Shown: positions 1-64,000 of the stretch, in pieces
How the letters are laid out: every line of letters starts with the position of its first letter
How positions within the stretch are numbered: position 1 is the stretch's first letter
Source: Okamejei kenojei
Taxonomy: Eukaryota
Direction of reading: 5' to 3'
Length of the DNA stretch: 64,000 nt
Assembly: GCA_035221665.1 (NCBI GenBank)
Contig: CM069139.1
Location: 57,412,001 to 57,476,000, forward strand
Notes under the pieces: model-generated
The model's database searches: none
What the model was told of the DNA's origin: nothing
Seen by the model: only the letters and a program-made list of their open reading frames with translations
Translations under genes and position numbers: made by a program

Positions 1-182
1 GATCACTCGTACACTAGTTCTATCCTGTAACTCACAAACCTGAACATCTTTGGAATGTGGGAGGAAACCCAAGCAGTCAGCCAGGAAGAATGTACAAACT
101 CCGTACAGACAGCACCCGTGGTCAGGATTGAACCCGGATCTCTGGCACTGTAAGGCAGCAGCTCTACCACTGCGACACCGCC
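1..182 (-). mobile_element. HE1-like tRNA-derived V-SINE, truncated by window edge
   Basis: Reverse complement of tRNA-like head (gcagtggtagagctgctgccttacagtgccagagatccgggttcaatcc) and V-domain (ggtttcctcccacattccaaaga). Confidence 0.8.
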
Positions 183-320
183 TCAAAGTATGTCAGTGAC
201 CCCACCGGCCACCCTTCCCCTCAAGATCCCTCAGTGACCTCACTGATCGTCCCTCACTCAAGTTGCATCAATGAGCCCAATCATTAATCAAGTCAAGTCA
301 AGGGAGTTTATTGTCATGTG

Positions 321-414
321 GTTACACAAAAGGCTGGAGAAACTCAGCAGGTGCAGCAGCATCTAAGGAGCGAAGGAGATAGGCGACGTTTCGGGTCGAG
401 ACCCTTCTTCAGAC
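321..414 (-). mobile_element. 94-bp Penelope-like 3' end with hammerhead motif and 11-bp TSD
   Basis: attgtcatgtg is repeated at 310-320 and 415-425. The insert is homologous to 40448-40542, the end of the GIY-YIG element. Confidence 0.8.
381..414 (-). ncRNA. Minimal hammerhead ribozyme motif (PLE-type)
   Basis: Minus strand: GU CUGAAGA A GGGU-CUCG-ACCC GAAAC GUC GCCU. Core boxes, stem II and GUC triplet are present; stem I is weak. Confidence 0.55.
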
Positions 415-867
415 ATTGTCATGTGTCCCAGATAGGACAATGACATTCTTGCTTGCTGCAGCACAACAGAATATTGTAAGCATAAATACAGAACATTACT
501 TTAATATTAATGACTAATTGGGGTCAAGGAAAGAGCGTTCACGTCGCGGCCCTGTTTCCACCAATCTTTCCACCACCACGCACAAGAAGCACAAGCGACA
601 AGACAGACACGATTGTGTGCAGATGCTGAGAAGTGTGTTCAGCTCTGGCTGAACAACTTCTAATCTTGTGTGTGGACTCGATAAGAAGAAGAATGAGTAA
701 CATGCTAGTCACATGCTTTTTCTGTTGTTTCCTGTTCGCCAGCTCGGGGGGCTTTATGGGTGCTGTTGAATAGAGTTGACTGCTGCCTATGTTGGGAATT
801 GTGCCCCTTTGCTTCTGAGAGTCCCATTGGACCTTCACTTGCTGTAACCTGCAGAGAGCGGTTCTAG

Positions 868-1210
868 GTTCATAAGTTCATAAGTTATAGAAGAAAAATT
901 AGGCCATTTGGCCAATCAATTGTACTCCACCATTCAATCATGGCTGATTTCCCCCTCAACCACATTCTCCTGCCATCTCCCCATAACCCCGACACCCGTC
1001 TTCTTCCCGTAACCCCGACACCCGTACTAATTAAGAATCTGTCAATCTCCGCCTCCATATCCGTCTGTGGCAATGAATTCCACAGATTCACCACTCTCTG
1101 ACTAAATAAATTTCTCCTTATCTCCTTTCTAAATGCAGATCCTTTTATTCTGTCTGGTTCTAGACTCTCCCACTAGAAACATCCTCTCCATATCCACTCC
1201 ATCCAGGCCT
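868..1210 (-). mobile_element. CR1/HER1-type LINE 3' fragment
   Basis: Decayed VNLWNSLPQ motif in ORF 885-1094(-); tail gggaaatcagccatgattgaatggtggagtaca...tggcctaatt. Confidence 0.75.
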
Positions 1211-4200
1211 TTGTTTTGTTTTGGATTACTTGAAGGTTGCGGCACACAGAATCTAACATCGCTGCTTGTGAAAGGTTGTTCTAATGTATTTCTTCTAGAC
1301 CTTAATCTTCAACCAAATTTCCCTCCCACATGGAGCAGCTGTTTAACCATGATACACTTTGCTGGTGATACACAGCCCTGTTGCAGGGATTTGGGATAGA
1401 ATGGAGACGATGGGCTGAGTGGCGGATTGTTCTATGTTTTATCCCGAGGCATTTTCCATGGATTATTTCCCTCGTGGTATATTCAGCCTGTCTGCAATCA
1501 TTTGATAGGTTTATATCTTGATATAATTTTTATTGATCAGTGTTGAAAATGCACAACTGTGGCACTCGATGTGAATGAAAGTTTGTGAATTGGCATGTTC
1601 GATTTTAACAACTGCATTTATCTGCATATTCTTGTCATCTTCATATTTATTCTCTTTCATTCATAAAGTAATTTTCTATCTCCCTAATGTACTATACCAT
1701 AAATTAATCAGAACAATTTGGCTTGTTTAAAGAAAATAACTTTGAACGACTATTATTTAATTGATCTTTTAATTAAATGTGTTAACATTTATATCTTCCT
1801 AAATTTATCAACACTTAGATATTTTCAAATTAGTTGTTTTTTAATTGGTGCATAATTACAGCTCAAATGCACCGATTAGACTTATTTTAATAAACATTTT
1901 GTGCTCTAATAACTACTTGAAGTAATTCGATCCAGCAAACCTTACCCTAGACTTGAAATGAAATATATCTAATAAGAATGGTTGCAAAATAGACTTTTGT
2001 CTGTCGCTTATTATCATTTAAGTAGAACCTTTTGCGTGGGCAAGTAGATATTTTTAAAATCTTGCCAAAGAATAGGAAGGTGAGACAGAGTAATTACAGT
2101 TGTAGGGAATACAACAAATTAAATAATGCATTGACTGCGTGGGAGTTGGTTGACAAGTGAATAAAAATAAAATAATTTGAACCTTAACGAGTGAACACCT
2201 TGCTTCATTCCAGAGGTAAACTTGACAATGGTTACAGTATGGCTCAATAAGAGATGAATCACCTATTAGCAGACCAAGTTTGGAGAGAAAATAAAACAAG
2301 CTCAACTTGATGGTGCAGTAAAGGATTTCACATACTGTAATATACACTTCCATTTTTCCTTCAGCTATTCCAATTAAAGTCATAGTACATTTTATTATTA
2401 ATCCTCCCAAAGATAATATGGTCCAGTTATCATCAGCAGTAGGCCAGCTGTTAGCTGTCTATCAACCACCTGAAGTGGACAAGCTGAGCAGGAGCAAGAA
2501 TGTCATTCCTTTGATCTGGCAAAGAGCAGCTGCTGATTTATGTACTAAGACTTTGTTCTTCTGTTCTATTTTACTTTCTTTCCTAAGGCAGAACCATGAA
2601 ATCTGGTGGAAAACTGCATTGTTCATTGCAACATCAACAAGCTCTGACAACTGCAACAGGCTTTCGTTGGCTTCAAGACAGCTCTCAGGCATCTCTTCTG
2701 ATGCTCACCTTTCGAGATTCAGTTGTTATTGTTCAATTTAACTTCTGTACATTGAATGGACTGTGGCCAACACGCCTGGGGCATAAACACACCTGTATGA
2801 AAGGAGCCTTATTGTGGCAACTATCTCGTCCAAACTACATACATACTTCCCATTTCCATACTAAGAAAGAATGCTCCATCCTCCCCTATGGCACTTCTTG
2901 CCTGAAGTGCACTTCATATTTCCGCTGACCTGTAAAGCCTTATCCACAGTCAAGAGCATTTTTCCTTTTTTATTTATTAAGGCTATAAGACCTAAAGAAT
3001 GGGGATTAGAGAGGTAACTTTATATTTGGCTGTCTGTCAGTCACAAAACAAAATTTCTCTCAGGATCCACGGAGCAAATCAGAGTGAAGTTTCCTTATTG
3101 GGATTAGTTCCATTAGTCCAGACCCAAACATTTTAGTTTGACATGTATATTGCTGAAGTAAATTCAGCTCTTCACCCTCCACACATATCACCAGCATACA
3201 GCATTCAGTAGATGCAGCGTTAGGCTGGCCTCTCATTTACAGAGTGCATGGTAGATGTTTTTGCAAAAAGATTTCTGGATGGTCCAGTGAACGATTATCT
3301 TTGTAGATAAATCTGATGTGGTTAAGATGCTTTGCTATTAATCATCCATGATGATAAACTCTTAACATAATCAATACCTCACTTTTATGCGACGGTGTTA
3401 GATTACTTGATTGAATTAGAGATTATATTAATGGACTTAATAAATCCTGAACTCAACATGTAGAGCGATGAGTTTCAATTTTTTATATTAAACACAAAAC
3501 AATCTGGAGGTAATTATAGTTTTAAAACATTGTACACAATACAAGCAACTAGAAAATAGCTTATTATTTTGAACATGGCTCTTCATAGTACAGAGAAGTA
3601 AACCATATATTTGATGCCATCTTATAGTCAGCTGCTTGGTCTACCTTACAAATCTTTGAAACCACTAGTTCAGGTCAATAAACTGAAGTGCCTGACCTCC
3701 AACTACTCTTGCAAGTGTCATTTAGAATAAGAGCAGTGAATCACGAACAGAGTAGAAAATATCTCAATTATGGGACTGATTGACTCCATAGAGAGTTGTT
3801 GCTCTGTCATTACTGTAGACAGGGAGCAGCCTGTATTGTGTATTAGCAGAGTTTTAAATTATTTTCAGTGGAACAACAGCAGGGCAATTCTATACAAGGG
3901 TAGAGTGATAATTATTTAATCAATATTGTCTAACATCATTCCTACATTCAACAGCCCCCACTCAGAGATAACACAAAATACCAATTTCATTCTGCCTTAG
4001 TTTCTGCACTATTTACATAAGGAATTGTCTACAAGTTCTGATCTTCAGCAACCAAATCAAAAAGTGCAACCACAGTTTTGCAATGGAATTAAACTTCACT
4101 TTTTTTTTAATGTGCTCAATGTGAAATGTATTTTAGGGCACATCATGTAAAGCAAACACTCAACATGGGATTTGAATCTGAGTTAAATCTGTACCTACTG

Positions 4201-6305
4201 GTAGAGCACTGGATCAACCTGACTTCTTGCAGATCCCAAGGCAAAACCCACAAAGCCTAACTGTCAAGAAAACGCAAATGAAAGGAGATACTGGTTGTAG
4301 AGTGGTGTGTCAGGTTCATCCCTGAGGCCAGCGAATTGTGTTTTCTGAGTCGTCTGACATTAATAGTGCATCGAGCTCTCCCTCCTTTACACTCATATTA
4401 AACCTCAAGTATGTTTGCGCGAAAGCCTCTATCCTCTGACTATTTGTTTCAATTTACAATGGAATTAATTGAACTATCCGTAGATAGCACTCTTTGTATG
4501 CCCAACCACGGGGTACTTCTAAATAGGAAATCATTCCCTTGTGTGATTTACATCACACATGATTTTACAATATTTTTCTTACTTGTACTCTCCAACCTCT
4601 GTCACTAAAACCCAAGTTTATCAATTAAACAAAAATCCATGTTAGACTGAAGTGACTTGCCCAAATGACCAAGTCTCAGAGCAGAAGGATAAATGTGATA
4701 TAATGAGCTATCACTGGTTTCCTAACATCTTTATGACTGATGTGCATTTTTCAAAATAGCTTCTTCTCCACTTGCTGAAGTTGTATACAGTGGATTTACA
4801 TAATACTGCCAAATATCAACATAATTAATGTGCACGTTCAATATCAATGCCATTAAACTATGTCAATACATTAGCTTTCCACAAAAAGCATGAATAATTT
4901 GTGCACATTTAGACAAGGTTAAATGATGGTAGCAGAACCAACCTAAAGAGGGTGCTATTTTAAACTTGTCAACTGGATTTTTCAACTTTCTTTATCCCCA
5001 TTGTGGCCCTGATTATCTAACAAGTGACTTATCTTTCAGCATTTACAGAGAGACATGAGGAGTCGACCTACTTTGATAAAACTTTCATATCCAAGCAAAG
5101 ATAAAAGATAATGGATAACCTTGAAGTGCTCAAGTTCCTAAATTTCTCAATATTTAACAATGTCAATTTTTTTGGGGAAGAAAAGGGACCTGTGTATAAT
5201 GAGAGGACTGATTAGTACTTTTTAAAGCAAATTCTAAAATATAGTTATTCATTAGGTGAGCAACAAGATTGGAATATAATTTGAACATTTGGCTCGTATT
5301 TATGGGAATATTAAGCTGTTCCATTCCCCTTTGCAGACCTATAATGGTTTGGCCAATAGAGACCAAGGTTTCACACACAGGGGATCAGAAACTGATGTCT
5401 AGACCTAACCACTTAAGACAGGTGACTATTAGTCACAGTCCCCATGGTGACTGCCTCTTAACTGTCTGTCTGGTCTACATTAATATCTTAAGATTTTTTA
5501 TTTATAAACTCCAATTTAGAAAAGGTGCCAACTTAAGCCATTCCAACTGTGCTGCAGAGATTAATTTTCTGTAATACAAACATTTTATTTTAGTAACTGG
5601 CAGTCTTAAGCAAAAGTAAAGACTTCTTGAAGCAGCCAATGACAGTAGTTTTCCATTCCTGACATTTAGAAATTATAGAGCAAATCTCAACCATTAATTG
5701 GCACATTCACAAATTACCATCTATATCAGCAGTCCAGTGAGGTTTGATAACATTAGCCCTTCTGTGGAATCTTCTTTAATTCAATTTATCTTCACCTTCT
5801 ACCAAATATGGTGTTCCACCTTAAACGTCTGTATGCCACAAGCAGACTATATCACTACTTTGAGTGTTACTGATAGCCTCTATGAAATGTGTTCTCGCCT
5901 GTGAAGCCAGCAGGTCTTCTGTTTGGTAAACAACTACAAGCATTTCAAATCCCTTTTACACCATTTTCTCTCCTTTCTTCCTGACATAGTGAGTGCTAAT
6001 TACATTCCTTTGAAAATATAGTATTTTTGCACTATCTATACCACAGGAACGGTGAAAATGTATAACATACCACGTATAATGGAAGGAATCTAAAAGTGAA
6101 TTGATCGTTCTGGGAATTCAGTCCAATTGTACCCCAGGAGCGGGAGAGACTGGAAACGTTGCCAACTAGAACAGGTCAGCCAATGGTTTTTGCCCTGCCA
6201 GTTATAAAGAAGTCTTGCTAAACTCCCAGGGCTGTAAAGATGAGCGCTGGCTCGGAATAAAGTTTAACCATATTCTACCAAGGGCAAATTAAACAGGAAA
6301 ATAAG

Positions 6306-6670
6306 TTGAGTTTAGTTTATTGTCACATGTACTGAGGTACAGTGAAAAGCTTTTGTTACGTGTGAACCAGTCAGCAGAAAAGCAATACATGATCACAATG
6401 GAGCAATCCACAGTGTACAGATACAGGATAAAGGGAATAACGTGAATAATTTTTAGTGCATGATAAAGTACAGTAAGGCCCAATCAAAGATAGTCCGAGG
6501 GTCTCCAATGGGGTAGATAGTAGCTCTGGACTGCTCTCTAGTTGTTGATAGGATGGTTCAGTTACCCCATAACAGCTGGGAAGAAACTGTCCCTGAATCT
6601 GGAGGTGAGCCTGTACTTATGTACATTTTGCCCGATGGGAGAGAGGAGAAGAGGGAGTGGCCAGGGTGCA
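6306..6670 (-). mobile_element. Rex1/Babar-like LINE 3' fragment
   Basis: Tail catgtgacaataaa(ctaaa)n on the minus strand; RFRDSFFP-like C-terminal motif at about 6575-6600. Confidence 0.7.
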
Positions 6671-6861
6671 CTCAGGTCTCTTCAACAGAAAAACCAGTAA
6701 AGCTTACTCGCAATTCTATCATGTTTTGGAAAAGGAACATCAGCAACAAGAGAAGGCCATTCAGCCCATCGTCACACCTACATTACCCTTTGGTTGGATC
6801 CTATCTGGTCTTCATTTCAATTACATTTATTTGACTTGGCTCCGTTTTGCTCAATTTACAC

Positions 6862-6958
6862 TTCCCTTCCAAAGACTCCATACAGACAGTACCCATAGTC
6901 AGGATCGAACCTGTAAGGCAGCAACTCTACCCCTGCATCACTGGCCACCCCTCTACCA
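6862..6958 (-). mobile_element. V-SINE fragment
   Basis: ctccatacagacagtacccatagtcaggatcgaacc...taaggcagcaactctacc. Confidence 0.65.
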
Positions 6959-7202
6959 CTCTTTTTAATTCTGGGTACCATCATTTTCAGTACCCTCTAT
7001 CAATGGACATAATTTTCCTACATCACGTCTGTAAGCTCCTTCCAACATTTTGAACACTTTAATTGTCCACATGCCCATTTATACCATGGGTCCTTGTATC
7101 CTTTATAAAGGATAAACCCTAACAAGTAAAAATTTGAATTTAAAGTTACAGTGCTTTTTAATGCCAATCTATTTGAGCTTTGTGTTAAAAATAGAATTTC
7201 AT

Positions 7203-7317
7203 GGTTTAGAGGGATATGGGCCAAATGCGGGCTGGTGGGGCTAGTGTAGATGGGAAGTCTTGGTCGGCATGGGCAAGTTGGATCGAAGGGCCTATTTCCA
7301 TGCTGTATGACTCTATG
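7203..7317 (+). mobile_element. CR1/HER1 LINE 3' tail
   Basis: ggtttagagggatatgggccaaatgcggg...gaagggcctatttccatgctgtatgactctatg. Confidence 0.75.
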
Positions 7318-7929
7318 AATGTACAGTACCATGTACTACTGACCGTATAGATGCTCTGCATAAGGCCTCACCTTAAACTAACGTTATACTGCAGCAGATG
7401 TGAGTCTAAATGATGGGTGCTTCACTGCTAGGAATGGACATACATCACAGGGTAGATTGGATTTGATGGCACCTTTAAATTATAGAGCGCAATTTGTGTT
7501 GAGACTAAGTTAGACCCTGTGTGCACTGAAGCTAACTGGATGGCTTAAACTATAAATCTTACACGATGGGCAGGTGCTGCCTTGAAGACTTCTGTATTCC
7601 GCATATAAAAGGGAACAGCGAGTGGGAGTTGCTTCAATTGGCAATTCAGTAAGGTAGTTGCGAAACTCAAGTGCAGAATACATGAAGACTTGTGATAATC
7701 CAGACACCATCAAAAAGAACATTTTACAAAATGTAATGCAGAAAGCACACGTGAAAATAGATGCTCTTTCCCCCTCACTTAGCTGTTTAAAAGCGCAGCT
7801 TCACATTGTTCTTTATATCTGTTATAGCGAGTTTTATTTTGACATTGTTTTTAGTGATTTGCTGTGAAATATCAGACTGACTGCTCACTCCAACCCCCTC
7901 CTCAACCACTTCCCTCAACCATTTTCCCC

Positions 7930-7932
<3 letters not shown>

Positions 7933-7960
<28 letters not shown>
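7933..7960. repeat. poly-C tract
   Basis: About 28 consecutive C. Confidence 0.9.
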
Positions 7961-8890
7961 AGCCCCAATTGCTCCTTTTTATAGCCTTCGATGGCCTTTT
8001 CATCTCAGTGATGCTGTCGTTGGTCACAAATCTCACTGCTATTCCACTGTGACATCTTCACTCGTTTGCTGCTGCTCATTAACAAACAATACTGCTGTGA
8101 AATTGGTTTAATGACAAAGTAATAAAATTGCTATTCAACTCACAGATTGCCCGAGGCTCCTCGAGCTCCTACAAGGCTTACACTGTGTGCCAAGATGCAT
8201 TAAGCTGCTTATTTGTGTACACTGCATCCTTCACTCTGTTTTAGTCTATTTTTCTCTGTCTATATTCAATACTGTTTCCCTACTGCCTCCCACCTTAAAA
8301 TTAACGTTGATTTATGCGTGTAACCTGTGCCACATTGACTCGGTGTGCTACATCACACGGCTGGTACTATAGATATTCATAAAGGAAACATGGGCCCTCA
8401 AACAAAGGAAACAAACCATTAAATATACAATTCTCTATTTAGATTTATCACAATATTAGCAGATAATTTTGACCTGTATCTTCTCAAATATGTAATATTT
8501 CCAATCTTACTTTTTGAACATCTTAATACCTTGCTCACAAGTATTAAAGGGCATGTGTTAGAAAAGGCTTCATAAATTTTTGTTTACAGAACAGTGATTT
8601 GTGCCATTGATGCCATCAGATTAACCATAACATAAATTTATGGTTTTAAATTAAGTCATAATTTAAATGGTTAAATTAAACCATTTAACCATTTGTAAGT
8701 GTTTAAAATGCCACAATTTCTTGCTTGGCAGAGAATGCTGAGGTTGTATTTACTATGCCTTGACAATTTTCTTTACAGTAGAAAGTGAACGTAAATACAT
8801 TATGGCTAAATCCCTCCAGAGAATGTTAAATATACACTGTTGTTCGTGATGGATGAGGCTTCTCTGAACTGTCCCCACCATCATATATTG

Positions 8891-8980
8891 GCACAAAATG
8901 CAGGAGTAACTTAGCGGGTCAGGCGGCATTTCTGGAGAAAAGGAATAGGTGACATTTCGGCTCAGACTCCTTCTTCAGAC
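8891..8980 (-). mobile_element. Penelope-like 3' end, degenerate hammerhead
   Basis: cacaaaatgcaggagtaacttagcgggtcagg...aggtgacatttcgg...ccttcttcagac. Confidence 0.75.
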
Positions 8981-9646
8981 CGCTATCACCAGACCGCTAT
9001 CACCTCCCCTTACTCCACATGATGACACTGCTCCTTTAAATATCAGTTTGCCTTCTCGCTTGGGCTATTTGAAGATTTTATTAATACAAGATGTACGCAT
9101 ACCTACAAAGCTGTTTTTGCTGCCACCTGTTTTTCATAACGAGTGCCCATTTTCTAAAACTACTTGGTTACCATTTCTAGAGGCCACCACCTCCCCCCTG
9201 ATTTACTGTTGATGGACAAGAGTGAAATAACCAAACAGCTATGTAACAGGTGGGTAATTCTAATTATAAGCAGCCAACATTTTTATTGTTATAATGTAAG
9301 GAACTCTTATGAGTTATTTGAGCTTTTTTTTTGCTTGTTTCCTAAAACAAGCCTTTTGGCTTTCTTGAAGCAGTGGTTTGGTTTGGAACAGTTCTGTTCA
9401 ATGTGCACAAGGAATGCCTGGCAAGCGCTTAATGGTGCAGTGAAACACAGTAGTCATGTGGCCACAAGAGGCAAATGGTTAGTGTGGGGGGAGCGGCTGA
9501 TGGGTAGTCATTGAAGAAAAGTGTTTTATAACCAGACATGTCAAACAATGTGAGAGAGCAATCTGAGAAGGAGGTCACCAATAGTCTGGAGGAGGTGGTT
9601 CAAGAAGACACAATTCGTGGTGGAAATGGGGGAACAAAAATTAAAG

Positions 9647-9937
9647 CGCAGCACACAGTAGTGCAGCACCAGAGACCCAGGTACGACACTGACCTCGGGT
9701 GCTGCAGTGAGGAGTTTGCGCGTTCTCCCTGTGAGTGTGTGAGTTTGCTCCGGGTGCTCCGGTTTCTTCCCACATCCTAAAAGACCTGCAGGTTTGTTGG
9801 TTAATTACCTTCTGCAAATTGCCTTCCAAGTATGCAGGAAGTCGATGCGATAACATAGAACTAGTGTAAATGGGTGACCAATGACCGGCATGGACTTGCT
9901 GGGCTCAAGGGCCTGTTTCCACGCTGTATCTCTAAAC
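9647..9937 (+). mobile_element. V-SINE, near full length
   Basis: V-domain ctccgggtgctccggtttcttcccaca; tail gggcctgtttccacgctgtatctctaaa. Confidence 0.8.
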
Positions 9938-9994
9938 CCAATAGGTAGTAGGAGTATGGGGAGGATAGCTGAGGCAGGATGTGATGTTTCCAAG

Positions 9995-10165
9995 GAGCTA
10001 TCCAAGTGCGGGATCTTGTCTATGTCTTGCCACATGTAGTCATGGACTGCCTCATGTACTGTTACAATGGAATCAAACATTGTGCAATCATCTGGGAACA
10101 TTCCCACTTCCGACATCTTGGAAGGAAGATGGTTGATGAAGCAGCTGAAAATGGCTGGGGCTGGG
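9995..10165 (-). mobile_element. Old CR1/L2-clade RT fragment
   Basis: PAIFSCFINHLPS..EVGMFPDDCTMF, a decayed FINDLP...FADD region, in ORF 9805-10320(-). Confidence 0.6.
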
Positions 10166-10354
10166 ACATGGCTACGAGGAACTCCCATGGTGAGGTCATC
10201 ATATTGGCAAGATTGGCCTCTGTAGCCACAACCATTTCCCCATGTGTGACACATGAAGCCAAGTACGCAAGTGTGCGCTGCCCACTTTGAGGCAACTGTA
10301 AAATTGCCATAGCTCACCATCCTGGCTAATATTTATCCTTAAACTGATGTTATC

Positions 10355-10612
10355 GGAAAATGTGGATAGGTGATGTTTCGGGTCGGGACCCTTCTTCGGA
10401 TAGATTGTAGGTGGGGAGCAGGGAAAGAAAACTGGGAGAGAGGAGAGGAAGGATAAATCATGACCCTTCTCCCTACCAGCAGTCTGCAAAAGTTATCTAG
10501 ACCGGAAACGTCATCTATCCATGGTCTCCAGAGATGCTGCCTGACCTGCTAAGTTACTCCAGCACTTTGTGTCCTTTTGTGTCAACCAACATTTGCAATT
10601 CCTAGTTTCTAT
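10355..10612. mobile_element. Head-to-head pair of Penelope-like 3' ends
   Basis: Minus copy ggataggtgatgtttcgggtcgggacccttcttc; plus copy agtctg...ggaaacgtcatctatcc...gagatgctgcctgacc. Confidence 0.7.
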
Positions 10613-11067
10613 TTTTTAGAAAACATATTTTCCGATGATATTCAAATGGCAATTTTTGGGAGATTGTCAAATGTAATTAACTAACATGTTTCCTTCGTAA
10701 CAACAGCAACAAAGAGTAGTAGCCAATTTTTTTCAGATGGCCTGATTTTGGATGAGGTGCCAGAAAGCATTGGTACATGGTTAATGTTTCAAGTGCATGA
10801 TCTTTTATCCGACATTTCATCAGTTTGGATTTGAACCGCATGTGGCTTCACTTTGCAGGGGTTTGTTGAGATGGGAAGACGGACTATGTCCACCAATTGT
10901 CCGCAGAAACAGTTCACATCCAAAGACAGTTCTGCTGATGCTGCACTATTTTGGATTAAAGGTTTGGCTCATGAAGGGCTTATTTTCAGACAAGCAAATG
11001 AAATAACTGCCAGGGGCTTGGATAAAGAGGATGAAAGATGGATTTGAGTGTTATATAGTTGATCTTA

Positions 11068-11387
11068 TAGCCCTGTCCCATGGTGCGAGTTCATTCCAAG
11101 AGCTCTCCCGAGTTTTAAAAAAATCAAACTCGTGGTAAGCACGGAGAATGAACGTAGCGGGTACGTCGGAGCTCGGGGACGTCGCTTAGCGCTAATGGCA
11201 GGTACTCGGGAAGACTCGCTAATGGCAGGTAAGCACGGGAAGACTCGTGAAGATCTTTCAACATGTTGAAAAATGTCCATGAGAGCCCCGAGTACCGACG
11301 AGTGGCCATTACCATAAATCTCCGAGTTCGAATCAGGGCAAACTCGGGAGAACTCTTGGAATAAACTCGCACCGTGGGACAGGGGTT
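11068..11387. mobile_element. MITE, PIF/Harbinger-type (TTA TSD)
   Basis: About 48-bp imperfect TIRs (ccctgtcccatggtgcgagttcattccaagagctctcccgagttt / aaactcgggagaactcttggaataaactcgcaccgtgggacaggg); tta at 11065-67 and 11388-90. Confidence 0.8.
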
Positions 11388-12027
11388 TTAATATTCTGGA
11401 TAGCATCATTGAGGGTTATAACACAAACGGCAACAGCAGAAGTAAACCACAGAAGGAAGGTAATAGTAACTAAAATGATTGACTCTTCCTTACGAGCTAC
11501 CAATCTTGTATTCAGTGATAATGTCTGTACCTCTCTGTCAGAAGACTATGGGTTTGAGCAAATAATTATCTCAGGTGGAATTTACAAAATTTCACAATCA
11601 TAGATTAGCCAACAGAAGCAGTAAATTTCTTCACATAAACGAGCCAAAATGCATCCCTCAGCCTCGACACCAAGTAGATTATCTGGTCACTTATGTCAAA
11701 GCCCTTTCAGTCAAACTGACAGCCACATTTCCCTAACATATTCAAATGCAGGCAAGGTCTGAGCTTCACGGGTGGAGAGCTATAGTTTTGATGAGGAAGT
11801 CTTGGTATGGATCAAATCTCAGCACACATGAGCAGTTAGTTGGCAGGATGCAGCAAAGATTTCAAAAGTGGCAATGCTCGGGAGATGCGACGGAACATAA
11901 TAAGCATCTGGGCTGGCTAAGATTAGATGCTGAGAGAAAAGTTCTGAGAGAAAAAAGCACTTGAATTATGTCAATTCAAGGGAAATTTTGAACAGGAACC
12001 AGCAACTGATTTTTTAACCTTTTTCTT

Positions 12028-12323
12028 TGTTTAGTTTAGATACAGCACGTAAACAGGCCCTTCAGCCAACTGAGACCACGCCAATCAACGATCCCCACAG
12101 CACTATCCTACACATTAGGGACAATTTGCAATTTTTACCAAAGCCAATTAACCTACAAACCTGTATGTCTTTGGAATGTGGGAGGAAACCGGAGCACCAG
12201 GGGTAAACCCATGCGGTCACGAGGAGAATGTACAAACTCCGTACATACAGCACCATAGTCAGGATTGAATCCGGGTCTCTGGCGCTGGAAGGCAGTCACT
12301 CTAACGCTGCGCCACCGTGCCGC
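12028..12323 (-). mobile_element. V-SINE, full length
   Basis: Tail (tttag)n atacagcacgtaaacaggcccttc, V-domain and tRNA head ending gcgccaccgtgccgc. Confidence 0.85.
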
Positions 12324-12347
12324 ACCATCTGACTCAGATCACCATTA

Positions 12348-12653
12348 AGGGCCTGTCCCACCATACGAGTTTACCCAAGAGCTCTCCCTAGTTTAAAAAA
12401 AAATCAAACTCGTGGTAAGTACGTAGAATGTACGTAGCGGGTACATCGGAGCTTGGGGCGTCTCTTAGTGGCTCGTAACGCTAACGGCAGGTACTCGGGA
12501 AACGCGGTAAGCTCGTGAAGTTTTTTTCAACATGTTGAAAAATGTCCACGAGAGCCCCGAGTACCTACGAGCCCATTACCGTAATTCTCAGAGTTCGAAT
12601 CAGGGGAAACTCGGGAGAACTCTTGAATTACCTTATATAGTGGGACTGGCCCT
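12348..12653. mobile_element. MITE, same family as 11068-11387
   Basis: tta|agggcctgtccca ... tgggactggccct|tta; internal sequence collinear with the first copy. Confidence 0.8.
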
Positions 12654-13899
12654 TTAAGATCAGTATTTGCAAAGTAGTGATTACAATGATATTGGATTCA
12701 AAAGAGAATGAATAGTCACTTGTTGCTACAGTATCTTCGTAAAACAAGTCAGAGCTATCCCTTGGACAGCACAACAACCCAACAACAACGTTGGCAACAT
12801 TATCAGCACAATGTTTCAATTTTACCAAGTGCCTTCAGGTCACACAAGACACTAGTGTACAATTAAGGCGGTTATTATAACCTTTTGTGACTTTCCTCGC
12901 TATATGTTCCTACTTGGCAAATTCTGTAGTTGCAGCTCAGAAGTCAGTAAATGGAATCCATGTGCTGTTTGCATCATCTCAAGTTCGAGATGTAGCAGAT
13001 TGCAGTATAAACACACTGGAGTATAAGTCACTGAACTCTAGTGTTCCTCTCATAGCAAATTGATAGCATAATTTTATTATGCTATGAACAATGACTACAG
13101 GGAATGTGCAAGATCTGCACAGCTCTACATATAATCCATTTGACTAAATGTAACACTTCCATTAGACGAGTGTATAATGAAAGCAGTACTGGATGCCAGC
13201 AAGGACTATAACATTTCAGTTTTCAGATCTTGTCAAAAGGGCACACAATAAATCATACATATAGCTTATTAAATGTCATAGGCAGGTGATCCAACAGGGA
13301 GGACAAGGGGGGTGCTTATATTGCAAGATGACTTCGCTGTCATGTGATATGTATTCTTCAGAGCGCTAAGGTCAGAAATCCTTCACATGGATTTTAATAA
13401 GCTACTTATTACCGTCTTTCAATGCTAATTATTTGATATATCCTTTCGGTAACCATCTATTAATATTGAAGTGGTAGCCATATTTTAACAATGATTGGGT
13501 AATAACAATCATTGTTCATTTTTATATAATTGATAATGTAATTCCACTGAAGAAGTGGGAAGATTCTACTGTTGGGGCAGAATAAAAATCGAGAAAAATT
13601 TGGCTATTAATTCCCACTCTTGATTTTAATACGTTGTGAGGATAAAAAGGACCATTTTACTTTCATAATGAAATAAAGTGATTTCAAATTGCCAATGCAA
13701 TAGCATACCCTTGTAGGAGATCACAAAAATACGATTAATTACAACATTAAGTATTAAAATAAGAATTTATTATAAATATCTAAAATTTCTTAATGAAAGC
13801 CAAATTTAAAAGTAAATCAAACATTAATTAAAAATTATATAGTGGAGAAAGGTAATCTCGTAAGTTGAATTATCAACCAATATGCATGCTGAACGAGGC

Positions 13900-14565
13900 A
13901 CGTGAAAATTGTGGCTCCATGGACAGCTCGAAAGATTGGTGTTCTGCACTGAATGATTCCCTAAACCCTTTTCACCACATCCTGTCCACAAGTCAGGAGT
14001 GTAATGGATATTCTCCTCATGTCTGATTAACTTAGCCCCAACAACATTTAAGAAATGCAACATCCTCCAGGTCAAGACAGACCACTTGATTGGCAACCTA
14101 TCCATAACAGTCACTTCCTCCATCACTAGTGCGCTGTGAATGAATGTACATCATCTGTAAGATACACTGACGCCAATCACCATGCCGACTGACACGGCAC
14201 CACCCAAGTCCACAGCATCTTCCAGCAACTAGAATTACAAGGTCAACAAACACATAAAAACACCACCACCTCCAACACACCAAATTTAGTGGGATATGAA
14301 CCTTACCCAGGTAGGTGGGACTAGTGTAGATGGGGCGTCTTGGTCGGCGTGAGCAAGTTGGGCTAAAGGGCCCATTTCCGTGCTCTGACTCTATGACCAT
14401 CTTGACTTATGCAGCTTGGATCAATATTCTGTCACCTCCTTCCCAACAACTTTCTGGGAGGACCCTCACCAAACAGAATGCAGTGATTCAAGAAAGTGGA
14501 TCACCATCACCTTTTACAAGGGCAATTAGGGATGGGCAAATATACAATAAATTAATAAATAAAAA
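13900..14565 (+). mobile_element. Old L2/CR1-clade LINE 3' fragment with a nested HER1-type tail (about 14285-14397)
   Basis: Decayed QVRSVMxYS / PTTFKKxNI coding remnants; terminal gggcaattagggatgggcaa...aataaa. Confidence 0.55.
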
Positions 14566-16040
14566 GGTCTTGTCTCGTGTGTCATGTGAGCACTATTTTA
14601 GGCCATTAGCAATTCTGTTAGTATTAATGGAGACAAATACAACTGCAGGTCTTTAAAAAAAAAATCAGTTCATATATGCAGTTTTACACTCAATAATGTA
14701 CAGCACGTAATCCAGAAAGATAAACTGAATCTGTACATTGATGCAAAATTTGGCGTCTGTCATCATTCATCATATAGGATAAGATAAATTTCACACCAGA
14801 TGTTGATTCTTGCCAAAAGCCACCACAATATTTTCCCATGAGTCACAACTGAATCCAAAGATGTTTTCACAACAATCAGATAAACTTAAAGAAACAGTAA
14901 TTTGACACTACAGAGGAAAACCTCAGTCTTCAGGTATCATGTGATTTCAAATCCCATACAGTACTAAAATTCCTCTAAGTGAGAGTACCCCAGAGAATTA
15001 AGTAAACCTCTCTTTCTAAATTTAGAACTGAAACAAAAGACAAAGCTAAAAATGCTGTTCATTGTACATAAAGTAGCCTTTTATCTTGCTATTTATCATG
15101 GCCCAGAAACATTTGCAACATTTCTAAGCAGTTTATCCCGAATATTGTCTAATATTCTTTTTTTTTAATTATTGCCTCTAGCAAATGAAATTAAGTAAAT
15201 GGTAAGGAATCGCAAACACGTTTCCTGCTGATGGGAATGATGCGCCACTTGCTGTATCAAAACAGAGCTTCCTTCTGACCTCTCCAAGCCTTGATTTTGC
15301 TGCTGAGACAAAGGAATGATTCAGCATGCCCTTTCATATGGCTGCCTCAAACTAACAGCGTCAGACCACTGGCACTGACCATTAATTTGCTGGTATCAAG
15401 GAAGAAAATTCTACAAATTAATTGGGGCACTTCTGCAAAACACCTTTCTACTTGGGAAACAAGAACTTAATTTGACTGATTTTGGTTGAAGCTATTTATT
15501 AATCCTTTCCCATTTTTAATAGTGTGCAGTTCCTGCACTTTATGATGTCTAATGGGACTATGATCTGGCACTTGGTACCCCATGTCGAGTGTTTACAAAC
15601 ATAAATCCTTGCGTCCCCTTCGACTTTCGGTGCTGTATTCTAATTCTTGCTTCAAAATTTGACAATGTCAGCTGATAGCTCTGAAGCTTTTGATGTTTGG
15701 GTGGCTGAGCTCTTAACGTTGTCATTTCTTTAGGAAACATTAAATTATTAAGTTGGAACAAAATGTACCATATCTAGCATAACATAAACTGGCAAAATTA
15801 AAATACTCAATGGAAGCAGTAGCTTTAAATGTTATCTAACTCACTGGTTTCACGATACCCTTTCAAAGAAGGATACAATTATTGTACTTCACAAAATGTG
15901 TTATTCTGATATAAAACAATTTGGTAATTTTTTGATCTTCAATACAGCAGTTTATTTCTGCATAAGTCAGCCTGACAGAATGTGGGCAACTCAATTTTCT
16001 GCACTGTAGCTAGGCACATCGCCTTTTACGTAGTGCTAGC

Positions 16041-16299
16041 NNNNNNNNNNNNNNNNNNNNNNNNNNNNNNNNNNNNNNNNNNNNNNNNNNNNNNNNNNNN
16101 NNNNNNNNNNNNNNNNNNNNNNNNNNNNNNNNNNNNNNNNNNNNNNNNNNNNNNNNNNNNNNNNNNNNNNNNNNNNNNNNNNNNNNNNNNNNNNNNNNNN
16201 NNNNNNNNNNNNNNNNNNNNNNNNNNNNNNNNNNNNNNNNNNNNNNNNNNNNNNNNNNNNNNNNNNNNNNNNNNNNNNNNNNNNNNNNNNNNNNNNNNN
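16041..16299. other. Assembly gap
   Basis: N run. Confidence 1.
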
Positions 16300-17030
16300 C
16301 AGCCACGGAGTCCGATAAACCTAAAAGCTTCGTTAATGTCTGCCTGCCTGTATCCCATAGATAGAGCACTTTGTAAATGAACCTGCTTTGATAAATATAT
16401 TAAGGAAAGCTGCGAATAAAAGGAAAGTCTTCTCATTTGTAAATACAACCTCTGCTACATGGAATTATAATGATAAAATGGGGTTCCATGTAATTAAGTT
16501 TGTATAAGACCTGAAATCCGTGCAAATACCTTCCCCGAATTTTGAAAGGAAACTGTCAGTTCAATTAATCTGAACATCACCCGAGAATGTACTGAACAAA
16601 ATGAAGCTGCAGATAAAGCCCGGCCCAGTATTTTGATAAGTAATTCCTGTATCATTTCTTTGGTACTGTGATCATTTCATTTAATCCAACCTCCCCACAT
16701 CTCCCCCACTCCCATTCAAAGTTACGTGTTAAGCCATCTACAAAGGGACAACTAGTATTACTACTGTGGCAGTAATCCATCATATCACACATGTAAAATG
16801 GGAAAAAAAAGTATACTTTTTTTTTAAATGATCAAAAAGGAAAATCAATATCCTATTCTAAATAAGGTTCTGAAATGGGACAATGCAAAACCTTCTATCC
16901 AGGCCGCCACAACCAAAGTTGCATGTTTGAGCGTTAAATAGTTTCGTATCACCCCAAAAAAATAAGGGGGTTCGTTACAAAGCAAAGCACCTTTCCATAG
17001 AGAGAAAGCATAGGAGAGATAAGTCACTCA

Positions 17031-17165
<135 letters not shown>

Positions 17166-19284
17166 TCACTGATTAAATTCACTCCGACTACAGAAGGACA
17201 GTGTTTCATTAAAAATATCTCTGGAAGGAAAGAAAGTAATGCTCATCTAATATGGATTTTTCTTTAAATGAAATAAATTATTTTGATTGCTGGGTGTTGA
17301 CACGTTTTTGGATCAGCCTCCAGCCCTTTTGAAAGCCATGTAATTGCAGGAGGTTTTCCTCATCTTACCTTGTCCATATTAGTAATGACCCCTTGCTACT
17401 ACTAAACCACTAATAGTTTCAGCAGCAGCGAATGAAATGAATAGGATGAATCTAAATTCACAGTTGGTAATTTGCATTGTGTAAGGCTTCCTTAGCCTCT
17501 TGGACAGCTCTTGGTCATCAATCCTTGGCTGTCAGTTGCTGCACTATGCCACAGTGATAGATATGTTTCCTAACACCAGAATTCATCCAAACAATGTGAT
17601 TGTCCTTTATTTTACACTTAATAATGAAGATAATTAATGGCTCAAAAAAAGTACAAGGATATTTTTTTTGTGGTAAGAGTAGGGAGGGAACTCAAAAGGC
17701 TTACATCATAATTTGTGAATGGTTGAAATGCATGTTTTGGAATCATTTCTTAGTAAACCTCTAGTGGCTCAAGTCTGCAGCCTCAAACATACTGGTTATT
17801 ATGTGTTGTCAAAATATGCATTTCCCCTTTCCATCTAATCCATCAATATTAGCTCTTGCTGCAATGAAGCCAGTATGGATGACAATGAAGTGTCGGTATG
17901 AAACCAAGACTAGTGATTGTAGGAGCAGCAAGGCATAGTCAGGTAATGCAGTTCTGCTATGCATATGGCCATTTGAAATCTCTAATCCAGTCATTTCTGT
18001 CATAGCCATCCTGTAGCAATTGAGGTCTCCCAGTGGAATACATGCTAGAATATAGCAACAATGATGATGGATCACTTCATCACTGTGGAACCAGACTGTG
18101 GTGAATTAAGGACACAGGTCGTAGGTTTGGCTGTCCTGAAACCACTCTGCACTGATGAAGCTTTCACAGAGGTGTAAAATGGTAGCTACTCAGAGTATGA
18201 CATTTTTCTTTTAACCAGATATTAATTTTCATCATTCCTACTAAAAATTAAAAACTCTACGCCTTAAGTCATTTTTCCAACAATAGTTACAAATGATTTT
18301 TGCTCTAAATACATTCTATTGGATTCCACATTGGATTTTTTTTTGCACAAGATTAATTGTGTAGTCAATGTAAGCTGCACTGAATGTGGATCTAAGTGTT
18401 ACTACTTCCTGACAACAGCCAAAACAGGCAGGAATGCATGACTCACTTGGGCTCACAGACATGTACTACTAAACATGGAGAGAGAGCAAAGCACAGGCAT
18501 TCAGACTGCAGCAAATGGCTCTACTTGCTTGCTGCCTTACCAGGGCTACAGGCCGCACAATGACAATAATGGAAGCTCCAGTGAAAGCCCATCGTGACGG
18601 TGCGTCTGGAGAAATGAAACAGTTATCATTTCTTACACTTCAAAGGTCGGGATCAGAAGCCAGTGGCTGTGTAATGTTACTGTGAACAGGGTTCCCCCAC
18701 AGAAACCAGTCGCTGCCCCCTCAACAATAGCTGGCTTTCGCTGCTTCTTTTCTCTGGCTTCCAGCCAGATGCTGGTTTGGTACACCATTAATTTATGTTC
18801 AGTGAATTGATGCGGGTCTAGAGAAATGTTTTTTCATCAATTTGCCTTCCAAGTTGAAACTGCGTCCTGCCAGGTTTTGAGTTGATAATGTTAAAGGCAT
18901 TATATTGAAGTCAATCGGTGAAGGTGAGGTAAGTTTTGTTGTTTCAAAAAGGTGCTAATGCATGTATAATATGATGATATTCAAATAACCACTTATTTCC
19001 CTAACATGCATCTCTCACAAAGGAGATTATTTTTACTGAATGTGGGTGATAATTTATAAATTGCTACTCTGTCATAAATTCATTGAGATAAACAGAGATA
19101 GCCCTCTGACTAAATATCAACGGCAATGCAATGGGCTGTGATCGTGTTGGACACCAGAGTGTCAGCAGAGTCAAATCTAGATACATCAGACAAATCCGAC
19201 GTCACACATGCACAAAGAAATTGGCCTTACATCATGGGTAGTTTATTCCATAGAATAATCAGAACTTTTCACTGTAAACTTGAA

Positions 19285-19645
19285 CAGGATTTGCCTGGAT
19301 AGAGTGGATGTGGGGAGGATGTTTCCTCTAGTGGGAGAGTCTAGGACCAGAGGCCATGGCCTCAAAATAAATGGACGTACCGTTAGAAAGGAGGGACGGA
19401 ATTTCTTTAGTCAGAGGGTGGTTGGTGAATCTGTGGAATTCATTGCCACGGAAGGCTATGGAGGCCAAGTCAATGGATATTATTAGGTGGAGATTGACAT
19501 TCTTGATTACAAATGTTATCAGGGGTTATAGGAAGAAGGCAGGAGAATGTGGTTGAGAGGGTAAGATAGATCAGCCATGATTGAATGGCGGAGCAGACCT
19601 GATGGACCAAAGGGCCTAATTCTGCTCCTATAACTTAGGAACATG
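19285..19645 (+). mobile_element. CR1/HER1 LINE 3' fragment
   Basis: LDRVDVGRMFPLVGESRTRGHGLKI...RNFFSQRVV / VNLWNSLP with frameshifts. Confidence 0.85.
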
Positions 19646-20963
19646 AAAAAAATGCATAACATGAAAACATTGGTAGAATTAAATTTAATGAATATTGAAA
19701 ATGTCCCTACAATATTAACAAATAATCGTACTTGAAATGCATTTTGTTATGAATGGAAAATGGCTTGTTAGCATGCTTGGACACAAACCCAGATAAAGAT
19801 TAAAATACTGTGTGCATAATTGATTCCAACCAAATACCTTGTGTCCCAGTGACGCCGCATGTTTGATGTTCATATGGCCAGATCTTTCACACCATACCAA
19901 TATTAACTATGCGGTGGAACGTTGCCAATTTTGCAGAAACTGCTAATTCAGTATCAGTAGCAAATTCACTGGAGCAATGACAGAACAAATGGAGGGTGTA
20001 ACCGTAACTGCTCCTTACAACCATGTTTAAATTCTGCTCCGCTTACGCAGTTTGACAAAGACCACTATGTTAAGCGCCATTCTCTACACAAGATGGAATG
20101 AAAGGTGCAAGGAAAGATTATCCACAGGAGTTAAAAAAAAATAGACCAGTTTAAACCACCTACTGCTACTCACTTTAAACAAAACTGCTAAAAAGCACTC
20201 AATAGAAGGAATCAGCATAATTGATCCCAAGCACTGATGACCAGAGATGACAGTTCCATCCTGTCCCCTAAATTACTGGATCACTGTAGCCAGAATTTAT
20301 GAGAGTCAGACAGTGGACCTCACATAGCTCACATATTAGACCATTAGGCATCTAACTACCTCTGAACAATTTCAATGCATTATCTCTCTTTCTCCCTGGG
20401 GCACAAACTTCACTCTTCCATACTTTTAATATATTTTGTCGGCACGAAGCAGATCGAGTTATTACTTGCCAGCAGAACGCAGCAAACACTAGTATCCTGG
20501 CTGTGCGTGCTGCAGTTGTGGTCTCAGCATATCCACGGACTGTAAAATAGGATAAATACTCACACAGTAAACTTTATCTCGAGATGATCGGTATACTCCA
20601 GAGCTAGAACTTGATTTGTTTTCACACTGACCGTAGATCAATCTCTTTCCTAGAAAGAGGGCTCATTATTTTTGTTTTCAAGTCAAGCGCACAAAAATCC
20701 ACTTATCTTAATTTCATAGAAAAGCCTGCAGAAACCACAAGTAGATGAGTGGTTTCCACATGAATTATCTCAAGTCAGTGGTTACAAGGCGTCCCATTAA
20801 AAATCTTTGCATACAGCTCGTGAAAGAAAGAATCCAGTCAGACAACGGAACAATGGACTGTCAACAGAAAAGGATTGACACATCACCACCGTGCCAAGAA
20901 GTTATTGGTGGATAGTTTGCCTCCTGAAAATGGGAGACAGGGACATCCAAGAAAGGAAGAGAA

Positions 20964-21111
20964 GTGTGTAGGAAGGAACTGCAGATGGTGGTTTACACTG
21001 AATATAGACACAAAATGCTGGAGTAACTCAGCGGACAGGCAGCATCTCTGGAGAGAAGGAATGGGTGACTTTTCGGGTCGAGACCCTTCTTCAGCATTTT
21101 GTGTCTATCTT
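20964..21111 (-). mobile_element. Penelope-like 3' end with hammerhead motif
   Basis: agacacaaaatgctggagtaactcagcgg...gggtgacttttcgggtcgagacccttcttcag, followed by inverted terminal cagcattttgtgtctat. Confidence 0.75.
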
Positions 21112-21254
21112 CATAGGAAGGTAAGTGTCAGAAATAGTCCAGGTGAATTTGAGAGAAAGGATGGAAGATGGTGCTAGATGATAAAACTTAACGAGAATGC
21201 AGCACCAATGGAGATATCAATGGAGTGAAATGGAGTTGTCCATGTGACTACAAG

Positions 21255-21470
21255 CGCTGTCTGTACGGATTTGTATGTTTTCCTCGTGACTCACGTGGGT
21301 TTTCTTCAGGATCGCTAGTTTCCACCAACACTCCAAAAACGCACACGTTTGTAGGCTAATTGGCTTGGTATAATTGTAAATTGTCCCTAGCATTAGGGTG
21401 CAGGGATTGCAGGTCGGTGTGGACTTGGTGGGCCGAAGGGCCTGTTTCCACGCTGTATCTCTAATCTAAA
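21255..21470 (+). mobile_element. V-SINE, 5'-truncated
   Basis: V-domain remnant plus tail gggccgaagggcctgtttccacgctgtatctcta. Confidence 0.75.
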
Positions 21471-22889
21471 CATCCCTAACAATCGAACCAGCATCTGCAG
21501 CCTCTTGTGAAGAAGTCCATCAAATTAGATTGAAGAAAGTTATGAATTATAAATGATTAAATCATGGTATCAGGATTGATTGTTTTTTAGGGGAAGAGAT
21601 GCAGAGAGAAACTAAAGAGGTAATTTGGATAATTCCTCAACATTAATTTAACACGGCAATTAGTTCAACTTGGCATCATGTTCCGCATGGCCACTGTGGA
21701 CCAAAGGGTCTGTTCCTTTGCTGTACTGTTCTATGAGGTGCAGTGTAAATGCTGGTGGTATTTGCCAAGACAACAATGATATAATATGTGCTGCATACAC
21801 CATGAATACTGGCAGGGAGCATTTGTGCTGGATGACCTAATCTATGTTGCACATTCGAAGTTCTGGGATTGAGGGAGTCCAATTTGAATCTGCGAATTAC
21901 AGAGTGTGGTAAATGCACTGATACTTAAAAACTTGGCTGAAAAAAATTATATAAAGCTCACTCCAGTTCTTCTGGCCTAAATGTTGGCAAACAGGGATGA
22001 ACGAGCTGAAATTGGCAATAAAAGTGTAGCAAGAGATCATGTTTAAGTCGAAGAACTGGGGGAGGGGAGTCTGCATCGAATCTAAATTCAGCAAGATTTA
22101 GCCAAATATAGACCATTGCAATCTTTAACTATTATGTGAACTCACTAATACCTGACATGCACTTGTACCTGGAATGTGCACATTTGTTCTTAGCAGAAGG
22201 GCTTGAAAAACGTTTTTCTATAGTCGTAGCCATTGCACAAAAAAAGTAAAGCACAATGCTGGAATGTTAAAGGCTAAATATCCCCCAACGTGAGAAATTA
22301 CAAATTGGTGATGATAAGCTTTATCCAGTTGATGCCTTATAGAGTGGGACTGAAATTATACTGAAGTAACACAGGAGAGAGGTACTGATCAGTGAGAACG
22401 GAGGCACAGTAGAGGAAAGGAGCACACAAGGAAGTCTGGATCAGGGAGACTGAAATGGATAGCGGCCAGAAGCGTAGAGATATCTTGAGAGAGGCACAGT
22501 TGAAAGGTGGCCTGGGAGTTGATTGAGAGAAGTGCTGGTGATTGCAATGAGGAGTTTTAGACAATGTTTGAGCTCACCACAGATTTTAGGAATTCCAGAT
22601 GCAATTTATTGTTTTAAATCTACGTCAAATTATCCTGGTTCAAAAGCTTCAAGCTTGTGACACTTGTCTCCATTAATGAATCCCAAAGCTTGTCAACAGT
22701 AAAGCAGAATTCAGAAAAAAGCATAAAAGTAATAGCAAATAACAATCCCAGTAATCAGTAGAATATGTAAAATCTAACCCCAAATTTCGATAATCACAAC
22801 ATGAATTTGGGATTGCAAATTCTGGGTGCCAATACAATGGCACCGTTTATATGACAGCACTGCACACTATTATAACAAATTAATGTTAC

Positions 22890-23170
22890 TTTAGTTCCAT
22901 TTAGAAATACAGCATGGAAACAGGCTGTTTGGCCCACTGAATCCGCACCAACCACCAACTAACGATACACTAGTTGTATCCTACACACGAGGGATACTTT
23001 AGAGAAGCGAATTAACCTATAATCTGCAGGTGTTTTGGAGTAGAGGAGGAAACCGTAGCACCTGGAGAAAACAGAGAGAACATCCAAACTCCGTACAGAC
23101 AGCACCCGTGGTCAGGATCGAACCTGGGTCTCTGGCGCTGTATGGCAACATCTCTGCCACTGTGCTGCCC
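22890..23170 (-). mobile_element. V-SINE
   Basis: Collinear with the copies at 12028 and 52725. Confidence 0.8.
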
Positions 23171-23229
23171 TTTAGCACTACAACTTTAGGAACAGTACTG
23201 AAGAAAGTGGATCTGATCACTAGTAGTAA

Positions 23230-23795
23230 ACATACTCATAAAATATCTGCTTCACAAAATTTATTTTTTAATTTTGGGTTAATAACGGCAAAAAAACTTA
23301 TACTTAACTTTTGGAAAAATACGGCCATACCAACGCTTAAAATGTGGATTTCAAACATGTTGGACACTCACATCTTGAGGAAATGAGATTCCTCCTAATA
23401 GATAAATCAGACCAATTTTTAACGAGTTGGTCTCCAGTTGTCGACTTTTTGGAAGCATATGGTGCAACAAAACCGTAGAAGCTAACTGTTTCAGGATTGG
23501 GTGAGGGATGGTCAAGAATATAGATAACGATCTCCTTAATCTCTTACTTTCTACTCTTTTTCTTTCTTTTTCCTTTTTCTTTCTCAACTTTCTTCTTTCA
23601 CACTTATCTTTCTCACACACTATATATCACATGTGTCTCTATATTTTATTATCTATTCTCTCTTTCTTTTTCATTATTAAAAAAAAAATAAGAAGCTGTA
23701 CATAAAATGTAATATGTCAATATATATTAGGCACCTTGGTGCCATATTCCTATACTTACTTCTAATAAAATTAAAAAAATTAAAAAAAAAAAAAA
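23230..23795 (+). mobile_element. L1-clade LINE 3' end with 3' UTR and poly(A)
   Basis: FNFGLITAKKLILNFWKNTAIPTLKMW, frameshift, then HLEEMRF..DQFLTSWSP (fish-type L1 ORF2 C-terminus); AATAAA and A-tail at 23764-23795. Confidence 0.75.
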
Positions 23796-26234
23796 TGCAG
23801 CTTTTATGTTTGATATCATTTTGTTTGGTGGCAATGCAGAGCTTGTTCTTGTGCTAAATGGGAACTATTTAGCATCAGTGGAGGAGTGGGAGTTGGACTA
23901 GTGTGCAATGAAAATTTGTATTCTTGGGCCTGGTACGTGTGATCCTAAGGAGACTCATGAAAGAGATGCACATAAGCCAAAGTCCTTAGATACAGAAGGA
24001 TTAAATTTCAGAAGATTATGTTTCTATTGGGGATATCAAGATTTAAAAGCCTAGAATGATCCAACCATTTATCATAGCTGTGTAGCTATAAAGCTAACGA
24101 CCTTTTCCACATCAAACGCTAACTTCAACTGCATGTGAAAAGTCAGCACACATACTGGACAAGCTGCTTAGCACCCTACTGACGGAGCAATTCTCAAGTA
24201 AACCCAGGAGACACTGCATTTAAATCAGAATGAACCTTACGTACTGCATTCTCTGTGGATCTATAAACATAAATGGTGATTTGGATAAGGGTTAGCCAGC
24301 TAAAACAAATGTAATTTTGTATAAACTCAATTTGTATTTTAAGTGCACTTCACTATTAAAGAAACGGCTCACCAACTGTCATTCCGACCACATAAAAGCT
24401 ACTAAAAGGAATAAGAAACAAAATATTTTTGAACATGCATGCAGAATATATATTTGAGTTCTTACCTATTATCGCTGACCTGAACTAACAGCATTTGCTT
24501 CTTTTCTTTCACTAGTGGTTTTCCCAGTCTGGCCTAACAGGAAGTCTAAAGTGATCCTGACTCCTCCCTGGAGGCTGTTCATCAGCTAGCTCAGCTTACA
24601 GCAATAAAAAAATTGGTAATGTGCAAGAGTAATTGGTAATGCGCATTGGTTTCTATCAAATTATCTTTTATTACAAAAGATAATAAAAGAGCAACTGTCC
24701 TACCACATCGTGGCGAAGGCTACTGATCTTTTATGTCTCCTTGGCATTAGCATGACAATGCTCATGTTCAACCATTGTAATCATTACCAATTCCAGTAAT
24801 GCTGACTAAATTGTTGCGCACACCAGCGGGTCATTAGCCTTTGAGCTGGATATATAATAGGTCTGAAACAGATTTGATAAACCCCAAGTTCTTTCTTGCT
24901 GACAAGTGTCTTCATTCTTTTCAACAACTCTCAGAGCCGTACAGGAAGAATGGAGGGGTAGGCGCTAACTGAAGCAGCCCTGAAAGCTTAGTAGGCATAT
25001 GCTGAATTGCTGTCGACTAACAGTGGAAGACAGCTGTTGGTTTTTACTTGGCATCAGAATAATTAATGAAGTAATCAAGCTATCAACTGCAGGCTTTGAC
25101 CAGCAGGCACTACCTTAACTAATGCCTTCAAACTAGGCACCAGTTGTAACTGCTACCGGGGAGCATAATCCTTTTTTTTATATTAGAGAGCAAAGGAAAC
25201 TCAATTGCATCAAACTGTTACCCCTGTTTCCTCTGCTGTGTTGAACAGCATTTATTGTACTCATAATAGTGAAGGATTATTGGGATGGTGTGGTGGTGAG
25301 GCCACAAGACAGGATTTTCAGCATTCTTAGATCTGTTCCTCTTGCTTGAGCCAATGTCTGACCTGGCTGTTACTAATATTCATGTCTAGTTGCTCCAGAA
25401 AGCTGCATATAATCTTTCCTCTCCCTAATTAACATCGACACATTTCGTTATTCAAATCTGCACATTCCGTCAGCACTGTTGTAACAGTTTTAAATATGTG
25501 TGCTGAAGATATTTTCCAATGCATCTTTTAACCATATCCTTTTAATAACTAAATCTAGTCTAAATCAGATGCTAATCTGATATATCAGTCTTCAGAAAAA
25601 TGCTGCATGGCCAAGGGTACTACGATTTGTGATGTGCAAGGTTGTGATCCTACTTGCTCAGGTTTCAGATTAGTTAATTGTCATATACACCAGAGTGTGC
25701 AATGACATTCTTTGTACACATGAAGACCACAGTAAACAGTATACATAGAAGTAATGATCAATACAACAATGACGAGTGCAAATCAGCAGAATGGGGCAAG
25801 ATTGTAGTGCAAAATCTAAGAAGAGAACAAGAATATTAAACTCCAAAACGTAATACCTGAATGAGGTTGAGTTAAAAGTGAGTTGGCCGAAGGGCCTGTT
25901 CGTATGCTGTATTCTAAATTCTAATTCTGTTCTCAGTCCCTAGTGCAATCAAGGCAGTTTGTAATTTCAAGTTTACATCGGAAACAAGCCGGCAATGGCA
26001 GCGGTGCTTACCCAGAAGGCCACGCGCCGCAGAAATTGCCCCGGATGCAACTGAGACGGTTAATACTACTGGTGAGTTATTTCAGGCAGAGGATAGAGGT
26101 GGGGGGGGGAGGGTGGGGTGTGATTCTGAAGCGATAAATCTGATTTACGTAAGGGTTCACAGAACGTGAGCCTTTTGTAAGTCGGGAAATGCATGTAGAT
26201 GGTCGCATCTCTGGAAATGGGGAGTGAAAGAGGT

Positions 26235-26300
26235 GATTGGTTCACAAGTCGGATAGCGGTGGGAAAGAAGCTGTTCTTAAGTTGAGGCATCTGAGCTTTT
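26235..26300 (-). mobile_element. Rex1/Babar-like ORF C-terminal remnant
   Basis: QLKNSFFPTAIRLVN motif. Confidence 0.6.
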
Positions 26301-27051
26301 CAGCTCCAAGTGCATTGTCTGCGGTCAGTAAGAGGGTTTCATTGTACCAAAGGCTAAAACTGAACTAAGTGGGCTGGCGTGCATCAAAAACAAATCTTCA
26401 GCTGAGCCAGGAATGGGACATAGCAAGCGCGGAGACGCAAATCCGGCAGCCAAGTCTGGTTGACATTTGAACTTAGGCTTCCCCTCAGGGGCGAGTTTTC
26501 CAGTTCTTGGCCAGCAGTCTACAAAAGGGAAGTAAAACTACTTGGGCTTGGCATTGCTCAAGGGTGCCTCCAGGTAAATCAACTAAGGAGAGAATCTGAC
26601 AGCATCTGTTTGCAGCATTTTATCCTCCCCGCTGTTATAGAAGGTGAGGAGGAGGAGGTAGAAAGATCTTTCTTTTACTGAAAATAATGTTGGGATTTTT
26701 ATGTTCCAAAACATGGTATATTTTTCACAAATCCTACAGTTGCGATCGTTAAAGAACAGGGGGAGATTCACATGAGGTCTTGTAGAAGGATTTCACCATA
26801 CAGCACAGAAAAATCTGCTTTTTATGCAAGTTATCAGATTCAGGCTGAAAATAAAGGCAGAACCTAGGCCTGATAAAAGCCAGAGCAGCCTTTTTTCTGC
26901 TTTTCACTGTGTCAACTTCCTTTGTGTGACCCTGCCTACTTGGTGCTGTAATAGGATATCATAGAGATTCTCCCCTGGAATTGGCAATCATCACCTGAAA
27001 AGCAATTCTGTTGACTCTGGGAAGCACTTCAGTGGCTAAGGAAGTTTAGCA

Positions 27052-27076
27052 CTCTCTCTCTCTCTCTCTCTCTCTC
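27052..27076. repeat. (CT)n microsatellite followed by CA-rich low-complexity sequence
   Basis: Direct reading. Confidence 0.85.
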
Positions 27077-27254
27077 AAGCGCACACACATGCACACACAG
27101 AAAACTATTTACACACCTGCACAAAATATACAGACACACACAAAATGCACACATGCTCACACAGCACGCTCAGCAGCACAAGCTGACATGCGCAGGAAAA
27201 TACGCAGCCACATGCATGTGTTCATACTCACAACTCAGAAGCATGCAAGCGCAG

Positions 27255-27995
27255 GAAAACACAAAGTGCTGGAGCAATTCAAAGGGTCAGGCAGCATCCC
27301 TGGACGACATGGATAGGTGACGTTTCGGGTCGGGTTCTTTTGAGTCCCGACCCGAGATGGCCAATTAATTTTTTCTGCAGATGCTGGAGAATCGAGGGTA
27401 CACCTGGAGAAACTCAGCGGGTGCAGCAGCATCCGAAGGAGATAGGCGACGTTCGGGTCGAGATCCACAATGCTGCTTAATGTTCTCCAGAGATGCTGCC
27501 TGACTCTCTGAGCTACTCCAGCACTGTGTGGCCTTTATATTTGTAAACCAGCATCCGCAGTCTCTTGTATCCACATGGGAAATACAGACGGTGAAGTAAA
27601 GGGATCAAGTACTACACATCTGAAAGCCAATACCAATGTGCAGTCATCAAAATGCAGTTTGCAAAAACAACGTGCTGGAGTAACTCAGCGGAGAACATGG
27701 ATAGGTGATGTTTTGGGTTGGGATTCGTCTCCAGCTTGTTCTTCTACAACACACAAGCTCACATGGTCTCGCGCACACGCACATTCACATGCACATACAC
27801 ATACAGACGCACACGCGCACAACACCGAAGCAGACAAGCAAACATGGTCAAACGCATGGTCGCAGAGCAGCACGGGTGCTGTCTGTACAAAGTGTTTGTC
27901 TACTGAAGAAGGGTCTCGACCCGAAACGTCACCCATTCCTTCTCTCCAGAGATACTGCCTGTCCCGCTGAGTTGCTCCAGTTTTTGTGTTTATCC
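27255..27995. mobile_element. Cluster of at least five Penelope-like 3' ends in both orientations
   Basis: Repeated gctggag(t/a)aactcagcgg, ggataggtgacgtttcgggtc and agagatgctgcctgac blocks. Confidence 0.75.
27903..27933 (+). ncRNA. Minimal hammerhead ribozyme motif
   Basis: CUGAAGA A GGGUCUCGACCC GAAAC GUC ACC. Confidence 0.55.
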
Positions 27996-29759
27996 TCAGT
28001 GTTAGTGCACTGGTTGATCAGTCGTCGGCACGGACGCGCTGGGCCAAAGGGGTGTCCTTCTGTGCTGTATCTCGAAAGTCGAAAGTCTAAAGCATGCACA
28101 TGTTTACCTGCGCATGAGTGACATTTGCCGTTTCCACTCTCCCTGCCTCCAAAACTAAACCGAATATGATACACACCAGGACACTGCAGGGTGGAGAATT
28201 GCTCAACCCTACCTCGGTAGGCCATGGCTTTTAGTGTTCATGTAAATCAGTGCCTGTCACTGCATGCATGATTCACTGCTCAGAGTGAACTGTTCTGTGA
28301 CGAATGAGTCCTGCTTAATTTGGCAGTGATTATGCAGGCTGCTAGCCCCCTAAACCCCTTTGAACTTGTAATTGCTGCTGGTTTAAATAATGAACATTAA
28401 GGTTGGGGGGGGGGGGGATCTCAGAAAAGTGTGGATAATTACAGGGTTTTTTACTTTTCGCTGGCAAAGGGTGGCTGAGGTGGCTCTGACCTGTCGGTAT
28501 CAAAGTAGCCTGCGCAAGATTGCTTTGACACCAGGAAATCTCAAGAGCCCTTGAGAAAGGAGGAGCAATGGTGGCAATGAATATTCATGTCAGACCCTGC
28601 TTCCACCTCTGTTGCTGTCTTGCTTTCTATTTCTTTTGTGGTAAATTAAAGCAGCTCACAAATATGTAACGTTCAGAAAAGGAGCGCTTTAGGAGTTGCA
28701 CTCTGTGACGAGCTCAGACGTCCAGAATTATTGCACCATTGAAAAGAAAATCTGTCTAGGTTTGAGGTAACTTGTACTTACATAGTTTTGCATGGCACGT
28801 CACAACTGATGTAGAATGCACCCAAATCAAAAAACCTTTCAATGCAATAGGGCCGTGTTTAATTTCCAAGTTAATCAGTGAAGATTTATAGCAGCACAGG
28901 CAAACTAAACATTAAAACTCTCTGTGTCTGTTTTTGATTTTACTGCTTGCCTCCCCTTCATTCGACTCCCCTCCCACCCCACAGAATCCTTCTTTGTCTA
29001 TTTGCACTTTTGCTCTGGATTTTCTTTATCCTGGTGTGAGACGAATATCAAAGACCTATGCTATTTGTAGGCCTCCAGCGCATAACAACATCTCAATGGT
29101 ACATTTTTAGAACCTGCGTCAAAACATGGCACCCAATGATTAATGGCCACTACATTGAAAGCAGTAGCCCGTCAACGACGCCCTCCAGCAACGCTGCGCA
29201 AGAGGACGCAACCCTGCTCTGCTAAGGTTGGCGCTGCCAAAGCATCCAGACCCAGAGGATGACTGACACAAAGCACCACAGAAAAACACTCCGCTAAACT
29301 ACCAATCCTTGCACACGTTGCCAATTCAGGCGCACATCGCCATACCTTCTCATTATATTCCACATAATCAATAGGGTCCGTGTGATTGAGAGAGGAACAT
29401 AGTCGAAACGATCTGGGGGTTTCAGTGCCGAAAATGAAAGGTCATCGTGGTAAAGTCATTTTCTGGCTATTTCATGTGAGGGCTGGTGAATTCTTTATCT
29501 TAATCTTTTCCATTTTGATCTTGCATTGTTGGAATATTAAGTGGCAGACACTGCCAGGAAGGTGAAGATGGATTAATTAAAAAGCACATTTAGGTGCTGG
29601 GTGAAAATGTATTAATCTGAAACTACATAAATTGTACAGAAATTCTCTTAACTTTAAATTTAGAAAGCGTTCCACCTGTCACTTTTAGTTCCGTTTAAAA
29701 CACATCCTACAAGAACTACAGAGGATCCAAATAGAGGGATGGCACCAATTTTTCTGGAA

Positions 29760-30032
29760 CTTAAAACAGGCCCTTCGGCCCACCGAGTCCGCGCCGATCG
29801 GCGATCCCTGTACTACCACGTAGGATAATACACGAGCACTACCTAGGGACAATTTACAATTTTTTTTAACCCAAGCCAATTAACCTAAAAACCTATATGT
29901 CTTTGGAATATGGTGCTACCTTGGGAAAACCCACGTGATCCTGGGGAGAACGTACAAACTCCATACAGACAGTCAGGATCAATCTGGGGTCTCTGGCGCT
30001 ATACGACAGCAGCTCCAGTTCACTGGGCGGCC
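29760..30032 (-). mobile_element. V-SINE
   Basis: aaacaggcccttcggcccaccgagtccgcgccga...ggtctctggcgct. Confidence 0.8.
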
Positions 30033-30257
30033 ACAGATGACATTGCGTGCTGCGGACGCTCCTTCAGCACGTGTACCTCCTTCCCAAAAGAGTTCATTCA
30101 CATTTTATATTTGTTCTATTTCTAGTAATCTATGGAGCTATAGAGATGCAGAAGGGGTATAATTAGTGGGTGAGAGGTGTATTGTAGAATTATAATTACG
30201 TGACCTCTGTTGGTCTGGCAAAATGGACTAAGGGTGCCAGTAAAATCAGTGGTGGGC

Positions 30258-30582
30258 CTTTAGTTTAATTTAGTTTAGAGATACAATGGGCGAAAACAGG
30301 CCCGACAGTCCACCAAGTCCGAACTGACCAATGATCATCACAACACTAACACTATCCTACACACTAGGGACAATTTGCAATTTTACCAAAGCCAATTTAC
30401 CCTATAAGCCTGTACTTTTTTGGAGTGTGAGAGGAAACCAGGGCACTTGAAGAAAGCCCATGCAGGTCACGGGGAAAATGTACAAACTGTATGATCATAC
30501 AGACAGCACCCGTGGTTAGGGTCGCACCCGGGTCACTGGCAAGTTAAGGCAGCAACTTACCTCTGCACCACCGTGCCGCCCC
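30258..30582 (-). mobile_element. V-SINE, full length
   Basis: (tttag)n tail through to head ...caccgtgccgccc. Confidence 0.8.
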
Positions 30583-31639
30583 AACCTGCAGCTGTTTAGA
30601 AAATAACGTCAATGACAAGCTGACATTTTAATAATTCTGCACTCTATATTTTTAGCAACCAGTCTCTTTGAGGGACATATTCTATTGACACGGAAAGCAC
30701 AGATTAGTCTTCTCAGGTTTTACAGTAAGTACTCTATTGTAGGAAAGGGAACTGCAAGCCTTAGTTTCAAAAACCACTGAAGGAAAACCAATTCCTTGCA
30801 ATGCTCAGCAGTTCTCATGCTGTCTCCTCTTTATGTTTCATGGATAAAGTCATCAACAAGCAGAGTTTTTGACTCCTTCTAGTTCAAAAATATTTATTCT
30901 CTTTGAAGTGTAGCTAAGCTAGATTTGGGATTTACCTAGGATAGCACTTGATAAAGAAAATGATCTGTAAAGCATGAAAAAAAAGCTAGTTGTTATTAAA
31001 TGAGAAAGAAATGCTCAAGACATTGTAATAATTCCAACTGCATTATAATTCAAACCTTTGCCTTTTCTTGTAGTAGTCTCTGTACAAATGAATCATATAT
31101 TAGAAGCCAAGGTAATGCGATAGCCATTTCAAATATGTCACTTAACCTGGTATGCCAGCCTCTTCTCTGAGAATGCATATTTATACTTTTATTGTGGCAA
31201 CCAGCTGAACACTCGGAACAAGCTAAGCTGAGAAAATGCGGCAATAAAGACCGATTTTTTCCTCCTCCAGCTAAAGATATTTCACACCAATTAGAGGCAA
31301 AAAGGTGCTCACTATTGGTGTCATCAGCCTATAACTGAGCTAATTGAGAAGAAAATAATGAAAATAATGTCAAACCAGTTGCAAAATGAACTTAAGTCTA
31401 ATATTTAAAGGCACTGGAAAAAAAAAAAATTCAAATAGTTTTTGACAATAAGCTCGGAGTTTTGCTTTTTTCCCCCGACTAAGTTGACCCAATTATTTAA
31501 AAGAAAGATATTGGGGGCAGGATCAGGGCTGTGTGGACTGGAGGTGCTGGGGGGGGGGGGGGGGGGGGCACCATTTGTATTCACCAACACCATAACCTTG
31601 TCGGCACCAGAAACGTGGCGACATTTGCGTACTGCCCAG

Positions 31640-31720
31640 GTGAGGTTTGCTGTATGACTTTACTGGGTTGTATGCACAACAAAGCATTTCACTGTACCTA
31701 GGTACATGTGACAATAAAGT
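31640..31720 (+). mobile_element. Rex1/Babar-like 3' tail
   Basis: aaagcatttcactgtacctaggtacatgtgacaataaa. Confidence 0.6.
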
Positions 31721-31835
31721 ATCATCCTCCAAACTACACTGTGCTAAATAAATGATCGTTCTGGCATCACCTGAGTCCTCACGATTGCCAAGGCGTGATT
31801 TCCTGCAACTTGGATCTAAGAGGGTTTAAATGCCA

Positions 31836-32082
31836 AAGATAGACACAAAAAGCTGGAATAACTCAGCAGGCCAGGCTCTGGAGAAAAGGAATAGGTGATG
31901 TTTCAGGTCAAGACCCTTGCTCAGACTGAGACTCAGGGGAGCGGGAACCAAGAGATAAGAAAAGGTACATGGAGCAAATTAATGAAAGATATGCAAAAAG
32001 AGAGATCAAAGCCAGGAAAAATGATCAAGCTTTTTGTGTCCATCTTCAGTGTAAACCAGCATCTGCAGTTCCTTTCTATACA
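31836..32082. mobile_element. Penelope-like 3' end (minus) with inverted terminal remnant
   Basis: agacacaaaaagctggaataactcagc...gacccttgctcagact ... agctttttgtgtcc. Confidence 0.7.
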
Positions 32083-35000
32083 TTTTACATGCCTGATGAC
32101 TGCTGGCCCTATAAAATATTGTGCTGGATACCCTGGAGCAGTTCAAGTAACTTGATTCAAAACGAGTAGATTTCTAAACTCGTTGCAGAGTTCTGTTTAA
32201 TTTCTCTTTTTTTGTTGTGGTTAAGAAAGGTTAATTACTGCAATCTAGGAAGGGTTAATGGCTCCCATCTCCTAGCTTCATGACTTCATGTGAGAGAACA
32301 GGACAAAGACAACAGATGGCAGACAGTGTTTGACTTCTGTCCTTTCCATTGTTACTGAAAAGGCTGCAGAACCTTGATTGATAAAAAGCAAAGGCTCTGG
32401 TGGCCTTGGCCATAATTATCTGATAGCTCTGTGACGGATGAGCCCTGGAACATTTAGTTTTCTATAGACATGGTCTCTGACAAGTGAACTGTCCCAAGGT
32501 TGCTATGGGTGACCAAAGTGCTGACATCGAGCCCCTTCACCAAACAAGTACATGACAAATGAGGCTAGCGGCCTCAATCCATTTTGAATCTCGGGGACTA
32601 CCACCCCTCACCCACTGCCCAACAGAAAATAATCTACCCAATGGACATCAATGGGTTAAATTGAGACTACTGATTCCAAACTTAAATTTGCATATGTTTA
32701 AAAGAAAGCAGACATTCATAATAAGTCGAGGTACAGCTGCTTTTCACAATCTTGGCAGATTGCACCATCTCGTCAGCAACGCTGCTTTTATTTACTCGTT
32801 TCTCCCACCCGGCAAAGCCTGATAACTGTACAAAACAACCTAAACTTTGGCAATTATTGAAGTAAACAATAAGCTGATGTGTTCCAGCTGCAGAAGGTGC
32901 AGCAGCAGCCTCGCCAGCCGAGCTGCTGTCCACTCCAATGCAACATGGCAGGACACAAAAGAGGCCCTGCTCCACCACTGCTGCAAAAGAGCAGCCCGTC
33001 ATCAAGGGTGTGCTATAGCCTGTGTCCCCATTGCATTGGGCGGCCTAGTCTTTGTGTCAGGCAAACATCCTTTCCTTGGTTAAGGCTGCCTATAGTCATG
33101 CTGTAACATGGTTCACTGTCAGCCTAACAGCTCAAAGGCCATGTGTGTTGCATCAAACTTAATGATAATTTTCATCACCAGAGTACTGCCATGGCAACAG
33201 AAATAGAACTGTGCCTATGACGAAAATTGGCTATAACTTACGTTCACAAACTATCAATTGTTTTTTCTTCCTCTCTTTGCGAATTACATTTTACATTTTG
33301 GTGATCTTCCAACTTACCTCTCCACTCCTTCAATTTGATTCAGGCTGGGTTTGAATAAGAAACTATTTGAATTTCAACTTCCAGCTTTACACAAAGGACT
33401 AATTTCAAGGAACTCGTTGAGGCATTTCATTTGGGAGGGATTTTTCTTTTAACCTCCTGAAAAGGAAACAATTTTGTTCCAACAAAACCCCCCACTTTCC
33501 AAGGGGAAGCCCAAGCGCTTGAAATAAAAGGCACCTCAATGCGCTGTTGCAACAAAGATAAGGACACCTCTGAAATTTGATGAGAGTGTTTACAAGGGAA
33601 GGGTCTTTGTGTCTGAGCACTTCCTGCTTCCATTCTGTGATCAAATATGTTCTTTGCAAATCATGTAGGAGAGTACTTGAGTGCAAAGGCAAAGGGAACT
33701 AAGGGCTAATTGAGTGGTTTGAGGGCTTCTCAATGTATCTAATTTAAGGACCTCTCTCTCTTGCAGCCAATAAAAATCACCCTTGGCAAGATATCTCTCC
33801 TGCCGTCTTTCGAATGTAGTTTAAACCGAGTCAAAGTAATAAGAGTTCGCTGATTATACTCAATGGCAAGGTTGCTGAGCAAAATCGATAAAGGAATGTG
33901 CCAGGTTCAATTATGTTCCATTGTGATTTAATTTGCATGGTGGTGTGGGGAGGGGATGTAAATGTAAAATACCTGCATTTCCAAGTGCCCTCCGAGTGGC
34001 ATGTGTGTTAAGGATTGCTACTCTATTCACAAAATGGCGCAAAACTTAAGTTACTTGCAGTTCAGTGTTTAGAATTCAAATAAACAACACATTTGCACGT
34101 GAAATAATCGCCTCTATATTTCATTAGTGTTCACTCCCCTTCACCCATTATAAGATGCCACACTTGAAAAACGCTCGGCAGCAGCAGAAAACAAAAGTCT
34201 GTAAAAAATGAATACAAACTACTTTTTCCCCCCTCTATGCTGCATTAAACTAACTGCCTGGAATTGTTGTGGCTGGCCTTTGTTGTTTTTGTCCCTTAGA
34301 GTTGTCCAGAGGAGGTGACAATGGCTCAGAGTTGAGAACATATGTAAAAAGACCCCTGTGGCTGTTGGAAAAGTTGCTCATGCTGCTTGGTTGTTTGAAA
34401 AATAACAACCAATGTTCCTTTCTTTCGACAAAACTAATGAATGCATGAATGTTAGAATGCAGAGGCGACCCATTCAGAGTGGAAAGCCCGAGCACCTTCC
34501 CTGTAAGAGTGCATTCTGCATTGGTGAAATACATTTGCTTAACAAATTAAATTAATGAGATAATTCAATTAGTCTTTTTGATGTGAAAATACTGCTTAAG
34601 GAAAGGATTACTGTAGTGCAGGGATAGTTTGGCCTCTACAAAGAGGTGAATGTTGAAATAATGCATTAAAAATAAGAGGGGGACAATGATGTGAGTTTTG
34701 CTCTGAATTCTGCTGCGACTTGAGTTGTGCACTTGTTTGCATTTGCACGGGCCAGATGGGGAAATTCTCACATTACTCCAGTTGCACGGAAACAAAATCG
34801 TTCGTCAATAAACTGGGAAATGTCAAGGCTGAGCAGGAGCCAAGCAAAGTAAAAGTTTCTGACTTGCGTGTGGAAGGAGTGCTCTGTTCGACGCTCCTGC
34901 CAAGGCTTTTTTACACAAACAGGCAGCCATGCTCTTTAGGACAGGGAGGGAAAACCTCCCGGCAACTTCCTCTGCAATGCTCGCTCCATTCCAAATTAAA

Positions 35001-35102
35001 AACATTTTACAGGTTACTAAATCTCCAGCTGAGGTGATGTAGCAAAGAACAGCTGTGAAGTAATTTTGATAATGATGAGAATAATAAGCACATGGCAAGG
35101 TT

Positions 35103-35266
35103 NNNNNNNNNNNNNNNNNNNNNNNNNNNNNNNNNNNNNNNNNNNNNNNNNNNNNNNNNNNNNNNNNNNNNNNNNNNNNNNNNNNNNNNNNNNNNNNNNN
35201 NNNNNNNNNNNNNNNNNNNNNNNNNNNNNNNNNNNNNNNNNNNNNNNNNNNNNNNNNNNNNNNNNN
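35103..35266. other. Assembly gap
   Basis: N run. Confidence 1.
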
Positions 35267-35486
35267 CATGTTCTGTCTAATTCCTCTGTGCAAATGGGCA
35301 CAGGGCACCTGACCTCGAGAAAGGCCATAGCTGCAAGGCAGAATACCCACTGCTTCCACAGAGCAGTGACCATTCTGGTTAATCCTGACCCCTGAGCCAC
35401 AATCAATATACCTTCATTTACTAATAATGTCTTCACATCAAAGTGACAGATAAGAAGGGATCCAATATTTACCATTTATTTCACTA

Positions 35487-35510
<24 letters not shown>
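35487..35510. repeat. (TC)n microsatellite
   Basis: Direct reading. Confidence 0.9.
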
Positions 35511-35514
<4 letters not shown>

Positions 35515-35517
<3 letters not shown>

Positions 35518-35569
35518 TATTTTAAGTTTCAAAATAGTACTCAAAACTATTTTGAAACTTAAAATAAAA
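35515..35569. repeat. Perfect 24-bp inverted repeat with 7-nt spacer
   Basis: ttttattttaagtttcaaaatagt-actcaaa-actattttgaaacttaaaataaaa. Confidence 0.9.
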
Positions 35570-36094
35570 TAATGGTCTGATTTATTCTGCATCCATCATC
35601 AAAACAGGAAAGCATTTTGCTCTCGTTGAGTTGTGATTCTGCCTTAATATGTGCATTGAGAAAGGATTAAACCCAGAACCTTGCAGCTGAAAGGTTGGTA
35701 AACAGATTTCTGTGAGTTGCTTGTTCTCTCCTTTCTAAAGTTCTCCAATAAGAACAAACATTCATACAAGTTCTGAACACTTACACAGTCAACACTTCAC
35801 AAGGAAAATATCTGGAGGCCAACAAGTTGCTCCATTACCCTATTAGCCTGGTTTAGTACTGCTGATTAGAGGCAGCTCAGAGGGAAGCATTTTAATATAT
35901 ACCTGCCCCTCATGTGATGTTATGACTACCCACTGAAGTGGCAAAGTGAATGGAGAATACTGTCATTAATCCAATCTACTCAAATGCCGGATGCCACAAG
36001 AGTGCGTCCACCTCACATGATGAGAGGAAGAGTTCACACGTTGGTTATTGCTGGACAATTTCTATGCAGCAGTGTCACAGCATAATAAAAGGTA

Positions 36095-36832
36095 ACAAAA
36101 AGTTACACATGCTGGAACAGCACCTCATACAGTATTTCGCTTGGGCAGTTTACAACCCAGCAGTATGAATATGATTTATCTAATTTCAGGTAGCCCTTGC
36201 ATTCCCTCTCTTTCTGCCCCACCCCCAACGTAGTCATCCTGCTGGTTCCATTGTTTGCATTCATATACCCTTTCGTGATCACCTCTTCCACAGCCAACAA
36301 TGGACCACTGTGGCTCCACCTTTCCTTGGTTACTGATTTGTTTTGAACCTTTTCATACTTCTAGTTTCACTTTCCCCTGAGTCTCAAGAAGGGTCTCAGC
36401 CGAAATGTCACCCGTCCAAGTTCTCCAGAGATGCTGCCTGACCTGCTGAGTTACTCCAGCAGATAGGCTCAAACTGCTGGAGTAACTCAGTGGGGTCAGG
36501 CATCATCTCTGGAAATAAATAGGTGTCATTTCGGTTGAGACCCTTCTTCAGACTGAGAGTCAGGGGAACATGAAACCAGAGGTATGAAAAGGTTCAAAAC
36601 ATATCAGAGCCGGCACCAACAACCAAGGAAAGGTGGAGCCACAATGGTCTGTTGTGGATCGGCTGTGGAAGAGTTAAAGTGAATGGAGAATACTTTGCAT
36701 CTCCCATTATCATCATATTTGCCTCATCTATCTGTGTTCCCCAGAGATGCTGCCTGATCCGCTGACTTACTCCAGCACTATGTGTCCTATTGCGTATTAA
36801 CCAGCATCTGCAGCTCCTTGTTTCCACACAAC
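36095..36832. mobile_element. Penelope-like 3' fragment (+), an inverted partial copy and a further (+) end
   Basis: LEQHLIxxxLGSLxPxxMN-type C-terminus at about 36110-36190; degenerate hammerheads at about 36380-36410 (+) and 36520-36553 (-). Confidence 0.75.
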
Positions 36833-37729
36833 AAGAAGTTACCAACCTTTCAAACATTCGGGGCAATTAGTGGAGAATATGGGCGATTAAAGATTTGTAT
36901 GCAAGGCAATTAGTGGGGAAATTAACGCTTACAAAGAAATAAAATTCAACGGTGATGCACGTCTGTGTGTGAACACACACAGGGCCTGGCTTAACCGTGC
37001 TGTAAAACTAGAGCCTACTAAAGTCACCGTGAAATTAGATGCTGGATAAAAGTTTGAGAGTGAGTTCTAAAGGGATAACAATCCCAATATTTCTGGGGTA
37101 GGTGCAGGGGAGGGGGAAAATACCAGTTCTGCAGAGGTGCTGCTGAACTTAACTGCAGCTCTTTATTCTGGTTAATTTCTTCATACTCCAAGTTGACCGA
37201 TCGACAGAGTAAAGAGCTAACCAGCTGTAGGACAGTCACAGAGCGCCACAGTCAGGGAGATGCCGGGCACCCTTAGCAACCTGGAGGGAGGTGGGGTGCA
37301 AGATAAAGTCTGGGATGAATGGGAATCAGAGGGTATTATTAGCCAGGGGGTGAAGAAAGAAGCACTCAGGCTGAGAAGAAAAAATAATGTTCTGGGTTGG
37401 GAAAAAGCAATCAGGAAAGAGATTGCTGGAGATTCATGGAGGTAAGAGATGAGAAGAGAGAGACTTTTTTGGAAATGGCCAGAAATCACATTCTGCTGTG
37501 AAGAACTGGAGAGGAAGAGAGGATTAACCAAAAGAGTGAAAGGAATGCTGATTCTGGAACTGGAGAATAGATGGCCTCCATCATGGCGTGGTGCAGAGAT
37601 TGGCAATTGGGAGGGCAGAGATGTTGGGTGGTCAGGAGCTGGAGTGTTGGAGAATAGAAAATATTCCGCCCCATGCAACTGAATCCTTGACCTCATCAGT
37701 TGACCTCAATTGCTATGAATTGAGAACAA

Positions 37730-38082
37730 TATCTCCTCGTTGCTGAACATTGACACAGGGCCAACTCAGGGCTGTGTGCTCAGTCCCCTACTCTACTCTC
37801 TCGCTACCCATGACTGTGGAGCCAGATACAGCTACAAAGCAGTCTTTCAATTTGCCAATGAGACGACCAGCGTTGGAAGAATATTGAGTAATGACGAGTC
37901 AAAGTAGAGGAGGGAGATCAATAACCTGGTTGAGTGGTGCTAGAACAAGAGCAAGGCCAAGGAGCTGACTGCTGACTTCAGAAAGGGAAACCTGAGAAAA
38001 CGTCCACCCATCCTCATTGGCAGGACAGTATTGGAGAGTCAACAGTTTCAAGTTCTTGAGCTTACACACCTCTGATGATCTC
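37730..38082 (+). mobile_element. Rex1/Babar-like RT fragment (inactivated)
   Basis: TGPTQGCVLSPLLYSLxTHDC...FANETTSVG...RREIxNLVEWC...KELxxDFRK with stop codons. Confidence 0.8.
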
Positions 38083-38092
38083 ATGGGTTCAT

Positions 38093-38435
38093 TAGTTCTA
38101 GGAGCAGAATTAAGCCATTTGGCCCATCAACCAGGGTTGATCTATCTTTCCCTCTCAACCCCATTCTCCTCCCTTCGCCCCATAACCCCTGATACCCTTA
38201 CTATGCAAAAATAATTTCACTGTGCAGTTGCATATGTGACAAATAAAGCACCATTGAAACATTTAAGAATCTGTCAATCTATGCCTTAAAAATATCCATT
38301 GACTAAGCCTCCACAGCCATCTGTGGCAATGAATTCTACAGATTCACCACCTTCTGACCAAATAAGTTCCTCCTCATCTCCTTTCTAAAGGTACACCCTC
38401 TTGACCTTCCTCTGGAAACATCCTCTCTATCCAGG
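38093..38435 (-). mobile_element. CR1/HER1 3' fragment
   Basis: Homologous to 868-1210. Confidence 0.7.
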
Positions 38436-38439
38436 CATC

Positions 38440-38612
38440 AACCATGATCTGAGGGAATACAGCACTGTTGAAGAAGCTGTATTTACGATGAGAATTTAAA
38501 TCCTGGTGCTGTCTGTCCTCTTGAATGGGGTTAAGACATTTCAGGGTCACTTTGAAGAATAGAAAAATTATGTTGGTCCACTGGCCAATATTTAGCAACA
38601 ATCAATATCACC
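38440..38612 (+). mobile_element. Deu-SINE (SacSINE1/AmnSINE1-like) fragment
   Basis: ctgagggaatacagcactgttgaagaagctgtatttacgatgaga...ctggccaatatttag resembles the Deu-SINE body as recalled. Confidence 0.5.
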
Positions 38613-39421
38613 AAGGCATATGTGTAGGAAGGAACTGCAGATGCTGGTTTAAACCAAAGATGGACACAAAATTGTCCCTAGTGTGTAGGATAGAACTAAT
38701 GTACGGAGATTGCTGGTCAGCGAGGACTCGGTGGGCCGAGGGCCTGTTTCCGTGCTGTATTTCTAAAACTAAAGGGGATTGTCTTCTCTTACTCTGATTT
38801 ATCATATTTACCCCAGTCTGCCGGCAGATCCTTTCTCACTCTAGTAAATCAGCAAGTACTTACAATTATAAGCCAAAAATAATAGCAATAATCAATGAGC
38901 ATTTACAAAAAAAAGAAAAAAACATGGAATATCAGTGAAAATCTATGTCTACACCATGTTATTCGAACCATTCTTTTACATTTCTGCTCCTGTAACTTCT
39001 CATCATAAATCTTTGAGCCCTTTGTAAAATCTCTCATAAAAAGTACCGAGAGATTGTAATGGGGGTTTAAAAGGAAGAATTGCATTGAGAGAGTCCAAGA
39101 TATAAAGTTGCAGTTGCTGTTAAACAACAGTAAGTTTCTGTTTAAGTAACCATATCTATATGATTCAGATACTGAAACCATTTCATTAGCAGTTTCATGC
39201 CTTATGTTAACTGTGTAATTGTGAAATATTGCCATGGACTAAAGGTATCAGGTGAAAGCATTAACCACATGTAAGGCTTTACTTCAAATGCTAATTGCAA
39301 AAGGTAGTACAGAAGACTGACTAATGTATCAAAATCTTTTTGACCTCTTTCTCTTTTACCTTGTCCTGAAGCCATGTTTCCTTGATAGAGTTTGATGACA
39401 ACACAAGGACAGACACAAAGT

Positions 39422-40542
39422 AGTCTACTGACCGACTACTGATAGACTACTGACCGACATCCACTATAAACCCACTGACTCGCAAGGCTATCTGGAGTAC
39501 ACTTCTTCCCACCCTGCTTCCTGTAAGGACTCCATCCCCTACTCCCAATTCCTCCGTCTACGCTGCATCTGCACCCAGGATGTGGTGTTTCACACCAGGG
39601 CATCGGAGATGTCCTCATTCTTCAGAAAATGAGGGTTCCCCTCTTCTACTATAGATGAGGCTCTCACCAGGGTCTCATCTATACCCCGTGACTCTGCTCT
39701 CACTCCCCATCCCCCCACTCGTAACAAGGGCAGAGTCCCCCCGCCCTCATCTTCCACCCTTCCAGCCGTCACATACAACAAATAATCCTCCGACATTTTC
39801 GCCACCTCCAACGTGATCCCACCACTGGCCACATCTTCCCATCTCCTCCCTTGTCTGCTTTCCGCAGAGACTGCTCCCTCCGTAACTCCCTGGTCAATGT
39901 GTCCCTTCCTACCCGAACCACCCCCTCTCCAGGCACTTTCCCTTGGAACCGCAGGAAATGCTACACTTGTCGCTTTACCTCCCCCCTTGACTCCATTCAA
40001 GGACCCAATCAGTCTTTCCAGGTGTGGCAGAGGTTCACCTGCACCTCCTCCAACCTCATCTATTGCATCCACTGCTCTAGATGTCAGCTGCTCTACATCG
40101 ATGAGACCAACCGTAGGCTTGGCGATCGCTTCGCCGAACACCTCCGCTCGGTCGCAATAACCAAGCTGATCTCCCGGTGGCTCAGCACTTCAACTCCCCC
40201 TCCCATTCCGAATCCGACCTTTCTGTCCTGGGCCTCCTCCATGGCCAGAGTGAGGACCACCGGAAATTGGAGGAGCAGCACCTCATATTTCGCTTGGGCA
40301 GTTTACACCCCAGCGGTATGAACATTGACTTCTCTAATTTCAGGTAGTCCCTACTTTCTCCCCCCCTTCTCAGCTCTCCCTCAGCCCACTGGCTCCACCT
40401 CTTCCTTTATTCTTCCTGCCCCCCCCCCCCCCCCCACCTTCATATCAGTCTGAAGAAGGGTCTCGACCCGAAACGTTGCCTATTTCCTTCGCTCCATAGA
40501 TGCTGCCTCACCCGCTGAGTTTCTCCAGCATTTTTGTCTACC
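39422..40542 (+). mobile_element. 5'-truncated Penelope-like retroelement (RT thumb, Zn-knuckle linker, GIY-YIG endonuclease, 3' hammerhead motif), 14-bp TSD
   Basis: KPTDSxxYL, SIPYSQFLRL, FRRDCSLRNSLV, KCYTC, FTCTSSNLIYCIHCSRCQLLYIDETNRRLGDRFAEHLRSV; gacagacacaaagt at 39408-39421 and 40543-40556. Confidence 0.9.
40450..40480 (+). ncRNA. Minimal hammerhead ribozyme motif in the PLE 3' region
   Basis: CUGAAGA A GGGUCUCGACCC GAAAC GUU GCC. Confidence 0.55.
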
Positions 40543-40640
40543 GACAGACACAAAGTGCTGGAGTAACTCAGTGCGTCAGGCAGCATCTCTGGAGAAAAAG
40601 CATAGGTGACTTCTCGGATCAGGACCCTTCTTCAGACTGA
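40543..40640 (-). mobile_element. Inverted Penelope-like 3' end (target of the above insertion)
   Basis: gacacaaagtgctggagtaactcag...gacccttcttcagactga. Confidence 0.8.
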
Positions 40641-40691
40641 CCTTTTGGGTCTGTCAGGAACTGACTGTTCCTGGTAACGGACATCACATCT

Positions 40692-41352
40692 GACACAGCT
40701 GGCAGACCTGCTGCCTCACAGCTCCAGCGATCCGGGTTCAATCCTGACTTCAGGTGCTGTCTCACTCGGTTTATACTCTCTGAATTTAGGAGATTGATCT
40801 TATAGAAACTTATACAAAATTCTTAAGGGGTTGGACAGGCTAGATGCAGGAAGATTGTTCCCGATGTTGGGGAAGTCCAGGACAAGGGGTCACAGCTTAA
40901 GGATAAGGGGAAATCTTTAAGACCGAGATGAGAAAGACTTTCTTCACAGTCTCTGGAACTCTCTGCCACCCCTAAGGGGATCAGAGAGAAGGCAGGTACG
41001 GGATACTGAGTTGGATGATCAGCCATGATCTTGCAGGTCGAAGGACTGAATGGCCTACTCCTGCACCTAATTTCTATGTTTCTATGTTTCTATGTGCAAG
41101 TTCTTCTTCACCCAAGTTTCTCCTGGGTACTCCAGCTTCCTCCCACGTCCTAAAACATCTGGACTGGCATATTATTTGGGAATTGCTAAGTGCACCTCAT
41201 TTATAAGGGAGTGGTAGAATTTGGAGGGAATTTCTGGGAATATATGGAGAATGAAGTGGGATTAGTACAAATTAGTGTAGGATAAGTGCAGATGTGGATC
41301 ACCGTGGACTCAGCATGTCCAAGGGCCAGTTTACATGCTGTATGACTCTGTA
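40692..41352 (+). mobile_element. V-SINE split by a CR1/HER1 3' fragment (about 40765-41090)
   Basis: SINE head at 40692-40762; CR1 fragment (DLIETYKILKGLDRLDAGRLFP, tail (tttctatg)n); SINE body resumes at about 41092. Confidence 0.75.
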
Positions 41353-42256
41353 AGCATAAGGTGAGTTCACGACTGGATGGGTTGGGGAGGGAAAGTGAGA
41401 GAAATTTAAACTTCCTCGAGCCTCACAGTGCACAATGCAGCAGGGATTACGAGATCAGGAAATCAGGAGAGCAATCTCTGGCAATTTTTTCCCTCCCCAT
41501 GAAGGCCTCAGGATGCTGAAGTCATCTGCACTGTCTGAATACCAGGCTGCTGCAGATAAAATACAAAGCCACTGCAGCTGGAGGTTAAACCTGGAACCTG
41601 ATCAGCGTTCCTCGCTTCCACATCCACGTGGTATATTAACCCAGCCGGCTATTAAGATTTTGCATTTTATCAATCCCTGACAACCACACAAATATTTGTA
41701 CATGTACCATGAATTATTCAGCGCAATTGTTCAAATCCAAAGACACCCACGTTAAATGTCATTTAGGGAGAAACAATCAAATCAAAGACTGGGTCTTAAA
41801 TTTTTAGCAGCTTACTTCTAAGAATCTACATTGACATATGCTTCAGCAAACCCATCCAGTTAATGTTACATTCCCCAATTTAATATCCATAACAGCTCAA
41901 TGAGATTTGATATTACATTCATGACTTTGCAAAAAAAAAGGCTGTTTACCAACCAAGCGTTTGAATTTGCAGGTGGAAAATACTGTTGCCATAGTTTGCT
42001 TGCTGCAGGAATGAAATAATACATTTTGATTAAAGGTATTCAGGTGATGACAAGAGCTGTACACTTCAGCGCACATGCTGTTATAAAGGAAGCAGCTGCT
42101 TAACAGCTGTAGCTCTGGACCCATATACAGTACAAGGCATCTCTGATCTTTCAGTAGATGCAATGACTCAACAGCTACATCTTGGTTCACATTAAAGCCA
42201 ATGTGACTAAACAAATGAGTTGCAGCTTTGTGTTTCAGATAGGAATAATCTTTATT

Positions 42257-42388
42257 NNNNNNNNNNNNNNNNNNNNNNNNNNNNNNNNNNNNNNNNNNNN
42301 NNNNNNNNNNNNNNNNNNNNNNNNNNNNNNNNNNNNNNNNNNNNNNNNNNNNNNNNNNNNNNNNNNNNNNNNNNNNNNNNNNNNNNNN
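42257..42388. other. Assembly gap followed by TA/CA low-complexity sequence
   Basis: N run. Confidence 1.
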
Positions 42389-42982
42389 TAAACGTGTGTT
42401 ATAATCCACACACATATAATACATGTACATAATACACATATAATGTATACATTTACATATACATGCATTTATATAACATTTATATCTATATGTGTGTGTG
42501 CGTGTGTATAAAGTGTTTACAGTTATTTTAGCAGAAAATCCTTCTTGTTGTTAACTCTTTGTGAGCCGGCAATGAGAAAATGTAAGAAAATTAATAGGTG
42601 ATGGACAAAAGTCTCCTTATGGGTGTATGGGAACCAATAGTTTTTGAAAGCATTGATGATAAAAAATAAATAACTAAAGGAAAATACAGAAGGCAAGGAG
42701 TGAACATTAAGGGGCTGAATGCTCCCATGCACTTGCTGGTCTCAATGGATTGGGATGGGGTGGGGGTTGCTGATAGCTATAGCACCAGAGCACATCCTTT
42801 ACCTCCATCGTGCCCACTAAAATGGAAGGCCTTGCGTGGGACACCGTATGGTCAATGATGCCAGGGACAGGCAAGTCCAGGATAAGTGGTACCCTTTTTT
42901 TCTGTTCACCAATATATTAATTAGAGTTGAATTTCACATAAAACGGTCCTCTGCTGAAAATCAGACTTTTCTTTCTCATGTT

Positions 42983-43210
42983 CCACAAAGGGTGGTGGGT
43001 GTATGGAACGAGCTGCCGGAGGCGGGTGTTGAGGCAGGCACTATCGCAACATTTAACAAGCATTTTGATAGATAAATGGTTAGAATCGTTTTAGAGGGAT
43101 ACGGGCCAAACACAGGCAGGTGAGACTAGAATAGATGGGGCATGATGGTCAGAGTTGGCAAGTTGGGCCAAAGGGTCTGTTTCCACGCTGTATGACACTT
43201 TGTCTATGAC
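42983..43210 (+). mobile_element. CR1/HER1 3' fragment
   Basis: QRVVGVWNELPEAGVEAGTIATFNKHFDR plus conserved tail. Confidence 0.85.
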
Positions 43211-43439
43211 TGGAGCCCTGGAGGATAAGCTGCACCTATTTTAGGTGTGGTGAAATCTTGCTGTGTTAGATACAACTACTAAATTGTGCTCTCAGAAAAA
43301 TCACAGTAAAATTGGTTAATGGCCACAGACATGGGTTAAACAGGACATCTGTTTCTCAATTCAGATCGGCTCCCAAAACATTGTTGCACATCAGGGAAGT
43401 ACATCACACTTTTATCGCATTTCACTGCCTCCTTGATAC

Positions 43440-43665
43440 TTGTGCGACTATTGCACTCTCCTCTCCTCTTATCCGACACCCTTTGTCTCTTACTCCAACC
43501 ATCTGCCAATCAACTCCCCCTCCCTCACATGTGTGCATCTATCACTTGGCAGGCTTTGACCTGTACCCACCTCTTTTTTCAACTTTCTCTCCCCCCCCCC
43601 CCACTCCAATCAGTCCAAAGAAGGATCCCAGCCTAAAGCGTCGCTTGTCCGTTCCTTCCACCAAT
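43440..43665 (+). mobile_element. Decayed Penelope-like 3' UTR
   Basis: Similar to 63150-63330; eroded hammerhead cagtccaaagaaggatcccagcctaaagcgtc. Confidence 0.5.
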
Positions 43666-44009
43666 GGGCGGCACAGAAGCACAGTAGACCCCAACTTCCA
43701 TGTAGAGTGATGGTCCCACAGCACGGCTGTAATCATCCCACTGATCGTCACTCATCTCCATGGCAAAAGCCTTGGAAAACCAATTGATCATGTGAAACTT
43801 CCCATGGGAAGTGGTGGCCTCTAAAACCTCTGTGTTGGAGTATGCTTTTCACTGATGGGCCCATTGTTGCTTCCCACTCTGACGTCCCACAACCACACAG
43901 AGTGGGCAGCCATGACTACCACACCGCCTCCAGCCATGCAGTGTTGCCAGCGGAGTTGCCACCAACTCACCTACTGCATGAGTATCTTGTGAGCTAAATG
44001 TTGATGGTT

Positions 44010-44245
44010 TGGCACAGTGGTGTGGCCAGTAGAGCCATCCCGGTTGCAGTTGCTGCCTCAGATCGCCAGAACCAGGTTCGTCCCTGACTATGGGTGCTGT
44101 ATGTACAGGGTTTGTATGTTCTCCCTGTGACCGTATGGGTTTTGCCTAAGCGCTCCGGGATCGTCCCACGTCCCACAGATGCATGGGTTTGTAGGTTACT
44201 TGGTCTCTGTAAATAACTTAAACTAATCCCTGTCCGTGTAAGCAC
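44010..44245 (+). mobile_element. V-SINE, diverged
   Basis: tRNA head plus gtttgtatgttctccctgtgaccg. Confidence 0.7.
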
Positions 44246-44601
44246 ACCGAGCGGAGCTTCAAAGGGGCTTGAGCAGTTTATAGTTCATTTCTGAAACAGC
44301 TACTATGAGCAGGATCTCCCTTAAAATAGTAAGAAAAGCACCAAATGAACCCAAGGTGCTTCTAGTCAGAGTGAGACTGTCCACAATTGTTGGGGAGTTA
44401 AGCTTTAATGCTTCAATTTGTGTCACGCTGGGCAAAAATGGTTCGACAGGATTATGGATGTCAGCGTGTGCTCCCTTCATACCTGCCTATGGTCAGGTCT
44501 GCAAATATCATTCTTGTCCGGTTCAGATTGGCAATTTTTCACCCAGAAGTAATCATCACCGTGATCCCTTCCTTGAAATATCAAATTGTGATATTAATAT
44601 T

Positions 44602-44886
44602 GGGGCAGCACAGTGGTGCAGCGGTAGAGTTGCTGCCTTACAGCACCAGAGATCTGGGTTCGATCCTGACCATGGGTGCTGCCTGTAGAGTTTGTATGTT
44701 CTCCCTGTGACTGCGTGTGTTTCCTCGGGTGCTCCAGTTTCCTCCCACATGCCAAAGATATGCAGATTTGCAGGTTTATTGGTTGTCTGTAAATTGTCCC
44801 TAGTGTGTAGGATAGTGTTAGTGTACGGAGTGATAGTTGGTCAGCGCGAACCTGGTGGGCCAAAGGGCCTGCTTTCACGCTGTAAA
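44602..44886 (+). mobile_element. V-SINE, full length
   Basis: A-box-like gtggtgcagcggtaga, B-box-like gggttcgatcc, V-domain and HER1-type tail. Confidence 0.85.
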
Positions 44887-45393
44887 GGCATCTATCTGAC
44901 CCAGTTGCGTAATATCTTCACTATTGACTCAATGCTGAATTCAACATCCAAGATTGTCTTATCACAAAATGTGCAGTATTTGTTAACCTCTGTGTAAGAA
45001 ATGCCCAGGAAGATTGTATGTAACAGGTTAGCAAAAATGAAATAGAAATTAGCAATATTCACAACTGAAGTATACATCTGAGCCAATAATAAAAAACAAT
45101 AGATTGGAAACTTGACAGAAAATGACATCCCTGACCCTCTTGTTCGAAATACATGCTCTCTCAGAAGCAGTTTTCAAAAAATATTTCTTTAACATTCAAG
45201 ACCAGAAGTAATGTTGAATGATATTGAAAAAATGCTTCACTGTCTTATGTTCTTGTGAAGTTTGTCATCTGAGAGAGTATGTTTCGCAATGCCCATATAA
45301 TCTCGCGCAGAGCAGTACTTTAATGAGTTGAACATCCAAAGAAAATGGAACTCAATGTTCGCAGATTACAGAAACGTTTTCTCTTGAACTTTA

Positions 45394-45714
<321 letters not shown>

Positions 45715-47039
45715 TCATTAAAATATGGGGGTGTTATGCAAATAATATTGAACGCAAGGCCCCATGTCTCCCAATCCTGTTTTGATAAACTTCACATGAA
45801 CACACATGTATCATTAATTCAATTATTGCAGTGCCTCTGATGGAGAGAAGTAGCCCTCTGTCAAGTATATTTATGTAGAGTTTAAAAGCTTCCATAACAA
45901 TTTCAATTTGATCCGACTTTGCGCCTTAAATATGTGGGACGGGTTGGGTGCAGGTTTTCCAAGTGAAACTAGGTAAGGACTTGAAAGCCAAGAAATAAGA
46001 TCTGCGCATTGTAGGGATTTTTGCATAAGGTGTAAGTAACTGTATCATGGTTCACTACACAGAACAGATCAGAGTTCATCATCGCACCCTCCCCCCACAG
46101 CATTTGCATGGAATGACACCCTCCATCTCCTTGCTTCACTGCTTTCCACTCTTGTATTTAAGAGAATAAGGTACATTAGATACATGTATCAAGGCAGGGT
46201 GCATTCTTTAAATCAGGAGTTACCTCTATCTACTCTCACCACTGTTCAGCCTTTCCTTGCATTAATTGTGCATTTGCAAAAATCATTTACTTTTAACAGT
46301 CATAGTTATTTTTCTTTACCCTCAGGCAAAAATGCCTTGAAAGCCTGCCTAGAGGGCATCTAAATTATGTATCTAAAAAAACTCTGCACCAAGGCATTCC
46401 TGGTCTCGTACTTTCTTAAAATTCATACGTGCTTGTCCTCCTGTTTTTGAGAGGCATCAATCAGAGCACCTATATATATCATATTTCCCCATTAATATTT
46501 GAACCAATAACATTAAAAAGAAAGAAGAAAGAAGAGACCCAAAGTATAATCAAATGCAAAATAAATGAAGGATACTGAAACAGCGTTGGATTTTTTTAAA
46601 TATTCAACGCTATGTTTTCTCTTGCACATCATTTGCCTAAAGCCACACGAAAGAAGAAAACAGAGAAGCATAGAGTTTGTGCTCCCTGCTGATGTTTAAG
46701 AAGCTAAAGTCCTGGAAGGACATCTGGAAATAGAGCTGAGACTGTGGGTTTTGTAATTTAAGAATAGACATTCATTAGGAGTAAATGCCATAAATCCCTT
46801 GCTAAGTAAAAACCTTGTTCAGGAAAGCCTAAAACAATAAACTTAGGACTCTGAGTAGCCAGAACCACATAGCTTCCTAAGGAATGCTACAAATGCAGCA
46901 GCTAATGCTACAACTGTCCTTTGGTTATGTGATTACCAGGGTTGGTGGCACTCAGCACTCGCATTAAACACGGATCCTTTTCTATGTCAACTTTTGTGCT
47001 AGTTAACAGTTTTGTTTTACCACTGCGGCCACAACAGCT

Positions 47040-47072
<33 letters not shown>

Positions 47073-47078
47073 GGGGGG
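47040..47078. repeat. poly-G tract
   Basis: About 32 consecutive G. Confidence 0.9.
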
Positions 47079-48442
47079 CGGAGACAAAAAAAAACCACAG
47101 CAAAGAGTTGGCAGATTAATTTTATTGACATTTCCATTTTCACTGCAATGTGATACCCTCCATCACATTGGAGAGGCAACCCCCAGTATTTACAGACTGA
47201 CAAGTCACTTCATTACAGTCACCCAGCCCCAAGGCAGCGCGGCTCCCTCCATCTGCACAAATGTCAGCGCACAAACCCTTCATCTACCACTAACTTTTGT
47301 TACCTCTCCACGAACGTGAATCATGACGGCGAGCCAAAAAGGTGGAAATAATCATAAAAATGAAGCTGGACCAGAAACATTCGTAGAGCCTCATTACAAT
47401 TGCCGAGTGCAGAATGCTGGTGATTTACACCCTCTTCCACGATGCCAGGAAGGAATGCTGCAGGGCAAATTTTCCCAAATGCTAATGGCTTCTGACTGTT
47501 TCTTGGCAACTATGGCATTTTAACCTGTGCGTATGTCTACTCCAAAACAGAAAGTGGAAATGTCTTATCATCTGTCCGTGTGACACAGATGGAGAGTGGC
47601 TATTAGGAGTCAGGCACTGGGCCTCGGGGATCTGAGGTGCTGTGCTGTAGCCTACGGCAGTTTTGGAAAGCTGTGCCTGGGGAGAGGAAAAATCTACGCC
47701 CAGAAAAAAAGCTGGTATCAGAAGTATGTATGTGCACACATTAGAAAATGAGATGGAGAAGAAAGGAAAATGAGCTGATAAAAAATATTTTTAGATTTAA
47801 TAGAATATTAGTTCATTATTAACTATCTCAAGCGAATCCCATGTAACCTTATTAATTTAGCATAATTGGTAATGCATCAAATTTCAAGCTTTAATACAGT
47901 GGTAAACATAGGTTAAGAGATAATGTGCTGATTTATTTGGTTTGATTTATTTGTTTTTCTTGTGAGTAATATTACTTTCTTGGCTTGTTTTATCTGTAAT
48001 ACATGGGTTAATTTTATTTTCCTGCATAAAATGTAAAACTTTCCTCTTAATGTGCCTGAAATGGCCAATACCTGAACCCTTCATTATTCGACTCTCTTTT
48101 CACCATGCTGTGTTGCACGCTTCTGCACGTTACAATTGAATTTTTGTGTTGGGTTTATTTTGAAGTGACCAGATATTAAGCAGGGCACGACATGCTGCTC
48201 TGGAGTTCAGTGTAACAGCTGCACTTTCTTTTGTTGAGTACAACATTTACGAACTGTGTGGGTTTTCCTATGTTAAAGAGAAGACAGTGACCCATGCCAC
48301 CTTCTTTATACTCGAAGGAGCACTAAAAATCACTGCTCATGGGCTTTCCCCAAGCTTCTGTGGCCCAGAACAACCTCCCACCAACACTCCCCCACCCCTT
48401 GCTCCACTCCCCCACCCCTCAAGTAAGGGAAAGGAAATGTAA

Positions 48443-48788
48443 AGGTGGGGGGAGGGGAGATAGAGGGAGAGAGAGCGAGGGAGAGAGAGGGGGAGAGGGG
48501 GAGAGAGAGGGGGAGAGAGCGGGGCAGAGAGCCGGAGAGAGAGCGGGAGAGGGAGAGAAGGGGAAGAGAGAATGGGGGAGAGAGAATGGGGGAGAGAAAG
48601 AGTGAGAGAGGAAGGGTGGGAGAGAGAGAGGGAAGGGTGGGCGAGAGAGAGAAGGAAGGGTGGGAGAGAGAGAGAAGGAAGGGTGGGAGAGAGAGAGAAG
48701 GAAGGGTGGGAGAGAGAGAATAGTGGGAGAGAGAGGGATGGGGTTGAGAGAGGGAAAGGGGTAGAGCAGGGGAGAGAGAAGAGAAGGG
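48443..48788. repeat. Purine-rich low-complexity tract with about 22-bp tandem units (ggaagggtgggagagagagaga)
   Basis: Five units at about 48610-48720. Confidence 0.85.
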
Positions 48789-49917
48789 ATTTTATGCTCC
48801 ATTCTCCTCAACTTTTCAGGCGGTATAAACAGCATTTAGCACATTCAACCCCCAAATGACTCCAAATGCTCTGAGCTGCAGGGGCTCATCTTTTGTTAGT
48901 CTCCCTCTATTTACACAGGATTTGCGCAGGGCTCTCCAGTGAAGAGACCACATGTTACTGACAGAAAGCGGCTTCATTCACAACACATCAGGCAAAGAGG
49001 CTGTAGCCATTGCTGCTTCCGTGCTGAGGCAGGATTAAGCCTCTGGTAACACTGAGCCTAAAGACTTGCTAAATGATAAACAAAATGTGCAGGCTGCTAC
49101 TTAAAACCAAATTAGGCAGAGATAGATCATAATATAAGCATGCAAGGGCTACAAAAGTAGATTAAGGTATTAGATCTGTCTTTAAGCTTCACCTTCCAAT
49201 GAAGCAATGCAATATACCTCACCCATTTATTTATGCAAATTCCTTTCTGCCTCTCTTCATAGGGTACATTTATACCTAGCACGAGCTGTGTCCTGAAAGA
49301 CACAGAAACATGTCTGCTATATTGCTGCCCTTGAATACACCGTATAAAACGTTCCCATTTGTCCAGCAAAGAAACCAAGTCAGGCAACAGATCAATAATG
49401 TGACCTGGAAGCAGAAAGCTGGGAGTGAGTTGTACCTGCTTGGTGCTAAATGGTTTTTCTGTAGGTAATGGTTGCCCAGTACATGTATGTTTGAATTGTG
49501 AATGTGTGTACTTTTTTTTCATTTCACTTGTAAAATGTCGCTACTAGTTCCTATAGAGCTGGCTTAGTAACTCAAATGTATTCACTAATAGGCTTCAGAT
49601 TCCATTATAATCAGTAAGAGAAAAAAAAGAGACCAGTATTTTTAGCAGGGAATATTCATTTTTATAAATTATTTGGGAAAGGTGATGTAAACTGATCTAC
49701 AGCGATCATCTAGGAATTTTTCATGTGCACGCCAAAGATACCCGAGTCAAATTCTTACATTTCACTTCACTTAGCCACCTCAGAATGCAAATAATATGCA
49801 CAAATGACATTGTCATGCTGGAGTCACATCGGGAAGATCAAAGCCATTGGTTCCAGCCTTGGCCTAGTCTCCATCTCATCCCTTGGTAACATTTGCAGAT
49901 GGGACCATGCTAACCAT

Positions 49918-50219
49918 TTAGACTTTAAAGAGTCAGCATGGAAAAAGGCCATTCGGCCCACTGAGTATGTGCCAACCAGCGATCACCCCATGCACTAGCT
50001 TACAAACCTCGGACAATTTTTTACAATTTGCAGAAGCCAATTAACCTACAAACCTGAACATCTTTGGAATGTGGGAGGAAACCGAAGCACCTGGAGAAAA
50101 CCCAGGCGGTCACGGGAAGAACATTCAAACTCTGTACAGACAATACCCATGGTCAGGATCAAACCCAGGTCTCTGGCGCTGTAAGACAGCAACTCTACCA
50201 CTGTGCCACCATGCTGCCC
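49918..50219 (-). mobile_element. V-SINE, full length
   Basis: Collinear with the other copies. Confidence 0.85.
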
Positions 50220-50366
50220 TGGTTGCAGTTGCTGCCTTACAGTGCCATTCTGCCAAGCTTCAGGTGACCTGCCTACATAATGTCAGCTGGTTTAACATCC
50301 TGTCCAAAAACATCTGTCTTCAGATTCTGGATTCAGATTATATCCAACCACAATCATGCCACGATG

Positions 50367-52147
50367 GCATATTCAGCCACCACATCTGGATTCTAAACAG
50401 CCCCCCTTGCCGCTTTTTCCGAGCCCCCACTCACTCATCTTTACTACGGACACTCAGTCACTCTACACCTCCATCCCCCACCAGGAAGGCCTTAAAGCCC
50501 TCCGTTTCTTTCTCGACCGCAGAACCATCCAATTTCCCTCTACTACCACTCTATTCCACCTAGCGAAGCTGGTCCTCACCCTTAATAGCTTCTCCTTTGA
50601 CTCCTCTCACTTCCTCCCAGTTCAAGGCGAAGCTATGGGCACCCGCAAGGGCCCAGCTATGCCTGCCTCTTTGTAGGGTACATTGTTCCAGGCGAACACT
50701 ATCTCCATTATATTGATGACAGCATCGGTGATACCTCCTGCCCCCATGCAGAACTCATGGACGTCATCAACTTCACCACAAATTTTCATCCTGCACTCAA
50801 ATTTACTTGGACTCTTAAACCCACTGACTCCCACAACTATCTCGACCACATTTCTTCCAACCTTGCTTCCTGCAAAAATTCTATCCCCTATTCCCAATTC
50901 CTCCATCTACACCGCATCTCTGCCCAAGATGGGGTGCTCCAAACTAGAAAATCCGAGATGTCCTCATTTTTTAGGGAACAGGGGAGTTCACCTCGCCCAT
51001 CATAGATGAGGCCCTCACTCGTGTCTCCTTGGTACCCTGCAGCTCCGCCCTTGCTCCTCCTCCCCCTAGTCGCAACAGAGACACAGTCCACCTTGTCCTT
51101 ACATTCCACCCCATCAGCCGTCGCATACAACTGGAATTTCCGCCACCTCCAATGGGATCCCACCACGAGCCACATTTTCCCATCTCCACCCCTTTCCGTC
51201 TTCCGCAGAGATCCTTCCCTCCACAACTCCCTGGTTAACTCATCACTTCCCACTCAAACCACCCCCTCCCCAGGTACCTTCCCCTGCAACCGAAGAAGAT
51301 GCAACGCCTGTCGCTATACTTCCTCCTTCAACTCTCTCCAGGGACCCCGATAGTCCTTTCAGGTTAGGCAGAGGTTCACTTGCACCTCCTCCAACCTCAT
51401 CTACTGTATCCGTTGTTCAAGATGTGGACTCTTATACTTCGGCGAGACCAAACGCAGACTGGGCGATCATTTAGCGGAACACCTTCGCTCAGCATGCCTG
51501 ACCCAACCTGATCTCCCGGTTGCTGGACACTTTAATCCTCCTTCCCATTTCTACATGACCTTTCTGTCCTCCATTGTCAGAGTGAGGCTAAACGCAAATT
51601 GGAGGAACAGCACCTCATATTTTGCTTGGGCAGCTTACAGCCCAGAGGTATGAATATTGATTTCTCTCACTTCAGGTAGCCCCGGCATTCCTTCTCTCTC
51701 TATCCCTCCCCCATCCAAGTCGCACTAGTTTCTAATTTTTATCCTACAAACAGCTTAGCATATTCAGCCACCGCATCTAGAATCATCCTCTTAAACCCAA
51801 ACAGCTCCCCTTGCTGCTTTCCGAGCCCCCACTCACTCATCTTTACTATGGACGTTCAGTCCCTCTACACCTCCATCCCCCACCACGAAGGCCTTAAAGC
51901 CCTCCATTTCTTTCTTGACTGCAGAACCATTCAATTTCCCCTCTAACATCCTTTATCATTGTTACTTTTTTACATATCTTTCATTCATTGTTCTTTATCT
52001 CTCCACATCACCGTCGATATCTTTTGTGTTCCTTATCCCTTAAACCTAACCAGTCTGAAGAAGTGTCTCAACCAGAAAGGTCACCCATTCCTTGTCTCTA
52101 GTGATGCCGCCCGTCCCGCTGAGTTACTCCAGCTTTTTGTGTCTAAC
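50367..52147 (+). mobile_element. Decayed Penelope-like retroelement: RT (SLYTSIPH, GxAMGT, YIDD), GIY-YIG and 3' end
   Basis: TDTQSLYTSIPHQEGLKAL...GEAMGT; cattatattgatgac (HYIDD); NFHPALKFT; FTCTSSNLIYCIRCSRCGLLYFGETKRRLGD; degenerate hammerhead at about 52052-52085. Confidence 0.88.
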
Positions 52148-52724
52148 CCCTTGCCGCCTTTTTCTCTTCTAAATACTTCATAAGTTCGTCATAGGAGCAG
52201 AAGTAGACCATTCGGCCCATCATGCCTACTCCACCATTCAGTTATACTTCCTCACAGCCCACCATATCTATCATGTTTTTAGTGCCCCACTTTAATCTTG
52301 CCTTCATTGACTATTCCTCTACACTCCTTCAACGTATCAGTACCAGTGCAAAATCGTTGTCGTCATTGTTTTTATTTTGTGAATTGACTTGGTCAGAATT
52401 CACACAGTATTTGTTATTTAGGCTCTATTTATCTCATCTGGAAGAAGCCCCCTTGCCTTTGGATTACAAGATTAGCAGCAAGTTGTTGAGTCCCTTGAGC
52501 TTGTTTAGCCATCAGTCAAATCGGTACATGAATCCCCCTTATCCACCATATACCTTATTAACTATACTTGATACAAAATAGATTAATCTCAGTTTCGCTA
52601 TTGACGTTGTATTCTTTCTTCCAACCTAGTTCACTGGTCACTTCCATAGATGGGCTCATCTCGTTTCAGATATTCATCTGCTTCTTATTTTAGGGTCAAA
52701 TTCAACCTCATGCAAGGCTGAGAT

Positions 52725-53030
52725 TAGTTTACATCTATTTTAGAGATTTTCGCGTGGAAACAGGCCCTTCGGCCTACAGAGTCCTCGCCAACCTCAATCA
52801 CCCATACACTAGTTCTATCCTGCACACAAAGGACAATTTACAGAAGCCAATTAAAGTACAAACCTGTGCGTCTTTGGGATGTGGGAGGAAACCAGAGCAC
52901 CCAGAGAAAACTCACGTGGTCACAGGGAGAACGTTCAAACTCTGTACAGACAGCACCCATAGTCAGGATTGAACCTGGGTCTCTGGCGCTGTAAGACAGC
53001 AATTCTACCGCTGCGCCACTGTACCACCCT
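52725..53030 (-). mobile_element. V-SINE, full length
   Basis: Collinear with the other copies. Confidence 0.85.
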
Positions 53031-53454
53031 AATGTTCATCTGTGCTCTTGGTGTTTTTAACTTATAGACGTCTCTTAATTTCTGCTACAACTTTTCCCAC
53101 TGAGGAATATCTGGGCCAGCAAATGAGCAGAAGTTAGCACGAAACTGTCCAGAAAACATGTTTTGAAGTCCTTGTCAATGTTAGTGTTGGGAAGAGCAAG
53201 GGAGGGGGTGAGAGGGATAGGTGGGGTTGTAGAGAGATGCTAATGCTTGGAGGGAGAGGCATTTGGATTGGACAGGGTGGTAATGGGGTTCATTTGAGTT
53301 TATTGGATAGACTTCTTCGAGGACCAAAAATAAAACCTGGAAAAGATGAATGATGTATCTCACAACCATTCCATCCTCTCTGCTGTCAGTTTTAGCTAGT
53401 TCAGTTAAGATTCTGTTGTGATGCATATGTCACCATCAGCTCTCAACATGCACA

Positions 53455-53648
53455 TTAGTTTAGTTTAGTTTATTGTCACATGTACCGAGGTACAGTGAAA
53501 AGCTTTTGTTGCTTGCTAACCAATCAGCGGAGTGACAATACATCATTACAATCGAGCCGCCCACGTGATACATGACAAAGGGAATAACGTTTAGTGCAGT
53601 AAAGTCTGATTAAAGATAGTCAGAGGGTCTCCGATGAGGTAGATAGTG
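53455..53648 (-). mobile_element. Rex1/Babar-like 3' tail
   Basis: Homologous to 6306-6520. Confidence 0.7.
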
Positions 53649-54329
53649 GGCATACCTATTTTTGCGTCGGGGATAGTGGGCATATTAATTGAGTCCACAG
53701 CTGCCCAGCATTCAATGTAGGAATCACACCGGGAAAAGTGTTGGGAGGTGGTGTTGGGGAGGGCATTTGGGAGGAGCACCGTGGGAGTGTGGCAACTTCT
53801 GGCCAGCCGCCGCTTTAAGCCCACGACACCTACTCACTCCACTATCCAGAGTTAAATTCGGTACCTTCGGCTTTAATATTGCACTCACAGTGCAATCATC
53901 ATAAACGTGACACCTAGTTCTCAGTAAGTGATCACCGCCACACTTCTTAATCGGGATTGAATGCTCCTGAAGCCATTTTATAACGTTGTGACATGATTCA
54001 GTGTTGCTAACAAAATTATTCACCCGATGAACAAGACTGATGTAGATTAGAGACATGAGGTGGGGATAACTCAGCTCTGCACAATAAATTGAATGACCCT
54101 TGATGACTGAAAGTGGCAATATTGCCCTCGTCTGCTTGCTCTCCCCATCTGAGTAGCCGCCAGGTGTTCAACATGTATGTGTGCTCATATAACCATGTTG
54201 CTCTCAGCTGTGGGGGAGGAACAGCCTCTGGTGATGCATGTGAAGCTCATCAAGAGTTTGGGTTCTTGCAATTTGTGAAATATGTTAGTAAGAAATGGGA
54301 ACATTAACTACTAAATCTTTGGACATGGG

Positions 54330-54806
54330 AATAATTATATAATATTGACTGGCCTTGAGGGAGACACCAGGAATATTGCCCAAACTGAAATCATATTGCC
54401 CGAGTCGAAGACGAGGGCAATATGATTTCAGTGCGGGCAATATTCCTGGTGTCTCCCGAAAGAAGCCAGTCAATATTATAATTATTACCTATCCCCACGT
54501 AAATTAAAATAATTCCGTCGTCGTCAAGAGACGTGAATCTCGCACTGCTGGAGGCTGCCATGTTTGTTTAGATGCCGTGACCTGATTCTTCGCGGTGAAC
54601 TTTGGCCGGGTTCGTGTCCCGGATGTACGCCGGATGTAATATTTCATCTTTGTGATTGACCGCAGTTTTTCTACGTAAAGTCAATGGCAAAACCCGGAAG
54701 AAGAAAAATACCAAGTAATATTGCCCGCTGGAAACTGCACGTTTTTTGACCAATCAAAATACCAACTAATATTGACCAGTAAAACTACCTCATATAGGTA
54801 ATAATA
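54330..54806. mobile_element. Non-autonomous hairpin element, possibly Crypton-like
   Basis: About 157-bp hairpin (54330-54486) with cccGAGTCGAAGACGAggg apex; second inverted pair attattacctat (54481-92) / ataggtaataat (54794-805). Confidence 0.55.
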
Positions 54807-54861
54807 AATAATATTTTTGCATTGCCACAGGTATAAATGTCTCGGCATTCTTTCCGTTTTA

Positions 54862-55095
54862 GAGAGTCATATAGAACAGTGCAGCACAGGAGCCACAATG
54901 TTTGTGTCGAACATGATGCCAAAGTAAACTGGTCTTATCTGCCTGTACATGATCCATATCCCTCTATTCCCTGCATTTCCATGTGCCTATTCAAAAGCGT
55001 CTTAAACGCCACTATTATATCAGTCTCCACCACCACCCCTGGCGTTTCAGGCCCCCACCACTCCCCATGTAAAAACTAGTTGCCCCACACATTTC
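54862..55095 (-). mobile_element. CR1/HER1 3' fragment
   Basis: ccatatccctctattccctgcatttccatgtgcctattcaaaagcgtcttaaacgcc. Confidence 0.65.
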
Positions 55096-55274
55096 TGTTT
55101 ACCATATCCTATATATGGCAAAAATAGGCCATTTGACCCACCAAGACCACGCCAACCTATTTGCACTAATGCCATTTTATTCTTCCTACTTTCCCATCAA
55201 CTCCCCCTCCATCCTATCAACCACTGGCGCTATGGGGCGATTTACAGTAACAGATTATCCTGACAGCCTGCATC

Positions 55275-55660
55275 TTTAGTTTAGAGATATAGAGTGTAAT
55301 CTGTGCCGTCCAGCGATCTCCATACACTAGCACTATCCCACTCGCTAGGGACAATTTACAATCTTTACCGAAGCCTCTTACCCCTCAAACCTGTACGTCT
55401 TTGGAGTGTGGGAGGAAACCGGAGCACCCGGAGAAAATCCACGTGGTCACGGGGAAGAACGTGCAAACTCTGTTCAGAGAGCATCTGTGGTCAGGATCGA
55501 ACCCGGGTCTGTGCCGCAACTCTAAGTCACTGGGATGTGGGAGGAAACATTCATGGTGGTCACAGGGAGAATGTGCAACGCAGTCGATGTCGGAGGTCAG
55601 GATTGAACCTGGGTCACTTGAGCCGAGAGGCAGCAGCTCCCTAGCCGTGCCGCTGTGCCC
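55275..55660 (-). mobile_element. Composite of two V-SINE copies
   Basis: Two successive gtgggaggaaac...gtggtcac...gtcaggat(c/t)gaacc blocks. Confidence 0.75.
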
Positions 55661-56399
55661 ACAGATTTGTTTATAATGCAATGTAGTTCTTCACCTGGTG
55701 AAGGCTGTCGGCTGCATGCACATTGTGTCAGCTCAAAGTGACAAAGAAGGGGATTTCCCCAGGATAATAGATTTAGATGTCTAAAATTCTCTTCACACAC
55801 CTAATAAAGACCTCAGTCCAAAACAGGGATTTTGTAGTTTAACTGCCCCACCCTATTTCACCAAGAGAGGGGAATGAACAATTCTGCCGATTCAACAGAA
55901 ATTACACTAATTGGCCCCAGAGGTTATCTAGGTGCCTCGTCTCAAAGATACCATTGTTTCCAGTGCATTCAGCTGGAACTGCAATATTCCAAAAAAACGT
56001 CCTCACATCTCTTAAAAGCAGGTTGTCTCCTTGCAGATAGCTGTGGCATGAAGCATTTCCGTCTGATATTGGTTTAGTCACTTGATACCCTGCTTTAGTT
56101 TGCAGCTTCCTCAGATCTGCATTTAGGCAGCTTTCTTTTTTTTAAAAAAAGAAGTGGTGATTCTAGGTGTTGCAGTCCTAATTAGTGAAACTAAGCCCGA
56201 GGAAGGAAATCTGGGTCATATTAAATTAATTGAAATGAGCGTGAAAATTAATACAGCAAAACGCATCAATTTTCTGGAAAGTGCTCTCGGTTCTTGCAAA
56301 CCACTAAAAAAAAGGTGGGCATTCCATAAAGCTGTCAGCTTAAAAAAACCTGTTAGCTCAAATTCGGTTCTATCTGTGATACTAGCTCTGAATCAGCTT

Positions 56400-56485
56400 G
56401 GCCTCGACCCAAAACATCACCTATTCCTTTTCTGTAGAGATGCTGCCTGACTCGCTGAGTTACTCCCAGCCTTTTGTTGTCTATT
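56400..56485 (+). mobile_element. Penelope-like 3' end, truncated
   Basis: ctcgacccaaaacatcacctattcc...agagatgctgcctgactcgctgagttactcc. Confidence 0.7.
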
Positions 56486-58050
56486 TGCAGATTCAATTGT
56501 TTAAATGAGAATCAGTTATGAGAATTATTCAGTACAGTTTAATTAATAATGGCTCTCTCGGTACTGTGTGCAAACTATCGCATCCAAATGTCCGACTTGA
56601 CTCCAGAGAAGAGTTACAAGCTGTTGGTGTAAATAGATATGAAGGCTTATTAATTGTGTAATTTCCTTGAAGAAATAAGAAATAAATTGGAGTACTAATG
56701 AATTAAGGGTTTACAAATCAACAAGTCAACCATCAGATTCCAGCCTCTCTCAGCATATACTCATCAGTCCCCGCCAAGAAGTTTCCATACATGTCCTGAA
56801 GGCAGAGAACAAAGCGAGCAGAACTGATTACAGCTATGTTCATTGCCTTGCTGTCTAAACTCTGTTTGGCTTCCTAATGAGTTCACTAAAAACCTAATTC
56901 ATCTCCCATAACCCCCACAACCCTCCTTGAAATTCACCATTATGGAAATTACAGATGAAACGTTTACAGACTGTGTTCAAATTACTGTTTCTTTAACAGG
57001 CAGGTCCCTGACCCTGGAATTGTACAATAGAGGTTTGTCCGGCTTGAAACCAATCAGTCCTAAATCCACTGAAAAAAGGGGATGGAAGGAGGTTTAGACT
57101 CTTTCTCATGGCACCGATGATTGTAGCACTCAATCCCTCCCCTGCGGTGGATGGTGAAATTGTGTGGAAATGGCACGGATTTGATAATTTATCAGATAAA
57201 ACTGGAGAATGAAGAAAGGTTAAACCCACATGCAGCGATGGTAAACAGATTGAAACCGACTAATGCAAATTCCCAAATCATTCACGAGGAGACTCCCTCA
57301 GTTCCTCATTACGTGAAGCCAAAATGATCCTCGCTGCATCTAAGCTGTAACTGAAAGATTACAGAATTGATGGCTCCTTGGTTTAAAATGCAGCTGTTTT
57401 ATTCTGCTTTAGTAATTAATTCTTTTTCCAATAGCGTATTGATTAAGCGTAGACCCTGATAAAGTTCAAACTGCAAAGTATCTCCAGTGGTTTCCCCAGT
57501 TGCGTGGCAGAGTCAATGAAAACTTCCTCCCATTCTAGCTGCCTCCTTAGAGCGCTGATCGAGTGAACTGCACAGTTTTTTACTCATAAATTAGTCAGGC
57601 TGTGTGGAGCTGTGTTAGCTGATCACTGCTTTTGTCTCTTTGCTTTGCCTACTTGCTTTGCTGTTTCACTGTCCTTTGTGTTGTCAGATATAAAGTCAGC
57701 GTGCAGCTGCCTTCACTAAGCCGGGACCAACACGAAGAGCGTTTCATTCAAAACTACATTTTATTTTGCACAGCTGTATTCTGCACCCTTCCACTCTGTT
57801 AACAACCCCCTCCCTCCCTCCCTCCCTCCTCATGCCCCACCACTTCCTCACCAAACCACCCCGCCCCCTCCCGCCACCCCTGTTCAAACTTGGACATCAG
57901 ACTCAACTAGTATTGGACTTGGCACGCAAGCATGCAAGAGTTGCCCATGCCTTGATGAGGCCCTTTGCCCATCATTCCACCTCCCCTTGCCCCCCAAGCT
58001 CTCAACTTGTTAAGGTAAATACCTGGTGCCCTCGTAGCATCTTCAGTCTC

Positions 58051-58482
58051 AGTTTAGTTTTAGTTTTGGAGATACAGTGTGGAAACAGGCCCTTCGGCCC
58101 ACTGATTCCCTCCTGACCTACGATCACCCACACACTAGTTCCATCCTACATGATAGGGTCAATTAGCAGAAGCCAATTGTGAAGCCGAGGCTGAGAACCA
58201 AATTGGCTTCGGTAAAAAAAATTATAAATTGTCCCTAGCGTGTTAGATAGTGCTAGTGTACAGGGGTGATCGTTAGTCAGCACAGACTCAGTGGGCTGAA
58301 GGGCCTGTGTCCGCGCTGTATCTCTACACACTTGCGCATCTTTGGAATGCGGGTGGAAACCAGGGCATGCAGGGAAAACGGGAGAAGGAACAAACTCCGT
58401 ACAGAGAGCACCCATAGTGAGGATTGAACCCGGTTCACTGGCGCTGTGAGGCAGTAACTCTACCACTGTGCCATGGTGCGGC
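58051..58482. mobile_element. V-SINE (-) containing an inverted SINE 3' half
   Basis: 58051-58178 (-), 58201-58326 (+), 58327-58482 (-). Confidence 0.75.
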
Positions 58483-60629
58483 CCAGTCCTGCCTGTAACT
58501 TACAGTCATGCCTGTAACTTAAAATATCGGTTGGGCAGAGTTGGTCTGCTGCTCGCCTCTTGCACATCACCATCTCGAGGCAACATCAAATGGCAGGTCA
58601 AGTGCCACACATTGCTGGCTCTAGGCCAAATCCCACCCCTGAATGTTCATAGTCTGAGCCCAAGGACCTCGGATGTCAGAGATCACAAAGGTAATATTCC
58701 CAGCAGCTACAAGAAAATAACCTTGAACATGGCTGGTAATGACTTAATAACGTATGGGAGGAATGTAAATTCCCAAAAGAACAGGAACTATTTAGTGCAA
58801 ATGTATGCATGTTTTAACTTGTGTATGCCCCATAATGATATACTGAAAATGCTGCACATTTGGCCAAAAGTGAATGTTTCAGACAAAAAGAAGCAGGTGC
58901 CCAAATTTGCAGTAATCCTCGTCACATGTTCACCTCTCACCCTAGCCATTTTCTGAGCTCTAACCTTTCACTTGAAGGCTAACCTTCAATTCACTGAGAC
59001 AAGATTAGCTTGGGAGTCATCTCAGAAACTAAGTCCACAGATAGCTCCATTTATTAAACCTGTTGCCTGATTTATTCAGTTTTAAGTTGTCGGAGAATTT
59101 TGGTCGTTTCCTCCTGTACATTTTTCAATCTCCTCAAGGCCATAAAGAGCAGTTGCATTCCCCCACCTCCAGAGCATTCTTTACAGGTCAAAAGGTCAAC
59201 ATTCACAGATGTCTGTCTGTACCAGGCACCAATTGTTCTATTGACTGTACGTACCCCAGGATACATGCAACTTCTGTTACCCATGCTCTCTTTAAATACT
59301 CTGATGAAAAATACATAAGATCACACATCATTCTTTACAAACCACATTCCACAATCATTTCCAAAAGGATTGTTGAACTTCAATTATTGTAATCGCCTCC
59401 ACTTAACCAGGTGTAACAGTTTAAAACAGTTTAAGAGCTTTATCTATACATTTTGCTTTATGTTAACTCTTTGGTTAGAGAAACAATTATTACCATATTT
59501 GATTAACTGATTTTTTTCCAGTGGAACTTTTACATCGTATAAATTTCTGAAAAGAATTAAGCCCTGACTTTTGTAAATTCAACTGGATTTGTGATTCTTT
59601 GATACCTTTCAACACCAAATGCTTAACCACAACGACTGAATGTCTGGAATTTTGCCCCAGTACATCATGAATAAAGAGAAAATTCTATTCATAGTTATCT
59701 TGCATGTGTCTTTCAGTAAAATATTTCTATAGCCAAATTGCAAACATTTGGTGTTCAGAAATGTTGTGCAGCAATTAATCACATCTTTCAAATATCATTC
59801 GGTCACATCTCTGGAGATTAGTGTACTGTTCTTTCATACCAGAAGTAAGATAGTGGTTATAAAAATAGAAAATTAATTCCAATTAAACTTTGACAATTAT
59901 CAAGCTATTCTCTTTAGCTGCGTTTGAATCTGGTTGGTATCGAAGTGCTAGAAAATATGTTTTTAAATATAAAGATAAAAGCTGCATGATCATTGTTTCA
60001 ATATCCAGCACGGTTGGAGCATTGCTAATAAATGCGGAGAGTTGATTCAAAACACTTGCAGCAGATAACTATTGATTTACTAATGGAGTGTCTCAGTGTG
60101 CAACTAATAATGGAGGGTTACTTCACACGTGTAATCGGTAATTCATGGTAGGTCATAATCACGAAGTTCGATACTGTTTGAAATTAACCATTGCTAACAA
60201 CTAAATTTATGCAGATGTTGCATGCAGCTTTGCACGGTGTGCCCACATTAATGCGAAAGGTATTTTAACCTCAGGCTTAAATGGTGCTGACAGAGAATAA
60301 GAATTTACGGCAAGCGGTGGTTATCCTATTACTCTTACTTATGAAAAATACCTTCAATTTAAACTGTCATCTTTTGAAAAGCATGTAAATATACTTATCT
60401 TTACATTTGTATTTTTTTTTTAATGAGAAGAAATGTGCACCAAGATGATCTAATAAGTAGAGAACACAGACCATCCATTGCATCAAGAAGTATGCCTAAA
60501 CATGAATCTAAGGCTAAAATGCAAATGTGTAGAGTGCTGATTAATGCAACACTCTGGTAACAAACACAAAGTCTTGCATTTTATTCATTTTAACTGCATT
60601 CATTTGCACCATTGGTAAATACTGAACAC

Positions 60630-60970
60630 AACAAGGTGTACAAAATCATGAGAGGAATAGATTGGGTACACACACAGAGTCTCTTGCCCAGAGTAAGGGA
60701 ATCAAGCAGCAGAGGACATAAATTTGAATGAAGTGAGGGGGAAAAGATTTCATAGGAACCCGAGGGAAAACTGCTTCACACAAAATGGGGTGGGTGTATG
60801 GAACGAGCTGCTTGAGGAGGTAGTTGAGGCAGGTACTATCACAACATTTAAGAAACATTTGGATAGGTTTCTGGATAGGACATGTTTAGAAGGATATGGG
60901 GCAAACGCTGGCAGAAGGCACCAGTGTAGATGGGACATGTTGGTCGGTGTTGGCAAGTTGGGCCGAAAGT
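60630..60970 (+). mobile_element. CR1/HER1 3' fragment
   Basis: FTQNGVGVWNELLEEVVEAGTITTFKKHLDRFLDR..LEGYG. Confidence 0.85.
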
Positions 60971-62924
60971 CCTATTTCTACAACTGCCAACACTCTTTTG
61001 CTCTGATGTATCTCTTACAGCACAGGAATGTTTGGGCTCAAACCTTTAGTAATAAACATATTCTGTTTCAAAATAAATGTAAAGTTTTTGTAATAATATT
61101 CCTTCGAGGAATAGAATTCTTAGTTGAGACATTATATTCCAAAGAAAACTATTTTACTTTTACATAATGTGAATGTCCACAATGTGCTAAATGCTTTTGT
61201 ATAAAATAAAAATATTAAACCTGTGTGTGTTTATTTTTATGTTATTAAAAAGTTGATGATTCATAAATAATTGGCCACATGAATACAACAAGCACACAAC
61301 TAGTCTTGTCTCTGTCAACAGTAGCCACAAAAACATTTTGTTTACAATGCCACAAATAAAATTTAGTTTCAGTGCAACTTCTTGGACTGTGAGTGAAAGT
61401 TGAAATTTAGAGGGGCACCAAAGTTTATTTGTTCTACATAACAAGATGAAGTGCCTTACAGGATGCCTGTCATTTTCATTCCTATATGGAAAATTTACCC
61501 CCAAATATACCATTTATAGTAAATAACCAGCGAATTTATGAAATATGGTCTTCAAAATGAAAACATGTTCTCAGTCCAATATTTTCCCCAATCCAATTGT
61601 AATATTTTTAATCTGGTTGCAATCTAAACGTAGAATTCTGCTGTACATTCATGAAGAAAGGCACAATAAGAATAGCTGTCCTTTGAAATGGCTTGGAGGG
61701 TTTGTTAGAAGAAAGGGTAAGGGTGCGATTTGCCTCTATTCAGGCACTTGGAGTACTTGTATTGCAGTCATAAAAATTATTGAACCAGAAATTGTTTTGG
61801 GCATATTAACTGGACTGAAGTCAAATGTGTTTATGTTGTGGTTGTGCCACAGGGATGGATTCACATCAGCTCCACGCTGCATTCTGAATAAGAAGGGGAG
61901 GGAACGGCAGATGGATAAAATAAGCAATTAGGCAGCCACATTTTAGCATTGATTTCAAATTTGCTGCTAGCTGGGAATCAGAAACATTTAGCTCCCAGGT
62001 AGGAACCCGACTTTAATAACTGTATTCTTGAGCTGAGAAACTATGCTTTCATATCATTCATTAAGTTACAGACACAGGGAATTCAGGAAAAGAGATAACA
62101 TTAAAATAAATGGAAAAATACACAAATTATATTACAGCTTAAGATCCATAAGAGATTTTAAGTGGTTGTAAGAAATTCTAAGTGAAATGGACCAGTGGAG
62201 ACAAAGGAAAACCAAATAAAAGTTACATTTTCAGTTCTGCTTTTGGTCTAATATAAAGATTTTCTCTCACTTGGTTCATTTGTGAAAATTGGATGCATTA
62301 GAATCAGCATTATGTCCAAGGTTAAATATATATCTCGAAAAATGTTTGGAATGTTCACACATTATAAAGATTTAGATCAGTAAGAATGAGGCCATTAATT
62401 GTTTTATCATGATCCTGATTCACTCCTGAATGTTGCATGCATTTTGCTCTTGGCGAACACGTGCAAACATGTTGCTACACAAAAACTAAACACATTTTGA
62501 AGTAAACATATTTACAGCTTTTGGACAAAAGTACAGCTAAAAGTCAACTGAAAGGGATCATTAGAAAGAGCATGCAGAATACATTTGTTTTACTTAAAAA
62601 AACAATCAATGTTTTCACAGATATTTATATATACCTTTAATAACTACTAATATACTACACATTTATCTTTGGTTGTTACATGCATCATTATGACACTGTT
62701 GGGTATAAAATAACTGACCTAGTAGAAGATGGCAAAGATGGCTTTTCCTTTGCAGAACACCGAATTTATCTATCAAGTAACCAAAAAGAAAGATTGTATT
62801 GGAACTCAGCCAATTTGTTAATTTTCTTGCAATATAAATAATTCACCTGATCATTCTTGTTGTTAAAATACCTACATTTATTTCCTCAAAATGTCACTAT
62901 TCTCTGATTTACTGCCACTTTGCA

Positions 62925-63425
62925 TCATTCGGTACAATAACACCTCATATTCCTCTTGGGTAGCTTCCAACGCAATGGTATGCACACTGAAATTTCTAAT
63001 TTTAGATAACCCCCCTCCCCCTACCTTACTCCCCCACACCCCCCTTCCCCCCCCTTCCCACTCTCCCCTGTGCCCCACTTGGACTCACACCAATTTCTCC
63101 TCTTCCCCTCCAGCTACATTCCTACCTCTGACTTCACAATTTACAACTCTTCACTCCTTTTGTCTCGCGCATTTTTCCATCTCTGGCCTTTGTCCAACTA
63201 TCTGCCTATCAAAAAACACCTGTTCACTTATTCCATGCCATGCATTGCCCTGCCCATCCTCTCTTCTAGCTTTCTTCCCCTCCCCCATATCGAATAATCT
63301 GTCTGAAGAATTGTCCCAACCCAAAACACCACCCATCTATGTTTTCCAGGGATGCTGCCTGATCTGCTAAGTTTCCTCAGCACTTTGTGTCTTATTTTTG
63401 TAAACCAGCATCCCATGTTTCAACA
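62925..63425 (+). mobile_element. Penelope-like 3' fragment with eroded hammerhead
   Basis: cacctcatattcctcttgggtagcttccaa; gtctgaagaa at 63301; gatgctgcctgatctgctaag. Confidence 0.75.
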
Positions 63426-63883
63426 TTTGAACACAAGACACATTGGGCTTTGCTGCCAATAATAATCCCCAAATACACTCTCGACAAAGCCTGTTGTGGA
63501 ATGGTCAAGTTTATCTTAACGTCTGCCTGCATGCGTTTCCTTGAATGAATTGGCCTTCTCATTCCTAACATTGGCAAATGATGTTCCTGCCAGATATTGG
63601 GAGGTGGGATCCCCATAATTAGAATGCATGTCATTGTGAAGTATTTTCTGTTATTTAAGTGTTGACTTTTATTTATGTATTTCTGCGATAATGTGGTATC
63701 AACCCTACTTCCTAAATATTGCTTACATTGCAAGGTATTTGCCTCCAGAAGTCAAAGTAACTTAATTATTTTTAACAATGCTCAGACTCAGCTAAACATC
63801 TCTAAGAAATGCATATTTGGATATATTAACTGACTACGCCATTTCATGATCAACCTTTATAAATGATCCATACAGCTGACTTA

Positions 63884-64000
63884 CAGTGTCCTCCATAACG
63901 TTTGGGACAAAGACCCATCATTTATTTATTTCCCTCTGCACTCCACAATTTGAGATATGTAATAGAAAAAAAAATCACATGTGGTTAAAGTGCACATTGT
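63884..64000. mobile_element. Tc1/mariner-like terminal inverted repeat, runs off window
   Basis: TA|CAGTGTCCTCCATAACGTTTGGGACA; only one end is visible. Confidence 0.55.

Follow-up and report, generated by a model that had tools for sequence, protein, structure and literature searches.

The question raised by this locus is whether the short modules dispersed along a MEIS gene are truncated ends of a larger retroelement or a ribozyme-bearing family in their own right, and whether the hammerhead motif they carry could still cut. A search of the window (the whole 64-kb stretch of DNA analysed) with a profile built from 4 copies returned 21 module matches, 19 of them at E<1e-6 and the weakest at 27343 (E=0.056) and 43612 (E=0.17); the same profile gave 0 matches in 5 shuffled windows. 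Every coordinate at which the original prediction had placed a module of roughly 90-130 bp coincides with a profile match. Pieces it had missed lie at 36722-36830, 38621-38671, 32032-32085 and 21097-21113, and two further endonuclease-end stubs (36114-36235 and 62941-63013) run into modules. Relative to the MEIS gene, 10 modules are sense and 11 antisense, with no strand bias. MEIS exons are indeed present, at about 45450-45600 and 17030-17110 of the minus strand; the homeodomain stretch matches Meis1 and Meis2 equally, and the name MEIS2 is based on paralog-specific residues. The units, read one by one, are as follows.

321..414, minus strand: short module with an intact minimal hammerhead (min-HHR), core C3 at 412, GUC; 5' end 2 nt ahead of the core; cleavage predicted between 385 and 384; tail absent; sense to the MEIS pre-mRNA
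310-320 and 415-425: 11-bp target-site duplication of the 321..414 module
520-571: HDV-like motif
8886..8983, minus strand: module whose 5' end lies about 2 nt ahead of the core, with damage to stem II and to the helix III palindrome
10365..10606: head-to-head pair of a partial module with about 80 nt of UTR (10365-10480, minus strand) and a module with a weak tail (10482-10606, plus strand)
20962..21113, minus strand: module with full tail, starting at the core; helix III palindrome broken; microhomology joint to an inverted piece of its own 3' end
27255..27737, both strands: cluster of rearranged, decayed module pieces (27255-27339 minus, 27343-27386 plus, 27403-27466 minus, 27482-27561 plus with tail, 27661-27737 minus)
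27903..27995, plus strand: module with core and stem II intact, GUC; starts at the core directly after a SINE fragment; 5' strand of helix I missing
31839..32085, minus strand: module carrying about 105 nt of UTR, with a tail in inverted orientation on its 5' side; core mutated
36114..36462, plus strand: stub of the endonuclease C terminus, followed by 3' UTR and a decayed module that meets the next one tail-to-tail
36463..36673, minus strand: module carrying about 120 nt of UTR and a mutated cleavage triplet
36722..36830, plus strand: tailed module piece starting near the predicted cleavage site (single copy only)
38621..38671, minus strand: tail-only piece
39422..40542, plus strand: 5'-truncated, broken Neptune-type element with RT thumb, Zn-finger linker and GIY-YIG; stop at about 40347, 103-nt 3' UTR, intact min-HHR (core 40450-40477, GUU)
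39408-39421 and 40543-40556: 14-bp target-site duplication of the 39422..40542 element
40546..40639, minus strand: module starting about 5 nt before the core
43380..43659, plus strand: pyrimidine-rich UTR and decayed partial module (E=0.17); 5' limit approximate
50414..52146, plus strand: broken Neptune-type element, RT core to GIY-YIG, stop at about 51681; internal duplication 51758-51945; decayed terminal module 52051-52145
50403-50413 and 52147-52157: 11-bp duplication flanking the 50414..52146 element
56400..56478, plus strand: module without the CUGA box
62941..63412, plus strand: endonuclease C-terminal stub, about 290 nt of UTR, decayed module and tail

At four loci the modules follow endonuclease sequence, which bears out their prediction as 3' ends of a GIY-YIG Penelope-like element (PLE). 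The order in the parent is RT, CX4CxxC linker and C-terminal GIY-YIG with CCHH-type cysteines; the linker is present in the 50414 element and in relatives, and its first Cys is mutated in the 39422 element. The Penelope-like assignment thus stands, but by its linker the element is Neptune-type, so neither Penelope nor Poseidon. This placement is suggested by the linker, which Nematis has too, together with the hammerhead row of a coral Neptune element (see below). [quoted passage not shown] By protein, the element is related to ORFs of ray, skate, shark and gar that have RT (RVT_1, weak) and GIY-YIG, in agreement with the predicted cartilaginous-fish host. That a module ends both GIY-YIG elements holds directly for 39422-40542, where it comes straight after the ORF and 3' UTR. 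In 50414-52146, by contrast, a duplicated flank, an RT start and a different UTR intervene after the stop: 51758-51945 is 84% identical to 50367-50542 and is a second copy of the flank plus RT start.

Insertion signatures are consistent with this parentage. Target-site duplications of 11, 14 and 11 bp were found at 3 of the 15 units tested, a length of 11 being reached by 1 of 600 random pairs. Graded 5' truncations connect the modules to UTR, endonuclease and RT, and inverted 5' partners and optional tails occur among them as in known PLE insertions; the shape of 31839..32085 is a typical one. The younger 39422..40542 element appears to have inserted into the 3' end of the 40546..40639 module, and that module together with 40445-40542 makes one long hairpin. 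Summed contig depth increases toward the module in 3 runs, a gradient that gives no copy number and in which the module bins mix all subfamilies. A raw DNA run, X21, contributed 14 reads, all less than 90% alike, and was uninformative. No position with a pile-up of molecule starts or ends was reported, though contigs are unable to reveal one. Linkage to RT and GIY-YIG, target-site duplications, inverted partners, the optional tail and covariation with related elements are all observed, and we conclude that the modules are very probably 5'-truncated, mostly decayed 3' ends (pieces of pseudo-LTRs) of several Neptune-type PLE subfamilies carrying the known min-HHR, and likely inert.

The motif quoted for the best copies is exact at C3 412 (minus strand, GUC), 27903 (plus, GUC) and 40450 (plus, GUU), and these are the only 3 of the 21 copies that pass a min-HHR descriptor (mean 0.09 and maximum 2 hits per shuffle in 100 shuffles). 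The predicted helix I of about 2 bp is found at 412 and 40450 but not at 27903 (0 bp), so that an intact core is present in 3 of 21 modules and a 2-bp helix I in 2 of 21. As originally proposed, the sequence fits the published minimal type-I hammerhead of PLEs, with its palindromic, loopless helix III. The Rfam hammerhead models, which the original prediction had suggested as a check, matched nothing, either across the window or in 200 nt surrounding the best copy, nor was a canonical type-I hammerhead with a long helix I and loop contacts found. This class is known from Cervera and de la Pena 2014 (PMC4209133), where an additional base after A9 and examples with a 2-bp helix I already appear. 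Shared with the min-HHRs of PLE pseudo-LTRs in that work are the CUGANGA core, the extra base before stem II, the G-C closing pair, GAAA, the loopless palindromic positions 15.2-16.2, NUH, and the occurrence mostly as dispersed single copies from truncated elements with some opposite-strand pairs; the spacing is that of the Acropora digitifera Neptune row. Helix I has 2 bp here (3 bp in related loci) and stem II 4 bp, unlike in that set.

Related loci in metagenomes, whose host is probably a coral, carry the same hammerhead after the endonuclease in 17 of the 20 loci with room for it (two pairs are duplicates), about 95 nt 3' of the endonuclease and with a helix I of 3 bp. They show exactly the motif given for the A. 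digitifera Neptune row in Fig. S3 of Cervera 2014 (PMC4209133), and the optional 3' tail motif is common to them and the window modules. A covariance model trained only on the metagenome loci returned 7 window modules as its top 7 matches. Across 27 distinct rows 84% of cells pair, against 5-50% in slid controls, with changes on both sides at pair 2 of helix I (CG/GC) and pair 4 of stem II (CG/UA); helix I also has a UA/UG wobble change relative to the related loci. In stem II 2 of 4 pairs change on both sides between the window and the related loci, representing few independent events, and none does so among the window copies. This covariation draws on two related groups (window and metagenome loci), and kinship alone can beat shuffles. 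Exact and degenerate motif scans found nothing in viral or metagenome contigs, and a protein scan of viral contigs confirmed 0 of 171 candidates. The single match of the motif in genome contigs was an unrelated animal-type min-HHR with a 5-bp helix I, probably contamination, and was set aside.

Whether the hammerhead of this lineage still cuts at all is a separate matter. Its core might be kept for protein binding or as a promoter, helix I having shrunk from 3 to 2 bp. Predicted stem II pairing is 0.00-0.16 in the three intact window copies versus 0.44-0.99 in two related loci, and a competing predicted hairpin sequesters the core box in the window copies; moreover, hammerhead mutants of the anole element had no effect on insertion in vitro (PMC11167929). 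On the other hand, every catalytic position and the palindrome persist in subfamilies with differing flanks, both helix I pairs have changed, one in a compensatory way and one to a wobble, 2-bp helices I are published for D. virilis and Culex (PMC4209133), and the anole hammerhead cleaves only with protein (PMC11167929). We thus regard loss of cleavage as improbable, while giving it some weight. The constrained-fold probability of an open core is low in all sequences, well-formed ones included, and has no discriminating power. A long module-tail stem is predicted in the window copies but not in the related loci, so a conserved 3' structure is not claimed. The better-kept core (201 of 217 in core columns versus 823 of 989 in downstream columns) may be a hint that the copies are under selection, but it is accounted for equally well by differences between subfamilies, base composition and the choice of seed.

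For the dispersed copies themselves the case is simpler. With few intact cores or helices I and no same-strand partner nearby, cleavage in place is unlikely, in keeping with the original doubt about monomer activity (helix I of about 2 bp), and the modules, judged by their sequence, are likely inert where they sit. Regulation of the MEIS gene through cutting of its pre-mRNA by intronic copies would have its best candidate in the intact copy 321-414, which is sense to the transcript, but this copy stands alone as a monomer whose helix I has 2 bp, 18 of the 21 matches fail the descriptor, strands are unbiased, and adjacent pairs are inverted and would instead form long hairpins (-131 kcal/mol, z -17). 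Such a role is extremely unlikely.

The modules had further been described as a retrozyme-like family, a description not supported in the term's defined sense: there is no tandem array, no private sequence beyond that of the autonomous element, and truncations are graded. Within the window, 0 of 19 tandem-repeat rows involve a module, and neighbouring modules are inverted. A few go-back joints were seen in contigs, the DNA run among them (the other runs are only guessed to be RNA). Animal non-LTR retrozymes (PMC7229834; Li 2026 preprint) are likewise short, non-coding, hammerhead-bearing kin of PLE pseudo-LTRs; they form tandem 150-450 bp repeats with canonical type-I hammerheads and circular RNA, whereas here decayed modules of the minimal type occur singly or inverted.

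One element of the idea holds up, namely that some very short copies cluster at a shared 5' boundary. Of 23 pieces, 5-6 start within 5 nt before the core (-5..0), at an initiator-like TCAGT, and an 11-bp duplication cleanly fixes this boundary in one of them. An independent non-autonomous family, retrozyme or SINE-like, that has its own transcription and copying and uses PLE proteins in trans could produce such a boundary; retrozymes have been proposed to descend from PLE pseudo-LTRs and are reported in the one chondrichthyan genome examined. However, the boundary-sharing copies span different subfamilies, copy 412 belongs to the same subfamily as the module that ends an RT-bearing element, the longer copies form a graded series, and the motif is of the minimal PLE type where retrozymes have canonical type I; with the tandem array lacking as well, we consider an independent family quite unlikely.

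In the coral-like related loci, which combine a TATA box with an initiator, the TATA box lies about 31 nt before the equivalent start point, and this, together with the shared boundary at TCAGT, suggests run-off cDNAs of uncleaved RNA. We put forward only tentatively that the shortest copies are "strong-stop"-like, the RNA starting just before the hammerhead and RT that set out from the tail of the 5' pseudo-LTR running off the 5' end. The same bases invite another explanation, in which YCAG before the core is the 3' splice site of a PLE intron (compare D. virilis Penelope) and splicing lengthens helix I. A pyrimidine tract and CAG precede the core in all subfamilies, and GT occurs at the stop codon in 3 of 4 stubs; yet related loci have no AG at that position, a donor at the stop codon would remake the same CAG and leave helix I no longer, and no GT..AG joint occurs among the 15 matches listed (of which there are 322 more) for the possible RNA runs. 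We find splicing very unlikely.

Returning to truncated PLE ends, their formation can be outlined on the model of the anole Poseidon element PAc (Frangieh 2024, PMC11167929), whose hammerhead likewise precedes two preferred 3' ends, and these delimit the tail. PAc belongs to another clade, without the linker Zn finger, and the element here is known from sequence alone. DNA would be nicked by the element's endonuclease, reverse transcription would begin inside the RNA, about 65-110 nt 3' of the hammerhead, where the optional tail has its two ends, and would halt at varying distances; such variable stops would give the series from tail-only pieces to 1.7-kb stubs. Uncleaved RNA is the main template in PAc, and a similar protein dependence may be expected here. 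Since helix I has only 2 bp and a competing fold is predicted, cleavage by the parent hammerhead would require a dimer joined through the ACGU palindrome, probably with the element's protein assisting, and dispersed single copies would be left partnerless and decaying. Copies starting 0-5 nt before the core may, at somewhat less than even probability, be run-off cDNAs whose end marks where transcription of an uncleaved RNA began.

Dispersed min-HHRs have already been reported by the thousand per genome in coelacanth and Xenopus (PMC4209133); as originally framed, the result brings a known ribozyme class into cartilaginous fish and contributes little more. Cartilaginous fish are absent from Table S1 and Fig. 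S3 of that paper, and Lunse et al. 2017, as cited in PMC6765202, may list chondrichthyan variants. The finding would matter more if the shared 5' boundary holds genome-wide, touching on the in vivo role of PLE hammerheads and the origin of pseudo-LTRs and solo copies; with a family of very high copy number and 5' ends separable into "at the start site" and "at the cleavage site", such questions could be tested on genome sequence by itself. If the run-off reading is true, genomic 5' boundaries would mark the transcription start, on a template left uncleaved by the hammerhead, and a shift of the start site to 3 nt before the core would account for helix I having shrunk to 2 bp. A genome of such copies would then report in vivo how cleaved templates stand in ratio to uncleaved ones.

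A profile built from four copies of the module, the repeat of about 90-130 bp that carries the minimal hammerhead at the 3' end of Penelope-like elements (PLEs), matches 21 times in the 64-kb window, 19 times at E<1e-6, and has no matches in five shuffled windows. Every coordinate in the original prediction is among these matches; its observation of a dispersed module family is confirmed and its interpretation is partly supported. Modules lie on both strands (10 minus vs 11 plus, binomial p=1). Two MEIS homeodomain exons are on the minus strand, at approximately 45450-45600 and 17030-17110, so that minus-strand modules are sense to the MEIS pre-mRNA. No exons flanking these two were found in the window, and we therefore infer the intronic status of its outer parts. 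The homeodomain stretch of the host MEIS gene matches Meis1 and Meis2 equally in a structure-database search; the label MEIS2 is presumptive, based on paralog residues.

As far as its sequence could be tested, the parent element has the features of a Neptune-type PLE. Broken elements at 39422-40542 and 50414-52146 retain coding pieces of RT and GIY-YIG that are interrupted by stops and frameshifts; a further two C-terminal endonuclease stubs (36114-36235 and 62941-63013) run via a pyrimidine-rich UTR into modules. In the window element the hammerhead lies about 103 nt past the endonuclease, and upstream of the endonuclease is a CX4CxxC motif, a linker described in the accessible part of PMC8557442 as a marker of Neptune and Nematis that is missing in Penelope/Poseidon. 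Twelve longer protein relatives fall below 1e-10 among 147 candidates; those with species names come from rays, skates, sharks and gar. The closest stretch is in a Leucoraja protein (82% identity across 52% of the query), which makes a skate, or a near relative of one, the likely host. GIY-YIG was scored in five of five relatives tested, mostly below the curated cut-off, and RVT_1 weakly in one. In zebra shark, one gene model (P0004) continues across the element's 3' UTR and ends in residues that translation of a similar hammerhead sequence could yield, which suggests, at the protein level only, that the same motif occurs in sharks. Modules form at least four subfamilies that have the hammerhead in common and diverge just past the cut site. 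Summed contig depth, which is not copy number and pools subfamilies in its module bins, is lowest over the RT part, higher at the endonuclease end and highest at the module in three sequencing runs holding the family (0.5-5, 12-20 and 37-41 million, respectively, in run X2). In the second element, 51758-51945, inside the 3' UTR, is a copy of the flank and element start (50367-50542, 84% identical) followed by UTR of another subfamily, which makes this a chimeric or locally duplicated insertion.

The module fits the consensus of the minimal-hammerhead class of PLEs, a class already known. Three copies pass a minimal-hammerhead descriptor, with cores at 412 (minus), 27903 (plus) and 40450 (plus), at a background of 0.09 matches per shuffle (100 shuffles of the window). 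The predicted helix I of about 2 bp holds for 412 and 40450; that of 27903 has 0 bp. In the remaining 18 matches the core, stem II or palindrome is altered, often at CpG, or part of the motif is missing. Scanning with Rfam, as had been proposed, gave no hammerhead model match in the window. Core columns are better preserved among modules than downstream columns (92.6% vs 83.2%), which we read as constraint on parent subfamilies together with sampling bias, not as selection on the insertions.

Related elements were sought in metagenome contigs, where the best 80 of 154 loci were kept (their best segments share 36-66% identity with the query protein) and the hammerhead search was limited to 20 loci that reach the endonuclease end with 300 nt to spare. 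The strict descriptor matches eight of these 20, 92-95 nt past the endonuclease (265 nt in one duplicated locus), and a relaxed match finds the motif in 17, with two pairs being duplicates. Their motif and the Acropora digitifera Neptune row of Fig. S3 in PMC4209133 are identical, as far as that source was accessible, and the loci are thus probably coral DNA. Many of these coral-like copies (L002-L081) have CCGA instead of CUGA in the first core box. A covariance model built from 20 of the related-locus motifs alone puts seven window modules ahead of all its other matches (E 1e-4 to 0.29), and the tail, an optional 3' piece after the module, has a motif common to both groups. When 10 window motifs and 19 related ones (27 distinct in all) are aligned without gaps, pairing holds in 83.6% of cells, a value reached by none of 500 shuffles; slid controls gave 5-50%. 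Two pairs in helix I (2 and 3) and two in stem II (3 and 4) change on both sides, in few independent events and in none among window copies alone. Candidate stem II covariation, proposed earlier as a check, is confined to the comparison of window with related motifs. A well-formed minimal hammerhead whose helix I has 5 bp was also seen at L001:1475-1535 (minus); its contig is catalogued as a bacterial metagenome-assembled genome, and the AT-rich context suggests animal contamination.

The proposal of a retrozyme-like family failed on two counts: the modules, within the window, are not tandem units, and the motif is not the canonical hammerhead that characterizes retrozymes in the accessible part of PMC7229834. 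No paper on chondrichthyan PLE hammerheads was found in the literature searched. A 2026 preprint (10.64898/2026.07.22.740005), in its accessible part, describes retrozymes in the sole chondrichthyan genome studied there and PLEs of the Neptune and Poseidon types in five vertebrate classes; the window family may be listed in its supplements.

Monomers of minimal hammerheads are inactive and dimers weak, according to the accessible part of PMC4209133, and dimer cleavage here would require two intact same-sense copies within one RNA. The sole same-strand intact pair is 12.5 kb apart and antisense to MEIS, one member lacking helix I. Adjacent module pairs are inverted and form long hairpins. Predicted stem II probability is 0.00-0.16 in the three intact window copies vs 0.44-0.99 in two related loci, and a competing predicted hairpin hides a core box in the window copies. 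Because of the missing dimer partner, the inverted pairs and this predicted folding, hammerhead cleavage in place would be unlikely. For an anole PLE, the accessible part of PMC11167929 describes reverse transcription that begins inside the RNA at two sites defining the tail, a hammerhead that cleaves only with protein, and uncut RNA as the main template. By analogy, modules may be truncated cDNAs primed at either tail end, about 65 or 110 nt beyond the cut site.

Of 23 pieces, six start at -5 to 0, counted from the core (five without the piece at 27733, which is unclear), and a single piece (36722) starts near the cut site. A scan statistic over the 19 pieces whose starts fall from -130 to +80 yields p=0.0014 with six and p=0.017 with five, in a post hoc test with boundaries set by eye and a crude uniform null. 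Such a boundary might come from RT stalling at structure or from microhomology. Copies sharing it lack the pyrimidine tract of those with a UTR (0.33-0.55 vs 0.68-0.88); in one of them, a target-site duplication fixes the boundary. Of the two boundaries listed as loose before for run X15, which was flagged as probable DNA, one is at 40447 (68 contigs, agreement 0.33, likely unrelated flanks), the A of TCAGT, which we take to fit the initiator consensus; it is absent among those listed for X2 and X17, and the cut site among those listed for all three runs. Of 33 motifs in related loci, 16 have TATAWA 37-39 nt upstream of the core (against a background of 0.001 per nt); it sits about 31 nt ahead of an A at -7, with CCAAT farther upstream, for example:

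L063:2510-2580, plus strand, probable coral Neptune 3' UTR with CCAAT, TATA box and initiator-like A at fixed spacing, immediately upstream of the hammerhead

Upstream homology ends within 70 nt in six distinct related motifs; by eye, it does so at -7 to -9 in three of them. No TATA box was seen in the window subfamilies. A pseudo-LTR with TATA and initiator is already reported for a rotifer PLE, and an initiator with a downstream element for D. virilis Penelope (PMC2377424), in the accessible parts of these sources. We tentatively suggest, with somewhat less than even confidence, that the shared boundary is a transcription start site: reverse transcription starting in the 5' pseudo-LTR would run off the capped RNA end, copying an uncut hammerhead. 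No earlier statement of this was found in the accessible literature searched, which attributes solo pseudo-LTRs to recombination or deletion.

A second predicted ribozyme fold lies in the window:

520-571, plus strand, compact HDV-like ribozyme fold (predicted), antisense to MEIS

It matches Rfam CPEB3 at 32.3 bits (gathering 35, E=1e-4). P1 has 6 bp and opens with G-U, P2 has 7 Watson-Crick pairs, P3/L3 resembles that of CPEB3, the catalytic position is a C, and a proper P4 is missing. An HDV-like descriptor, written after seeing the site, finds it alone in the window and nothing in 40 shuffles. The fold, single-copy in the window with no ORF behind it, is possibly the 5' end of another retroelement; no published account of it was found in the literature searched.

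A second abundant dispersed repeat of about 300 bp (84-188, 12038-12327, 49929-50220, 52758-53030 and others), presumably resembling the HE1 tRNA-derived SINE of sharks and rays, has fragments adjoining modules at 27903 and 40640. A near-perfect inverted repeat of about 140 bp (54338-54480), possibly a MITE, draws spurious Rfam microRNA matches. Tail-to-tail module pairs at 40445-40640 and 36380-36556 are long inverted repeats, about 74-79% identical. The pair at 40440-40645 folds as a long hairpin (-131 kcal/mol, z -17), and such hairpins could be putative RNA-editing substrates in MEIS pre-mRNA. Target-site duplications of 11, 14 and 11 bp were found in three of 15 units tested, with one of 600 random control pairs reaching 11 bp and none longer. 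Some copies have the tail of 30-40 nt and others do not, and at 21094 and 31924 an inverted 3'-end piece adjoins the module on its 5' side; optional tail, inverted partner and duplication are PLE signatures in the accessible parts of bioRxiv 2021.04.23.441226 and PMC3846280. From the 14-bp duplication, the 39422 element seems to have landed in the 3' end of an antisense module older than itself, which would mean that the element prefers its own end as a target.
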